DNA of 58,326 nucleotides. Origin: a virus (taxonomy: Duplodnaviria; Caudoviricetes). The notes below the pieces were generated by a model. The model made no database searches. It was given only the letters and a program-made list of their open reading frames with translations, and had not been told where the DNA came from. Location of the stretch: positions 1 through 58,326 of IMG/VR virus record IMGVR_UViG_3300020042_010505, one strand, 5' to 3'. Positions 1-58,326 of the stretch are shown here, one piece after another. The first letter of the stretch is position 1, and each line of letters starts with the position of its first letter. Position numbers and translations under genes: made by a program.

Positions 1-1
1 T

Positions 2-136
2 CAATTAATTAAAACAATTAAGGATGATGTTGATGTTGAATTCTGTTCAATATCTAGATTTACTAAAGGTAAAATCGTAACCGAAACAATAGTAGATATG
101 GTGGAGCAAAGAGATGATGTGGTGAATCCAGGATGA
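2..136 (+). CDS. 3' end of a hypothetical protein (truncated by the window start)
   Basis: Open frame 2 (QLIKTIKDDVDVEFC...VVNPG) ending in TGA at 134-136. Confidence 0.55.
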   Translation, partial: QLIKTIKDDVDVEFCSISRFTKGKIVTETIVDMVEQRDDVVNPG

Positions 137-238
137 TATTAATGTGGGTAAAATGGGTAAAACGAATGGATGAGAACAATATTATAACGGTGAATCATCT
201 GAATAAAATAAAACAATATTGATAACGATGTTGGATAA

Positions 239-462
239 GATAATAGTGTAAGGTGGGGAAAACAATAATGAAATAATAATGTTATAATAATGTTGTACGT
301 GTGAGAATAATATGTTTATTAACGTGAATTAAGCGTTATTAACGCATTGAGAAATAGGGTCGTGGAATGCTACGATCCTAACTTTATGTTTATATAAACG
401 GTATAAAATGTGACCAACAATCCCTATATGGATATCAAAATATATTGATAATAGTGTAAGGT
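239..462 (+). repeat. 16-bp direct repeat GATAATAGTGTAAGGT (239-254 and 447-462) in a non-coding region
   Basis: Exact copies read directly from the sequence. Confidence 0.7.
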
Positions 463-607
463 AAGATGGTATGTGATAAACCCGGGGTGTAATGGGTAAT
501 ATGAGGTAATGAGTGGTGTAACCCCTTTCCCGCGCTCCCCCTAGTTTTTACCTATAGGTATAAAGTATATATGAACCGCGAATTGTTCACGTCTCTTCAT
601 GGAGATA

Positions 608-639
608 TTTGGTTCCCCGATATGGGGTTCGTATATTTG
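608..639 (+). promoter_or_regulatory. Early promoter, Bacteroidetes -33/-7 type, with stem-loop spacer
   Basis: TTTG-N20-TATATTTG matches the TTTG/TAnnTTTG consensus; spacer contains CCCC-gatat-GGGG; AAGGTT-ATG downstream. Confidence 0.85.
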
Positions 640-673
640 CGGGTAAGATAAGTTATTAATTAAAATAAAGGTT

Positions 674-1252
674 ATGAAAGCATTACAGAACATCCAAAGT
701 GAGGCCAAACAGATTGTTGAGCAACTTGCTCACCGTCAGATTGAGGGCATGAAACAAAAGTATCAACAGTTCCAGGAGTGGGTTGCTATTGATGGTAATC
801 CATTAATGAGTAGAAGTTATAATGGTGATCAAGTAAATGAGTATAACAGTGCTCATAAATATGTTTACATGACACAATATAAGAACTGGAATTCTGAGTT
901 AAAGCAATATGGATTGCCTGCTCATTATCCTACCGAATACAGTTTACAACGTGAAATGGATTATGATAAGGAATTGGTGTTTATGGTTTATGAATTAAGG
1001 TTACAGGTAAGTAGAAATTGGGAAGCGAGTTACCGTGAAGATTTTATTGCCCAAAACATGGTTAAATTAAATCGTGCATTAGCAAAACACCTTACCGATG
1101 AGATGACTGCCGAGGATATCAAGGTTAATATTGGTGGTGATGGAGCAGAGGTAACAGCCATTGTAGATAATAAATTATTTAAAACATTCGGCACATTATG
1201 TGGTGGGTTTGTTCAGTGTTTACATTACCGTTATAGAAGCTCTTTAAAATAA
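674..1252 (+). CDS. Hypothetical early phage protein
   Basis: 192-aa ORF behind a promoter and AAGGTT-ATG; C-terminal GGFVQCLHYRY motif. Confidence 0.85.
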   Translation: MKALQNIQSEAKQIVEQLAHRQIEGMKQKYQQFQEWVAIDGNPLMSRSYNGDQVNEYNSAHKYVYMTQYKNWNSELKQYGLPAHYPTEYSLQREMDYDKELVFMVYELRLQVSRNWEASYREDFIAQNMVKLNRALAKHLTDEMTAEDIKVNIGGDGAEVTAIVDNKLFKTFGTLCGGFVQCLHYRYRSSLK

Positions 1253-1263
1253 TTGCGAAAAGA

Positions 1264-1295
1264 TTAGGCTCCCCGATATGGGGTTCGTATATTTG
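1264..1295 (+). promoter_or_regulatory. Early promoter with stem-loop spacer
   Basis: TTAG-N20-TATATTTG; near-identical to 608-639. Confidence 0.85.
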
Positions 1296-1326
1296 CGGGT
1301 AAGATAATTAATTAAAAATAAAGGTT

Positions 1327-1905
1327 ATGATGGTCACAGAGAAAGTAAATCAAGTTGATAATAATTTAAACATTACCACAATGGAGCGATTCAAAAAAGA
1401 ATATTTCCGTGATAGTAATGTTATAGCAAGTCAACAAAGTAAATTAGCTGATAAGGAAAGCAACGATTGTGTTGTTCGTGCTTTCATGTGTGCCTTAGAT
1501 ATTACATACGATCAAGCCCATGCTTATATTAAGAAGGAAATGAAACGTGTTGATCGTAAAGGTACATATACATCTGCATATGCTAAGAACGTTGTTAACA
1601 CAGTTAAGAATAATAAAAAGATCCATTTCATCGGAACGCATCCAAGTAAAGCATATATTAATAACATGGTTTGTGGTAATGCCAAAAAGAAAATGTTAAC
1701 AAATAACAAATATTATAAACCAACCGGATTTACATTAAAATCATTTATTGAATGTAATCCAATTGGTAGATTTGTTTTGATTGTACAAGGACATGCTGTT
1801 GCTGTAGTGAATGGAGTATTATTTGGTAATGCTACTGAGCAGTATTACGGATTATATCGTTCAGTATGGTATGGTTTTGAAATGAGAGAAAAAACAATTG
1901 CATAA
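1327..1905 (+). CDS. Hypothetical protein, possible Cys-His peptidase-like fold
   Basis: NDCVVRA and GHAVAVVNG motifs suggest a papain/C39-like catalytic pair (inference). Confidence 0.7.
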   Translation: MMVTEKVNQVDNNLNITTMERFKKEYFRDSNVIASQQSKLADKESNDCVVRAFMCALDITYDQAHAYIKKEMKRVDRKGTYTSAYAKNVVNTVKNNKKIHFIGTHPSKAYINNMVCGNAKKKMLTNNKYYKPTGFTLKSFIECNPIGRFVLIVQGHAVAVVNGVLFGNATEQYYGLYRSVWYGFEMREKTIA

Positions 1906-1908
1906 ATA

Positions 1909-1940
1909 TTAGGTTCCCCGGAATGGGGTTCGTATATTTA
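1909..1940 (+). promoter_or_regulatory. Early promoter with stem-loop spacer
   Basis: TTAG-N20-TATATTTA; CCCC-ggaat-GGGG in the spacer. Confidence 0.85.
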
Positions 1941-1974
1941 CCGGGTAAGATAATTAATTAAATAAATAAAGGTT

Positions 1975-2274
1975 ATGACAAATTTAAGCATGAATGAATT
2001 GATTGAGGAGTATGCATATGCACGAGATAAGTATTACGATGCTCATTCATCAAATGGTAATGAAGATTATTGGAAAGGCGTAATGCACACATTCCAAAAG
2101 ATGCTCAACATTATGTACGGTGGTGGAGTTAATTTATCAGGGTGGACAATGCAAGGTACAAGAGGTTATTTTGTGTTTTATGAAGGAATGAAATACGATG
2201 ATGCTTGTGAGAAGGAATTTGAATGGGACAATTCAGTGCTTAGTATGTCGGATCGATTATATAACAATAATTAA
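1975..2274 (+). CDS. Hypothetical protein
   Basis: 99-aa ORF with promoter and AAGGTT-ATG. Confidence 0.8.
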   Translation: MTNLSMNELIEEYAYARDKYYDAHSSNGNEDYWKGVMHTFQKMLNIMYGGGVNLSGWTMQGTRGYFVFYEGMKYDDACEKEFEWDNSVLSMSDRLYNNN

Positions 2275-2286
2275 TAAATAAAGGTT

Positions 2287-2358
2287 ATGGTAGGTGATAT
2301 AGTATATTTAAGTTTATTACTCAATCTAGTATTAATATTAAAATTAATAAGCAAATGA
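2287..2358 (+). CDS. Small hydrophobic peptide (23 aa)
   Basis: AAGGTT-ATG start; MVGDIVYLSLLLNLVLILKLISK; ATGA overlap with the next ORF. Confidence 0.55.
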   Translation: MVGDIVYLSLLLNLVLILKLISK

Positions 2359-2501
2359 TAAGTATAGGAGTTGGTATTTGTTTAATAATGTTTTTACTGG
2401 GATTATTTTATATAATAAGAACAATAGGAATTATATTAGGCGTTATGGCCTTAACAGTAATAAGTATTTTATGGGACACAATTAAAAATATATTAACATG
2501 A
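2355..2501 (+). CDS. Small membrane protein (48 aa, about 2 TM)
   Basis: MISIGVGICLIMFLLGLFYIIRTIGIILGVMALTVISILWDTIKNILT; ATGA-coupled at both ends. Confidence 0.6.
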   Translation: MISIGVGICLIMFLLGLFYIIRTIGIILGVMALTVISILWDTIKNILT

Positions 2502-2743
2502 ACGAGACATTAAATAACACAACAACAGAGGACACATCAATGCACCGCATCGCTGTAAAGTATGCATTGCAAATCGGAACACTATTAGGAACCATTGGTG
2601 CGATGGTGAAATATGATAATCCAGGAATAGATAATATAGCATTTATGTCGTTAGCATCAACATACATGGAGATAGCAACGGATGAGACTGAGATTGATGC
2701 TGTGAAAAAACAAGCATTAAAACGCGGGGTGAATATATCATAA
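2498..2743 (+). CDS. Hypothetical protein
   Basis: 81-aa ORF translationally coupled to the upstream small ORF. Confidence 0.7.
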   Translation: MNETLNNTTTEDTSMHRIAVKYALQIGTLLGTIGAMVKYDNPGIDNIAFMSLASTYMEIATDETEIDAVKKQALKRGVNIS

Positions 2744-2750
2744 CCTTATA

Positions 2751-2998
2751 GCACCCACTGATCTATGGATCCCGGGTGCGATTTATCTTACACCATGATA
2801 TTACCCCGTAGTATAAGTGGGCCGGTACCGGATGGGTATACGGCCCACCTACTACCGGAGTACGATAGGGAGATGGTTCGTACTGCCGGCGTACCATAGT
2901 GTGGCGGCCCGCATATATACCACATATATAATGCCTATATAATGCATAAGATACCACGCGCGCAGTTGTCCATATAGCGTTGGGTACGTGTAAACTGG
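2751..2998. ncRNA. Candidate structured RNA or structured DNA element
   Basis: GC-rich non-coding island with stems: GCACCC 2751/GGGTGC 2774; GTGGGCCG 2817/CGGCCCAC 2841; AGTACGA 2859/TCGTACT 2878; enclosing TATCTTA 2784/TAAGATA 2947. Confidence 0.45.
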
Positions 2999-3220
2999 GA
3001 ATTAGATTAATAACTATATCGTAAACAACTATAACCCCGTCGATAGTATATCCTTATATCCTAAACATAATGTCCTAAAGATCCAAATAATTCCACTATG
3101 GCTTCCATATAGGCAATTTTTTTAAAAATCCATAAATCCGCACCTCTAAAGTACTTAAAAATTTTGCCCATCGATAAGGGATATACATATATAAATTAAA
3201 TGAAGACGTCATATGAAAAA

Positions 3221-3252
3221 TTTGGAGGTGCCATACCCTGTTTGTATATTTA
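3221..3252 (+). promoter_or_regulatory. Early promoter
   Basis: TTTG-N20-TATATTTA followed by the conserved GGTAAGATAATTAAT. Confidence 0.8.
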
Positions 3253-3278
3253 CCAGGTAAGATAATTAATAAAAAGAT

Positions 3279-3533
3279 ATGATAAAAAAAGTAAAAGTTA
3301 TGAAAATTATAAACAAGGTTACTGGTACTACCAACAATTACAAGCTAACACAGGAACAACTTGATAACGCCCTTGCCTATATGGTATCTGAAGGGTACAT
3401 GGATCCCTCTAATAACACTGATGATCTCCTTAGCTTTACTTTTATCAAGTTGGGGAAACGTTTCCCCATACCCTTTATGGTTACTGCTAAAATCAAGGAA
3501 TGGTCTAACGCATACGTACAATCTAAACTATAA
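3279..3533 (+). CDS. Hypothetical protein (start may be 3300)
   Basis: ORF after promoter; AAGTT-ATG at 3300. Confidence 0.75.
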   Translation: MIKKVKVMKIINKVTGTTNNYKLTQEQLDNALAYMVSEGYMDPSNNTDDLLSFTFIKLGKRFPIPFMVTAKIKEWSNAYVQSKL

Positions 3534-3635
3534 CTTAGATGACGGTAACATCTCAGTTATGGGAGATGATATGGTGTTAATGTTCTACTATTTTAAAGAT
3601 GGTGTGATGGTAGGATCCAAACGCAATACCCCCCC

Positions 3636-3661
3636 GTGGTAAGACCATGGTTGTATATTTA
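3636..3661 (+). promoter_or_regulatory. Partial early promoter (-7 element only)
   Basis: TTGTATATTTACCAGGTAAGATAATTAATAAAAA is identical to the copy at 3242; no TTTG at -33. Confidence 0.6.
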
Positions 3662-3690
3662 CCAGGTAAGATAATTAATAAAAAAATATT

Positions 3691-3924
3691 ATGAAAACAG
3701 CAGTAGAATGGTTGGCAGAACAAATAGAATGTTTTGGGAATAAGCATGAGTTACAAATGTCTTGGGCTACATTAGATGAATTAATTGAACAAGCCAAAGA
3801 AATGGAAAAGGAGCAGATAATTGCTGCTTATTGGGCATCCTATAAAGAAGGTCAGTATAGCGGAGATAAAACAGCAGATGAATATTACAATGAAACCTTT
3901 AAACAAGAAATAGAAAAGCTATGA
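3691..3924 (+). CDS. Hypothetical protein (TAVEWL...QAKEMEKEQI type)
   Basis: 77-aa ORF; motif type recalled from Bacteroidota phages. Confidence 0.8.
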   Translation: MKTAVEWLAEQIECFGNKHELQMSWATLDELIEQAKEMEKEQIIAAYWASYKEGQYSGDKTADEYYNETFKQEIEKL

Positions 3925-4334
3925 GCACACAATCAAGAATAGGAATTGAAAACCAAGACGGAACAACTACCTCAATTTATTGTCATTTTGATGGTGAAAT
4001 AGATGGTGTAGGAGAGGTATTACAGAAACACTACACTAATCGCTCAAAAGTAGAACAACTAATAGCATTAGGAAGTATTTCATATCTAGAAAAAAATGTA
4101 AATCCAACAGGTGAACATAGTTTTAACCAACCTCAAGAGGATGTTGTAGTTGCATACCACCGTGATAGAGGTGAGCCGTTTGATCAACAAACAAATCAAG
4201 ATGTTCCTAATTTATTTAATTGTGTATATCAATCATCCGAAGAATTTATATATTGCTTTACTAAAGATAATATTTGGTTAGTTTCGGATGGTGGACCAAG
4301 TTATAAGTTAGCTAATTTAGTACACAGAAACTAA
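3921..4334 (+). CDS. Conserved hypothetical phage protein (IYCHFDG motif)
   Basis: MSTQSRIG...SIYCHFDG...VGEVLQKHY...VAYHRDRGE. Confidence 0.85.
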   Translation: MSTQSRIGIENQDGTTTSIYCHFDGEIDGVGEVLQKHYTNRSKVEQLIALGSISYLEKNVNPTGEHSFNQPQEDVVVAYHRDRGEPFDQQTNQDVPNLFNCVYQSSEEFIYCFTKDNIWLVSDGGPSYKLANLVHRN

Positions 4335-4344
4335 TAAATAAAAT

Positions 4345-4518
4345 ATGTTTAAAGAAGGAGATAAAGTAAATTGTATTCTATATTCGGGAGAATGGACATT
4401 AGTTTGGTATAAAGAAGGCGATCAAACGTGTGCTATTCAAAATCAAACCCGACGATATATTGTTAAAGTTGCTTCTTTAAGTTTAGTTGAAAGTAAGTTG
4501 AAAGTAAGTGCAAAATAA
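4345..4518 (+). CDS. Small SH3/KOW-like protein (57 aa, absent from the ORF track)
   Basis: MFKEGDKVNCILYSGEWTLVWY...; fills the gap before the next promoter. Confidence 0.65.
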   Translation: MFKEGDKVNCILYSGEWTLVWYKEGDQTCAIQNQTRRYIVKVASLSLVESKLKVSAK

Positions 4519-4550
4519 TTAGGCTTCCCGGGATGGGGTTCGTATATTAA
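4519..4550 (+). promoter_or_regulatory. Early promoter with stem-loop spacer
   Basis: TTAG-N20-TATATTAA; CCC-gggat-GGG in the spacer. Confidence 0.8.
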
Positions 4551-4597
4551 CGACATAAGATAAATAAATAATTAATTAAACACTAAAAATTAAGGTT

Positions 4598-5401
4598 ATG
4601 TTAGATTTAAACAATCAAGAGTTCAAAACAAAAGACGAAGTTCGTCAATTAGCAAGTTCAATTTTCACTAAACAAGGTTCACCAACCACTAGTGATAAGT
4701 ATTCACACATTTCAACCGAAAAAATCATAGATGATATGGAATTATTAGGTTGGGGAGTAGTTGATGCAAAACAAGTACGTGCTCGTAAAAGCGACACAAT
4801 TGGTTATCAAAAACACTTAGTTGTTTTCCGCAACAATGATATCCAGATTACCGCCGAGGATGGAGATAATGTTTTTCCTCAAATTTTATTAACAAATTCC
4901 CACGATGGTAAGAATGCATTTACTTTCACCGCAGGTTTATTCCGAATGGTTTGTGAAAATGGATTAGTTGTTTCAAGTAAAGAATTTGAAAATATGAAAA
5001 TTCGTCATTATGGTTATTCATTTGAGGAATTACAAGAAACTATTAAATCAATGGTTGAAAAATTACCATTAACAATCGAGTCACTTAATAAGTTCCGTAC
5101 AGTAGAGCTGAGCCAAGAGCAAGCAATTGATTTTGCAAAGAAAGCCTTAGAAGTTCGCCTCGGAGATTTAGATAATATCCAGATTGATTTCCAAGAATTA
5201 CTTACTCCAACACGTTCTCAAGACCGTGGAAACGATTTATGGAGTGTATATAACGTAGTTCAGGAAAAACTGATCCACGGTATGTTCAATTATAAGTACG
5301 GTGTTAAGTCTCGTAAAGCCCGTAAAATCAAGAACTTTAAACAAGACTTAGTTATTAACGAGAGATTATATGATTTAGCCCTTGAATACGTTACTGTATA
5401 A
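4598..5401 (+). CDS. DUF932/DUF945-family protein
   Basis: ILLTNSHDGKNAF, GLFRMVCENGL and LWSVYNVVQE motifs. Confidence 0.85.
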   Translation: MLDLNNQEFKTKDEVRQLASSIFTKQGSPTTSDKYSHISTEKIIDDMELLGWGVVDAKQVRARKSDTIGYQKHLVVFRNNDIQITAEDGDNVFPQILLTNSHDGKNAFTFTAGLFRMVCENGLVVSSKEFENMKIRHYGYSFEELQETIKSMVEKLPLTIESLNKFRTVELSQEQAIDFAKKALEVRLGDLDNIQIDFQELLTPTRSQDRGNDLWSVYNVVQEKLIHGMFNYKYGVKSRKARKIKNFKQDLVINERLYDLALEYVTV

Positions 5402-5430
5402 AGGGAATAACATTTAGCTTAACAAATCAT

Positions 5431-5466
5431 TTGATGTGCTTTCTATATGGAGGCACATCAATTTTT
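5431..5466 (+). terminator. Intrinsic terminator
   Basis: TTGATGTGC...GCACATCAA hairpin followed by TTTTT after the stop codon. Confidence 0.75.
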
Positions 5467-5585
5467 CCCTCGTTTTATCATCATTTTAACTGCGGATCGT
5501 ATATACGGATAGATGTATGGAGAATGGTTAAGAAAGGTTTGCGCTATATATTCTTAAAAGTCTATTAAAAACTTATGCAATAAAA

Positions 5586-5617
5586 TTTGGATTCCTGAGA
5601 TGGGGTTCGTATATTCA
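5586..5617 (+). promoter_or_regulatory. Early promoter
   Basis: TTTG-N20-TATATTCA with the ATGGGGTTCG spacer half. Confidence 0.75.
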
Positions 5618-5652
5618 CCGAGTAATATTAATAAATAAAGGTTATAAAGAAA

Positions 5653-5883
5653 ATGTTAAACACAAAAGAAGAAATTGTTGCTGTATTAGTTAAAGAATGG
5701 GGATTTCGTTCATCTCAATTTTATAATAATGAAACTAATAAGCAAGTAGAAAAAATTTGGACATTAAATAGATGTGCAAGATATTTAGGCGACTTAAAAA
5801 AGAATTATGTTATGACAGAAACAGGAATGTGGAGGAAAACAAACCCTCATGTTTTAAAAAATACTGTGAAAAATAATTGCTAA
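5653..5883 (+). CDS. Hypothetical protein
   Basis: 76-aa ORF; an in-frame ATA at 5644 sits in the AAGGTT start context. Confidence 0.75.
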   Translation: MLNTKEEIVAVLVKEWGFRSSQFYNNETNKQVEKIWTLNRCARYLGDLKKNYVMTETGMWRKTNPHVLKNTVKNNC

Positions 5884-5887
5884 AAAA

Positions 5888-5919
5888 TTAGGATTCCTAA
5901 CATCCAATTCGTATATTTA
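5888..5919 (+). promoter_or_regulatory. Early promoter
   Basis: TTAG-N20-TATATTTA. Confidence 0.8.
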
Positions 5920-5956
5920 CAAGGTAAGATTATTAATAAATAAATAAATAGAGGTT

Positions 5957-6754
5957 ATGAAAAATTTAAATGTTGTAAAAAGAGGTCGTCCCTCAAAACA
6001 AAAATTAGTAGTAGAGTTTGATTCTACTAAAATTAAACTTTTTAGAGGTAGTGAATTATCATTTAGTGATGAATTATTTAAACCAATGGCTACCGGTACA
6101 GAGCTTGATGTTATATTTTCAACTGAAGGAGGTTTAATGCCTGGTACTAATATGATGTTAGCAGGAGGCCCCGGTTCAGGTAAATCAACTATTGTATTAG
6201 ATGTATTATCTAGATTAACTAAACAAGGTTTAAGAGTTTTATTTGTAAGTGGAGAAATGGATGAAATTGCTCATTACAAATATTGTAAACGATTACCTGA
6301 ATTTAGTTGTGTTAAAACTTTATTTTTAAAAAATTACTCTGAAAATGTTGCTGAAACATTAGAGTATGTTTTTGATGAAGGTTATGATGTAATTGCAATC
6401 GATTCAATTGCTGAAGTACTTGAAATGTATAAAGATGCTTATCGTACAACTGAAAGTAATGCTGAGTTTTGGTTTTTAAACTTGCAAGATAAACATAAAA
6501 AAGGAGGTAATCCTAAAAAATATTATACTACCTTTGTTAATATTCAACAAATGACTAAATCAGGAGATTTTGTTGGTTCAAATCGTTTAAAACATATGGT
6601 TGATTCTTATTGTAATGTTGAAAGATCAAAAGATGGTTTAGAGCGTTCATTGTTTTTTAGTAAAAACAGAGATTGCGATAAGGATTTTAAAGTATTCTTT
6701 TCAATATTCAACGGAGGCGTACATTATGCTTACGAATTAGAAAAAGCAGATTAA
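5957..6754 (+). CDS. RadA/Sms-like RecA-family ATPase (core only)
   Basis: TGTELDVIFSTEGGLMPG, Walker A GGPGSGKST, LFVSGEM, Walker B IAIDS, GSNRLKHMVD, KNR; no Zn finger and no Lon-like domain. Confidence 0.85.
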   Translation: MKNLNVVKRGRPSKQKLVVEFDSTKIKLFRGSELSFSDELFKPMATGTELDVIFSTEGGLMPGTNMMLAGGPGSGKSTIVLDVLSRLTKQGLRVLFVSGEMDEIAHYKYCKRLPEFSCVKTLFLKNYSENVAETLEYVFDEGYDVIAIDSIAEVLEMYKDAYRTTESNAEFWFLNLQDKHKKGGNPKKYYTTFVNIQQMTKSGDFVGSNRLKHMVDSYCNVERSKDGLERSLFFSKNRDCDKDFKVFFSIFNGGVHYAYELEKAD

Positions 6755-6780
6755 TTAATAATCAATTAAATCTATAATAT

Positions 6781-7314
6781 ATGAGTCTATTATTAGAACA
6801 AATGAATCAAAAAATCTCAAATGATTTAGAAGTTCCAAAATTAAAAATTACTTACAAAGTATCAGATAAAGCCAAATCCAAGTTTGGACATTGTCGTTAC
6901 ATAGAACCAGGTCATTATTTAATAAATTTATCTTCTTTTATATTAGATACTGAGTTAGAGAAAGATACTATATGTCATGAACTTTGTCATGCTTATGATC
7001 ATCATTATTTTAAATCATTACCACAGAATAATGATCCTGCTCCTCATGGAATTGCTTGGAAAATGTTAATGAAAGAAGTTTTTGGTTATGCTGATGTAAA
7101 AGCTCAAGGTATCCATCAATCAAATCCTAAATCAAATGAATTAATAAAAGTAGGGGATGGAATGTTTGATCTTTATATTGAAGGTAATAAAAAAGCTATA
7201 TTTAAAATCTCAGACAATATGGTTAATATAAGGACTCCTCAAAATAAATTTTTTAATAATATTTTAGAGGAAGAAAAATATATGACTATGTTTATTAATC
7301 TTTATCAAAAATAA
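6781..7314 (+). CDS. SprT-like zinc metallopeptidase
   Basis: TICHELCH (HExxH) and PHGIAWKMLM. Confidence 0.85.
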   Translation: MSLLLEQMNQKISNDLEVPKLKITYKVSDKAKSKFGHCRYIEPGHYLINLSSFILDTELEKDTICHELCHAYDHHYFKSLPQNNDPAPHGIAWKMLMKEVFGYADVKAQGIHQSNPKSNELIKVGDGMFDLYIEGNKKAIFKISDNMVNIRTPQNKFFNNILEEEKYMTMFINLYQK

Positions 7315-7318
7315 TATT

Positions 7319-7543
7319 ATGACACAAAGTGATTTAGTTGATGTAATGCAAGAACGTTTAGAATGGTGTGTTGAAACAGAACGTTATGAGATGGCTGCTA
7401 AATTAAGAGATTTAATTAAGTATGAAACAATTGAAGATGAAAAATATAAACACCAATACCATTTAAAGTTACTTAAAAAGTATGCTCCAGAGACTCCAGA
7501 ATTTTACGAACGAATAAAAGAAAGATATAATATTAAAGATTAA
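7319..7543 (+). CDS. UvrB/UvrC (UVR) motif protein
   Basis: ERYEMAAKLRDLIK. Confidence 0.75.
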   Translation: MTQSDLVDVMQERLEWCVETERYEMAAKLRDLIKYETIEDEKYKHQYHLKLLKKYAPETPEFYERIKERYNIKD

Positions 7544-7579
7544 AATAATTAACGTAATTTAAATTTCTCCACAAAAAAA

Positions 7580-7611
7580 TTAGGTTCCCCGAAATAGGAT
7601 TTGTATATTTA
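7580..7611 (+). promoter_or_regulatory. Early promoter
   Basis: TTAG-N20-TATATTTA; GGTTCCCCG spacer half. Confidence 0.8.
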
Positions 7612-7649
7612 CAAGATAAGATTATTAATTAATATTAAAAATAAAGGTT

Positions 7650-7769
7650 ATGAGCTGTTCAGGAGGAAAATCAACAAAAAAAGGTAGCTATAATAAAGCT
7701 AACAATTTAAAGCAACCCGTATCGTATACAATCGATAAAAACGGAAATGTTAAACCAATTTATAAATAA
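7650..7769 (+). CDS. Small basic protein (39 aa, absent from the ORF track)
   Basis: AAGGTT-ATG after a promoter; MSCSGGKSTKKGSYNK...VKPIYK. Confidence 0.65.
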   Translation: MSCSGGKSTKKGSYNKANNLKQPVSYTIDKNGNVKPIYK

Positions 7770-7785
7770 ACTAAAAATAAAAACT

Positions 7786-8547
7786 ATGAACAAAAAATTC
7801 ATTCCAGTAAACAATGATTTAACCAAAGCTGTAGCTTTTGCTAATACGCTTGATCCTAATTACATTAAAAATACTCAACGCATTAAACAAAAAGAGTTTT
7901 ATATTCCTACTATTGATGTATTACAAAAACTACAAAAAGAAGGATGGATGATTAACGGTGTTGATGAGCAACGTAATAAAAAAAGTCGTAAAATTACAAA
8001 CAACTACGTTCAAATGATGCATCCTGATTTTGCTGTTAAAAATGATAAAGGAAATGATGAAGCTTACTCATCACTTACAATCTCAAATAGTTGTTCAGGA
8101 GATCAACCACTTTCAATGGGTTTAGGAGCTTATCGAATGGTTTGTTCTAATGGACATATCAGATTTGATGAAAATGCTGAGCATGAAAAAATCAAACATA
8201 CAGAAATCAATTATAAGGATTTAGATCGTTTTGTAGTTAATATGAATACTAAAGCTCAAAAGCTTATTACTGAGCTTAATGAATGGAAAAAACAAGATAT
8301 GACTCTAGAACAAATGCGAACTCTCGCATATAACGCAGCTAAATTACGTTTCAGCGAAGATGATGTAAATTTTAAACCAATCGATTTACTGCGCGTAAAT
8401 CGCGTAGAAGACGAAGGTAACGACGTGTGGACTGTATTTAATCGTATTCAAGAAAACTTAACACACGATGTTAAAGATAAGCAAACTGATATTTGGTTAA
8501 ACCAACAGTTATTTGATCTTGCAGGTAGAGAGTTAACAACAGCATAA
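7786..8547 (+). CDS. DUF932/DUF945-family protein (second paralogue)
   Basis: ISNSCSG, GAYRMVCSNG and VWTVFNRIQE motifs; start moved to ATG 7786 to avoid overlapping the 39-aa gene. Confidence 0.8.
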   Translation: MNKKFIPVNNDLTKAVAFANTLDPNYIKNTQRIKQKEFYIPTIDVLQKLQKEGWMINGVDEQRNKKSRKITNNYVQMMHPDFAVKNDKGNDEAYSSLTISNSCSGDQPLSMGLGAYRMVCSNGHIRFDENAEHEKIKHTEINYKDLDRFVVNMNTKAQKLITELNEWKKQDMTLEQMRTLAYNAAKLRFSEDDVNFKPIDLLRVNRVEDEGNDVWTVFNRIQENLTHDVKDKQTDIWLNQQLFDLAGRELTTA

Positions 8548-8564
8548 AAACGTCATATTAAAGA

Positions 8565-8596
8565 TTTGGAAGGGCAATAGCCCTTTCGTATCTTTA
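8565..8596 (+). promoter_or_regulatory. Early promoter with stem-loop spacer
   Basis: TTTG-N20-TATCTTTA; AAGGGC-aata-GCCCTT hairpin in the spacer. Confidence 0.8.
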
Positions 8597-8616
8597 CCAT
8601 ATAAGGAATTAAGGTT

Positions 8617-9102
8617 ATGAAAAAAAGAGTTTTATATTTACACGGTTTAGAAAGTTCTAATGTTTGTGATAAAGTTAATTTTCTTAGGGAAGTTGCTGAT
8701 TGTTATGCTCCCCCTATTGATTATAGAGATCCATATATTGAGGATTTATTATTAAAAATGATTAGAGCTTTCAAGCCTGAGGTTATTATTGGTTCTAGTA
8801 TGGGTGGTTATGCAGCCCTTCAATTAGGTAATTATTTTGATATTCCTGTTGTTGCATTTAATCCTGCTATTCACACACGTGCTTTTGATCCTGCGTTTAA
8901 GAAATTAATTACCGAAGATGTTAATATTTATTTTACTCCTGTTATTATTTTAGGTATAGAGGATGATGTTATTAATCCTTTAATTACTAAGGAAATTTTG
9001 GATGATGCTTTTATTGAATGTATTATTGAGGAGATTGAGGATTTAGGACATAGAATTCCATTTAATGTTTTTGCTAATATGTATAATAAATATATAAAAT
9101 AA
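8617..9102 (+). CDS. YqiA/YcfP-like alpha/beta hydrolase (esterase)
   Basis: LYLHGLES, GSSMGG nucleophile elbow, FNPA, DDVI and GH. Confidence 0.9.
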   Translation: MKKRVLYLHGLESSNVCDKVNFLREVADCYAPPIDYRDPYIEDLLLKMIRAFKPEVIIGSSMGGYAALQLGNYFDIPVVAFNPAIHTRAFDPAFKKLITEDVNIYFTPVIILGIEDDVINPLITKEILDDAFIECIIEEIEDLGHRIPFNVFANMYNKYIK

Positions 9103-9108
9103 AATGCT

Positions 9109-9405
9109 ATGAATAATTTTGATTTTAGAAAATATTTAAAGGAAGGAAAATTATATGAAATGTACGGATCAGATAGAAGAATCCCAGATGATACATACAT
9201 CGGTGATGATACATGGTACGATAAAGAAGAAGATGATACTAAGGGATATGTTGAAACTATGAATCCTGATCTTTTTGACCATGTAGATGAAATTGTTAGA
9301 ATCTTTAAAGAATGGAAAAACGCTCCCGCAACTGAACCGGGAATGGAGGGATATGCTAAAGATGATTTAGTAGATTACATAACAGGTAAAATAAGAAACG
9401 CATAA
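9109..9405 (+). CDS. Hypothetical protein with putative cleavable leader
   Basis: N-terminus MNNFDFRKYLKE. Confidence 0.8.
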   Translation: MNNFDFRKYLKEGKLYEMYGSDRRIPDDTYIGDDTWYDKEEDDTKGYVETMNPDLFDHVDEIVRIFKEWKNAPATEPGMEGYAKDDLVDYITGKIRNA

Positions 9406-9419
9406 AAATTTAAGAAAGA

Positions 9420-9872
9420 ATAGTATGATAAAATTAAAAACCTTATTAGAAGATATAGATCAAAACAACAACGGATATCCAGATTCTACAGAAGGTAATT
9501 TAGCACGCACTAACATTAACACATATTATACAATGCCCCCAAAGGGATTTCAATTTACTAATAAACCAATTGATTCACAAGCAAACAAGTTGTTAATGAA
9601 TTATTGGGATAATATATTAAATTCTCAAGAAAAACAACAAGAATATCAGGATGATCGTAAAGCTGGCAATTCAAATTGGCGAGATGGCATAGAATTATAT
9701 AATCGGTATATAATTACTGCAGGTCGTGCTGAAAATCAATTGAAAGTCTCCGGATATATAACAACCGCTGTTACAGACAAAAACACCTATAACAACAAAA
9801 CAAAAATACGATCAAAACATGACAGGATAGTATGATAAAATTAAAAACATTATTAGAAGATACAGATCAAAA
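9420..9872 (+). repeat. 46-bp direct repeat (9420-9465 and 9827-9872) encoding MIKLKTLLED
   Basis: ATAGTATGATAAAATTAAAAAC[C/A]TTATTAGAAGATA[T/C]AGATCAAAA; 2 mismatches. Confidence 0.9.
9425..9835 (+). CDS. Hypothetical protein with putative cleavable leader
   Basis: MIKLKTLLE then DIDQNNNGYPD (Ca-binding-loop-like). Confidence 0.7.
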   Translation: MIKLKTLLEDIDQNNNGYPDSTEGNLARTNINTYYTMPPKGFQFTNKPIDSQANKLLMNYWDNILNSQEKQQEYQDDRKAGNSNWRDGIELYNRYIITAGRAENQLKVSGYITTAVTDKNTYNNKTKIRSKHDRIV

Positions 9873-9883
9873 AATATATAACA

Positions 9884-10444
9884 ATGTCATTCGATTATAG
9901 AGCATATTTAAAAAACAATCCTTTATTAGAGGAATTTCCTAAAAATCAATGGACTGGTTTAGATAAAAAAGAAACCGAAGAATACTCAGGTGATATTTTT
10001 GCTTTAATTGATACAGCTTATGCGTCAATTGGCGGTAATTTAAATTATAGTAACGCAGGTGATGTAACAGGTGCAGAAGGCGATGCAGATTATGAAGTAA
10101 TTAATATAGACGACGATCCTGAGATTGACGCTGTTGTTGTTTCTAAAAGTAAAGAAGCAGGTAATAAACTTACTGCTATAGGTCATGATAATTCATCAAT
10201 AGCTAAATCAAAAGCTATTAACAAATCAGCAGACCTACTTAAAACCTCAGGCAATTATATCGAGGTATCAGGTAGAATAAAAGATATTTTACTTGCAAAA
10301 GGAGTTCCTATAGTAACTAATAAATCCACTATTGAAAAGGTAATGGGTAATAAAGCAATAGACATCCAAGATGATGGTTCTTATACACGTTATATTAGTG
10401 GAAAAGAAACACATAAAATCCTTCTTGGAAAACCTTCGGTGTAA
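9884..10444 (+). CDS. Hypothetical protein with putative cleavable leader
   Basis: MSFDYRAYLKNNPLLEE; 186 aa. Confidence 0.8.
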   Translation: MSFDYRAYLKNNPLLEEFPKNQWTGLDKKETEEYSGDIFALIDTAYASIGGNLNYSNAGDVTGAEGDADYEVINIDDDPEIDAVVVSKSKEAGNKLTAIGHDNSSIAKSKAINKSADLLKTSGNYIEVSGRIKDILLAKGVPIVTNKSTIEKVMGNKAIDIQDDGSYTRYISGKETHKILLGKPSV

Positions 10445-10446
10445 AA

Positions 10447-10478
10447 CTTGGAGAAGCAAAATATTATTCGTATATTTA
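10447..10478 (+). promoter_or_regulatory. Early promoter
   Basis: CTTG-N20-TATATTTA; AAGGTT-ATG downstream. Confidence 0.75.
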
Positions 10479-10504
10479 CGGTATAAGATTTAAAAATAAA
10501 GGTT

Positions 10505-10843
10505 ATGAACAATTACAATCAATTATGTGTATTGCCTGGAACTATTGTTGGTCCGGAAGAAATCAAAGATTTTGAAACATTCTTTTTAGATGACTTAGGT
10601 GTTCGTGTGAAATATGAATGTGAAATAAAAACACTACCTGACATCAATTCAGATGGAGATCAAATTTACGATACAGGAGGTCGTAATGATTTATTTTTCT
10701 ACATTCACGACGATGATATTCAAGATTTTGCTGTTCGTCGTTTAAAAATGGGTATTCGTTGGTGGGAAGATGTTATTAAATATAACGATAATGCTCATAT
10801 GTACTCTCAAGAATTCATTTTAAAATATCCAACAACATGGTAA
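10505..10843 (+). CDS. Hypothetical protein
   Basis: 112-aa ORF; GGRNDLFFYIH and GIRWWED motifs. Confidence 0.85.
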   Translation: MNNYNQLCVLPGTIVGPEEIKDFETFFLDDLGVRVKYECEIKTLPDINSDGDQIYDTGGRNDLFFYIHDDDIQDFAVRRLKMGIRWWEDVIKYNDNAHMYSQEFILKYPTTW

Positions 10844-11052
10844 AAATTAAAACTCCCGATAATTTTAGACACTCGTTATTAGAAGCCATTGAATCTAATC
10901 GTCTTGAAATGTTAATGCCCTCTCGTGAATATTCTGATTCTCAGGTTTATTGGATGGATGGTTATCAACAAGCTCTTGAAGATATGCTAGGAGATTATGA
11001 TAACAATATTCAAGATATTATTAAAAATACTTTAACATTTTCATTAAATTAA
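10837..11052 (+). CDS. Hypothetical protein
   Basis: 71-aa ORF overlapping the upstream stop. Confidence 0.7.
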   Translation: MVKIKTPDNFRHSLLEAIESNRLEMLMPSREYSDSQVYWMDGYQQALEDMLGDYDNNIQDIIKNTLTFSLN

Positions 11053-11071
11053 TAAAAAAAAAAAATAAGTT

Positions 11072-11302
11072 ATGGAAGATTTTATTTCACAAGATGAGTT
11101 TAATTTAGAATTAAGTGCTTTTGATGAAGCTTTAATTAATATTGAATGTGATGAGATTTTAGTTCTTGCTGATAAATGTGGCAAGCAATTAGAAGTTTGT
11201 TGGGGTGCTTTTAAACATAAAGAACAATTTCCCACTGCCTCATTTCTTGAATGTCTTCAAGTAGGAGCTAAATCAAATGATATATATTCTTTTAAAAAAT
11301 AA
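11072..11302 (+). CDS. Hypothetical protein
   Basis: 76-aa ORF; AAGTT-ATG start. Confidence 0.7.
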   Translation: MEDFISQDEFNLELSAFDEALINIECDEILVLADKCGKQLEVCWGAFKHKEQFPTASFLECLQVGAKSNDIYSFKK

Positions 11303-11305
11303 AAA

Positions 11306-11410
11306 ATGATAATTGTTGAATTAATAATTTGTGGAGTTTTTATATCTTTATGGTCACTATGTTTATGGTTAGCTATTTCAACAACCATAAATGTAATTAG
11401 AGATAAATAA
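11306..11410 (+). CDS. Small single-TM peptide (34 aa)
   Basis: MIIVELIICGVFISLWSLCLWLAISTTINVIRDK. Confidence 0.5.
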   Translation: MIIVELIICGVFISLWSLCLWLAISTTINVIRDK

Positions 11411-11444
11411 ATTTACTATTACTTGTTATCTTAAAAGTTTTTTC

Positions 11445-11453
11445 ATATTTATA
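11445..11453 (+). promoter_or_regulatory. Putative late promoter motif ATATTTATA
   Basis: Heads the lysis cassette; recurs before several late operons. Confidence 0.55.
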
Positions 11454-11468
11454 ACAAAACTAAAAATT

Positions 11469-11639
11469 ATGAAATTAACTAAAGAACAAGTATTAGGTAT
11501 TGTTAGACATGCCTTAACATTTATTGGTGGTATTGTAATAGCAAGAGGCCTTGTTGATGAAACACTTGTAACAGAATGTGTAGGTGGTGCTTTGACACTA
11601 ACAGGTGCTATATGGTCTATTATTAATAAAAATAAATAG
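11469..11639 (+). CDS. Putative small holin (2 TM, 56 aa, absent from the ORF track)
   Basis: MKLTKEQVLGIVRHALTFIGGIVIARG...GAIWSIINKNK resembles Pam3-gp28-type putative holins (recalled, not searched). Confidence 0.75.
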   Translation: MKLTKEQVLGIVRHALTFIGGIVIARGLVDETLVTECVGGALTLTGAIWSIINKNK

Positions 11640-11643
11640 AGCC

Positions 11644-11898
11644 GTGAAAAAGATTCTTAATTGGATAACAGGATTATTTAAGGACGAAAAAGGATCTCCA
11701 TCATCTAAAAGATTTATTGGTATATTGTGTGGTATTACTTTGTGTATCACACTATATGCTAATAGTTTCACTCATGGTGATGTAAAACCCGCAGATACTT
11801 TAGTAAACGCAGTAGCAATGCTAGCGTTTGGATGTTTAGGATTAGCATCGGTAGATAAAATTTGGGGTAAAAAAGAGGGAGAGAAAACAGAAGAATAG
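11644..11898 (+). CDS. Holin-like membrane protein (2 TM)
   Basis: Likely GTG start at 11644; SSKRFIG followed by two hydrophobic helices and a charged tail. Confidence 0.7.
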   Translation: MKKILNWITGLFKDEKGSPSSKRFIGILCGITLCITLYANSFTHGDVKPADTLVNAVAMLAFGCLGLASVDKIWGKKEGEKTEE

Positions 11899-11899
11899 T

Positions 11900-12199
11900 A
11901 TGAAAAAAATAATAGCGTGTATTATATTAACTCTATTTAGTTACACATCTTTTACTCAAATATGTACCCCAAAACCAAAAAATTGGGCTTTAAGTGCAAG
12001 TGTTGGATATATTAATGTATCTACTATAAAACAACCAGTATCAAGATATCAATCAAACACCTGGACTTCTTTAAATATTAATTATAGTACAAGTAAGTGG
12101 TCATTTGGTGGGTGGGCTGGAGCTAATTATTGGATTGATTCAAAGCAACCTGATTTAAGATTAGGCTTTTCTGTTACTCGCACTATAAAAAAATGGTAA
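11900..12199 (+). CDS. Secreted beta-rich protein
   Basis: Signal peptide MKKIIACIILTLFS, amphipathic beta strands and terminal W. Confidence 0.7.
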   Translation: MKKIIACIILTLFSYTSFTQICTPKPKNWALSASVGYINVSTIKQPVSRYQSNTWTSLNINYSTSKWSFGGWAGANYWIDSKQPDLRLGFSVTRTIKKW

Positions 12200-12208
12200 T
12201 TTAAGTTT

Positions 12209-12553
12209 ATGAAAGAAATAGGTATAACTATAAGTTTTTTAATTAGTGGGTTATTTGGAGCTATCTTAATGGCATCTAAAAATACCGAAACCGGTATTAG
12301 ATCAACTATATTATCTATTTTTGGTGGTATGGCAGCCGCAAATTACCTTACTCCCGTAATGATTGAATTACTTAATTTAAAAGAAGCTAAACTACAAAAT
12401 GGGTTAGCTTTTATTGTTGGATTTTTAGGATTAAAATTAGTAGAAATACTAAGTAATAAATTCTTAAACCAAGTAGCTCCTCAATCAGAAGTTAAAAAAC
12501 CAGTTAAAAAATTACCTATTAAAAAGAAAGTTACTAAAAAAGTTATTAAATGA
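12209..12553 (+). CDS. Putative class I holin (3 TM)
   Basis: Three hydrophobic segments (ANYLTP; LAFIVGFLGLKLVE) and a Lys-rich C-terminal tail. Confidence 0.7.
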   Translation: MKEIGITISFLISGLFGAILMASKNTETGIRSTILSIFGGMAAANYLTPVMIELLNLKEAKLQNGLAFIVGFLGLKLVEILSNKFLNQVAPQSEVKKPVKKLPIKKKVTKKVIK

Positions 12554-13161
12554 TTATAGAAAAAATAAAGAGTAAGCTATGGCTTACCTCAATACCCGTT
12601 GCAATAGCCGCATTATTATCAATGTCGGCAATAAAAGACATTGAAGATGCTCATGTAGAGTTAGATAATGGTAAACGAACAGCATATTACTTAAGGTGCT
12701 CAACAGACAGCCTAACATACTTAGCAATAGCATATACTGCTACAGGTAAGGAAAAATTTATCAATGAGTTTAATTCTCATCTAGAGAGAAGAAAGCAAAT
12801 GAAATTTGATATTATACCTGAAGGTATGGTATATTACAATGAAGGTTTAAGTTTGAGCAATGAATTAGCAACAGTAATAGAGGCCCCAGCATTTGCTGCT
12901 ATGAATGATACCGCATTTTTTACTGATCAATATTTATCTTATAAAACTAGAATTATTACTAGTATAGAAAATTTAAGAAATGTAACTTATGAAAAATCTA
13001 ATGATAAATTGCAACGAGCAGTTTTAGAACTTAACATATATATTTATTTTTTAGTTTTACTATTATTGGGATTTGTTATGTTAATAAGATTTGATAAACC
13101 CTTAATTGTTAAACCCGTAAGAAAAAAGAAACCCATTAAAAAACCCATCAAAAAGAAATAA
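12550..13161 (+). CDS. Membrane protein with an extracytoplasmic sensor-like helical domain
   Basis: TM-domain-TM; LRCSTDSLTYLAIAYTATG and LSNELATVIEAPAFAAM resemble MCP/histidine-kinase sensor motifs; no output domain. Confidence 0.7.
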   Translation: MIIEKIKSKLWLTSIPVAIAALLSMSAIKDIEDAHVELDNGKRTAYYLRCSTDSLTYLAIAYTATGKEKFINEFNSHLERRKQMKFDIIPEGMVYYNEGLSLSNELATVIEAPAFAAMNDTAFFTDQYLSYKTRIITSIENLRNVTYEKSNDKLQRAVLELNIYIYFLVLLLLGFVMLIRFDKPLIVKPVRKKKPIKKPIKKK

Positions 13162-13163
13162 AC

Positions 13164-14174
13164 ATGAAAAAACATGCGCGTGTGAAACAAAATCAAACAG
13201 CTGAAACACATTCAGATGAAACCTCAGGTGGTGCCTCAATTGACACTACAACTACAGCATCTGCAGGAGTAGAAACGGGAGATGAAAATGCCTCAATTGG
13301 TATTGAAGTATCTGCTAAAACTGGAACAGAAGCATCAGTTGATGGTGGTTTAGATGGCAACAATGTATATTTAGAAGCAAATTATTCAGATACAACTGAA
13401 GTTCATGTTACAGTAGAGGGCCAAGCTAATGCTGAAGGATTTGGAGTTGGTGGTTCTGTAGATGCTTATGCAAAAACAGGAAACGAGGCTAGTCTTGAAG
13501 TAAGAGCAGGTGACGAAGGGGTAGTAGCAAACGGAAGTGTGTCAGCAGGTACATCAGTAGGTGTTGATGGAGAAGGAACAGTTGATCTAAGAGAAGGTTC
13601 AGTAACAGCTGGTGCAGGTGTGTCAGTTGGAGAGCAAGTTGGAATTGGTGGTGGTGGTGAAGCTACTTACGTAGACGGAGTGGCAACAGTAGGAGTTAGT
13701 GGTGAGGTAGCAGTATTGCTTGGAGTTGATGTTGATTTAAGTGTAAGCGTTGATACAAATCAAATAGCTGAAGATGCTCGATTAGCAGCAGAGGAGGCGG
13801 AAAAATTAGCAAAAGTGTCAAGGGAATTAGCTGAAGCGACTCAAAGAGAAGCTGATCGTTTAGCTTTAGAAGCACAACGATTAGCAGCAGAAGTAGCACA
13901 AAGAGAAGCTGATAGAATTGCAAACGAAGCTAAAGCGCAAGCCGAAGCAGCTCAAAAAGAAGCTAATCGTTTAGCAGCAGAATCAAAAAGAATTACTGAA
14001 GAACAAGCAGCAGCTGCTCAAAGAGAAACTGAACGTGTAGCTAGAGAAACTCAAGCAGCAGCAGAAGCAGCACAAAGAGAGACTGAAAGAGTAGCTCGTG
14101 AAACACAAGATGCTTTAAACAGAGCTGCAGAAGATGCTAAAAGATCAAAATGGAACCCTAAAAATTGGTTTTAA
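13164..14174 (+). CDS. Gly/Val-rich beta-repeat plus coiled-coil protein
   Basis: About 190 aa of alternating G/V/A/S strands, then Ala/Glu/Arg heptads, ending KWNPKNWF. Confidence 0.85.
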   Translation: MKKHARVKQNQTAETHSDETSGGASIDTTTTASAGVETGDENASIGIEVSAKTGTEASVDGGLDGNNVYLEANYSDTTEVHVTVEGQANAEGFGVGGSVDAYAKTGNEASLEVRAGDEGVVANGSVSAGTSVGVDGEGTVDLREGSVTAGAGVSVGEQVGIGGGGEATYVDGVATVGVSGEVAVLLGVDVDLSVSVDTNQIAEDARLAAEEAEKLAKVSRELAEATQREADRLALEAQRLAAEVAQREADRIANEAKAQAEAAQKEANRLAAESKRITEEQAAAAQRETERVARETQAAAEAAQRETERVARETQDALNRAAEDAKRSKWNPKNWF

Positions 14175-14208
14175 TTAATATATAAAATAACTATAAAATA
14201 AAATAAAA

Positions 14209-14802
14209 ATGGCAAAGTACACAAAAGAACAAGTTGAAGCAGCAGTAAAATCAAAAGGATATGTTTGGTTTGAAGGAGCAAAAGATTATGACGTAAACAT
14301 CGTAGGTGTTAGAAACGCAGCAACGGGTCAAACAGTAACAAATGTATTTGATGACGTTATTACAGTATCCTATAAAGTAGGAGGTGAATGGCAATACAAA
14401 GAATGGACAAACACAACTGACCCAGGTAAAAAGGGTGTTCAACAATTCCACAATGCAAAAGGAGTTGCACGTTTAGTAGAAGGTCAATATAGAGGATCAC
14501 ATATTATTAGACTACATCAAGGGAAATACGAAGCTTTAGGTCAAGCAAAAAACGTTAAAGTATATCGTGATGCTAATAAAGATTTAAAGTTTGATGAAAT
14601 AAAAATTGATGAAGGTGTATTTGGAATCAATATTCACAAAGCAGGAGTTGATTCTACTTATGTAGAAAATTGGTCAGAAGGATGTCAAGTATTTAAAAGA
14701 TCTAAAGATTTTGAAGAGTTTATGACAATTTGTCGTAAAGCAAGAGATATCCATGGTAATTCATTCACATATACTTTGATTGAATCAACAGATATTAGGT
14801 AA
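14209..14802 (+). CDS. Putative endolysin, YkuD/L,D-transpeptidase-like
   Basis: GINIHKAG...WSEGCQV His/Cys motif; located in the holin cluster. Confidence 0.75.
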   Translation: MAKYTKEQVEAAVKSKGYVWFEGAKDYDVNIVGVRNAATGQTVTNVFDDVITVSYKVGGEWQYKEWTNTTDPGKKGVQQFHNAKGVARLVEGQYRGSHIIRLHQGKYEALGQAKNVKVYRDANKDLKFDEIKIDEGVFGINIHKAGVDSTYVENWSEGCQVFKRSKDFEEFMTICRKARDIHGNSFTYTLIESTDIR

Positions 14803-14818
14803 ATAACGGGGATTTTTA

Positions 14819-15169
14819 ATGTCAACTAGAATACCCTTTCAATGGAACACAGCAAACTTTAAATGGAGCGCAACTAATCCAACTGATGGAAAAATATATC
14901 CTCCTAATGAAATAGTTACAGGAACAAATCTGTGGAATGATTGCGCTTTAATCATTGAATTAATTGATGCTTTACAAGGTGGTAAAAGTCCTGATGATTA
15001 TTTTGATAAAGAACCTGATAAGAAAAAGAAATTTATTAAACTTTTATGTCAAGTTAAGGGCATAGAATATAAAGAAACTAAAAAGGTACTAAATCGTCAA
15101 ATACGTATAGCCGATGTAACACTAGTAGCTAAAGAAATACTAGGAATTGATATTAAAATAAATAGATAA
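14819..15169 (+). CDS. Hypothetical protein
   Basis: 116-aa ORF. Confidence 0.8.
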   Translation: MSTRIPFQWNTANFKWSATNPTDGKIYPPNEIVTGTNLWNDCALIIELIDALQGGKSPDDYFDKEPDKKKKFIKLLCQVKGIEYKETKKVLNRQIRIADVTLVAKEILGIDIKINR

Positions 15170-15714
15170 TGTATATATTATACACAGATAAACAAGAAAT
15201 ATTTGAATGTTCTATATCACTAGAAGGTGCTTCTGTTAAAAATAGCCAAGCACGCTTATTAATAGAATCAGATAATTTAAACCTTTTATTTAAAGGAACT
15301 ATTGATTCTAAAGGGAAATGTACCATTCCTATTAAAAAATTAAAAAACTTATTAGAAGAATCAACAAAAGGTAAAATTAAGCTTGAAGTTATAGCAGATG
15401 ATACGTATTTTACACCCTGGGAATCGGATTTTGAAGTAGAAACAGCAAGAAAGGTAACAGTAGAAGTGAAATCACAAGCAAACCAAAATATTATAGCTGA
15501 ATCTAAACCATCAATTAGTGTAAGAAACATTAAAGCTGGAGATCATATTCAAAATTTAACTCGAATACTTGTAAAAGAAAATATTGGCTTAACTAACATG
15601 GCTTCAAATAAAGTTAAATTAAATAATATTATATCTTCTTACTTAAAAATTAATAAAATCAGCGATGATGAAAAAAGCAGAATAATCGAAGGAATTATTC
15701 AAACATTAATATAA
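15169..15714 (+). CDS. Hypothetical (virion-associated?) protein
   Basis: Beta-rich N-terminal domain (KLEVIADDTYFTPW); TAATG coupling. Confidence 0.8.
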   Translation: MYILYTDKQEIFECSISLEGASVKNSQARLLIESDNLNLLFKGTIDSKGKCTIPIKKLKNLLEESTKGKIKLEVIADDTYFTPWESDFEVETARKVTVEVKSQANQNIIAESKPSISVRNIKAGDHIQNLTRILVKENIGLTNMASNKVKLNNIISSYLKINKISDDEKSRIIEGIIQTLI

Positions 15715-15723
15715 AAATAAGTT

Positions 15724-18700
15724 ATGGCAGGACCTCTTAATTTATCAGGGTCAAATATTGAAGATACATATCAACGTGTTCTCCAAACAGATGGAACACT
15801 TATATATGATGGAACCGGATCACTTTTTACAATTTCAAGTAGCATTAATACTGGATCATTTGTAACTACATCTTCATTTAATGCATATACAGGTTCAAAT
15901 ACCTCACAATTTGCAGGTACTGCTTCATATGCTCAAACGGCTTCATATGTTCAAAATTCACAAACGGCATCATTTGTTCAAAATGCAGTAAGCTCAAGCT
16001 TTGCTTCAACGGCTTCATTTGCTAGAACCGCATCTTTTGTAAACCCGTTAACTCAAACTGTTAGAATAAGTGGCTCATTGATCCAAACAGGATCACATGC
16101 CCAAGGTTTAAGTACAACAGCAAACGGAGCCTATTCACACGCAGAAGGTTATGGTACATTAGCATCAGGATCATATTCACACGCAGAAGGTAATCTTACA
16201 ATAGCATCAGGAGACTATTCACACGCGGAAGGTGTTGGTGCAATAGCATTCGGACCATATTCACACGCAGAAGGTGCTAATACAATAGCATCAGGATATG
16301 CTTCACACGCCGGAGGCAATAGTACAATATCGTCATATAGATTATACGTTGATGACTATACAGACGCAACAGGAGATATTATACTATCAGGAGATTTAAC
16401 ACCTTATTTTGCATCTAATACTCCTATAATAATACTTGATGACGGTCTTGCTTACACTGCCACTACAAGTATCCAAGCTCTTATATACGATGCTGGTACT
16501 AATACCACCACCTTTAACCTAGATGGTTACATAAGTAGTTATGTAGGATATTTGGTATCAACAACCACAGGAAACTATTCACACGCAGAAGGTGGTAGTA
16601 CAGTAGCCTCCGGAGACTATTCACACGCAGAAGGAACAGGTACATTAGCGTCAGGATATACTTCACACGCCGAAGGTGTTAGTACAGTAGCCTCCGGATA
16701 CTATTCACACGCAGAAGGCGAGTCCACAGTAGCACAAGGAATAGCTTCACACGCCGAAGGAGCAAGTACAATTGCAACCGGAAACGATTCACACGCAGAA
16801 GGCGAGTCCACAGTAGCACAAGGAGTAGCTTCACACGCAGAAGGTCGAGGAACAATAGCATCTGGATCATATTCACACGCAGAAGGTCGAGATACAGTAG
16901 CATCAGGAGCATATCAACACGTACAAGGACAATATAATATATCTTCTTCAGCACAAAGTGCTTTTATAGTAGGCAATGGTACATCACATGCTGCAAGATC
17001 AAATCTTATTTTTGCATCCGGTTCTCAAGTACAAGTAACTGGAAGTGTTATTGCAACTGCAGGATTTACCGGATCTTTACTTGGAACCGCTACAACAGCA
17101 AGCTATGTTTTAAATGCTATAAGTTCAAGTTTTGCTACAACTGCTTCATTTGCTATATCCTCTTCAAGAGCAGTAAGTTCAAGCTTTGCTACAACAGCAT
17201 CTTATGTACAAAATGCTCAAACTGCTTCATATGTTTTAAATGCAGTAAGTTCAAGCTTTGCTTCAACAGCATCATTTGTAAGAACAGCACAAACAGCATC
17301 ATTCGTTCAAAATGCGGTAAGTGCTTCATTTGCACCAGACACAACATTCCCGTACACCGGTTCAGCAAGAATTACAGGCTCGTTAGGAGTAACCGGATCA
17401 TTCAACCAAGGATCAGCTTCATTAGCATCAGGCCTATTTTCTCATGCACAAGGATTTGCTGTAACGGCCTCAGGAATATATTCACACGCAGAAGGTTTTA
17501 ATACAAAAGCATCAGGATCATATTCACACGCAGAAGGATATTATACTGTAGCACAAGGATTATATTCACACGCAGAAGGTTATAATACAACGGCAACTGG
17601 GCTTGCTTCACACGCCGAAGGTGATAATACAACGGCAACCGGTGACGCATCACACGCAGAAGGTTTAAATGCATCATCAGTTGGGGGATACTCACACGCA
17701 GAAGGTTATAGTACAGTAGCACAAGGATTATATTCACACGCAGAAGGATATAGTACACAAGCATCTGCATTATATTCACACGCAGAAGGAGTAGCTACAT
17801 TAGCATCAGGAGTGGGTTCTCACGCAGAAGGAGGATACACATATGATAATGATGGTGAAGTAGTAGAATCCGGAGGAACAGCAAGTGGTGACGCATCACA
17901 CGCAGAAGGTCTTTATACAGTAGCGTCAGGATTGGCTTCACACGCAGAAGGTAATCAAACAACAGCAACCGGAAACTATTCACACGCCGAAGGTATTTTT
18001 ACAAGAGCATCCGGACAAGGTTCACACGCAGAAGGTTTTGGTACAACAGCCTCCGGAGACTATTCACACGCAGAAGGTTTTAATACAGTAGCATCAGGAG
18101 CATATCAACACGTACAAGGTCAATACAACCTCTCCTCCTCAGCTCAATCTGCATTTATAGTAGGTAACGGTACATCATATGCTGCAAGGTCAAACTTAAT
18201 CTTTGCTTCAGGATCACAAGTACAAGTAACTGGATCTTTAATAGTATCTGGGTCAAGTACCTTTACAAACATAGGGCCAGCAATATTTAGTGGAAGTGTT
18301 ACTTCAACTGCCGGATTTACAGGGTCAATCCAAGGTACAGCTCAAACGGCCTCATATGTTTTAAATGCAGTAAGTTCAAGCTTTGCTCAGACCGCATCAT
18401 TTTTTAGTGGAACTGTTGTAAGTGCATCATTTGCTTCAACAGCTTCATTTGCTATATCTTCATCAAGAGCTGTAAGCTCAAGCTTTGCTACAAATGCGAT
18501 AAGTGCTTCATATGCACCAAGTGCAGGTGGTGCAGCATTCCCATATACAGGATCCGCACAAATAACCGGATCATTAATAGTAACCGGATCAACTTCGATA
18601 CGAGGAACTCTAAACCAAGGATCTGCATCTTTAGCAACCGGATTATTTTCTCATGCACAAGGATTTGCTGTAACGGCCTCAGGATCATATTCACACGCAG

Positions 18701-19587
18701 AAGGACAACAAACAACAGCAAAAGGTGCATATTCACACGCAGAAGGTATTAGTACAATAACATCAGGATCATATTCACACGCAGAAGGTAGTAGTACAAC
18801 AGCACGAGGAGACTATTCACACGCAGAAGGATATAGTACAACAGCAAACGGAAACTATTCACACGCAGAAGGATATAATGCAGTAGCCTCCGGAGACTAT
18901 TCACACGCAGAAGGTGTTAGTACATCAACAACCGGATACTATTCACACGCAGAAGGATTTAATACAGTAGCAAATGGACAAGCTTCACACGCAGAAGGAA
19001 GTCAAACAACTGCTACAGGTTTTTACTCACATACTGAAGGTATATTTACTGAAGCAAATGGAGATGTCTCACATGCTGAAGGAGTTCAAACTAGAGCGAA
19101 TGGTAAAGGTTCCCATGCAGAAGGAGGTTGGTGGTATTATGATGATGGTGATTTCTTTTTTCCAGGTGGAATAGCAGCTGGAGATGCATCTCACGCAGAA
19201 GGACTTAGTACATTAGCAAGTGGAGAAGGCGCACATGCTGAAGGATATTATACAACAGCTAGTGGAAATAGCTCACACGCTGAAGGATACTACACAGTAG
19301 CAAATGGTGCTTACCAACACGTACAAGGCCAATACAACCTCTCCTCTTCAGCACAAAGTGCTTTCATAGTAGGTAATGGTACAGCAGATGCTGCAAGGTC
19401 AAACTTAATCTTTGCTTCAGGATCACAAGTGCAAATAACTGGATCTTTAAAGATAAAAGATATTTTACAACTATCTCTAAGAACAACAACTCCTACAGCT
19501 GAAGAAGGAATGATTATAGCATCAGGGTCAGCAGGATCAAGTAAAGTATATTATTACAATGGTACAAGTTGGAATGCATTATTTTAA
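15724..19587 (+). CDS. Long tail fibre/adhesin with YadA-head-like 14-aa SHAEG repeats
   Basis: Dozens of xASGxYSHAEGxxT repeats in three blocks, each capped by GAYQHVQGQYN...AFIVGNGT; TASY/F-rich stalks. Confidence 0.9.
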   Translation: MAGPLNLSGSNIEDTYQRVLQTDGTLIYDGTGSLFTISSSINTGSFVTTSSFNAYTGSNTSQFAGTASYAQTASYVQNSQTASFVQNAVSSSFASTASFARTASFVNPLTQTVRISGSLIQTGSHAQGLSTTANGAYSHAEGYGTLASGSYSHAEGNLTIASGDYSHAEGVGAIAFGPYSHAEGANTIASGYASHAGGNSTISSYRLYVDDYTDATGDIILSGDLTPYFASNTPIIILDDGLAYTATTSIQALIYDAGTNTTTFNLDGYISSYVGYLVSTTTGNYSHAEGGSTVASGDYSHAEGTGTLASGYTSHAEGVSTVASGYYSHAEGESTVAQGIASHAEGASTIATGNDSHAEGESTVAQGVASHAEGRGTIASGSYSHAEGRDTVASGAYQHVQGQYNISSSAQSAFIVGNGTSHAARSNLIFASGSQVQVTGSVIATAGFTGSLLGTATTASYVLNAISSSFATTASFAISSSRAVSSSFATTASYVQNAQTASYVLNAVSSSFASTASFVRTAQTASFVQNAVSASFAPDTTFPYTGSARITGSLGVTGSFNQGSASLASGLFSHAQGFAVTASGIYSHAEGFNTKASGSYSHAEGYYTVAQGLYSHAEGYNTTATGLASHAEGDNTTATGDASHAEGLNASSVGGYSHAEGYSTVAQGLYSHAEGYSTQASALYSHAEGVATLASGVGSHAEGGYTYDNDGEVVESGGTASGDASHAEGLYTVASGLASHAEGNQTTATGNYSHAEGIFTRASGQGSHAEGFGTTASGDYSHAEGFNTVASGAYQHVQGQYNLSSSAQSAFIVGNGTSYAARSNLIFASGSQVQVTGSLIVSGSSTFTNIGPAIFSGSVTSTAGFTGSIQGTAQTASYVLNAVSSSFAQTASFFSGTVVSASFASTASFAISSSRAVSSSFATNAISASYAPSAGGAAFPYTGSAQITGSLIVTGSTSIRGTLNQGSASLATGLFSHAQGFAVTASGSYSHAEGQQTTAKGAYSHAEGISTITSGSYSHAEGSSTTARGDYSHAEGYSTTANGNYSHAEGYNAVASGDYSHAEGVSTSTTGYYSHAEGFNTVANGQASHAEGSQTTATGFYSHTEGIFTEANGDVSHAEGVQTRANGKGSHAEGGWWYYDDGDFFFPGGIAAGDASHAEGLSTLASGEGAHAEGYYTTASGNSSHAEGYYTVANGAYQHVQGQYNLSSSAQSAFIVGNGTADAARSNLIFASGSQVQITGSLKIKDILQLSLRTTTPTAEEGMIIASGSAGSSKVYYYNGTSWNALF

Positions 19588-19716
19588 AACAAGTATGCAC
19601 TAGTATTAACAACTTACTAATCAGGTGGTACAGCAATTACAACAAGTGTAACTAGTACAGCAGATACTTTTGTAAATATGGAAGGAATATGGATAAGAAC
19701 CGCTAGACGACCATAA
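19588..19716 (+). pseudogene. Possible relic of an alternative fibre C-terminus
   Basis: In frame after the fibre stop: NKYALVLTTY*SGGTAITTSVTSTADTFVNMEGIWIRTARRP*. Confidence 0.3.
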
Positions 19717-19938
19717 ACCAATTTAATATTCAATAATCCTATATAATATTTGGGTATTTACTATAATTTTCTTATATTTTAATTTAATCAAAACATATTA
19801 AATACTTTAAAAATTTAAATTAATAATAAGAGTTAATTTTTGCATAATTTTTTATATAGTTATGTATGTATATATATCATATACCCCTATGAATTTTAAG
19901 GAATATGCGGTTATATACAATATAAATGAGTTATAAAC

Positions 19939-19947
19939 ATATTTATA
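19939..19947 (+). promoter_or_regulatory. Putative late promoter motif ATATTTATA
   Basis: Ends 3 nt before ATG 19951. Confidence 0.45.
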
Positions 19948-19950
19948 TCC

Positions 19951-20388
19951 ATGGATTTAAATAAAATATTTGGATTATTTAGTGATGAAGAACCTAAGTC
20001 TTTAAAGGAAAAATCCCAATTAATAGATGATATATTAGATTTTAAGGAACATCCTTTATTTTGGGTAGGTATGTTTAAAAAACTTATTCAAAATCATAAA
20101 TTATTTAATAAAGAAATAATTGGATTCTTCTCTATTTTAGATCAAGAATTGGATATTGATGATGTTGAACAAGCTGGGGAATTTGTAGTATACAATAAAG
20201 CTTTTTCCTGGATTGAAAAAATAGATATTAATAATAAACTTCACCAAAATTCTATTTTAAAATTTACGGATAATACTTTTCTATCATATTTAAAAAGTTC
20301 AATTTTATATTTTGAAAAGTTTGAAGAGTATGAGAAATGTGCCCATCTAAAAAACATTCAAAATATTGTAGAGAAGTTTTTAAACTAA
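19951..20388 (+). CDS. Hypothetical protein with a C-terminal UVR-like motif
   Basis: FEEYEKCAHLKNI. Confidence 0.8.
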   Translation: MDLNKIFGLFSDEEPKSLKEKSQLIDDILDFKEHPLFWVGMFKKLIQNHKLFNKEIIGFFSILDQELDIDDVEQAGEFVVYNKAFSWIEKIDINNKLHQNSILKFTDNTFLSYLKSSILYFEKFEEYEKCAHLKNIQNIVEKFLN

Positions 20389-20389
20389 A

Positions 20390-20421
20390 CTTGGAGCCCT
20401 AATTCTATATTATTATATTTA
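20390..20421 (+). promoter_or_regulatory. Host-sigma type promoter
   Basis: CTTG-N20-TATATTTA upstream of the HD/sigma operon. Confidence 0.6.
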
Positions 20422-20452
20422 AAATACGGAGAAAAAGAAAAAATAAACAGAT

Positions 20453-20650
20453 ATGAAAAATAGAGAGATTATAATGAGAAGGTTAGAGAGAGCAGAGGGG
20501 GAGATAGGAAAGATTAATGTAATGTTAAATCGAGGTGGATCAAGAGAACAGGTAGAAGAATCATTAATTGTTCTTAGAGAATCTATAGATGATGCTAAAG
20601 CATTCATTCAACAAGAACCCTTAAGTCCTGGAGAAATAAATAGGTTTTAA
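20453..20650 (+). CDS. Hypothetical helical protein
   Basis: 65-aa ORF. Confidence 0.75.
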   Translation: MKNREIIMRRLERAEGEIGKINVMLNRGGSREQVEESLIVLRESIDDAKAFIQQEPLSPGEINRF

Positions 20651-20665
20651 TTTAAATAAATAGTT

Positions 20666-21451
20666 ATGAATTTTACTGCTGAACAAATCCAAGAAAATTG
20701 GAATGAATTAATGAATTATATTGAAAAATATATTTCTGAACCTCGAAAAGAAAATCTTATCCAATTTTATAAAACATATGAAGACAGAATTATTTTAATG
20801 CCTGCTGCTCATAAAAAAGAATACCATAATTCATTCCCAGGAGGATATGTAGAACATGTTCTGCGTGTTATCCGATGTGCTATTAAACAAGCTACATTAT
20901 GGGAAGAAGAAGGTTGTGATATGTCTACTTTTACAATGGAGGAACTCGTATTTTCAGCTTTAAATCACGATTTAGGTAAAATGGGGAGTGAAAACGAAGA
21001 GTCTTATATACCTCAAACAGATAATTGGAGACGTGAAAAATTAGGAGAGGAGTATATGTTTAATACTAAAGTTCCATTTGCTTCGGTTCCCGATAGAGGT
21101 TTATTTTTACTTCAATCACACGGTATTTCATACACATTTAATGAAATGATTGCTATTCAAACCCACGATGGTTTATATGATGAAGCAAATAAAAAATACC
21201 TTCTATCATTTATGCCAGAGCAAAAACCTAGAACATCTTTACCTTTTATCCTACATCAGGCCGATTTAATGGCAGCACGCATTGAATTTGAACGTGAATG
21301 GTTACCTAAATTAAATAATAGCGTGGATGGGTCAAAGAAAAAATTTATATTAGATTCAAATAAAAAATCATTCTCAAAACCCGCAGCTCAAACAAAAGCA
21401 CTAGGTTCATTAAAAAATGAGAAACTTAAAAATTTATTAGACAACTTATGA
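20666..21451 (+). CDS. HD-domain phosphohydrolase (YhaM-like HD)
   Basis: YHNSFPGGYVEHV, NHDLGK, HDG and HQAD. Confidence 0.9.
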   Translation: MNFTAEQIQENWNELMNYIEKYISEPRKENLIQFYKTYEDRIILMPAAHKKEYHNSFPGGYVEHVLRVIRCAIKQATLWEEEGCDMSTFTMEELVFSALNHDLGKMGSENEESYIPQTDNWRREKLGEEYMFNTKVPFASVPDRGLFLLQSHGISYTFNEMIAIQTHDGLYDEANKKYLLSFMPEQKPRTSLPFILHQADLMAARIEFEREWLPKLNNSVDGSKKKFILDSNKKSFSKPAAQTKALGSLKNEKLKNLLDNL

Positions 21452-21729
21452 TAGTAGCAATAATAATTTTAGGTTTAATGGTTGTAATCTTAGGATATAC
21501 AACCTTTAATCTCCTACGTAAAAACGAAAAACAAGAAGATATTCTAACAGGGTATATGTCCTATTTAAATAAAATCTCAGAAACAATAGAATCATCAGAT
21601 AAAAAACTAAAGGAAGTTGATATCAAAGGAAGTTTCAAATCAGATGATGAGATAGGATTTTTCTTTCAACAAATTCAAAGTATTCAAACTATATTGAATT
21701 CTTTTATAATTAAAAATGTTGAAAAATAA
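21448..21729 (+). CDS. Single-TM hypothetical protein
   Basis: N-terminal TM helix; SDDEIGFFF. Confidence 0.8.
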   Translation: MIVAIIILGLMVVILGYTTFNLLRKNEKQEDILTGYMSYLNKISETIESSDKKLKEVDIKGSFKSDDEIGFFFQQIQSIQTILNSFIIKNVEK

Positions 21730-22436
21730 TGGAAGTCTTAGTTAAAAAAAAGAAAAAAGGAGTACAATATTTTACTAAAGAAACTGAGGATGCTATTATT
21801 CTTTATAATAGTACAACAGATCCTGAAATAAGAAGTAGACTTTATAATGATAAAATTCATTATGCTTTTTTTAAACTTACCGAAAATATTATCCATACAT
21901 TTAAATTTTATTACACAGAAGTAGATAATATTACAGATCTCCAGCACGAAGTAATAACATTTTTACTATCTAAAATTCATTTATTCAAACCAGAAAAAGG
22001 AGCAAAAGCATTTTCTTATTTTGGAACAATTGCTAAACGTTATTTGATTTTATCAAATCAGAAAAACTACAAAAAACGGGTTGATACTGCTCCTATTGAA
22101 ATTCTAGAAGAATCAGAAAATCACTCTTATAATCTTGATGAATCTTCATATAATGAACGTTTATCTTCTTTTATTGATCTTTATATAGAACATTGTACTC
22201 AAAATATATATGAATTATTCCCAAAAGAATACGATGCCCGAATAGCAGATGCAATTTTAGAATTATTTAGAAAAAGAGAAAATTTAGATATTTTTAATAA
22301 AAAAGCCCTTTACATCTATATTCGAGAAATAATAGATGTTAAAACCCCAAAAATTACAAAAATAGCTAATCAGCTATATGATATCTTTAAACAAAATTAT
22401 GTATTTTATTTAGAACAGGGATATACAAAGTTTTAG
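21729..22436 (+). CDS. Phage sigma factor (sigma70 region 2, T4 gp55-like late sigma)
   Basis: DLQHEVITFLLSKIHLFKPEKGAKAFSYFGTIAKRYL aligns by eye with sigma region 2.2-2.4 (DL.QE...FDPEKG..F.TY). Confidence 0.75.
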   Translation: MEVLVKKKKKGVQYFTKETEDAIILYNSTTDPEIRSRLYNDKIHYAFFKLTENIIHTFKFYYTEVDNITDLQHEVITFLLSKIHLFKPEKGAKAFSYFGTIAKRYLILSNQKNYKKRVDTAPIEILEESENHSYNLDESSYNERLSSFIDLYIEHCTQNIYELFPKEYDARIADAILELFRKRENLDIFNKKALYIYIREIIDVKTPKITKIANQLYDIFKQNYVFYLEQGYTKF

Positions 22437-22441
22437 TTTTA

Positions 22442-22450
22442 ATATTTATA
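22442..22450 (+). promoter_or_regulatory. Putative late promoter motif ATATTTATA
   Basis: In the 34-nt gap heading the baseplate operon. Confidence 0.55.
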
Positions 22451-22470
22451 ATAAACTAAACAATATATTT

Positions 22471-22806
22471 ATGTCACAATTTGATAATATAGTCTTTGGT
22501 AAAAAGAAATTTTCTGATCTTCTAGAAGAAATTTATAATAACCAACAAAAAAAAGATAAACAGGTAACATCTCTTATAAATGAATTAAAACCCTTAATAT
22601 CAGATATTGGGGACGCTACTTTAGTAGTCCCTTTGATTAAAGAATATATGGATATAAGTGTTAAGAATGATGATATCTTAATTAAAATGGCTGCACTTGC
22701 TCAACGAGCAATGCAAACACAAATGGCAGACGGTACCTTAACAATTACTGATGAAGAAAAAGATCAGCTTTTATCAGCAATGAATGAATTAAAAGGAGAT
22801 AAATAA
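22471..22806 (+). CDS. Conserved hypothetical helical protein
   Basis: 111-aa ORF. Confidence 0.85.
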   Translation: MSQFDNIVFGKKKFSDLLEEIYNNQQKKDKQVTSLINELKPLISDIGDATLVVPLIKEYMDISVKNDDILIKMAALAQRAMQTQMADGTLTITDEEKDQLLSAMNELKGDK

Positions 22807-24095
22807 TGGCTTTATCATATGGTTTATCGGCTCAAGAAGATCAAAATCGTAGTCATTTTATTAAAAATGGAAGTTTTACAATACTTCCTGTAAGAGTACA
22901 TTTTTCTTTTATAAATCTTGAGAAAATTAAAATTGATACTCCTAAATTATTTAAAAAATATGGGGGATATAACACTTTAGGAGGTATTTTATTTGATTCT
23001 TTTACAAACCCTATTCTTGTTAGTAATACATCACAAGAAGATAATTTACTTAATAATTATAATTTTGCAAAACCTTTATTTCCAAATATTCAACATATTC
23101 CTTTAATAAATGAAATAACATACGTTGTACCATTCCCCTCTACTAATACACAAAATCCTAGAAATATAGATTTAAATCAAGTAGATTATTATTATTTTCA
23201 ACCTCTTAATATGTGGAACACATTACATCAAAATGCTTTCCCAGACCCCTTAACAGATTTTAATAATGAAAATGATACCCAAACAACTAATACTACTTAC
23301 CAACAAACTCAAGCCGGAGCTTCTATCAATCAAGATGCTCCTGAATCTGAAATTAATTTAGGAAAAACATTTAAAGAAAAAGATAATATTAAATATTTAC
23401 AACCTTATGAAGGAGATATAATTTATGAAGGTAGATGGGGTCATAGTATTCGTTTTGGTTCAACAGTTCCAAATCAAAATCCATGGTCAAACATTGGTGA
23501 GAATGGAGATCCAATTTTAATTATAAGAAATGGCCAAGCACCATCAACCACAGAACCTTGGATACCAACTATTGAAGAAATAAATAAAGATTTAGGTTCA
23601 ATATATTTTGGAAGTACCCAACAATTACCCTTAGAGGCCGCCTCTACAACTTATTCAAGTTATCAAACTTCTTCTACTACACCTATTGCCCCAAATCAAT
23701 ATAGTGGTAGTCAAATTATTATAACATCTGGGAGATTAGTTTTTAATAGTTCCGAAGATCATCTTCTTTTAAGCTCAAATTCTTCTATTAATTTAAATGC
23801 TGTAAATAGCATAAATTTAGATACAGATAATGTAATTATTCAAAGTAAAAATTTATATTTAGGAAATAAAGATGCTGATGAACCCTTACTTTTAGGTAAT
23901 CAAACAGTAGATTTATTAGATACATTAATAGAAGCTTTAAAATCATTTTTATCTATATGTGAAACAGTAGTAGGAACCCCTCCAGGAATACCTTTAGCCC
24001 CTTTAAATGTTATGGCCGTTAAAATAAACGTATCATTAGAACAAATCCAAGCACAACTAAAAGATATTACCTCTAAAACTAATTTTACAAGCTAA
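22806..24095 (+). CDS. Baseplate hub/spike protein (gp5/gpV-like)
   Basis: PLINE OB-fold-type motif, PYEGDIIYEGRWGHSIRFGS, beta-helix-like C-terminus with EPLLLGNQ. Confidence 0.7.
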   Translation: MALSYGLSAQEDQNRSHFIKNGSFTILPVRVHFSFINLEKIKIDTPKLFKKYGGYNTLGGILFDSFTNPILVSNTSQEDNLLNNYNFAKPLFPNIQHIPLINEITYVVPFPSTNTQNPRNIDLNQVDYYYFQPLNMWNTLHQNAFPDPLTDFNNENDTQTTNTTYQQTQAGASINQDAPESEINLGKTFKEKDNIKYLQPYEGDIIYEGRWGHSIRFGSTVPNQNPWSNIGENGDPILIIRNGQAPSTTEPWIPTIEEINKDLGSIYFGSTQQLPLEAASTTYSSYQTSSTTPIAPNQYSGSQIIITSGRLVFNSSEDHLLLSSNSSINLNAVNSINLDTDNVIIQSKNLYLGNKDADEPLLLGNQTVDLLDTLIEALKSFLSICETVVGTPPGIPLAPLNVMAVKINVSLEQIQAQLKDITSKTNFTS

Positions 24096-25432
24096 TGAAA
24101 ATAGATGTAAATAAAGCAAAAAACATTGTGGATGGGGCTAAATCAGTTACCTCTGGATCTTCACCAAATACAACCAATACAATCCCTGGTAGTTCAAGTA
24201 TTTCTCAATCCGGATCTACTAACCTTTTAACAACTTCAAAAGCTAAAAATAAAAAAGATGGTTTATCTCTTAAAGAGTATCATGAAAAAAAACAATTAGA
24301 AGCAAAAAAAAGGAGAGAAGAATTTGACAAAGAAAAAAAAATAAGAAAAGATAAAAGAGAACAAAATAAAAAAGATAGAAAAGCTAATAAGGATGCAGCA
24401 AAAGCAACTGAAAGTAATACTCCTAAAGAGCAAAAACCTAAAGGTCCTAGTAAATTAACTCCTATTATAAATAAATTATTAAAAAAACTTCCACAAAGGA
24501 TAATTCCTATATTAACGGCTATGACCTTAAAATTCATCTCAGATGAATTAAATAAATGTCCCTCAGCAGAAACAACTCAAAAATCACTAGATGAATTAAA
24601 TAATATTATTAAAGATTTAAATAATACAGCTGCAAAAATTGATGGTTTTTCAAAAAAAATGGATCCAATTGTTGTAGGAATTAATGTTACTTTAGATATA
24701 GTAAAAACTCTAAAGAAAACACTCCCTATATTATCGGCGGCCGCAAAACCTATACCACAAGTTCCCGGAGCTATAGTAGTAGCAATAGATGATCTAGATT
24801 ATCTTGCTAATTTTTTATTATTTAACGAAGATGGATCTGAAAGAATAGCCCCAATTCTAGCGGGTATAAATGGATTATCTGTTTCTATTGCTATGTTTTC
24901 CCTTATTTTAAAACAAATATCAGGAATCATAGCAGGTATTATTCCTTTATTACAAAGATGTCTGACTAAACCAGACACCCAAGATGTTCTTTCAACTAGA
25001 TCCTTAAATATTCCTCTAACTACAAATTTAATCCCTCTTGAAAATCAAGGTGAAGAATTTTTAGATAATGAATTTTTAGATAATGAAGTTTTAGATAATG
25101 AATTTTTATTAGATAGTTTTTTAAATTCAACCCCCAACCAACCCTCTATTACACCTAATCAGTCTATAGAACCCTTTTCTGATATAGCTAAACAATATAT
25201 AGAATACGGAAGTGCTAATTATAATAATTATGAAGAAACTTCTTATAATGGATTTGATATAAAAATTGAAGAAGTTCCTTTCACATCAACTGTAATAAGA
25301 AAAAAAGCAGTTGGATATTCACCAAGTGGTATTGCTCTAATTCAAACAGAATTATCATTTACTACAAACAATCAAACATTAATATCAGAATTAAAATTAA
25401 TTATTGATAGAGATGATTTAAAAGCTTATTAA
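24095..25432 (+). CDS. Hypothetical structural-region protein
   Basis: 445 aa; Lys-rich and hydrophobic helical segments. Confidence 0.8.
   Translation: MKIDVNKAKNIVDGAKSVTSGSSPNTTNTIPGSSSISQSGSTNLLTTSKAKNKKDGLSLKEYHEKKQLEAKKRREEFDKEKKIRKDKREQNKKDRKANKDAAKATESNTPKEQKPKGPSKLTPIINKLLKKLPQRIIPILTAMTLKFISDELNKCPSAETTQKSLDELNNIIKDLNNTAAKIDGFSKKMDPIVVGINVTLDIVKTLKKTLPILSAAAKPIPQVPGAIVVAIDDLDYLANFLLFNEDGSERIAPILAGINGLSVSIAMFSLILKQISGIIAGIIPLLQRCLTKPDTQDVLSTRSLNIPLTTNLIPLENQGEEFLDNEFLDNEVLDNEFLLDSFLNSTPNQPSITPNQSIEPFSDIAKQYIEYGSANYNNYEETSYNGFDIKIEEVPFTSTVIRKKAVGYSPSGIALIQTELSFTTNNQTLISELKLIIDRDDLKAY
25055..25108 (+). repeat. 15-bp in-frame tandem repeat (EFLDN, about 3.6 copies)
   Basis: GAATTTTTAGATAAT units. 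Confidence 0.8.
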
Positions 25433-25436
25433 TTTA

Positions 25437-25445
25437 ATATTTATA
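25437..25445 (+). promoter_or_regulatory. Putative late promoter motif ATATTTATA
   Basis: In the 17-nt gap before 25450. Confidence 0.55.
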
Positions 25446-25449
25446 AACA

Positions 25450-25794
25450 ATGAAAACTAATGATTTTAAAATTTTAATAAAACAAGCGGTAAAAGAAGCT
25501 ATTCAAGAAGAATTAAAAGATATTCTTTTAGAAGCAATTCGTTCCCCTAAAACAATAGTAACTGAAACTCTTCAAAATACTTATGCACAACCTCAAATCA
25601 CTAACCCTAGAACTTTAACCCCTACAGAAAGGCGTGAAATGTTTGGTGGTATTTTAGGTGAAATGCAAAATGGAGGAACTATAACATCACAATATGCAAA
25701 TGAATTTCAACCTCAATCTGTAGATAATATCAATGGTGCTTTACCCTCAGGAGAAGTAGGATTAGATATGATAATGGGTTTAATGAATAAATAA
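25450..25794 (+). CDS. Hypothetical protein
   Basis: MKTNDFKILIKQAVKEAIQEE amphipathic N-terminus. Confidence 0.85.
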   Translation: MKTNDFKILIKQAVKEAIQEELKDILLEAIRSPKTIVTETLQNTYAQPQITNPRTLTPTERREMFGGILGEMQNGGTITSQYANEFQPQSVDNINGALPSGEVGLDMIMGLMNK

Positions 25795-25799
25795 CAATA

Positions 25800-26207
25800 A
25801 TGGCTATAATTGTTCAAAATAGATTTCCAATAGATTCAATAGATCGAAAAGCCATAGGAGTTAATATACCTTTTAATGCTCCTTCTGTATTTCAATCTAA
25901 TTATTTAACTCGAGATGCTATTAAAAATAATTTAATTAATTTTTTTTTAACCAACCCTGGAGAAAGAGTATTTAATCCATTTTTTGGAAGTGGAATAAAT
26001 AATTTAATAAACATGAACTTTTTAGATACTATTGATGTTGAATTTGTTAAGAAATTTTTAAAAGATCAAATTTACCAATATTTTCCATTTGTAGGGATAG
26101 AAGAAATTAATCTTGTAGTAAATAAAGAAAGCAATCAATTAGGAATTATTATGAAATATCAAGTAGAAAATTTTGGTATTCAAGATGAAATTAATATAAC
26201 ATTATAA
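25800..26207 (+). CDS. Baseplate wedge/sheath initiator, gp25/GPW family
   Basis: IKNNLINFFLTNPGERVFNPFFGSGI. Confidence 0.9.
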   Translation: MAIIVQNRFPIDSIDRKAIGVNIPFNAPSVFQSNYLTRDAIKNNLINFFLTNPGERVFNPFFGSGINNLINMNFLDTIDVEFVKKFLKDQIYQYFPFVGIEEINLVVNKESNQLGIIMKYQVENFGIQDEINITL

Positions 26208-26208
26208 A

Positions 26209-28059
26209 ATGAGTATTAAAAGAGATATAAAATATACTAACAGAGACTTTACCTCATTACGAAATAGTCTTATAGATTATACTAAAACGTATTTTCCAAA
26301 CACATATACCGACTTTACAGCAGCATCCCCAGGAATGATGTTTATAGAAATGGCGGCTTATGTAGGAGATGTTTTATCTTTTTATGTAGATAACCAATTC
26401 CAAGAAACTTTTATTCAATATTCTCGCCAAACTCAAAATTTATATGATTTAGCATATATGTTAGGATATAAACCAAAAGCTACAACCTCAGCTATAGCAG
26501 ACATAGAACTTTATCAACAACTTCCGGCAACAATTTCCGGTAGTGTTACAATCCCCGATTTTTCTTATGCTCTACAAATCCCATCTAACACACCAATTTC
26601 ATCAATTTTTAGTGGAAGTCTAGCATTTTTAATTACAGACAAAACTAATTTTGCTGTTAGTAGCTCAACAGATCCAACAGAAATAACAGTTTACCAAACC
26701 GCAGGGGGTCTTCCTACTTATTATTTAATTAAAAAAATAAGAAAAGCAATATCGGCAACAGTTAAAACAAGATCTTTTTCATTTAGCTCTCCTATCCCTT
26801 TTGATTCAAGAACTATAACAGATGATAAAATCATAGGAATCTTAGATATTACAGATTCAACAACAGGAGATAAATGGTATGAAGTAGATTATTTGGCCCA
26901 AGATTCAATCTATGAAACTCTTACTAACTCAAATCCAAATGATCCAAATTATCTAAATAACCCAGATGTCTCTAATTTATTAAGGTTAAAGCAAGTTCAA
27001 AATAGATTTGCAACTAGATTTTTAGATAAAACTAACTTACAAATCCAATTTGGTTCCGGAGATCCATCAGATACAACTGAACAAATAATTCCAAACCCTG
27101 ATAATGTTGGTTTAGGTCTTCCAACTAATCAAAGCAAATTAACTACAGCATTTGCCCCTACAAATTTTATATTTACAAATACTTATGGTATTGCTCCTTC
27201 AAATACTACACTAGTTGTTAGATATATTGTTGGTGGTGGAGTATCATCAAATGTTCAAGCTAATGCTCTTCAAGATTTAAATACTAATACTGTAACTTTT
27301 ATAAATTCATCATTAGCTAATAATAATTTAGCTCAACAAATTTTTGGTACATTATTAGCAACAAATCCAAGAGCCGCCTCTGGTGGATCAGATGGGGATA
27401 ATATAGAGGAATTAAGACAAAATTCTTTAGGTAGTTTCCAAGGTCAATTAAGAAATGTAACTTTTGATGATTATGTAATTAGATCTTTAAGCCTTCCCGC
27501 AGAATATGGAACTGTAGCTAAAGTATATGCTTCAAAACCAGATGCAACTTCACGTTCTATAAGTACTATAGATTTATATGTATTGTCTTATAATAATACA
27601 AAACAATTAACAAATGCTTCAAACGGTTTAAAAAGAAATTTAAACACTTATTTATCTCAATACAAAATGATTAGTGATTCAATTGGTATTAAAGATGCTT
27701 TTATAATTAATATAGGAATTAATTTTGAAATTATAACAACCCCAGGTTCTAATTCTGATGAAATTTTATTAAAATGTATATTAGCATTAAAAAATATATT
27801 TGATATTGATAAATGGCAAATTAATCAACCTATTTTGTTAAGAGATTTATTTATAACTTTAGATGCAATTGATGGAATTCAAACAGTTAAAGAAATAAAT
27901 TTTGTTAATAAAACAGATTCAACTCTTGGATATTCAGATTATTCATATGATATTTCAGCGGCAACCGCAAATAATGTCATATATCCTTCATTAAACCCAA
28001 TGATTTTTGAATTAAAATACCCTGACTCAGACATACAAGGTAAAGTAGTACCTTTATAA
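26209..28059 (+). CDS. Baseplate wedge subunit (T4 gp6/baseplate J-like)
   Basis: RDFTSLRNSL...YTDF...GMMFIEMAAYVGDVLSFY; QFGSG; ASGGSDGD...RNVTFDDY. Confidence 0.9.
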   Translation: MSIKRDIKYTNRDFTSLRNSLIDYTKTYFPNTYTDFTAASPGMMFIEMAAYVGDVLSFYVDNQFQETFIQYSRQTQNLYDLAYMLGYKPKATTSAIADIELYQQLPATISGSVTIPDFSYALQIPSNTPISSIFSGSLAFLITDKTNFAVSSSTDPTEITVYQTAGGLPTYYLIKKIRKAISATVKTRSFSFSSPIPFDSRTITDDKIIGILDITDSTTGDKWYEVDYLAQDSIYETLTNSNPNDPNYLNNPDVSNLLRLKQVQNRFATRFLDKTNLQIQFGSGDPSDTTEQIIPNPDNVGLGLPTNQSKLTTAFAPTNFIFTNTYGIAPSNTTLVVRYIVGGGVSSNVQANALQDLNTNTVTFINSSLANNNLAQQIFGTLLATNPRAASGGSDGDNIEELRQNSLGSFQGQLRNVTFDDYVIRSLSLPAEYGTVAKVYASKPDATSRSISTIDLYVLSYNNTKQLTNASNGLKRNLNTYLSQYKMISDSIGIKDAFIINIGINFEIITTPGSNSDEILLKCILALKNIFDIDKWQINQPILLRDLFITLDAIDGIQTVKEINFVNKTDSTLGYSDYSYDISAATANNVIYPSLNPMIFELKYPDSDIQGKVVPL

Positions 28060-28070
28060 TATAAAATAAA

Positions 28071-29252
28071 ATGGCAGTATATAAATTATTCCCTACTAAA
28101 GATGCAACTTTGTATTCTATATTACCAAATATGAATACAGGATTAGATGAAATTATTGAAGCAACTGAAACCTCATTTGCTTATTCTGATCCAAACCCAC
28201 AAACTAGTCGTTTTTTAATTAACTTTTCAGAGGATGAAATAGATGATGTTTTAGATAATAAAATAAAAATTAATGGAACTTCATCTAAATTATTAGACAA
28301 TACTTTATGGAAAGCGAATTTACAATGCTTTATTGCTACTTCAACGGGTTTACAAGCAAATACTACAGTTGAGTGTTATCCTGTTTATGGTGATTGGAAT
28401 ATGGGTACTGGAAGATATTTAGATGACCCTGAACAAACTAATGGAACAAGCTGGATTTGGAAAACATACTCAGGATCCATAGGAGGTCAGTGGTTAACCT
28501 CAAGTTTTCCATCTTTTATAACAGCTTCATATAATACTACTTATGCCTCTGCGGGTGGTGGTAATTGGTTTACAGGCTCATCTGTTGCTTGGTTTAATTC
28601 AAATACATACCCTATTTCAGCATCTACAACTTTTGGATTTTATGATACAAAAGATTTAAATTTAGATGTAACCAATATTATTAGAGCTAGATACACAGGA
28701 TCAGTTTCACAAGATGGATTTATTGTAAAGCAACTAACTGAATTTATAAATGATCAAGAAGTTCAACCTGAATTAAAATATTTTTCCAGAGATACTCATA
28801 CAATTTATCCCCCATCATTACAATTTAGTTGGAGAGATTATACCTGGAATTCAGGATCTTCTTCTATGGAAATATTAAATACACTTCCATCAACAATAAC
28901 CTTAGCTCAAAACCCTGGTGTTTTTTACCCTCAAAGTTATAATAGATTTAGGATAAATGCTCGCCCAACATATCCTCCTCAACTTTGGCAAACTAGTTCT
29001 GTTTATACAAATAATTATTATTTACCTACATCGTCATATTGGGCTATTAAAGATTTAGATACAAATGAAATGGTTGTTGATTTTGATACCCAATATACTC
29101 AATTAAGTGCAGATTCAAGCTCAAGTTATTTTGATATTTATATGAATGGTTTAGAACCTGAAAGATATTATGCTATTTTGATCAAATCAGACATAGCAGG
29201 AACAATTCAAGTATTTGATGATCAATATTATTTTAAAATAATTAACGGATAA
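28071..29252 (+). CDS. Virion structural protein (baseplate region)
   Basis: KDATLYS...NTGLDEI and FSRDTHTIYPP motifs; gene context. Confidence 0.75.
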   Translation: MAVYKLFPTKDATLYSILPNMNTGLDEIIEATETSFAYSDPNPQTSRFLINFSEDEIDDVLDNKIKINGTSSKLLDNTLWKANLQCFIATSTGLQANTTVECYPVYGDWNMGTGRYLDDPEQTNGTSWIWKTYSGSIGGQWLTSSFPSFITASYNTTYASAGGGNWFTGSSVAWFNSNTYPISASTTFGFYDTKDLNLDVTNIIRARYTGSVSQDGFIVKQLTEFINDQEVQPELKYFSRDTHTIYPPSLQFSWRDYTWNSGSSSMEILNTLPSTITLAQNPGVFYPQSYNRFRINARPTYPPQLWQTSSVYTNNYYLPTSSYWAIKDLDTNEMVVDFDTQYTQLSADSSSSYFDIYMNGLEPERYYAILIKSDIAGTIQVFDDQYYFKIING

Positions 29253-29626
29253 TGGCTAATTTACCTATAGTTAAACAAGTATTTGCAAAAAAAGCATTTA
29301 GTGATACCATTAATACTACTTTTACAGAATTAAATACTCCTATTACCCCTCCTGTTCTTCCTCCATTACCTTCAATATCTGAATTTTTTGAATATTATCA
29401 ATCTTTATTTTATATTATACCTAAGTTTGGAGACACAGAATCTCATCAGTACCTTGCTTTAACAAGTCAAGAATATATAGGATCTGAAAATATAGGTAAT
29501 GAAGTAATAGATGCTTTATTAGCAGAATTAACAGAACTTAGACAAGAAAATGTTGAATTAAACGAAAGATTTACCCAAACAGCTCTTAGCTCAGCACAAG
29601 ATGCCTTAAAAGCTCTACAAAAATAA
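29252..29626 (+). CDS. Hypothetical structural-region protein
   Basis: 124 aa; C-terminal coiled coil. Confidence 0.8.
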   Translation: MANLPIVKQVFAKKAFSDTINTTFTELNTPITPPVLPPLPSISEFFEYYQSLFYIIPKFGDTESHQYLALTSQEYIGSENIGNEVIDALLAELTELRQENVELNERFTQTALSSAQDALKALQK

Positions 29627-29627
29627 G

Positions 29628-32600
29628 ATGATTAATATTATTAATATAGACCCAAGTACATTAACTCTTCAAAATATTAGTCCTGAAGATGTTTCTGTTA
29701 TTCCTAATGTAATTGTTACATCTTCATTTAGTCCTGTAAATAGTAAAATTGAATATTTTATTTATGATTCTAATAATTCTCTTTTAGCATCAAATGAAGA
29801 TTTAAGATCATATAAACCGGCATTAACTACACCCGAAGGAAATATAGTTGATATAATACTTACCCCTGAAGAAGATGCAATTAATGCAGGATATGATACG
29901 GGAATTATAAAAACTATTTATAATTTTATAACGCCTGAATTAGGATCTGGATTAGGATCTGAAGGAGGTGATTTTTTTATTAGTGAAATATCATCAACTA
30001 GAACCGAAATTAGATTAAGTTCTAATCTAAATCCATTGTTTAACGTTACTGGGGTTGATTCTGTAAATTTTTTAAATAGTTCTAATTATGAAATATATAA
30101 TACATTTAGACAAAATGTAGAAACCAATAATTATTTTGATGAATTTTATTTAAATTTCGGTAATAATATATGTGTTGTAGCTGTAAATTCATTATTAGAA
30201 TTTGATTCTGAAAATAATACTATTTCTTTACTAATTAAATTATATGAACCTCTTCCAATAGGTATTAATACAAAAACAGAACTTTTTATTTTTACTAAAA
30301 ATGCAGAATCTGTTGCGTATCAAATAGAATTTCAACAAGAAAATATATTCCAAGATACAACAATTCAACTTAAAGGACCAAATTATAATATTTCTTTAAA
30401 AGATAAAACAGGTCCCTTAACTCAATATAAAAATTATGATGAGATCCTTTCTACAACATTATCGGGATCTTTATTTCAATTAATTAATAATATATCTTCT
30501 TCTTCACCTCAACTTTCTACAGATTATACAGATTATGAAGATTTTATATTTTTCTCTTCAGCTTATCAAAGATTATATAATTTTAAAGAAAAAGTATCAA
30601 ATATTTCTTCATCTCAAGCTCAATTAAATTTAATTTATTCTAGCATATCGGGATCAACAAATAATACATCCCCTATTTCTTCAAGTAAATTATTAATAGA
30701 AAAAGAAATAGAAACTATAATTTCTAGTTTTGATGGATATGAAAACTTTTTATACTATACCTCAGGGACATATGCTTGGCCTAAATCTAATGCTCAAGCT
30801 CCATATGTCTTATATCCCCCTACTAGTAGTCAATCCATTACTTGGTATGATAATCAACTAAACACAGCAGCCGAGTATGATTCTACTAATCAAAATAACT
30901 TAAATGAAATTATTCCTTTATATTTAAGAGAAAATTTAAGTAATACTAATTATTTTATATTTATTAACTTAATTGGTCAATTTTTTGATGAAATATGGTT
31001 ATATACAAAAGATATTACTGAAAAACTAAATGCAAGTTCTAATTTATATGAAGGAGTTTCTAAAGATTTAGTATCAACTGTATTAGAATCTTTAGGTACT
31101 AAAATATATGATAGTACTTATACTTTAGAAAATATATATAGTTCATTAATTGGCCTTTCATCTAATGGTTCTTTATACCCATCTACTGGAAGTGAATTAA
31201 TTACAAATTATGTAACAGCTTCAATATCAAGTCCTGAAGATCTTCCTACAATTGATGATTTTGTAAAATTATCTTATAAGAAAATTTACCATAATTTACC
31301 TTATTTATTAAAGAAAAAAGGAACAAATGCTGGATTAAGATCACTAATTAATATTTTCGGTATCCCTGATACAATTTTGCAAATTAATGAATTTGGAGGC
31401 AAAAATAAAACAGAAAATAATGATTGGGATTATTGGCAAAATAAATTTAATTATAAAGCAGATCTAGATCACAATGGCTTCGCAGTAATTGATCTCCCTT
31501 TTAGAGCTTATACAGATTGGCACTCCCCCGATGATGTTCCTTCAACAGTTCAATTTAGATTTAAATCTACAGGATTGCAAGATGCACTTTTATATCCTTC
31601 CCAAAGCATATTTAGTTCACTTTTTGATTCATTTGCTGTTGTATTAGAATACACAGGGTCGGGATATACAAGCGGATCTTACTCAGGATCAATCCCCAAT
31701 CCTTTAAATGAATATGGTACTCTAAAATTCATTCCTGACTCATATTCCCAACCCTCAATCTCCGCAAGTATATATTTACCATTTTTTAATGAAGGTTGGT
31801 GGTCTGTAATGATCACCCGAGTAAATAATACTTTTTCTTTATCTGCCGCTAATAAAATATATGATGGAGATGATGGATTTATTATAGGATACACAGGATC
31901 CTCAACTATAAGCTCATCTAATTTAGATTTCCAGTGGATAAGTGAATACCAAGCTCAATTTGGATATTTATACCCCCCTCAACCAATCGGATATCAACTA
32001 TATACAGGATTTAGAGGTTCTTTACAAGAAATAAGATATTATACTACCCCATTAACTCAAGATATTTTTTATGATTTTACCATGAATCCATACTCTATAG
32101 AAGGAGTAGGTATTAATGGTGCTTATGAACAATTAATGTTTAGAGCTCCTTTAGGAAATGATCTTTATCTAAAAACTAGTTCAATCCACCCTAAAGTTAC
32201 AGGTTCATCATATACAGAAATGACTGCATCTTTTTATACTGGGTTTAGTGAATATAATATCTATTCTATTACTTCTTCCGTAAATAGAGAATTTATATTT
32301 CAAGATCAAATTCCTGCAGGAATAAAAAATACTGTATCTAAAAAAATTAAAAATGTATCTACTGTTTTACCTTATAGTGGATCAAATGAAGTTAATCTCC
32401 CTCAAAACTTAACATTATCCCCTTTTATTAATATAAATCAAGATAGTTATAACAGTTCTTCATATAATGAAAATATTAATTATGTTGAGGTAGCATTTTC
32501 CCCACAAAATGAAATTAATGATGATATTAATGCTCAAATAGGATATTTTAATATTGGAGAATATATAGGAGATCCTAGATTAGTATCCTCTTCCGAAGAA

Positions 32601-35135
32601 TCATATCCTGATTTAGATGTTATAAGAAATGAGTATTTTAAAAAATACTATAAGAACTATAATTTATGGGATTATATAAGAATTATCAAATATTATGATA
32701 ATGCTTTATTTAAAATGATTAAAGATTATGTACCTGTTAGAAGTTCTCTAACAACAGGTGTTGTAATCAAACAACATATTCTAGAAAGAAACAAATACCC
32801 TGTTCCTCAATTTAATACGCATACTACAACTTCTTTTTATGGAAGTGGATCAACTCCTAACATTGTTTGGGATACTCCTTTTGTATTTCAAAATCTAGAA
32901 ATCACAGGATCTTCAATCCAGATGTATGAAATTTCAAGTAGTACAGGAGGAACAATGCCTGATTTATTTGGATTAACCTCATCTCAATATACCGGAAATG
33001 GTATAATTAATATTACCCAAAGTTGGACAGGTTCAACTCCCTCCAACTTAGGACCGGTTCTATTTACAGATTCAACTCAAACAGAATTTTATAATGGTGA
33101 ATTAAGTGGCTCTATTCTCCAAGTAACAGATGGTGTATTATCTGATTCTACTTTAGATCTGATTCAAATATATTCAACAAGTTCACTAAATAATGGAAGT
33201 TCATTTACAAATCAACCATCAACTCCTTATACAACCCCACCCCCAAATCCCTCCCTTGCCTTAGCTTATGGATTTAATATAGCAAAATCTTATTATGTTA
33301 CATTTACAGTAACTAATTCACCTCTAAGTACAAATCCCGGTGGTGCTTTTATATATGATAACTCAGGAAGAATATTCCGTAATACTACAACATCACCATT
33401 CCCAACAGCAAATACAACCCTAACTCAAACAATTTTTATTACTAACCCAGTTGCCCCTTTGTATTTTGGAGAAAATGCAGGCGGAGGTGTAACAATTTCA
33501 ATATCTAATATAACTGTAGAAGAATTTAATGAAGAATTTGACACAAACCCCGTATCTAATAATGCTGTTGTAAGTAGACCAAATAGTGAATTTTTTGATG
33601 TTGATTTTTCCTCAAATGCTATAACGGCCGTAAATACTCTTTCAATTGTTAGTGCCTCTAGGGGATCAGGAAGTGCAACACCATCAACAGTTCCTTCTTC
33701 AAATTATTCTACACTTAGAATTACCAATCCAAGATATAATGGTAGTAAAAACACCTCTCCTAATTTTAATATAGGTGCACAAAACACTATTCCCGTAATA
33801 ACATCAGAAGCAACATTCTTTGCTTACTTTACAGGTTATCAAACAACAAAAGCTGAACTTTTATCAAAAACATCATTTAATATTAAATTTATAGTTGATG
33901 ATTTAGGTAATGTTTATAATCCAAGCTTAACAAGTTCATATTATTATAATTTAACTAAAACTTTTAATGAAAATAATAGAGCAAAGGTTATTTTTTATAG
34001 TCAAACCTCTAGTCTTGAAACAAAATTTTCAGGTCTTAAATCTGTTATAAAATCGGCAGCCCTACCCCAAGCAATTATTTTTACACAAACCGGAAGTAAT
34101 TCAACCCAATCACTTAGTACAATATTTTTTAATAATTTAACTGCTCCTCTTAATTATGGTCTTCAAACAGAAGCAACATACTCATATGCTGGAACACCTA
34201 CATGGGCCTATGAACAGAATCAATTTATTACTTTTGTAGCCCCAATAACATCAGGAAGTTCTGCTCTTGTATCAGTTCCAAATCCTTCATCCTCAGTTAT
34301 TTTATCTTCTAATCCCTTAATACAGCTAATTCCAAAACTTAATCTTAATGTACAGTTATTTGACCCACTAAATGGATCTCCAAATGGTTTATTAGATGTA
34401 GAGTTTGTAAAAACTAATCCAAAATTTCAATTAGGAAATGAACAAGTTATATATAATGAAACAATATCAATCCCCGCGAATAATACATTAACCTCTTTAC
34501 AGTTTACAGCTCCTCCTCAATCTATAATATCTGAAAGTCGTTATTTTGTAAGAGCAAGATTAAGACCAGTATACAATTCCTCCTATTTTTCATCAAGTAT
34601 TGTTGGTGCCAGTAATATAATTAATTTTACAGCAAGTGGAAAATTTTATTTTACACAAGATCCTCCATTTGGTGCTCCAACTTCATCTTTTTTTACTACG
34701 GGCTCTCCTACATCTTCTATATTAACATCCTCTGCTTTTAATTCAAACTTTTATGGTCTTTCCCAAATTGAAACTTCAGGTTCTTCATATGATTTTCCTT
34801 ATCAACCTTTTATTATAAATAGAGGAGACCAAATAAGATTCTCAGCAGATGAAAATCAATCATATATGATTACAGACGTTAATTCCCCTGTACAAAATAT
34901 TTCTAATTCTTTATTTCTAACACTAGATAGAAATTTAATATCAGGCTCTAATATTAATTCATTTTTAATAAAAACTTTTACACCTAATCCAAATGTAGTA
35001 GTTCTTAATATAGATAATCCAAATGGAGTATCAAAAGAAATTTCTGGATTTTTAGTACCCGAATTTTCTTCTCAAACACTTATAAATAAGTTTGACACTA
35101 TTATCTCTAATTTATCTGAAAAAGGATTACTTTAA
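29628..35135 (+). CDS. Large baseplate/tail protein (gp7/gpI-like segment plus beta-sandwich domains)
   Basis: IPLYL...FINLIGQFFD and YLLKKKGTNAGLRSLINIFG; LamG-like segment (WWSVMITR; FRGSLQEIRYY). Confidence 0.8.
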   Translation: MINIINIDPSTLTLQNISPEDVSVIPNVIVTSSFSPVNSKIEYFIYDSNNSLLASNEDLRSYKPALTTPEGNIVDIILTPEEDAINAGYDTGIIKTIYNFITPELGSGLGSEGGDFFISEISSTRTEIRLSSNLNPLFNVTGVDSVNFLNSSNYEIYNTFRQNVETNNYFDEFYLNFGNNICVVAVNSLLEFDSENNTISLLIKLYEPLPIGINTKTELFIFTKNAESVAYQIEFQQENIFQDTTIQLKGPNYNISLKDKTGPLTQYKNYDEILSTTLSGSLFQLINNISSSSPQLSTDYTDYEDFIFFSSAYQRLYNFKEKVSNISSSQAQLNLIYSSISGSTNNTSPISSSKLLIEKEIETIISSFDGYENFLYYTSGTYAWPKSNAQAPYVLYPPTSSQSITWYDNQLNTAAEYDSTNQNNLNEIIPLYLRENLSNTNYFIFINLIGQFFDEIWLYTKDITEKLNASSNLYEGVSKDLVSTVLESLGTKIYDSTYTLENIYSSLIGLSSNGSLYPSTGSELITNYVTASISSPEDLPTIDDFVKLSYKKIYHNLPYLLKKKGTNAGLRSLINIFGIPDTILQINEFGGKNKTENNDWDYWQNKFNYKADLDHNGFAVIDLPFRAYTDWHSPDDVPSTVQFRFKSTGLQDALLYPSQSIFSSLFDSFAVVLEYTGSGYTSGSYSGSIPNPLNEYGTLKFIPDSYSQPSISASIYLPFFNEGWWSVMITRVNNTFSLSAANKIYDGDDGFIIGYTGSSTISSSNLDFQWISEYQAQFGYLYPPQPIGYQLYTGFRGSLQEIRYYTTPLTQDIFYDFTMNPYSIEGVGINGAYEQLMFRAPLGNDLYLKTSSIHPKVTGSSYTEMTASFYTGFSEYNIYSITSSVNREFIFQDQIPAGIKNTVSKKIKNVSTVLPYSGSNEVNLPQNLTLSPFININQDSYNSSSYNENINYVEVAFSPQNEINDDINAQIGYFNIGEYIGDPRLVSSSEESYPDLDVIRNEYFKKYYKNYNLWDYIRIIKYYDNALFKMIKDYVPVRSSLTTGVVIKQHILERNKYPVPQFNTHTTTSFYGSGSTPNIVWDTPFVFQNLEITGSSIQMYEISSSTGGTMPDLFGLTSSQYTGNGIINITQSWTGSTPSNLGPVLFTDSTQTEFYNGELSGSILQVTDGVLSDSTLDLIQIYSTSSLNNGSSFTNQPSTPYTTPPPNPSLALAYGFNIAKSYYVTFTVTNSPLSTNPGGAFIYDNSGRIFRNTTTSPFPTANTTLTQTIFITNPVAPLYFGENAGGGVTISISNITVEEFNEEFDTNPVSNNAVVSRPNSEFFDVDFSSNAITAVNTLSIVSASRGSGSATPSTVPSSNYSTLRITNPRYNGSKNTSPNFNIGAQNTIPVITSEATFFAYFTGYQTTKAELLSKTSFNIKFIVDDLGNVYNPSLTSSYYYNLTKTFNENNRAKVIFYSQTSSLETKFSGLKSVIKSAALPQAIIFTQTGSNSTQSLSTIFFNNLTAPLNYGLQTEATYSYAGTPTWAYEQNQFITFVAPITSGSSALVSVPNPSSSVILSSNPLIQLIPKLNLNVQLFDPLNGSPNGLLDVEFVKTNPKFQLGNEQVIYNETISIPANNTLTSLQFTAPPQSIISESRYFVRARLRPVYNSSYFSSSIVGASNIINFTASGKFYFTQDPPFGAPTSSFFTTGSPTSSILTSSAFNSNFYGLSQIETSGSSYDFPYQPFIINRGDQIRFSADENQSYMITDVNSPVQNISNSLFLTLDRNLISGSNINSFLIKTFTPNPNVVVLNIDNPNGVSKEISGFLVPEFSSQTLINKFDTIISNLSEKGLL

Positions 35136-35136
35136 T

Positions 35137-35145
35137 ATATTTATA
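35137..35145 (+). promoter_or_regulatory. Putative late promoter motif ATATTTATA
   Basis: In the 29-nt gap before 35165. Confidence 0.55.
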
Positions 35146-35164
35146 ATAAAATAAAAAATAACAA

Positions 35165-35815
35165 ATGGGATATTTAAATAACTCAGTAGTAACAATAGAT
35201 GCTATTTTAACAGACACAGGCCGTCAATTATTAGCTCAAAATGATGGTTCATTTAGAATTACACAATTTGCTTTAGCGGATGATGAAATTGATTATACAC
35301 TTTATAATCCCAACCACCCCTCAGGTTCTGCGTATTATGGGCAAGCAATTGAAAATATGCCTTTATTAGAGGCTTTTCCTCAAGCAACACAAGTAATGAA
35401 ATATAAACTTGTAACTTTACCTCGAGGAACTGCTAAAATGCCTATTCTTGATTTAGGATATAGTGCTATTACAATTAAACAAGGAGCTTCATTAGCTATT
35501 ACCCCTCAAACATTAAATTATTTAGGTGGTAACAATAGTGAAACTAGTGGATACACAGCAACAATTTCAGATGTTAGATTATTTAGTACATTTGAGGGTA
35601 TTGGTATTAATACAGCTCAAGCCCAATCCTTAAACACAAATACGCTAGGTACTACAGTATCTAAAACAGTAGTTGGTACTACAATTAACCTAAGAGCAAC
35701 AACTATTAATACATTGTTTGGTTCAAACAGTATACTACAAGCTACATTAACTGTATCTGGTAGAGATTCAGGAGCCCGATTAACTATCCCCGTAACAGTA
35801 ACACAAATATCCTAA
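35165..35815 (+). CDS. Baseplate/fibre-attachment structural protein
   Basis: AILTDTGRQLLA...ITQFALAD resembles the N-terminus of tail-collar fibre (gpH-type) domains. Confidence 0.7.
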   Translation: MGYLNNSVVTIDAILTDTGRQLLAQNDGSFRITQFALADDEIDYTLYNPNHPSGSAYYGQAIENMPLLEAFPQATQVMKYKLVTLPRGTAKMPILDLGYSAITIKQGASLAITPQTLNYLGGNNSETSGYTATISDVRLFSTFEGIGINTAQAQSLNTNTLGTTVSKTVVGTTINLRATTINTLFGSNSILQATLTVSGRDSGARLTIPVTVTQIS

Positions 35816-35825
35816 TATATAAAAT

Positions 35826-36875
35826 ATGTCATTTAATAGATTTGATCCCACAGACTTTGTAATAAGTACAGATTCGATTTCCTCTACACTTTGGTCCACT
35901 AATGCTCCTTCTTTAACAACCATTGCAACCTCCTCTAATCAAGTAGCAGGATCTTCTGGGAATTTCTTTACTAATATATATGATAATACCACAGGATCTG
36001 TACAGTTTGCTATAGCTTATGGAAATAGTAATGGTAGTGGAAGTTTAGCCTATAACACGGCCGTTAATGGATATTCTCCATCAAGTACAATTTATGGCCA
36101 ATGGCAAGATTTAGTAATTGGGGATGAAAATACTAATTTTACCTTTGGTACTATTACTTCATCCGAGTTTTATGCTTTAACTTTTGAAAGAGCTAGATAT
36201 AAAGATTCTTTATTTTTAGGATCTCTTTCTTTAACCCTTTCGGGCTCCTCAGGTTCAATTACATTAACTGATAATAGTAATTATGTATCATCTGTCCAAT
36301 TCACAGAAGCAGGAAGAGTATTCCAATTAATTACAGGTTCTACAGGAGCAATAGCTACAATTTCTACTAGAAACACATCAGATGGATATTCTAAAAACTC
36401 AGGATCTTATGGTTGGTTTCTTCCAGATATTGGAACTATTTTATTAAATCCTAAAGCATTAGGAGATTCTTTAACCTCCGGAGGTATTGGATTTTTATAT
36501 AGTGGTTCTGCAACATCATCTGCGGCTCCAACAATAACCCCAAATGCATCTATGTATTTATCTATAAGTGGAGGAATAGCTTTAAGTGGAATAGCAAATG
36601 ATTTTTATATAAATTCTCAAGAATCAATCACCTCAGATTTTATATTTGTAAGACCTAGAAGTGCAGAATTTAATTACTCCGAAAATCCTTCATTTATTTC
36701 AGGATCTACAGGTGAAGTAGTATTTAGTGGATTTATTAATAATCCCCAAACATATATTACAACAGTTGGATTATATAATGATACAAGTCAATTATTAGCA
36801 GTAGCTAAATTGTCAAGACCTTTACCAAAAGATTTTACAAAAGAAGCATTAATTCGCGTTAAATTAGATTTTTAA
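35826..36875 (+). CDS. Baseplate/fibre-attachment structural protein
   Basis: C-terminal YITTVGLYND...LLAVAKLSRP. Confidence 0.75.
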   Translation: MSFNRFDPTDFVISTDSISSTLWSTNAPSLTTIATSSNQVAGSSGNFFTNIYDNTTGSVQFAIAYGNSNGSGSLAYNTAVNGYSPSSTIYGQWQDLVIGDENTNFTFGTITSSEFYALTFERARYKDSLFLGSLSLTLSGSSGSITLTDNSNYVSSVQFTEAGRVFQLITGSTGAIATISTRNTSDGYSKNSGSYGWFLPDIGTILLNPKALGDSLTSGGIGFLYSGSATSSAAPTITPNASMYLSISGGIALSGIANDFYINSQESITSDFIFVRPRSAEFNYSENPSFISGSTGEVVFSGFINNPQTYITTVGLYNDTSQLLAVAKLSRPLPKDFTKEALIRVKLDF

Positions 36876-36880
36876 AATGA

Positions 36881-37894
36881 ATGGGCGCTTACAAGCAATT
36901 TTTAGCAGAGGATATAATAATAACCCCCTTTGAGGTTAATAAAGGATTTACTTTTTTAGGAAATCAATTAACTGGTTCTAATGTTGGTATTAATAGATTT
37001 CTAGGAACTAACTTTTCAGGAACATTATTTAATCCATCTACAGATGCCACAACAGGTTATGACTTTTCTCAATATCAACGATTGGTATACAATTCTATTC
37101 AAGAATTATATTACTCAAACCATTTAAGTTCTTCATATAATGATAATGCTAATATAGGATACACCTTCCCGGGTACTCAACCTGAAGGAGATGTATTAGT
37201 AGGTACTAATCAGTCAACAGGAAGATATTTTAATTATAATCAATCCACGTTAACTTTTGAAAAATTATTTCCCACAGCATCTAATTCCGAAATTGCTGTT
37301 TTATCAATTCCCACTAAATTATATGGAAATTATATCCAACCTAAATCATTTACTTGGTCTACAGGAAATGGTTCAGTATATGATGATGGAGAAGGTAATT
37401 TAATCCTTTCCTCCTCAGCACAAATTTGTGGGCAAATATTTTATCCTCATGGTTTAGCTGTAATAACAACTGATAGTTTTCCTTCTCTTAATGGATATGG
37501 TGTTTCTTTATATAATGTAAACGTATATGGTCCTGGAACAGCAGCATCAACACTAGATTTTGTAACATCCTCTAATGTAACTTGCTCTTTTTCTTCCTCA
37601 CTTAACATTTATGAAACACAATATAAATGCACTTTAAGAGATAACGAATATAATTTTTCTTTAAACCCTTCATTAACTTCAGGAAGTACACAAATAACAA
37701 GTTCTATAGGTACTTTTTATACTCCTGGACAATATTTAAGTGATAATATAACCGGTTCTTCTTTTTCACCCTATATTACTACTGTTGGTTTATATGATGA
37801 ATATCAAAATTTACTAGCAATAGGAAAAATATCCCAACCTTTACCTGTTTCACCAACTACCGATACTACAATACTAATAAATATAGATAGATAA
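36881..37894 (+). CDS. Baseplate/fibre-attachment structural protein (paralogue of the upstream gene)
   Basis: C-terminal YITTVGLYDE...LLAIGKISQP. Confidence 0.75.
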   Translation: MGAYKQFLAEDIIITPFEVNKGFTFLGNQLTGSNVGINRFLGTNFSGTLFNPSTDATTGYDFSQYQRLVYNSIQELYYSNHLSSSYNDNANIGYTFPGTQPEGDVLVGTNQSTGRYFNYNQSTLTFEKLFPTASNSEIAVLSIPTKLYGNYIQPKSFTWSTGNGSVYDDGEGNLILSSSAQICGQIFYPHGLAVITTDSFPSLNGYGVSLYNVNVYGPGTAASTLDFVTSSNVTCSFSSSLNIYETQYKCTLRDNEYNFSLNPSLTSGSTQITSSIGTFYTPGQYLSDNITGSSFSPYITTVGLYDEYQNLLAIGKISQPLPVSPTTDTTILINIDR

Positions 37895-37896
37895 TT

Positions 37897-39603
37897 ATGG
37901 CAATTTTAAATTCCTCAAACATTGTAAATAATAATGTAATTCAAACTAATGATTTACTTCAATTATATAATGCTTTAAACTATACTACAACAGCCACACC
38001 TTTTCTTGCTGAAATTAGTGGTTCACTTTTAGGAACAGCTTCTTATGCTATTACTGCCTCTTATGCTCTAAATGGTGGAGGTGGAGGAGGAGGAGGAGTA
38101 ACTCAAATAATAGCAGGCCCTAATATAACTATATCCCCGGCAATAGGTACAGGATCTGTAACTATAAGTGCTTCGGGTGGTGGTGGTTCCTATTTTCCTT
38201 ATACTGGAAGTGCAATAATAACTGGCTCTCTTATTATAACAGGTTCAAATTTAGGATCAGATTTAATAGTAACAGGATCTACTTTTTCTATAGAGGGATT
38301 TACTGGATCCTTATATGGAAATGCAACGAATGCAATCGTTGCACAAGACTCAACATCTTCTTTAACTTCCTCTAAAGTTTTAATAACAAATAACAACTAA
38401 TCTGCTTATCTCTTTCCTTTAATATTTGCAAGCTCAAGTACAGCAGGAGAACAACAATTAAGTTTTGATAATGATGCAACGGGACCAAAAATTAATCCTC
38501 TTAATAATTCAATTGAAGCCTTTAGACTTACAGGATCTTTATTAGGTACTGCATCACAAGCTGCAAATGCTACTCAAGCAGCATCCTCAACTACATCCTT
38601 ATCCGCTAGCACAATTAGTAATGCTACCCCTACAGCTGGTAATTTTTTAACATTTGTAGATACAAACAATGCTACAGCAGCTTCTGAACAATTATTTACA
38701 AATGCCGGATTAACCTTTCAACCTGCAATAGCCGGTGGTACACTAATCTCAACAGTACTATCCGCATCAAATATTTCAGCATCCTCTATTCTTTCCACTT
38801 CCGGTATTACAGGATCTTTATCAGGTACATCCACATTTTCTACAACAGCAACACAAATTCAAACAACTGGAATCTCAACTGATGCATCATATTTTTTAAC
38901 ATTTGTAGATACAAACAATGGTTCCCCAACTGCAGAATTACTTTATACAGATTCAGATATCACTTATAATCCTTCTACAAATCGTTTAACAATAGCAGGA
39001 ACAGTTGGGGCAACATCATTCACAGGATCTCTTTTAGGTACTGCAACAACAGCATCTTATGTTTTAAATGCTGTAAGTTCAAGTTTTGCAACAACTGCTT
39101 CCCATGCACAAACAGCATCAGTTCCACTTTCCACTACTCAATGGATTTCCACTTCTGAGGGAACTGACACTTTATATATACCTGATGGAAGAGACATTGG
39201 AATTATATGGAATTATACAGGAAGCGCATTAGCAGAATTATATTTAAATACTAGCTCAGCTCAACTAGGAGATCAAGTCCAAATATTTCCTACATACGCA
39301 TCTAATGCAGGTCCAGGTTTGGGTTTAATGAGCATTAACTGCTCAGGTTCTACAACAACTAATACTCGTGTAATTGTTGCTGGATTAACAGCTAATCCAT
39401 CTGCACATCGAACAATATATCAAATTGGTACAACTGTATCATCACCCTTTGATCATTTTTATGCTCATCTTATTTGTGTATCTGCCTCAGCGGGGGCAAC
39501 AGGTGCATCTAACCGTACAACATGGCAATTAGTTGAGTACTCACAAAAATCAACAACATCAGGTTTATACAGATGGAGTGGTAGTATTGGAACAGAACCT
39601 TAA
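37897..39603 (+). pseudogene. Tail fibre gene interrupted by a single in-frame TAA at 38398-38400
   Basis: Frame stays open from 38401 to 39603 with fibre-like repeats (FLTFVDTNN twice; TGSLLGTATTASYVLNA shared with the long fibre). Confidence 0.8.
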
Positions 39604-39626
39604 CTAATACTTATTTATATAAATTT

Positions 39627-40088
39627 ATGTCAAATTGGTTATACAACAATAAAGAAATAATTTCCATAGAGGATTTTCCCTTAGAAACATATGGTTTTAT
39701 ATACATTACAACTCACAAATCACGTGGGATATCGTATATTGGAAAAAAATCGCTATATCACAATGTAAAACGCAAATTAACGAAGAAAGAATTAGCGGAA
39801 CAAACAGGTAGAGGTCGTAAATCTACTACTCAAGTAATACAAAAAGAAAGTGATTGGAAGACCTATTATGGTTCATGTAAACCTATTCTTGAAATATTAA
39901 AGGAAGGTAAACACGATGAGTTTACTCGCGAAATTATACAATTAGTTAATAATAAAAAATTATTAACATATTACGAGTGTAAGTATTTATTTAAATATGG
40001 TGTATTAGAAAACCCAGAGGGATGGTATAACGATTCAATCCTTGGTAAATTTTTTACACGTGACTTTGGTTTATCTAAAGAAGATTAG
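39627..40088 (+). CDS. GIY-YIG (Seg-like) endonuclease-family protein
   Basis: GFIYITT...SYIGKK, WKTYYGS, FTREI and WYN. Confidence 0.8.
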   Translation: MSNWLYNNKEIISIEDFPLETYGFIYITTHKSRGISYIGKKSLYHNVKRKLTKKELAEQTGRGRKSTTQVIQKESDWKTYYGSCKPILEILKEGKHDEFTREIIQLVNNKKLLTYYECKYLFKYGVLENPEGWYNDSILGKFFTRDFGLSKED

Positions 40089-40096
40089 TATATTAA
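40065..40096 (+). promoter_or_regulatory. Host-sigma type promoter for primase
   Basis: TTTG-N20-TATATTAA ending 4 nt before ATG 40101. Confidence 0.55.
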
Positions 40097-40100
40097 TACT

Positions 40101-41030
40101 ATGATAAACCAAACCCTAGTAGCACTAACTAATTCTGTGCTTGGTACTAGTAAGTCAACATCTCGAGGAAATTATGCATATCATTGTCCTCTATGCAATC
40201 ACCATAAACCTAAATTAGAGATTAACTTTACTGAAAATATTAAAGGAGAAAATCAATGGCATTGTTGGGTTTGTGATAAAAAAGGTAAAAAATTATACCA
40301 ATTATTTAAAGCAGTAGAAACATCACCTGAAAAAATGGCTGAGTTAAAAGCTATTGTAAAATACACAGGACCGGAATCACACATACAAGTTGAAACTAAA
40401 TTAGAACTTCCAAAAGAATTTAAACTTTTAAACAATATTCACCCCTCAGATATTACAGCAAGACATGCTTTATCATATATTAAATCTCGAGGTATTACCG
40501 AAGAGGATATTTTAAAATATGGAATTGGTTATTGTGAACAAGGACGTTATGCTAATATGATTATTATCCCCTCCTATGATGCTAAAGGTAATATAAATTA
40601 CTTTACAGGTCGTTCATTTGGAAAACAATCCACAATAAAATATAAAAACCCTACAGTATCTCGTGACATTATACCATTTGAGTTGTTTATAAATTGGGAA
40701 TTACCGCTTATATTGTGTGAAGGACCATTTGATGCCATCTCCATTAAAAGAAATGTAATACCGCTACTAGGCAAAAATATACAATCAAATTTAATGAAAA
40801 AAATTGTAATGTCTTCTGTAGAAAAAATTTATATAGCTTTAGATAAAGATGCTCAAAAACAAGCATTAAATTTTTGTGAGCGTTTAATGAATGAAGGTAA
40901 AGAAGTTTATCTCGTAGATATGAATGATAAAGATCCAAGCGAAATGGGGTTCGCTAGTTTTACTAATTTAATACAAGAAACCTACCCCTTAACATTCTCG
41001 GGATTACTCGAGAAAAAACTTTTCCTATGA
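40101..41030 (+). CDS. DNA primase (DnaG-type Zn finger plus TOPRIM)
   Basis: CPLCNHHKPKL...HCWVC; FTGR; LCEGPFDA; ALDKDA; KDPSE. Confidence 0.9.
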   Translation: MINQTLVALTNSVLGTSKSTSRGNYAYHCPLCNHHKPKLEINFTENIKGENQWHCWVCDKKGKKLYQLFKAVETSPEKMAELKAIVKYTGPESHIQVETKLELPKEFKLLNNIHPSDITARHALSYIKSRGITEEDILKYGIGYCEQGRYANMIIIPSYDAKGNINYFTGRSFGKQSTIKYKNPTVSRDIIPFELFINWELPLILCEGPFDAISIKRNVIPLLGKNIQSNLMKKIVMSSVEKIYIALDKDAQKQALNFCERLMNEGKEVYLVDMNDKDPSEMGFASFTNLIQETYPLTFSGLLEKKLFL

Positions 41031-41800
41031 AAAAAAGAAACATTAAGTATGTTAATAACAGAATTTTAGAAATTTCAGAAGACTCAAAACAAATCACCCT
41101 TCCAGATTCAAGATATTATAGACGAAATGGTGAATATTATCCTTCAATTACTCATGTTTTAGGTTCATATCCAAAAGGTAAACATTTTGAGGAATGGTTA
41201 AAAAATATGGGCCGTTCAGCTGATTATATTGTTAGAAAAGCAGCAGAAGATGGAACTAAAGTTCATGAAATGATAGAAGAATATTTAGAAGGTAAAGAAA
41301 TGAACTTTTTAAATCAATTTGGCAATCCACAATTTGATCCTAATATTTGGCAAATGTTTTTACGCTTTGTTGATTTTTGGGAAACTCAAAAACCTGAATT
41401 AATTGACCAAGAAATCCATCTATATTCTGATACTCTTAAAGTAGCAGGAACAACAGATTTAGTGTGTAAAATAGGTAATGACTTATGGATTATTGACCAT
41501 AAAACCTCTAATCATATTCAAACAACCCATGAATTACAAGCAGCAGTTTATGCTCATTGTTATGAAGAATGTTTTGGTATTAAACCTGATAAAACTGGTA
41601 TCTTATGGTTAAAATCATCTAAACGTAAAGGTTCAAAAGATAAAATGCAAGGTAAAGGGTGGGAAATGGTTTTACCAGTACGCACACAAGAGGAAAATAT
41701 TGAAATCTTTAAAACAGTAAAACGTTTATTTGATTTAGAAAATCCAAATGAGGCCCCTGTATTCACAGAATTCAAAACCCAAGTAAAAAAACAAGACTAA
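41027..41800 (+). CDS. PD-(D/E)xK exonuclease
   Basis: YPSIT, GTKVH, AGTTDL, IIDHKTS and LQAAVY. Confidence 0.88.
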   Translation: MKKRNIKYVNNRILEISEDSKQITLPDSRYYRRNGEYYPSITHVLGSYPKGKHFEEWLKNMGRSADYIVRKAAEDGTKVHEMIEEYLEGKEMNFLNQFGNPQFDPNIWQMFLRFVDFWETQKPELIDQEIHLYSDTLKVAGTTDLVCKIGNDLWIIDHKTSNHIQTTHELQAAVYAHCYEECFGIKPDKTGILWLKSSKRKGSKDKMQGKGWEMVLPVRTQEENIEIFKTVKRLFDLENPNEAPVFTEFKTQVKKQD

Positions 41801-41817
41801 AATTATCATATAAAAAA

Positions 41818-41849
41818 TTTGGAGGAGCAAAAATTTTTTCGTACATTTA
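41818..41849 (+). promoter_or_regulatory. Early promoter
   Basis: TTTG-N20-TACATTTA; AAGGTT-ATG downstream. Confidence 0.75.
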
Positions 41850-41867
41850 TTCATATAAATTAAGGTT

Positions 41868-42116
41868 ATGAATTTAAACAGAAATGGTTTTACTCCACGC
41901 TACCAGGTAAATGATAATTTAAATAAATTAATTGGACGTGTTTTAAAAACTAACATTTTCCCAACATTTTTAGGAAGATTAATCTATATTGAAAAGGACA
42001 GATGTTATTTTGAAATATTACCTAATCCTGAATGGCCTAAATATAATAAATGTGCTGGAAATATAGAATATATAACTGATCATCACGTTATTACAATGAA
42101 ATTCGAGGAAGAATAA
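41868..42116 (+). CDS. Hypothetical protein (isolated early-type cassette)
   Basis: 82-aa ORF with its own promoter. Confidence 0.75.
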   Translation: MNLNRNGFTPRYQVNDNLNKLIGRVLKTNIFPTFLGRLIYIEKDRCYFEILPNPEWPKYNKCAGNIEYITDHHVITMKFEEE

Positions 42117-42135
42117 TAACGTTAGATGTTTTGCC

Positions 42136-42144
42136 ATATTTATA
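42136..42144 (+). promoter_or_regulatory. Putative late promoter motif ATATTTATA
   Basis: Heads the leader-bearing gene cluster. Confidence 0.55.
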
Positions 42145-42157
42145 ATAAACTTAATCA

Positions 42158-42919
42158 ATGATTGGGCTGATGTCTCTTTTAAAAGAAATCCAAGGAAAAC
42201 CAAAAGCCATATTTATGGCAGGTCCTGCGGGTTCAGGTAAATCATTTATATCTCAAAAATTAGTTCCTTCCAATTTTACTACTATTAATGTAGATGACAC
42301 CTATGAGGAACTACTTAAATCCTCAGGTATTGGAATGAAATTAGCCTTAATGTCTCCGGATGAATTAAAAAAATCAGGTGAGTTAATGGGTCAAGCAAGA
42401 AGAACTACAGACACTAAACTTCAAGATGCTTCTCAAAATGCTAAAAATTTATTAATTGATAGTGTAGGGGGTTCATCTAAAATGCTACTTAGGAAAAGAG
42501 ATGAATTAGAGAATTTAGGTTACGACACGTTTATGTTAATGACTTATGTATCTCCTATAACTTCATTAGAACGTAATAAAAATAGAGACAGATCTTTATT
42601 ACCAAGTATTGTAATTAGATCCTGGCGTGATGTTAATAACAATGTTAATACATACAGACAAGCATTTAATGATGATTTTACAATAGTAAATTTAAACCTA
42701 GAAGATGCTAATTTAAATTTTGATGCAGAATATATTTTTAAAACATATATTCAACCTTTAGGACAAATAGGTAAAGAAAAAACTCCTGAAGAAAAAGAAA
42801 AATCAAAAATAGAAGTTAATCAAATCTACGCAGACATAAAACAATTACTATCAAATCAACCCGAATTTGATACTATAGAACAAGCAAAAACAAAAATCAC
42901 TAAATTTATAAACAAATGA
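42158..42919 (+). CDS. P-loop kinase (zeta toxin/AAA_33-like) with leader
   Basis: MIGLMSLLKE; AIFMAGPAGSGKS; INVDD; SLERNKNRDR lid. Confidence 0.85.
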   Translation: MIGLMSLLKEIQGKPKAIFMAGPAGSGKSFISQKLVPSNFTTINVDDTYEELLKSSGIGMKLALMSPDELKKSGELMGQARRTTDTKLQDASQNAKNLLIDSVGGSSKMLLRKRDELENLGYDTFMLMTYVSPITSLERNKNRDRSLLPSIVIRSWRDVNNNVNTYRQAFNDDFTIVNLNLEDANLNFDAEYIFKTYIQPLGQIGKEKTPEEKEKSKIEVNQIYADIKQLLSNQPEFDTIEQAKTKITKFINK

Positions 42920-43287
42920 AATTATTAGACTTATTAAACGAAGTAGAACAAAAAGAAAAACCAACAGTAAAGTATGATGCAAAAGAAGAACCAACATCTG
43001 TAATAGATGAAGTTGGTAAGTTTTTTGTTGTTAAAAAACCAAGTAAAGATTCTAAAAAAGAAGGTATGGTATATGAAGCTACTGTATTTGATGAAATTAA
43101 AAGGGATGAAACTAAAGGTGTTTACAAAAACAAATCTGAAGCAAATCGCCACGCTGCCGAAGCCTTAAAAGAATATGACATGCAACTTAAAGAAATGGAA
43201 GATGCTATGGAAGCTTATCGCAGTGCTAAAAAAGACATAGAAGAAAAGAAAAACTCAGCAAAAGAAAAAATTCAAAAGCTTAAATAA
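42916..43287 (+). CDS. Hypothetical protein with leader
   Basis: MKLLDLLNE; C-terminal coiled coil. Confidence 0.85.
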   Translation: MKLLDLLNEVEQKEKPTVKYDAKEEPTSVIDEVGKFFVVKKPSKDSKKEGMVYEATVFDEIKRDETKGVYKNKSEANRHAAEALKEYDMQLKEMEDAMEAYRSAKKDIEEKKNSAKEKIQKLK

Positions 43288-43289
43288 TA

Positions 43290-45911
43290 ATGAATTCATT
43301 AACAAAAGTCTTATTAGAAGATCTTTTGGACGCGGATAATAAAAAAGTAACCGCTATATATGGTGGAGGATTTAAACCTCCTACTAAAGGTCACTTTGAT
43401 GTTGTTGCTAAAGCATCCGAACAAAACCCAGAAATTGATGACATTTTAATTTATGTTGGAGGTGGTGAACGTGATGGAATTTCTCAAGGTGAATCTATTC
43501 AAATTTGGGAATTATATAAAAAATATCTTCCAATTAAAACTGTAATAGAACCAGTAAATGCACCTATAGGTAGTATTTTACGTTATGCTAAAGAACATCC
43601 TGAAGAAACAGTACTTTGGATAATAGGTGCTCGTGAAAATAATCCTGAAGATTTTGCTGATATTTCTTCTAGAACTAGAACATTAGAAAAATATCCAAAC
43701 TTACAATTACGTGTTATTCAAACATCAGGTGGTGTTAGTGGAACAGCAGCTCGTAATGCAGTTAAAAACAATAATAAAGACCAATTTTTTTATTTAATCC
43801 CAGACATTCCCGAAAAGGAACAAGTATGGGATATTGTATCTCCTGTTGTTAAAGAAGAAAAAATAACCGAAGTAGGCGAAGCAAATCTATCTCCCTATAA
43901 GTGGAAAGAAGTTGATAAAAACGGTTGGGTTACTTTTATTGAATTTACAACAGAAAGTGAAACTAAATATAGGGTAAATTTAACAACTGTAGAAATTGTA
44001 GATCCTGAAGGTGGAAATATAAATCTTGAAGCTATAGATATTGAATTTTCCGCAAAACCTAAAGGAGCTGAAGGTTCTTCATCTAAAATAGTAGTTAATA
44101 AAGGTGAAATATATAAAGTAATGTCTACTCTAACAGCTATAATTAAACATTACGTAAAGGAAATTGAAGCTAAAGCTATAATATATTCCCCATCTAAAAA
44201 ATCAGATGAGGAAGATTTTGGTACTCAAAGAGACAATCTATATAAAGCATTTATTTCTAAAGCCATACCAGGAGCAAAATTTACTAATTCTAAAAACAAT
44301 ATAATAGCAATTTTACCTAATTCAGTTAATGAATTAGTAACAGATACAGAAGTTATTTGTGATAATTGTGATTGGAAATGGCCTATAGCAGATGGTGGAG
44401 ATGATTTATATATCTGCCATAAGTGTGGACACGATAATAATCCTGAATTACAAGAAGGTAGAAAAAAGAAACCTGACCCTAAAAAAGGAACAGGTAAAAA
44501 ACCTGAAAAATCCGGCCGTAGATTATACACCGATGAAGACCCTAAAGATACAGTTAGTATTAAATTTAAAACTAAAGAAGATATAGTTGATACTTTAAAT
44601 AAAAAACAATTTAAAGCTAAATCTCATGCTCGTCAATCTCAAGTAATTAATCTAATCCATCAACGAGTAAGAGCATCATATAACAAATCAAAAGACCCTG
44701 AAGTAAGATCAAGATTAAAACGTGCTTTAGATTATATTGAAAAACGTAAAGAAATGTCTAAAAAGAAAACAGAGCGTTTACGTAAAATGAAAGAATCATT
44801 TGAATTACAAGAAGAAATAAATCCCTCTACTAAATTAAAATCTAATATTATTAATGAAGGTCGTTACGATAGTATTTCAAGACAATTAGCTAGTTATACT
44901 CTTAAAGGTTGGAAAGATGATTTTGAACACAATGAACCTACCGGAAGAGTAGAATTTGCAGTTGGCCCTGATGGAGATTTAGAATATGAGGATTTAAAAT
45001 TTTCATATAAAGGTGTAGCAGTATTTGCAGGTATTCAAACATATTCATATAATGGATCAGCTAGGTTAACCTCAGGAGAAATAAAAATAACCTATTCCAT
45101 TCCAAAAAGTATGCTCCCCCAAGGTTGGGAAAAAATTTATATGGATTTAATTTCTGTTATTCGCCATGAAATTGAACATCTAACCCAAGGTGGTATCAAT
45201 GTAAAACCAGGTAAAGAAATTTTAGATCTCCCTCTTAGACGTTTAGTTATTAAATATCCTGATACTTTAAGATATATACTTTTACCCTCAGAAAAAGATG
45301 CAAATGTTCAAGGTTTATATTTAAAAGCTAAAAAATCAAGACGTCCTTATGCTGAAGTAGTAGATGAGTATATTAGAGATTTACTTAAAATTACTAATAA
45401 AAATGATGTTGATATTCTTAAAGGAATGTATGATAAAAGAGCAAAGGAATTAAATTTACCTGCTATTTTAGAAAATGATTTCTTTGGTTTAAATAAATTA
45501 TCAAGACAATTTATTAAAGAAGCTTTAATAGAAACTTGGAATCCTAAGGAATCTTTTGTATCTTTATCTAAATATATGATAGACAATGGAATGAATATCA
45601 AACCATTACCTAAAATTAAGATAATTTCAAATGATAAAGAAAATGCTTCTAATCTTTTAGGTAAAACTGCTTATTATAATCCAAATGATAAATCTATTAC
45701 TTTATATACTAAAGATAGACACCCAAAAGATATATGTCGTTCATTTACTCATGAAATGGTACACCACGAACAAAATTTAGAGGGTAGGTTAAATAATATC
45801 AACACAACAAATACCAATGAAGACGGAGCATTACCTGAAATTGAAAAAGAAGCTTACGAAAAAGGAAATATGATGTTACGTAATTGGGAGGATAGTATAA
45901 AAAATGTATAG
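43290..45911 (+). CDS. Polyvalent protein: HxGH-type nucleotidyltransferase, Zn ribbon, basic module and two HExxH peptidase-like domains
   Basis: GGFKPPTKGH and SGTAAR; CDNC/CHKC; RHEIEH; THEMVH. Confidence 0.85.
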   Translation: MNSLTKVLLEDLLDADNKKVTAIYGGGFKPPTKGHFDVVAKASEQNPEIDDILIYVGGGERDGISQGESIQIWELYKKYLPIKTVIEPVNAPIGSILRYAKEHPEETVLWIIGARENNPEDFADISSRTRTLEKYPNLQLRVIQTSGGVSGTAARNAVKNNNKDQFFYLIPDIPEKEQVWDIVSPVVKEEKITEVGEANLSPYKWKEVDKNGWVTFIEFTTESETKYRVNLTTVEIVDPEGGNINLEAIDIEFSAKPKGAEGSSSKIVVNKGEIYKVMSTLTAIIKHYVKEIEAKAIIYSPSKKSDEEDFGTQRDNLYKAFISKAIPGAKFTNSKNNIIAILPNSVNELVTDTEVICDNCDWKWPIADGGDDLYICHKCGHDNNPELQEGRKKKPDPKKGTGKKPEKSGRRLYTDEDPKDTVSIKFKTKEDIVDTLNKKQFKAKSHARQSQVINLIHQRVRASYNKSKDPEVRSRLKRALDYIEKRKEMSKKKTERLRKMKESFELQEEINPSTKLKSNIINEGRYDSISRQLASYTLKGWKDDFEHNEPTGRVEFAVGPDGDLEYEDLKFSYKGVAVFAGIQTYSYNGSARLTSGEIKITYSIPKSMLPQGWEKIYMDLISVIRHEIEHLTQGGINVKPGKEILDLPLRRLVIKYPDTLRYILLPSEKDANVQGLYLKAKKSRRPYAEVVDEYIRDLLKITNKNDVDILKGMYDKRAKELNLPAILENDFFGLNKLSRQFIKEALIETWNPKESFVSLSKYMIDNGMNIKPLPKIKIISNDKENASNLLGKTAYYNPNDKSITLYTKDRHPKDICRSFTHEMVHHEQNLEGRLNNINTTNTNEDGALPEIEKEAYEKGNMMLRNWEDSIKNV

Positions 45912-46443
45912 GTTAACAGATTTATATAAACAAATTAAAGAGGAATCAACAGAACCTTCTCAACCGCAATATAAAATTTATTGTGATATGGATGGTGTTT
46001 TAACTGATTTTGATGAAAACTTTAAATCTTTAAACCTAAAAAATTTATCCCCAGATCAATATAAAAGTAAATATGGTATAGAAAAATTTTGGGATTTTAT
46101 AGACATTGATAATAAACTTAAGTTTTGGACTGAAATGAAATGGATGCCTGATGGAAAAGAATTATGGGATGCTATTAAAGATAAAAATCCAACTATATTA
46201 TCGGCTCCCTCAAAAAGTCCCTCTTCTCGTTTAGGAAAAAGATTATGGATTGGTAATAATATTCCCGGAACACCTTTAATTTTAGCATCAGCTGAATCAA
46301 AAAAGAATTATGCTAGAAAAGATGCAATACTTATAGACGATAGAATTTCAAATATTAATGATTGGAACAATGCCGGTGGTATTGGAATTCTTCATACTTC
46401 AACATCATCAACATTAACTAAATTAAGCAAATATGGCCTTTAG
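45904..46443 (+). CDS. HAD-family 5'(3')-deoxyribonucleotidase-like protein with leader
   Basis: IYCDMDGVLTDF, ILSAP and LIDD; N-terminus MYRLTDLYKQIKEE. Confidence 0.88.
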   Translation: MYRLTDLYKQIKEESTEPSQPQYKIYCDMDGVLTDFDENFKSLNLKNLSPDQYKSKYGIEKFWDFIDIDNKLKFWTEMKWMPDGKELWDAIKDKNPTILSAPSKSPSSRLGKRLWIGNNIPGTPLILASAESKKNYARKDAILIDDRISNINDWNNAGGIGILHTSTSSTLTKLSKYGL

Positions 46444-46744
46444 AAGAGTAATCATTAGTGGAGAAAAAATAAATGACACCAAATCAGATTTAGAAGGCTT
46501 TTTCACTACAAGAGTATTCCAAACTAATTACCCTGGATTAAAACATAAAATAATTGTTTCTCCTTTTAAAGAAGACACACTTATAATAGATGTGAATGGG
46601 GATGGAGCAGATACAGTATCTAAAAAAATTAAAGATATTGGTATAAAATATAAAATGAAAGTTTTAATTAAAGTAGAAAAACCAATGTCAGCAGTTAATG
46701 AAGCAAAATTAACTAACATTATTAAAGATATATTAAAAAAATGA
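46433..46744 (+). CDS. Hypothetical protein
   Basis: 103 aa; C-terminal VNE-AKLTNIIKDIL leader-like helix. Confidence 0.75.
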   Translation: MAFRRVIISGEKINDTKSDLEGFFTTRVFQTNYPGLKHKIIVSPFKEDTLIIDVNGDGADTVSKKIKDIGIKYKMKVLIKVEKPMSAVNEAKLTNIIKDILKK

Positions 46745-47313
46745 GTAAAGATTCAGTTTTAAAAAAAGAGTTTAAACAACGTGATGTACAACGTCTTCGT
46801 AACCTTGTTCAAGGTAAATATGGCGAAAGTACTACTATGGGAACCGGTTATACAAAAACTAAAGAATTTCATAGTGAAGGAGATAAATGGGAAGAAGATG
46901 GAAGAACTTGGGTTATTAAAAATGGCTTAAAACAAAATATTACAAAATTAGATAAGGCAAAAGAAGGTATCGTTTTACCTTTATTTTGCCCTTCTTGTTC
47001 TCGTACTATGAAACCCCATTTAGATAAAAGATGGTTTGTAATGTATGGACATTGCTTTAATTGTCAAGTAGATTTTGAATCAAATTTAAGAAAACAAGGT
47101 AAATTACAAGAATTTGAAGATCAAGTAGTTAATTCAAATATTGAAGGTGTAACTAAAGATCTTGAAGTTTGGTTTAATGAATTAATTAATGAAAAACAAG
47201 AATTTATCACTGAATCCGGGGATATTGAAAATTGGGAAGGTTCTGGAAAACAACATTTATTAAAATATAAAAAGGAAGCTTTAGAATTTTTACAAAAACA
47301 AAAAAGAAAATAA
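46741..47313 (+). CDS. Zinc-finger hypothetical protein
   Basis: CPSC...HCFNC; GDKWEEDGRTW. Confidence 0.85.
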   Translation: MSKDSVLKKEFKQRDVQRLRNLVQGKYGESTTMGTGYTKTKEFHSEGDKWEEDGRTWVIKNGLKQNITKLDKAKEGIVLPLFCPSCSRTMKPHLDKRWFVMYGHCFNCQVDFESNLRKQGKLQEFEDQVVNSNIEGVTKDLEVWFNELINEKQEFITESGDIENWEGSGKQHLLKYKKEALEFLQKQKRK

Positions 47314-47319
47314 TTAAAA

Positions 47320-47925
47320 ATGACACCAACAATCATAGCAGCGTTTATCTCAGGAGTATTAGGACCAATACTTTTATTACTAGTTAAGTATTACTATGAA
47401 AAAAGTAAAACAAAACCAGATATGGTAACTGAAACATTAGAAGTTAGTGAACGAGTTATGCATAAGTTAGACCAAATCAAAGAAGATTTTAATGCAGACC
47501 GTGTTTGGGTAACTCAATTTCATAATGGAGGTCATTTTTATCCAACCGGAAAATCAATTGCAAAATTTAGTGTAGTATACGAAACTGTAAACATTGGAGT
47601 AGGATCTATACAATCTAACTTCCAAAATATCCCAGTAAGTCTTTTTAGCAAATCAACAAACGAATTATTAGATAACGATATAATTTCAATTGTAGATTAT
47701 AAAGATCCTACAATAGAGACTTATGGCCTTAAATATGTTGCCGAAGAATCTAACTGCAAATCCGGATATTTATTTTCAATTAAAACTATTGAGGATAAGT
47801 TTATTGGATGTTTAGGAATTGATTACACAAAACGCAAAACTAAACTTGATTTAGAATCAATAACACAATTATCTATCGATGCTGCTATAATAGGAGGAGT
47901 CCTTAATAATCATTTACAAAAGTAA
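47320..47925 (+). CDS. Single-TM GAF-domain protein (architecture like T4 holin T)
   Basis: N-terminal TM; ADRVWVTQFHNG; FIGCLGIDY. Confidence 0.75.
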   Translation: MTPTIIAAFISGVLGPILLLLVKYYYEKSKTKPDMVTETLEVSERVMHKLDQIKEDFNADRVWVTQFHNGGHFYPTGKSIAKFSVVYETVNIGVGSIQSNFQNIPVSLFSKSTNELLDNDIISIVDYKDPTIETYGLKYVAEESNCKSGYLFSIKTIEDKFIGCLGIDYTKRKTKLDLESITQLSIDAAIIGGVLNNHLQK

Positions 47926-47949
47926 TAATAAATTAAATATAATTTAAAA

Positions 47950-50900
47950 ATGAAAGACATACAGAAAATTAAAGAATTCTTTTCTAAACCTATGAACGAA
48001 GGTAATAAAGAATATTTTAAACCATTAATCCGTAAGAATAAATCCAATCCTAACTTTTTATATGTTGATATTTTATATCCTGTAGGCACAGGTTTTACAA
48101 CCGCTTTAGGTTCTAAAACTATGTTGGGTCAAGATAAAGAAGAAGGTGCTGCTAAAGCATTAGCAATGGGTAATGCTGTTGCTAAAAAATTAAAAGTAAA
48201 ATACGATCTTGAAGATATTGATGTAAGTGATTTAGAAAATGGTAAAGTAGAAGTATTTGCTGTATCTGATGATTTTATTAAGATAGATTCTCCTTCATTA
48301 GATGAAGCTAAAATTTCACATATTGTTGGAGGTATTCCTTATAAACGTACTCGTAAACCAAAGGAAGATAAGATTGAAATTTTTCAAAAATTAGACGAAC
48401 CTACTAAAATTAAATTAATAAAAAAATTCAAAGAAAAAAATTGGGAAGTTAATCCAAATGAAAAAGGAGGTCTTACTGCTACGAAAAAATTAATGTCACT
48501 ACCTGAAGAAATAGATATTAATGATCCAATGCTTATAAAATTTAGAGCAGCAAAATATGATAGAGAAAAATTAAATTCTCAACCACAATCTACCCCTCTA
48601 AAACCAACAAAAACAATCAACCCAGACTATAAAGCAATTAAAAATGCTTCAAAAATCGATTTTCTTCAAAAAGAAAAAGATCAATTACTAAGAGACATGG
48701 AGCAAGAAGCAGAACCAGAAGGTGGCCCTATTGCTGATAGATATGGGCGTGAATTAAATAAAATTGATCAAGCAATTTCTAAATTATCAGGTCAAGGAGA
48801 TTCCGAAACCAATGTGTATATGTCTAAAGATGAGATCGAAAGACGAGCAGCGATGATGAAGGAAGGTGAAGATTTTTCGTTTGAAAATATTAAAGTTGGT
48901 ACTGTTTTAAATTTAAAAGATGGTGAAACCTGGAAAGTTGTTAAACTTACAAGTAATGGAGGAGTTTTAGCAGCACCTGTTGGAAAAACTAAAGATAGTT
49001 ATGTATCTATAGCAATTGAATTTCCAATTAATATATTAAAAAGAGAAGTAGCTTCTTTAAATGAATCTAAATCAAATCCTGAAATAGATAAACTTTTAAA
49101 AGTTATGAATGATAAAAAAGCAGGACCAGAATATAAAAAAGCATTAATAGATTTAATAGCAATGGCTGAGAAAAAATCAGGTAAAACTATTCAAACTAAA
49201 AAAGAAGCATTACTTGCTTTAGATTATGTTGAACCATTAATGAATGAAGCAAATGGATTTAAATCAGGTAAAGAATTTATTAATATAAAATTACAAAAAT
49301 ACCCAAAAGCTATAGCTAAAGTTAACCAATTAATTAATATGATTGGTGAATCAAAGTTTACAATAGAAATGGCTAATTGGATTTTTGATTTCTTTAATAA
49401 TGCTTCATATGAAAGTCCAATAAATGAATCTAAATCTATTTCTGACTATAAAGTTGGTGATATCCTTAAATTTAAGGATGGTGAAGATTGGAAAGTAATG
49501 AAGGTAAAAGACAATGTTAATAAACTTGTTATTAAACCTTACAACGAAAAAGCTAAAAAAGGAAACGTTAGTTTAGAAATTGATGTTGATTTAGATTACC
49601 TTAAAAATAATTTAAATGAAGCTGAAGCTCAAGAACAATCATTGTATAAAAATTGGGATCAATTTGAAAAACCTAGTAAAATTAAAGTTTATTTAAATAG
49701 TGGTAAAACATTAGAAATTAGTCCTTTAAAATTAAAAGGAGGAAAAAGAGTTTATGATGCAATTTTACAAGCATTTATAGATGATAGATTTGATATTACA
49801 AATAAAGTAATACAAGGAATGACCAATAACTTGTCTGAAGATAAAGAAAAAAACAAACTATACTATAAAAATATTGCTTTTTTAGATAAAAAAGGGTTAA
49901 CTAATAACCGATTTTCTGATAAAGATATACAAATAGCTAATAAAATGTTGTCTCAAGGACAATTTAAATTAGATGAAGCTAAAGAAGAAGATAAAGTAGA
50001 TACAATTACAATGGATATTCCTTTATTTCTTCGTATGTTAGAATATTCAAGAGAAGATGCCTCTCAAGACATGGATTTACATGATGTTACCGAAAAAGCA
50101 AATAAATTAGGTAAAGAAAGAGGTATTTTATCTATGGAAGACTATGAAGAAATTGTAGGTGCTGCTGAAGAAATTAAAGAAAATAATGGTATTAATTACT
50201 CTAAACTAATTGATTTAATCAAATCAGCGGATAATCCAAAAAACCAACCCATCTATTACAACTCAGATCAAGGAGTAATTAATGTTGGGGGTGTGGGATA
50301 TGATAAAGGAAATTTAATTAAAGTATTCAATTCCGAACCAGGACAATCTTTAGATATAAAAACTTTATTTTATAAAGCTAACCAATCCCCCGAAGAAACT
50401 AAAAATGCTATTGAATCTATGGATCCTAGTATTAAAGTTGAAATTGGATATGGTTATGGAAATGAACCTTTTGTTAAATACATTAAATCAATTAACGAAG
50501 CAGAATTAACCGAAGCAAATGTTCCTTCAAACATTAGGGATTTTGCTAAAAGAAAAGGTGTTTCTTCTTTAGTAAATAAAGTAGCAGGTTGGGCTGAAAA
50601 AGTAGGTGCTCGTATTGCTGGTGGAACTGCTGTTGGAATGAATTATGCTACCCTAGTATTAGATTTAGATTATAAACAACAAGGTGAAATTCGTATTAAC
50701 ACAGATAATGAAACAATCAAATTATATGATGAACCCGTTGATAATTTTAATGCTTTTCAACGTGTATATGTTGATTATAAAGATTTAGATGAAAATGTTG
50801 CTCCTAATCATAATGGAAAATCATCACCTTATGGATCAGGATATAAACCATTAGAGGAAAAAATTGCTAAAGCATTAGATAAAATTAATGAAGAACTTTG

Positions 50901-51024
50901 TCCTGCAGGTAAAGCATATATTAAAAGAAGACAAGCAGCAGGTGAAAAATCATCAGCCTATCTTTCAGGTCGCGCCGTTAAAGTATGTAAGGGACAAATG
51001 TCAGGTAAGAAAAAGAAAAAATAA
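47950..51024 (+). CDS. Modular polyprotein, putative capsid-internal cargo
   Basis: About 13 small modules delimited by [LIM]-x-E. Confidence 0.85.
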   Translation: MKDIQKIKEFFSKPMNEGNKEYFKPLIRKNKSNPNFLYVDILYPVGTGFTTALGSKTMLGQDKEEGAAKALAMGNAVAKKLKVKYDLEDIDVSDLENGKVEVFAVSDDFIKIDSPSLDEAKISHIVGGIPYKRTRKPKEDKIEIFQKLDEPTKIKLIKKFKEKNWEVNPNEKGGLTATKKLMSLPEEIDINDPMLIKFRAAKYDREKLNSQPQSTPLKPTKTINPDYKAIKNASKIDFLQKEKDQLLRDMEQEAEPEGGPIADRYGRELNKIDQAISKLSGQGDSETNVYMSKDEIERRAAMMKEGEDFSFENIKVGTVLNLKDGETWKVVKLTSNGGVLAAPVGKTKDSYVSIAIEFPINILKREVASLNESKSNPEIDKLLKVMNDKKAGPEYKKALIDLIAMAEKKSGKTIQTKKEALLALDYVEPLMNEANGFKSGKEFINIKLQKYPKAIAKVNQLINMIGESKFTIEMANWIFDFFNNASYESPINESKSISDYKVGDILKFKDGEDWKVMKVKDNVNKLVIKPYNEKAKKGNVSLEIDVDLDYLKNNLNEAEAQEQSLYKNWDQFEKPSKIKVYLNSGKTLEISPLKLKGGKRVYDAILQAFIDDRFDITNKVIQGMTNNLSEDKEKNKLYYKNIAFLDKKGLTNNRFSDKDIQIANKMLSQGQFKLDEAKEEDKVDTITMDIPLFLRMLEYSREDASQDMDLHDVTEKANKLGKERGILSMEDYEEIVGAAEEIKENNGINYSKLIDLIKSADNPKNQPIYYNSDQGVINVGGVGYDKGNLIKVFNSEPGQSLDIKTLFYKANQSPEETKNAIESMDPSIKVEIGYGYGNEPFVKYIKSINEAELTEANVPSNIRDFAKRKGVSSLVNKVAGWAEKVGARIAGGTAVGMNYATLVLDLDYKQQGEIRINTDNETIKLYDEPVDNFNAFQRVYVDYKDLDENVAPNHNGKSSPYGSGYKPLEEKIAKALDKINEELCPAGKAYIKRRQAAGEKSSAYLSGRAVKVCKGQMSGKKKKK

Positions 51025-51314
51025 TGGATAGTAATCGTTTACAAGAATTAGTATCTGAATCATTACGCGATTGGTTTAAAAAAGAAGACTGGGTGCGTAT
51101 TGATACTCAAGGTAATATTACTGGCCCTTGTGGAACGATGAAAAAAGGGGATGCTACAACTCGTTGCTTACCTCGTAAAAAAGCTCAATCATTATCTAAA
51201 GCTGAACGTGCTAAAACTTCACGTAAAAAAGCATCGGCTTCTCGTAAAGGAAAACAATTTGTATCAAATACAAAAAAAGCAAAATACAAAAAAGGTACAT
51301 ATAATAAAAATTAA
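51024..51314 (+). CDS. Small basic Cys-containing protein with leader
   Basis: MDSNRLQELVSE then SLRDWFKKEDWVRI...CG...RCLP. Confidence 0.85.
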   Translation: MDSNRLQELVSESLRDWFKKEDWVRIDTQGNITGPCGTMKKGDATTRCLPRKKAQSLSKAERAKTSRKKASASRKGKQFVSNTKKAKYKKGTYNKN

Positions 51315-51315
51315 T

Positions 51316-51324
51316 ATATTTATA
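51316..51324 (+). promoter_or_regulatory. Putative late promoter motif ATATTTATA
   Basis: In the 26-nt gap before 51341. Confidence 0.55.
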
Positions 51325-51340
51325 ATCATATATTTAAAAA

Positions 51341-53197
51341 ATGACAAAATTTAACCTTAAAAAAGCTATATTAGAAAATAAAGCTACATTCTTTAGTTCA
51401 TTAACCGAGGGTCAATTCTCTTGGATTACTCAAGATACAAACCAACAAATTGGATCGGAAAATGAAAATACTCTTCCTTTTGTTTATATGTTTGATAACA
51501 AAGGCATGAAATGGTTAGAAAAAAATTATGAAGGATATGGTGTATTCGGTAATAAAGATTACTACGAATTATTAGACCAAATGAATGGTGGAACAGGTGA
51601 TAGAAGTCGAGGCATTAATTTAGCTTTTGATAAAGAATCCACAGAGTCAGGTGAAGTATTATATCCGGCTTTAGTAGTTAATCCAAATTTTAATTGGAAA
51701 TCTCATGATTTTACTGAAGAACCTGAAAATGATCCTAATCAATCTTGGTATCAAGAACCTGAAGAAGAGGATTATAATCTTGATGATGATGAAGATGATT
51801 TTGCTGAATATTTGCAAGAAGCTTCTGCTGATTCTACACCTTATGGAAACTATATTAATAAAGCACGAGCAAAATCACATTTAACTAAAAAAGATGGAGA
51901 TGTATATGGTATTGATAAATCTGGTAAAGGACATAAAATAACGGATGCTGCGGATTTAGATAAGTATACTAAATTTACAATTAAGTCTAAAGAATTAAAT
52001 GAAGGAAAAATGTATTACCATGTATTAGAAGATATGGGTTATGGTGAAATAGGACATGAAGGTGTTTATGACACTGAAGAAGAAGCTCAAGATAGAGCGA
52101 ATAATTTATCTAGAACCTACCCCGATTCATCCTTTTATGTTGAACCTTCAACTAGCGAAGAGGAGCCATATAATGTTACTTCCTCAGATTATGATCCTAA
52201 TCTTGATATAGATGAAGGTAAAAAAGAAACACCTATTGACGAAGAAATATTTGGATTTCCAAATGTAGATATAAATTTTCCAACTCTAAAAACAAGATAT
52301 ATTGCTAAAAAATTTGCAGAATATATGTCTAATAAAGAAGGACAAAGATTTACAGTAACTTTAAATTCACCGGATGGTCCTTCATTTGATTTAGATTTAG
52401 ATGGTGAAGAGTATGATGGTGGTAGTTATCTTATTGCAAAAAATGGAGATATTATAAACGTCGCTCTCCGTGAAAGACCAGTATACGGTAACATTTCAAT
52501 GTTGGATGAAACCGAAAAACCAAAAACAAAAATGAAAAAATCAGAATTAAAAGAAAAAATCAAAGAAATGGTTTTATCAGAAATGGAAAAGGATATAAAC
52601 ATTTCCGATGAAACCCCTGAAAATGAAGAAGATTTCTTAGCTGAAGTTGATCGTATTTTAGCTGAAGCAGATAAAGACGAAGAAACAGATACGGAAACAA
52701 CAGATACTGAAACAGCAGACGCAGAAGTTGAAACTCCTGAAGGAACTGAAGATGTTGAAGTAACAGATACAACAACAACTGACCAAGTTGATCCTAACGT
52801 AAAAGCAGTACAAGATGCTTTAACACAAGCTCAAGCAGCTGCTCAAACATTAGGAGATGCTAAATTAACAGATCAAATTGGTAATACAATTACATTCTTT
52901 ACACGTACACACGTAGTTGATAAAGGTGCTGTAGCTGAAGGTGAAGAAATGGAAGAAGGTAAAAAAGAATATTATTCTGGAAAATCGGATAGTGATTTTA
53001 ATGCTGATATCGAAAATCAATATAAAAATTATAAAGCTGGAACCTACGATAAATTAAAAAATAAAGAATATTATGATGATGCTGAATCCGATGATGCTGC
53101 TCATATCAATGCATTAGAAAAAGACATGAAAGATGATAAAGATTCATCTATGAAAATTAAAGAAGTAGTTTTCCCAATGTGGCAACGAATTAAATAA
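51341..53197 (+). CDS. Modular acidic polyprotein, putative capsid-internal cargo
   Basis: MTKFNLKKAILE leader; modules after LTE, LQE, LNE, IDE, LDE, LSE and LAE. Confidence 0.85.
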   Translation: MTKFNLKKAILENKATFFSSLTEGQFSWITQDTNQQIGSENENTLPFVYMFDNKGMKWLEKNYEGYGVFGNKDYYELLDQMNGGTGDRSRGINLAFDKESTESGEVLYPALVVNPNFNWKSHDFTEEPENDPNQSWYQEPEEEDYNLDDDEDDFAEYLQEASADSTPYGNYINKARAKSHLTKKDGDVYGIDKSGKGHKITDAADLDKYTKFTIKSKELNEGKMYYHVLEDMGYGEIGHEGVYDTEEEAQDRANNLSRTYPDSSFYVEPSTSEEEPYNVTSSDYDPNLDIDEGKKETPIDEEIFGFPNVDINFPTLKTRYIAKKFAEYMSNKEGQRFTVTLNSPDGPSFDLDLDGEEYDGGSYLIAKNGDIINVALRERPVYGNISMLDETEKPKTKMKKSELKEKIKEMVLSEMEKDINISDETPENEEDFLAEVDRILAEADKDEETDTETTDTETADAEVETPEGTEDVEVTDTTTTDQVDPNVKAVQDALTQAQAAAQTLGDAKLTDQIGNTITFFTRTHVVDKGAVAEGEEMEEGKKEYYSGKSDSDFNADIENQYKNYKAGTYDKLKNKEYYDDAESDDAAHINALEKDMKDDKDSSMKIKEVVFPMWQRIK

Positions 53198-53218
53198 AAA
53201 TAAATAAATAATAAAAAT

Positions 53219-53389
53219 ATGAACACAACAGAAATTTTAGAAAAAATTGAAGCACTTTACGAATCATTTAAAGCAGAACATGCTGGAAAATCAAAAGCTG
53301 CTCACGGCCGCGCTCGTAAAGCATTAGGTGAAATCAAAAAATTGATTACCGAATATAGAAAAGCGTCAATTAATGAAGATAAAAAATAA
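53219..53389 (+). CDS. Histone H1-like (Hc1-type) nucleoid protein (56 aa, absent from the ORF track)
   Basis: KAAHGRARKALGEIKKLITEYRKAS matches the KAAG.RARK...L.K...EYRK.S motif of Hc1-type proteins. Confidence 0.75.
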   Translation: MNTTEILEKIEALYESFKAEHAGKSKAAHGRARKALGEIKKLITEYRKASINEDKK

Positions 53390-55775
53390 TATAACTGAAA
53401 AAAAACTTACTAAATCAGAATTAGAAGTAAGGGAAAAAGTAATTAAGGATTTAAAAAAAAATAAGTCTTCACTTGTTAAACGCTATGGCAAAGATGCCGA
53501 AGCTGTTATGTATGGACGAGCAACTAATATAGCTAAAAAAATGGCAGAATCAGAAAATAAAAACCGCATTAAAGAACTTGTAAAAAAATCTTTAATGAAA
53601 GAAGATGAAGTAACTCAAGATAAAGATCATAAAATTACCCAAGAGGGTAATCTTTGGGTTCTTGTCTATAAAAATAAAAATAAGACATTTAAACATCATT
53701 TTGGTTCAAAAAAAGAAGCTGAAGAATTTTGGAATAATAACAAAAATTCAGATAATTCTATGAAATTTGAAGAAGGTAAAAAAGAAGATGTTACGGGAGA
53801 TGGTAAAATTGATTCTAAAGATTACTTAGCTAAACGTGATATTGCTATTCAAAAAGCAAAAAGTAAAATGAATGAAGCAGATATGTTTGGTGAATTTGAA
53901 GTTGGAGATATAGTTAAATATAAAGATAAAGATCATGAAGTAACAAGAATAGAACCAGATAGAATTTACATTAGACCTACTGGGACTAGCATGATTGGTA
54001 AGTTAAATCATTTTTGGGTAAAACGAGAAGATTTAAACGAAAAGGCTACTAAAGTAAAACCTAATATGAACGAAGATTTAGATTTAGGTCACGAAGATAA
54101 CGAACCACATATGATTAAAGGTGATTTATATCGTATTGGAAAATATGCTATGGAATTATATGCTATGGCTGAAAAATTAGAAGAAACAGGACAAGAAATT
54201 GATTTCCCATCTTGGTGGCAAGCAATGATTACAGATGCATCTACTAAAATGGTTAAAGCAAAACATTACCTTGATTTTGAATTAAAAGAACCAGCGATTG
54301 ATGCTGTTGTAGGTAAATTAACAGGTAAAAAACCTCCTATGATGGAATCCGCTTATGATTATGTTAAAACCCCTAAAGAATATATCACTTTACAATTATC
54401 AGATTTTTTTAGAGTTCCTAAAACTAATTTAATGTCTTTTAATTTAGATGGTACGGATGATATTGAAGCTTTAACACAAGCCTTAAATTCAACATCTACA
54501 CAAGGTACAGAAAGGTATTTAAAATCATCAATAAAATCTGCTCAAGATCATTTTAATGTAACTGAAGGTTTTTTAGATAGAATGAAAGCTAGTGTAAAAG
54601 GAGCTGTTGCTGGTGTTGGTCAAGCTGCTAAAAATATAGGATCTGCTGTTAAAGGAGATTCATCTCAGTTTAAGAGTGTATCTAATACAGCTAATATGGC
54701 TAAATTAGGTCAAAAAGTAAAAACTTTTGGAAAAGAAATTGATGATGTTATTAATGATATTAATAAATTATTTCCTAAGGAAAAACTTGATAAAGACCCA
54801 GAATTAAAGGGAAAAATTGAAAAATATCTAGCAACATTAAATCAAACCAAAACCCTAAATACAGCTATTTCCTCCGTAGATGAAAATATGTTTACTGGAA
54901 GAAATAATATGAATAGGGGTTCAAGTTATTCTGATTATTCTTCGGATAGTGATATAAGTATTGATATTTTAGCATCTAAAATTGCTAAAGCTCTTAAAAA
55001 TCCTGAAAATCAAGATGAGGATGATCAAAATAATATTAAGCAAGCTAGAAAAGCTCTAAATCTAGGTGACATAGAAATAGCTGGAAAAATAATTAAACCA
55101 TATATAACTGAAAAAAGAGCTAAACAATTAAAAGAGTATACTGTAAATGATTTTCGATATATTACACCGGGAAGTGGTCGTCCTAAGATTGATCCCGCTT
55201 TATTTGCTAAGCTTATGCCTAAATCTGCTAAGACATGCAAAGAGGCTGAGGCTAGAATAAAGATGTATAATGGCTCTACAATGTTTGTTCATTCGCAGTA
55301 CTTTGTAGTTACACCAAATGGTAATATGCCTAATAAGCCTAAATATGAAATTCACCAATCACAGTACTACAATAACGACTATAATGCACCTGCAAATTTA
55401 AAGGGTCAAGATGTTAATGTTACCTTTTTAACTATATTCGATGTTACAAATGGAGAAGTTGAACTTGGCGTTTGCTATGTAGATACTAAGGTGTTTTTAG
55501 ATGAGTATAAAGTGGTATTTGAATTATTAAAAAGGGTAAGTGAAGATATTAGACAAAACTCCCCAGGAGAACTTGATGGGGAATATGAAGGAAAACCACA
55601 AAAAATACAAGGTGCTGATATATACGATACCTTAAAAGATATCCTTGATATTTCTAATTCAGAAAATGACTTTATAAGAAAAATAACTGATTCACTTACA
55701 GATGAAACTAGTTCTTTATCTAAAAGCACTGAAAAAAAATTAAGAAATTGGTACAAAAAGAACGTTACTAATTAA
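53373..55775 (+). CDS. Modular polyprotein, putative capsid-internal cargo
   Basis: Modules after ITE, MAE, MKE, MNE, LNE, MME, VTE, VDE, LKE and VSE; DVTGDGKIDSKD EF-hand/dockerin-like loop. Confidence 0.85.
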   Translation: MKIKNNITEKKLTKSELEVREKVIKDLKKNKSSLVKRYGKDAEAVMYGRATNIAKKMAESENKNRIKELVKKSLMKEDEVTQDKDHKITQEGNLWVLVYKNKNKTFKHHFGSKKEAEEFWNNNKNSDNSMKFEEGKKEDVTGDGKIDSKDYLAKRDIAIQKAKSKMNEADMFGEFEVGDIVKYKDKDHEVTRIEPDRIYIRPTGTSMIGKLNHFWVKREDLNEKATKVKPNMNEDLDLGHEDNEPHMIKGDLYRIGKYAMELYAMAEKLEETGQEIDFPSWWQAMITDASTKMVKAKHYLDFELKEPAIDAVVGKLTGKKPPMMESAYDYVKTPKEYITLQLSDFFRVPKTNLMSFNLDGTDDIEALTQALNSTSTQGTERYLKSSIKSAQDHFNVTEGFLDRMKASVKGAVAGVGQAAKNIGSAVKGDSSQFKSVSNTANMAKLGQKVKTFGKEIDDVINDINKLFPKEKLDKDPELKGKIEKYLATLNQTKTLNTAISSVDENMFTGRNNMNRGSSYSDYSSDSDISIDILASKIAKALKNPENQDEDDQNNIKQARKALNLGDIEIAGKIIKPYITEKRAKQLKEYTVNDFRYITPGSGRPKIDPALFAKLMPKSAKTCKEAEARIKMYNGSTMFVHSQYFVVTPNGNMPNKPKYEIHQSQYYNNDYNAPANLKGQDVNVTFLTIFDVTNGEVELGVCYVDTKVFLDEYKVVFELLKRVSEDIRQNSPGELDGEYEGKPQKIQGADIYDTLKDILDISNSENDFIRKITDSLTDETSSLSKSTEKKLRNWYKKNVTN

Positions 55776-55783
55776 AAAACAAA

Positions 55784-56269
55784 ATGAAAAAAAGTGAATT
55801 AAGAGATAAAATTAAATCTCTTGTCCAACAAACATACAAATCTAAATCTATTGATTCAAATAATGGAGGAGAGATTACTCTTGATGCTGATAAATTTCCA
55901 GTGTTAGCTAAATTTCCAAAATTAAAAGACATAATTGTTGATTTATTAACTACTCAATATGAGGTCTTTATGAAAGCTATAGAATGGGTTGCACCACGTC
56001 CAACAACATTTAGAATTGTGCTAGGCAATGATGAAGATTTTTTATTAATTTACACAGAAAGAAGTTGGATTGCCCAGATTGAAGGTAAAAAATATTATTT
56101 ATTAAATTTAGGAGAAGAAGAGCAAGCCGCCGAATCTATTTCAAGATTACTTTCATATGGAGCTCCGGCACCTGCGGAAGGTGAAACTCCAGCTGAAGAA
56201 ACAGCTGAAGCTCCTACAGAAACTCCAGAAGAAGCTCCTGCTGAAGAAGAAGAAACAACAACAACATAA
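55784..56269 (+). CDS. Hypothetical protein with an acidic tail
   Basis: MKKSELRDKIKSLV N-terminus; APRPTTFRI motif. Confidence 0.85.
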   Translation: MKKSELRDKIKSLVQQTYKSKSIDSNNGGEITLDADKFPVLAKFPKLKDIIVDLLTTQYEVFMKAIEWVAPRPTTFRIVLGNDEDFLLIYTERSWIAQIEGKKYYLLNLGEEEQAAESISRLLSYGAPAPAEGETPAEETAEAPTETPEEAPAEEEETTTT

Positions 56270-56270
56270 T

Positions 56271-57389
56271 ATGGACATATTAGATAAGTTTTTTAAAAAA
56301 TATTCATATAAATTTGATAAAGGATATCCTGACATGAATAATGAGCAGGATGTTTTTTTGTTAGAATCACTTTTAAGTAAAGTAATAAATGAAAATTTTA
56401 AGTTACTTAAAGAAGAAGATACAGAAAATGGAATTGATATTTTAAAAAAAGAATTAAATTTAACAGATGAAGATTTTATAAAATTATCATCCGTTAGATA
56501 TAAATTATTAGTTCCAAGATCAGAAAGATATAATTACATAGAAAAAATTACTAAACTCCCCGGATTTAGTTATGATGTTAATGTTCCCGGTTCCTCTATT
56601 GGTGGACTTAAATATAATAACACTATTTTTCTTTTAAAACCTTCAGGAGCTCAAGGTAGAGCATCCTCAGGTACTGGAAATGAAGATATCATAGTAAATG
56701 AAATTAACAAATATATTGAAGAAGGTGCTATAAATATAATATTTAATGCTCCTAATAAAAATTTAACAATTAATAATGTTAAAGAAGTAATCCCTGTAGG
56801 TTATGATGTAGCTGGAGGTAAAAAAGCAGATATTATTATTAAAGCTAATAAAGATTATCCAATTTCCATTAAACAAGATAATGCTGGATTTTGGGAAAGC
56901 TCAGATACAAGATATAAAAATTTAGTGTTAACTTTATCAAAGAAAATAGCAAATGGTGATTTTGCACCTGAATTAGTATTTCAACCTTTTACCGATAAAT
57001 TAGGCAACCAAAAAGAAGGTATTAATACAATGTATAATGAAATAACTAAAACTAAAGTATCAGGAATAATTGTTACAGATCTTCCTACAAATGATGAAAA
57101 TGAAATTATTTTTGGCTCGGATAAAGCTACAATAATATATAGAAGTTACTCTCCATCTGATTTTGAGTTAAAAGAAAATACATTATATATAAAAGTTTCT
57201 AAAATTTTAGAAAATATATCCGATGTTGAAGAATTTGATCTTGAACCTGTACTTAATATTAGACATGATTCTACTAGAGCATCTACAGGAGGATTAAGAG
57301 CAACTGTCCAACCAAAAAATAAACTGTACAGTGATGATCAACTTACAGGAAATAAAATTGAATTATCATATAATGATATTATATCATAA
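56271..57389 (+). CDS. Restriction-endonuclease-like PD-(D/E)xK protein with N-terminal leader
   Basis: Start moved to ATG 56271, just after the upstream stop; GNE...KKADI...ISIKQ motif. Confidence 0.7.
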   Translation: MDILDKFFKKYSYKFDKGYPDMNNEQDVFLLESLLSKVINENFKLLKEEDTENGIDILKKELNLTDEDFIKLSSVRYKLLVPRSERYNYIEKITKLPGFSYDVNVPGSSIGGLKYNNTIFLLKPSGAQGRASSGTGNEDIIVNEINKYIEEGAINIIFNAPNKNLTINNVKEVIPVGYDVAGGKKADIIIKANKDYPISIKQDNAGFWESSDTRYKNLVLTLSKKIANGDFAPELVFQPFTDKLGNQKEGINTMYNEITKTKVSGIIVTDLPTNDENEIIFGSDKATIIYRSYSPSDFELKENTLYIKVSKILENISDVEEFDLEPVLNIRHDSTRASTGGLRATVQPKNKLYSDDQLTGNKIELSYNDIIS

Positions 57390-57397
57390 TATTTATA
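57389..57397 (+). promoter_or_regulatory. Putative late promoter motif ATATTTATA
   Basis: Fills the 11-nt gap before 57401. Confidence 0.55.
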
Positions 57398-57400
57398 ACC

Positions 57401-58030
57401 ATGGATTTAAAAAAACTCATTAAAGAAGTCTTAGAATCTCGCAAACATGATTGTGGTTGTGGGTGTGGAGATAAATGCGGAAAAGCGCCTATACTTAATG
57501 AAAATCTCCAGTCACGTATTTTGATGACTGATAGTATGAAACACCATATAGACACTAAAACACCGCTATTTGAAACAACTTTACCATATGGTTCTAAAGA
57601 ATATTTAGATTTATGGGTTGAAGCAAGATATTTGTATTCTCGTGGTGCTTTAAACGTTGAAGGTATTGATAAAGAAAAAATTACTGAAACTCATTTAGGT
57701 GAATATGGAATATTTGAAGGTCAATTAGTTCCTTTAGATATGCCTATGCTTGAAGAAGGTTTATTAGCAGAAGCTGAATATCAAGGACGTAAAGTTCAAT
57801 TAGGTAAACCATCACAAGGTGATAGTAAAAAGTTTAAAGTATATGTTAAAAACGCTAAAGGTAAAGTTGTAAAAGTTAACTTTGGATTTGGTGGCAAATC
57901 AGCTAAAGGTAAGAGAATGGTAATTAAAGTTAAAAATCCAAAACGTCGTGCTGCTTTTAGAGCAAGACACAATTGTGAAAACCCCGGACCACGTTGGAAA
58001 GCACGTTATTGGTCTTGTAAAGCTTGGTAA
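57401..58030 (+). CDS. Modular protein with leader and a basic C-terminal module
   Basis: MDLKKLIKEVLE; CGCGC; LNE; LAE then AEYQGRKV...HNC...KARYWSCKAW. Confidence 0.85.
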   Translation: MDLKKLIKEVLESRKHDCGCGCGDKCGKAPILNENLQSRILMTDSMKHHIDTKTPLFETTLPYGSKEYLDLWVEARYLYSRGALNVEGIDKEKITETHLGEYGIFEGQLVPLDMPMLEEGLLAEAEYQGRKVQLGKPSQGDSKKFKVYVKNAKGKVVKVNFGFGGKSAKGKRMVIKVKNPKRRAAFRARHNCENPGPRWKARYWSCKAW

Positions 58031-58031
58031 G

Positions 58032-58326
58032 ATAATTAAACTAATTGACATATTAAACGAAGGTTCAAAAAATCCCGCTAATATAAAAGCGTACTATGAA
58101 GCATTGTGTAAGAATGAAAAAGTAAATCCTTTACCTGTAAAATTTAGTAATGTTGGACAGGGTGGAGCAGCATTATCTTACAATGCTAAAACAATGAAAC
58201 CTCTTTATATTTCTTTTAATACGGATAGAATGAAAGACCCAGAATATGCGATTATACACGAATTGACTCATCAAATAAAGTTAGAAACCGAACAAAATGC
58301 ATATTTAGGAAGGAAAGATCAATCCC
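58032..58326 (+). CDS. HExxH metallopeptidase-like protein with leader; apparent ATA start; truncated by the window end
   Basis: (I/M)IKLIDILNE-GSKNP...AIIHELTHQ; frame is open to the window end. Confidence 0.7.
   Translation, partial: MIKLIDILNEGSKNPANIKAYYEALCKNEKVNPLPVKFSNVGQGGAALSYNAKTMKPLYISFNTDRMKDPEYAIIHELTHQIKLETEQNAYLGRKDQS

Follow-up and report, generated by a model that had tools for sequence, protein, structure and literature searches.

In phage T4, the prohead protease gp21 cuts after L/I-X-E, and residues 1-10 of the internal protein IPIII suffice for packaging. Residues 4 and 7 of IPIII, which correspond to P7 and P4, matter in targeting, and residues 8 and 10 in processing (as described in PMC9026906). 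The internal proteins of T-even phages are diverse, the targeting sequence alone being conserved (according to PMC3012670, citing Repoila et al. 1994). The same N-terminal motifs occur in T4 gp22, gp67 and gp68, which are degraded, and T4 Alt and the internal proteins are examples of enzymes and inhibitors that stay in the head and are then ejected (as described in PMC9026906).

In the giant phages phiKZ, 201phi2-1 and SPN3US, many head-internal proteins are cut after Glu by a gp21-related protease, and their propeptides are thought to target the proteins to the prohead (according to PMC9026906 and PMC5694885). The motif given there is S/A-x-E, with most propeptides longer than 100 residues, whereas the leaders studied here are of T4 length and end in L/I/V-x-E. 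In phage P1, as described in PMC9024508, an N-terminal signal of ~30 residues suffices for head loading of the large enzyme DarB, which is loaded for delivery and anti-restriction; the Dar proteins are loaded step by step, with a need for the other members of the group. P1 is not of the T4 type, and the likeness is one of description. Encapsulins, which have an HK97-fold shell, in principle take up unrelated enzymes by means of short terminal cargo-loading peptides. Such peptides are mostly at the C-terminus; they attach directly to the shell protein and remain uncleaved. We know of no described precedent for the packaging of a nucleotidase and an adenylyltransferase.

The DNA analysed here (the window, 58,326 nt in full) represents roughly a third of an aquatic T4-like myovirus genome; the nearest cultured relative is Flavobacterium phage vB_FspM_immuto (host, Flavobacterium sp. 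LMO8). Completeness of the contig is 36%, and it does not reach the head genes. In its last 16 kb, unrelated proteins begin with a short leader ending in hydrophobic-x-E (h-x-E). We interpreted the leaders, from their sequences, as propeptides that target a large set of cargo proteins to the capsid in the manner of T4, with a probability of roughly 0.6. Since the leader resembles the T4 head-loading tag, many enzymes are probably packed together with the DNA in the head of this phage.

Like the capsid-targeting sequences of T4 (IPI, IPII, IPIII, Alt and gp24), the leaders are N-terminal, 6-19 residues long, and end in L/I-x-E. The T4 leaders are MKTYQEFIAE (IPII/IPIII), MAKINELLRE (gp24), MLKEQLIAE (gp22) and MNEPQLLIE (gp21). 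A hydrophobic P3 and a Glu at P1 are features of T4 and window leaders alike, and the hydrophobic P7 and P4 of T4 recur in part of the window leaders. A Peptidase_S77 protease is found in the lineage, and the leader is the sole feature common to the unrelated proteins. On the other hand, the T4 set is limited to Alt and three internal proteins of small size, and the window has about 10 tagged ORFs in 16 kb. The set of this lineage, known here from sequence alone, includes multidomain proteins of 600-1000 aa and metabolic-type enzymes, and some members have a longer leader with two candidate sites (FDLKKxLxENK...L-x-E).

The polymorphic internal-protein loci of T-even phages are similar in having diverse ORFs with only the targeting leader in common (as described in PMC3012670). 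The present locus differs in phage lineage and host phylum (Flavobacterium), in its larger size, and in its location directly upstream of the head module. It also differs in that the domain behind the leader changes (nucleotidyltransferase to HAD-like) and whole domains are deleted.

The leader pattern in the cluster

The N-termini quoted in the original prediction were all found (13/13) at the ORFs named, including three small ORFs at 9109-10444, outside the cluster (Table 1). The bodies behind the leaders had been called unrelated, and all-against-all blastp of 19 proteins indeed gave no pair at E < 0.01. A catalytic motif soon past the Glu was likewise seen: the P-loop of the kinase at residue 21, strand 1 of the nucleotidyltransferase at residues 20-24, and the HAD DxD at about residue 28.

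Table 1. Positions of the leader-bearing ORFs, the other ORFs of the cluster and the promoter-like motif in the window
Feature	Position	Strand	Leader	Remark
Small ORF	9109-9405	+	MNNFDFRKYLKE	outside cluster
Small ORF	9425-9835	+	MIKLKTLLE	outside cluster
Small ORF	9884-10444	+	MSFDYRAYLKNNPLLEE	outside cluster
Promoter-like motif TATTTATAA	42137..42145	+		21 nt upstream of first cluster gene
Zeta-toxin/polynucleotide-kinase-like P-loop kinase (predicted), 253 aa	42158..42919	+	MIGLMSLLKE	leader at 42158-42187
123-aa protein	42916..43287	+	MKLLDLLNE	no family above cut-off
873-aa multidomain protein	43290..45911	+	MNSLTKVLLE	
NT5C-type HAD 5'(3')-deoxyribonucleotidase (predicted), 179 aa	45904..46443	+	MYRLTDLYKQIKE	acidic linker after leader
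103-aa ORF	46433-46744	+	none	orthologue N-termini also without h-x-E
190-aa ORF, Cys-rich ribbon	46741-47313	+	none	orthologue N-termini also without h-x-E
201-aa ORF, N-terminal membrane helix	47320-47925	+	none	orthologue N-termini also without h-x-E
1024-aa Lys/Glu-rich protein	47950..51024	+	MKDIQKIKEFFSKPMNE	leader MKDIQKIKE, second site PMNE-17; no family found
96-aa protein, basic C-terminal tail	51024..51314	+	MDSNRLQELVSE	phrog_23735, E 2e-10
Promoter-like motif TATTTATAA	51317-51325	+		before ORF 51341
618-aa acidic protein	51341..53197	+	MTKFNLKKAILE	long leader MTKFNLKKAILENKATFFSSLTE, sites ILE-12 and LTE-23
Hc1 histone-H1-like DNA-binding protein (predicted), 56 aa	53219..53389	+		fits pattern, left out of leader-bearing set
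800-aa protein	53373..55775	+	MKIKNNITE	
161-aa ORF	55784-56269	+	absent or weak	
372-aa ORF	56271-57389	+	absent or weak	phrog_12709
Promoter-like motif TATTTATAA	57390-57398	+		before ORF 57401
209-aa Cys-rich protein	57401..58030	+	MDLKKLIKEVLE	phrog_7595, E 5e-11
Last ORF, truncated, HExxH motif	58032..58326	+	IIKLIDILNE (leader-like)	no ATG

In the strict pattern, [LI]-x-E, the Glu was required to fall between residues 6 and 15. It was found in 10/14 N-termini within 42158-58326 vs 9/58 elsewhere in the window (Fisher p = 1e-4). In the relatives G001 and G002, the numbers were 16/30 in the region vs 25/188 outside (p = 4e-6) and 16/34 vs 26/138 (p = 0.0014), respectively. With a looser pattern, G001 gave 23/35 in the region vs 38/184 outside (p = 3e-7). 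In internal 10-residue windows of the same proteins, the baseline rate was about 0.14 for the cluster and 0.08 for the rest, and N-termini from outside the region barely exceeded it. The N-terminal pattern exceeds chance. Leaders were absent in the cluster ORFs starting at 46433, 46741 and 47320, and absent or weak in those starting at 55784 and 56271. The last ORF comes after the TAA at 58028-58030, and its start would need ATA or ATT.

The least probable of the alternatives that we considered is that the leaders have no common function, being ordinary N-terminal helices of Lys/Leu/Glu-rich proteins in an AT-rich genome, singled out by reader selection. This would account for the matches at about 13-19% of the N-termini outside the region and at about 20% of unrelated T4 genes, and for the higher internal baseline of the cluster itself (0.14-0.15 of internal 10-residue windows vs 0.08-0.11 elsewhere). 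Two matches, moreover, were clearly domain-internal. The exonuclease (41027), originally listed among the leader-free genes, does fit the pattern (ILE-15), yet by chance, since the family domain of the exonuclease includes this site (with residue 16 falling at profile position 43). ORF 53219 was rejected as leader-bearing, its N-terminus being part of the Hc1 histone-like domain (Pfam PF07432, 38.4 bits, cut-off 23.5; the match spans residues 5-56 and profile positions 2-57). On the other hand, the cluster N-termini were enriched over the cluster's own internal baseline (binomial p ~1e-6 in the window and in G001), and Asp substituted for Glu was not (3/14 cluster N-termini). The invariance of leader positions across orthologues while codons vary, and the presence of the same leader on unrelated bodies (both below), also argued against a lack of function.

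Among the window leaders (n = 13), P1 was Glu in all and P3 was L, I or V in 13/13. P7 was hydrophobic in 10/13 leaders and P4 in 7/13, but P5 in none of the 13. The value at P7 was significant against a baseline of 0.36 (binomial p = 0.0036). The difference in P7 hydrophobicity between matches in and out of the region was not significant in G001 (13/22 vs 13/33) or G002 (11/20 vs 10/30).

The specificity of the motif was limited. In a T4 stretch of 53 genes it flagged 17, of which 6 are known substrates, and about 20% of unrelated T4 N-termini were false positives. The original count of more than a dozen cargoes is thus an upper bound; the internal location of one leader in immuto and the early-type promoter before the three small ORFs (both below) also weigh against it. 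A position matrix was built from the 13 window leaders, with the head proteins kept out of the training set. On G001, it placed 16 N-termini at the 99th percentile of the null vs 2.2 expected, 15 of them at 97.5-124.5 kb. The head proteins with a leader ranked 16th to 31st of 219, and the G001 terminase and exonuclease and T4 DNA ligase and cd.2 also ranked high. A motif model of the kind originally proposed enriched the cluster in G001, but was too unspecific for single-protein calls.

Conservation and portability of the leader

In the kinase leader, M1, L4, L7, L8 and E10 were invariant across 12 orthologues of 33-82% identity. The leader of the 123-aa protein, MK(K)LxDLL[NR]E, was kept in 20/20 distinct orthologue N-termini among the matches listed, as was the h-x-E of the HAD protein in 120/120 homologues among the matches listed. 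The leader of the 96-aa protein was conserved across 7 orthologue variants. In the 209-aa protein, L[IV][KN]E-9 was present in 5/5 orthologue variants, and VLE-12 was not kept. The orthologue N-termini of the 800-aa protein differed from one another (MKTKSKLEE, MTKKDLQKVLKE and MKTKNNIDKLKKLIEE), with h-x-E kept in each.

The Leu and Glu codons of the leaders varied synonymously among orthologues while the residues remained constant. This suggested a constraint at the level of protein, not DNA, and a DNA-level motif as the source of the leader was rejected. A secretion signal was also rejected, because the leaders have neither a hydrophobic core nor a basic n-region.

Judged by comparison of the relatives' sequences, the leader is portable, moving between different protein bodies. 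In L025 and L013, a HAD-like DxD domain stands behind a leader of the nucleotidyltransferase type, MNSFTRILLEDLLE. The FDLKKxLxENK-type leader of the 618-aa protein was found on at least 5 unrelated bodies; in L021_9669 it is fused directly to the C-terminal modules, the N-terminal domain of ~340 aa being missing. A tblastn search of the 26-aa long leader against phages gave no match even at E <= 10.

From alignments and predicted structures, the leader is also an add-on to the protein body. In the nucleotidyltransferase and the HAD protein, it lies ahead of Pfam profile position 1-4 of the domain, and its pLDDT was low in both AF2 models (kinase and 873-aa protein). Phages Cr30 and OLIVR1 have NT5C homologues that begin without the extension; this comparison covered four named phages and not cellular proteins, because the HAD homologue listing gave only close relatives (at least 58% identity). 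In immuto, a helix equivalent to the nucleotidyltransferase leader is ~274 residues inside gp088, so that there it may be part of the enzyme fold or an internal cleavage site.

Proteins behind the leader

The product of ORF 42158 is predicted, by sequence and model, to belong to the Zeta-toxin/polynucleotide-kinase-like P-loop kinases. It scored 35.8 bits with Pfam Zeta_toxin (cut-off, 22.3), and its Walker A motif GPAGSGKS was invariant among orthologues. The AF2 model had an overall pLDDT of 89.6, with residues 1-3 and 5-10 below 50, and its best Foldseek matches were zeta toxin 3q8x/1gvn (3q8x_D, E 2.6e-9), PezT and polynucleotide kinase.

In the 873-aa protein, the N-terminal part is a putative NadD/PPAT-like adenylyltransferase, and two HExxH segments are located at the C-terminus; a Cys-rich ribbon and a Lys-rich linker are also present. 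HIGH-motif nucleotidyltransferases are defined by (H/T)xGH and ISxTxxR-type motifs, and GGGFKPPTKGH (TKGH) and SGTxxR were invariant here. The AF2 model (pLDDT 84.5; leader helix 3-15, ~66) matched NadD 8aih (E 3e-7) and PPAT (TM 0.6-0.66) in Foldseek. The Pfam CTP_transf_like score was 16.7 bits, under the 21-bit cut-off, and matches to Peptidase_M91 and DUF6782 were weak.

The HAD protein contains CDMDGV, a catalytic motif of the DxDxT/V type, and matched phrog_2643 (E 1.6e-25). Its Pfam NT5C score was 22.1 bits (cut-off, 24.8) and thus fell short; in this match, profile position 4 corresponds to residue 25. It had 1359 metagenomic homologues at E <= 1e-5. Neither this protein nor the kinase gave a phmmer match among PDB sequences.

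For the product of ORF 56271, a protein Atlas search returned no named family; the matches were to viral clusters without a name, apart from a weak lead to R.HinP1I. No family was found for the three small ORFs at 9109-10444, and no orthologue of them in G001. Scans of the whole window for tRNA and Rfam gave no match, nor did megablast of the cluster against named phages.

The 1024-, 800- and 618-aa proteins gave no family match, and all are rich in charged residues. This is in line with another explanation, which we rated unlikely, though the most probable of the alternatives: the leaders are true propeptides, but most of the tagged proteins, and the large Lys/Glu-rich ones above all, serve in the prohead core or scaffold and are then degraded and expelled, not delivered. 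The degradation of T4 gp22, gp67 and gp68 would be the precedent (PMC9026906), and the scaffold-like protein of G001 resembles T4 gp22 in having 30 h-x-E sites and 19.6% Glu. On the other hand, the kinase, adenylyltransferase and nucleotidase have high-confidence predicted enzyme folds and catalytic motifs, which would be pointless in a disposable scaffold. The retention and ejection of T4 Alt and internal proteins, as described in PMC9026906, also indicate that delivery is possible.

Head module, protease and promoter-like motif

Neither a protease gene nor any head gene was present in the window, and the argument therefore rests on synteny with relatives. The head module follows the cluster in the syntenic relatives G001 (165.7 kb, complete) and G002 and in the cultured phage immuto. 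A T4 gp21-type prohead protease (Peptidase_S77, PF03420) was found above cut-off in G001 (E 6e-31) and G002 (E 9e-32). It matched phrog_207 (E 7e-58), and the gene is also annotated in immuto. The relatives' protease has the His and Ser motifs GEL(D/N)HP and G(V/I)SSRG and an N-terminal LIE-T in common with T4 gp21. Terminase, protease and capsid protein were assigned by phrogs, and the N-terminus of the capsid protein aligned with the T4 gp23 propeptide. Leaders were present on head proteins adjacent to the protease: the capsid protein (MSNVQQLLE), a scaffold-like protein (MANRDLLKE) and a 309-aa protein (MKTLQQEYQLIKE). By reading of the ORF listing, the G001 cluster contains 11 tagged ORFs. 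A complex prediction of the G001 protease with kinase residues 1-40, run without controls, scored 0.00 and was counted neither way. No virion proteome of this lineage was found in the literature searched.

In the mechanism that we propose, the leader would form an amphipathic helix, hydrophobic at P7, P4 and P3, that docks the protein onto the scaffolding core during prohead assembly. A gp21-type serine protease (Peptidase_S77) would then cut after the P1 Glu and so release the mature protein within the head. The 16-kb cluster would extend ~5 kb beyond the contig end, to be followed by the terminase, portal, protease, scaffold and capsid genes. Because it leads into these genes, the cluster is probably a late-expressed store of head-internal proteins. 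The stored set would comprise the zeta-like kinase, the NadD/PPAT-like adenylyltransferase with HExxH domains, the NT5C nucleotidase, and large Lys/Glu-rich and small basic proteins. We infer that the tagged proteins dock, are cleaved, remain in the virion and are ejected into the host. The originally predicted loading of cargoes by an address tag was partly and indirectly favored by the protease in relatives, the leaders on head proteins, the T4-like pattern, the portability and the promoter motif in common with structural genes; the number of cargoes is an upper bound.

If confirmed, T4 capsid targeting would extend from a few small coliphage internal proteins to enzyme-rich cargo in abundant Bacteroidota phages. 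A simple sequence rule would predict the injected proteins of T4-like phages, and the cargo list would point to new host-takeover or anti-defence activities. The idea is directly testable, since the cultured relative immuto and its host exist. If it is wrong, the caution remains that L/I-x-E alone over-predicts. More tentatively, an abundant aquatic T4-like group, made up of immuto-like Flavobacterium phages with pelagiphages like HTVC008M perhaps among them, might devote at least 10% of the genome to evolvable tagged proteins that are preloaded in the head and injected with the DNA, new cargo being added through a 10-residue tag. If this is true, the injected kinase, adenylyltransferase-metallopeptidase-like fusion and nucleotidase could rewire nucleotide or NAD-type metabolism, or blunt defences, before phage expression.

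A portable leader might also have another role, such as docking to a cytoplasmic complex, a membrane or the replication compartment, or control of stability. We consider this improbable, ranking it between the two alternatives above. The cargo resembles nucleotide and cofactor metabolism, which is normally cytoplasmic. The three leader genes at 9109-10444 are in an early-type operon, with an early-type promoter at 8585-8597 and only short gaps between. In pelagiphage HTVC008M, genes of a kinase, a cytidylyltransferase and an NT5C protein are grouped next to the replication genes, and the kinase and the cytidylyltransferase each begin with a short h-x-E leader. Against such a role, the same type of leader is found on the protease itself as well as on the capsid and scaffold-like proteins, and it fits the T4 cleavage rule and in part the T4 targeting positions; moreover, the cluster adjoins the head module and has its promoter-like motif.

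This motif, TATTTATAA, is common to structural genes and three cluster operons. In the window, 7/9 copies on the + strand are 11-28 nt upstream of start codons (11469, 22471, 25450, 35165, 42158, 51341 and 57401). In G001, 29/54 copies of TATTTATA are at most 45 nt upstream of a start, vs 5.7% of positions, and the starts behind the motif include those of portal, head and tail genes.

N-terminal leaders of the cluster proteins

The observation of a common leader, a short N-terminal stretch ending in hydrophobic-x-Glu (h-x-E), was confirmed: all N-termini quoted in the original prediction were found at their ORFs in the window. The proteins behind the leaders had been described as unrelated, and all-against-all blastp of 19 proteins agreed, with no pair at E < 0.01.

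The window is an entire viral contig (58,326 bp; G+C about 30%; nearly all genes on the + strand) with an estimated completeness of 36% (CheckV). No near-identical counterpart was found among named phages. With the 873-aa protein of the cluster as query, 32 related IMG/VR loci were recovered, two of them on long contigs. These two syntenic relatives, G001 (165,734 bp; completeness rating 100%) and G002 (128,324 bp), were used for comparison. Positions 79088-113140 of G001 are collinear with 19951-58030 of the window, at 40-85% protein identity. Among cultured phages, vB_FspM_immuto (immuto below) is the closest relative. This Flavobacterium phage (host Flavobacterium sp. LMO8) belongs to the genus Immutovirus, has a genome of 160 kb, and shares with G001 its gene order and 54% identity in the capsid protein. 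It is reportedly named 13 times in a paper on 7-deazaguanine modification of DNA (Nucleic Acids Research, 2023; PMC10516641).

Two patterns were used to measure enrichment: a strict rule taken from T4 ([LI]-x-E with the Glu within residues 6-15) and a looser one. The region limits came from synteny but were picked after the pattern had been seen, which makes the p-values somewhat generous, both for the strict rule in the window (10 of 14 N-termini in the cluster at 42158-58326 versus 9 of 58 elsewhere; Fisher p = 1e-4) and for the looser pattern in G001 (23/35 in the region versus 38/184 outside; p = 3e-7). The outside rate in the latter equalled the internal baseline. The strict rule matched 16 of 30 N-termini in the region versus 25 of 188 elsewhere in G001, and 16 of 34 versus 26 of 138 in G002. 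Internal 10-residue windows of the same window proteins matched at rates of 0.14 in the cluster and 0.08 outside, and replacement of Glu by Asp in the rule left 3 matches among the 14 cluster N-termini.

Five cluster ORFs lacked a leader. ORF 53219 (56 aa) did match the pattern, but not as a leader, as the match falls within its Hc1 histone-like domain. The exonuclease, expected to lack the pattern, matched it too, but within its conserved domain.

Among orthologues, the hydrophobic residues and the Glu were fixed in position, and the x residue and the codons varied. M1, L4, L7, L8 and E10 were invariant in 12 kinase orthologues (33-82% identity), and the h-x-E leader of the HAD protein was kept in 120 of 120 metagenomic homologues among the matches listed. 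The nucleotidyltransferase-type leader (MNSFTRILLEDLLE) also occurred at two related loci, L025 and L013, ahead of a HAD-like DxD domain instead of a nucleotidyltransferase. A longer leader, M-x-x-F-D/N-L-K-K-x-L-x-E-N-K-(A/L)-T-F...L-x-E, was shared by five or more unrelated bodies. One relative has it fused straight to the C-terminal modules of the 618-aa protein, with about 340 residues left out. As read from these sequences, the leader is under selection as a protein module that can be moved between bodies.

The leader is also outside the enzyme folds. It comes before Pfam profile position 1-4 of the nucleotidyltransferase and NT5C domains, and its pLDDT in the models was below 50 (kinase) and about 66 (adenylyltransferase), the bodies being confident. 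The NT5C homologues of phages Cr30 and OLIVR1 begin with the catalytic strand and have no extension; two marine T4-like phages, Melnitz (a Methylophilales phage) and HTVC008M, have homologues with one. A caution comes from immuto, in which the counterpart of the nucleotidyltransferase leader helix lies internally, preceded by an additional domain of about 274 residues.

Head genes and likeness to T4

The leader cluster of G001 spans 99.9 kb to about 118 kb and is followed directly by the head genes (Table). The prohead protease of G001 and G002 is of the Peptidase_S77 (T4 gp21) type, above the Pfam cut-off (phrog_207, E 7e-58). It shares with T4 gp21 an N-terminal L-I-E-T and the motifs GEL(D/N)HP and G(V/I)SSRG, which contain the His and Ser of the catalytic site. 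The first 60 residues of the capsid protein aligned with the T4 gp23 propeptide, with a conserved V-x-E immediately before the mature domain. Judged by these homologies, the T4 machinery is present in the lineage, and the same type of leader heads its head proteins.

Features of the window and of related phages
Feature	Genome	Position	Evidence or remark
Early region	window	0.6-11 kb	profile searches
Endolysin-like gene	window		profile searches
Baseplate module, gp25- and gp6-like wedge proteins	window	25800-28059	profile searches
Primase	window	40101-41030	profile searches
Exonuclease	window	41027-41800	profile searches
(A)TATTTATAA copies	window	11446, 22443, 25438, 35138, 42137, 51317, 57390	11-28 nt before start codons
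Zeta-toxin/polynucleotide-kinase-like P-loop kinase	window	ORF 42158	
NadD/PPAT-like adenylyltransferase (N-terminus)	window	ORF 43290	motifs and fold match; Pfam below cut-off
NT5C-type nucleotidase	window	ORF 45904	
Hc1 histone-H1-like protein, 56 aa	window	53219-53389 (ORF 53219)	within cluster; PF07432, 38.4 bits
Large terminase	G001	directly after leader cluster	
Portal-like gene	G001	after cluster	named Gp20 in immuto
309-aa protein	G001	after cluster	N-terminus MKTLQQEYQLIKE
Prohead protease	G001	after cluster	
Glu-rich scaffold-like protein	G001	after cluster	N-terminus MANRDLLKE
Major capsid protein	G001	after cluster	N-terminus MSNVQQLLE
gp129, kinase-like	HTVC008M		P-loop motif; N-terminus MIPFILKE
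gp130	HTVC008M		annotated cytidyltransferase; N-terminus MKTLKELL
gp134, NT5C	HTVC008M		

The leaders of T4 (NC_000866) resemble those of the window: MKTYQEFIAE in IPII/IPIII, MAKINELLRE in gp24, MLKEQLIAE in gp22 and MNEPQLLIE in gp21. When 13 window leaders were aligned on the Glu (P1) and counted back, P3 was hydrophobic in 13, P7 in 10, P4 in 7 and P5 in none. For IPIII, targeting is reported to depend on residues 4 and 7 (P7 and P4) and processing on residues 8 and 10 (P3 and P1); cleavage by gp21 is after L/I-X-E (PMC9026906).

For calibration, the strict pattern was run over a stretch of 53 T4 genes and flagged 17, including 6 of 6 known N-terminally processed substrates there; about 10 of those flagged are not known to act in the head, which puts the rate of such matches at about 20%. 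A motif matrix made from the window leaders placed T4 substrates above other T4 N-termini in rank (Mann-Whitney p = 0.0036) but fell short in specificity, T4 ligase and cd.2 also scoring high; terminase and exonuclease ranked high with it in G001. Since pattern and matrix also pick non-substrates, the evidence holds for the group, not for a single protein.

We interpreted the leaders to be T4-type capsid-targeting propeptides, with a probability of roughly 0.6. The scaffold core would recognize them, the gp21-type protease would cut them, and the cluster would serve as a store of proteins for the head interior, expressed late. The tagged proteins may either stay in the head and be injected or be degraded components of the core; no virion proteome for this lineage was found in the papers searched. 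The principle is already established for T-even phages (PMC3012670; PMC9026906). What stands out here is how many proteins are tagged, their size and their enzyme content, as well as the lineage and host in which they occur.

Promoter-like motifs

Two promoter-like motifs set gene groups apart in the window. The early type, TTCGTATATTTAC then AAATAAAGGTT before the ATG, lies upstream of 12 genes at 0.6-10.5 kb and of the gene at 41868, which encodes 82 aa; it gave 13 matches at two or fewer mismatches versus 4 expected. At 628-10479 and 41838-41850 it reads (T)TCGTATATTTAC, with AAATAAAGGTT about 25 nt on, abutting the ATG. Its -7-like TAnnTTT element presumably resembles Bacteroidota promoters. 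The trio of leader-bearing ORFs at 9109-10444 belongs to an early-type operon and had no orthologue in G001, which is a further reason for caution.

The second motif, TATTTATAA, lies 11-28 nt upstream of 11469, 22471, 25450 and 35165, three of these four in the baseplate/tail region, and also upstream of the cluster operon starts 42158, 51341 and 57401. In G001, 29 of 54 TATTTATA copies were within 45 nt upstream of a start, versus 5.7% of positions, and the starts behind them belong to portal, head, tail, baseplate and leader-bearing genes. We infer that the TATTTATAA sites are likely late promoters. The (A)TATTTATAA motif corresponds to the late-promoter word of T4 in reverse complement, which may be a coincidence.

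Cluster contents and similar gene groups

The C-terminus of ORF 43290 contains two HExxH segments with weak resemblance to metallopeptidases. Profile searches gave no family match for the 1024-, 618- and 800-aa cluster proteins. The Hc1-like protein is conserved in G001 and G002 and may be a DNA-condensing internal protein.

A similar gene group was found in Pelagibacter phage HTVC008M (Kyanoviridae; NC_020484.1, 106562-111718; records L058 and L054), where NT5C alone was matched by the search and the other genes were assigned from the record annotation and motifs read by eye. Short N-termini of the h-x-E kind occur on its gp127, gp129 and gp130. The cluster proteins of immuto include gp087 (NT5C), gp088, gp082, gp080, gp079, gp076 and gp077. 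Immuto (L044, NC_055915.1, 102294-104354) has another four leader-bearing ORFs (gp095-gp092) on the upstream side of the primase, gp092 with a leader of the FDLKKFLVENKL type. The leader genes are thus divided in two by the primase-exonuclease pair.

ORFs were inserted in or beside the cluster in G002 (18026-18631 and 32720-33346) and G001 (96847-97527). They lack the leader, are absent at the corresponding places in the window, and look like GIY-YIG homing endonucleases by their N-terminal motifs, read by eye.

The last ORF of the window has a leader-like start without ATG (58028-58040), the TAA of the previous gene being followed by ATA ATT AAA CTA; the ORF may begin at a non-canonical codon or may have lost its start. 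The 927 nt at 38401-39327 contained no ATG-initiated ORF of at least 40 aa on the + strand and gave no tRNA or Rfam match; a gene with an unusual start may lie there. A 1287-aa ORF (15724-19587) lies in a G+C-rich island (0.38-0.42 versus about 0.30 elsewhere), and 10 repeated stretches in it match phrog_25468 (E 2e-148).
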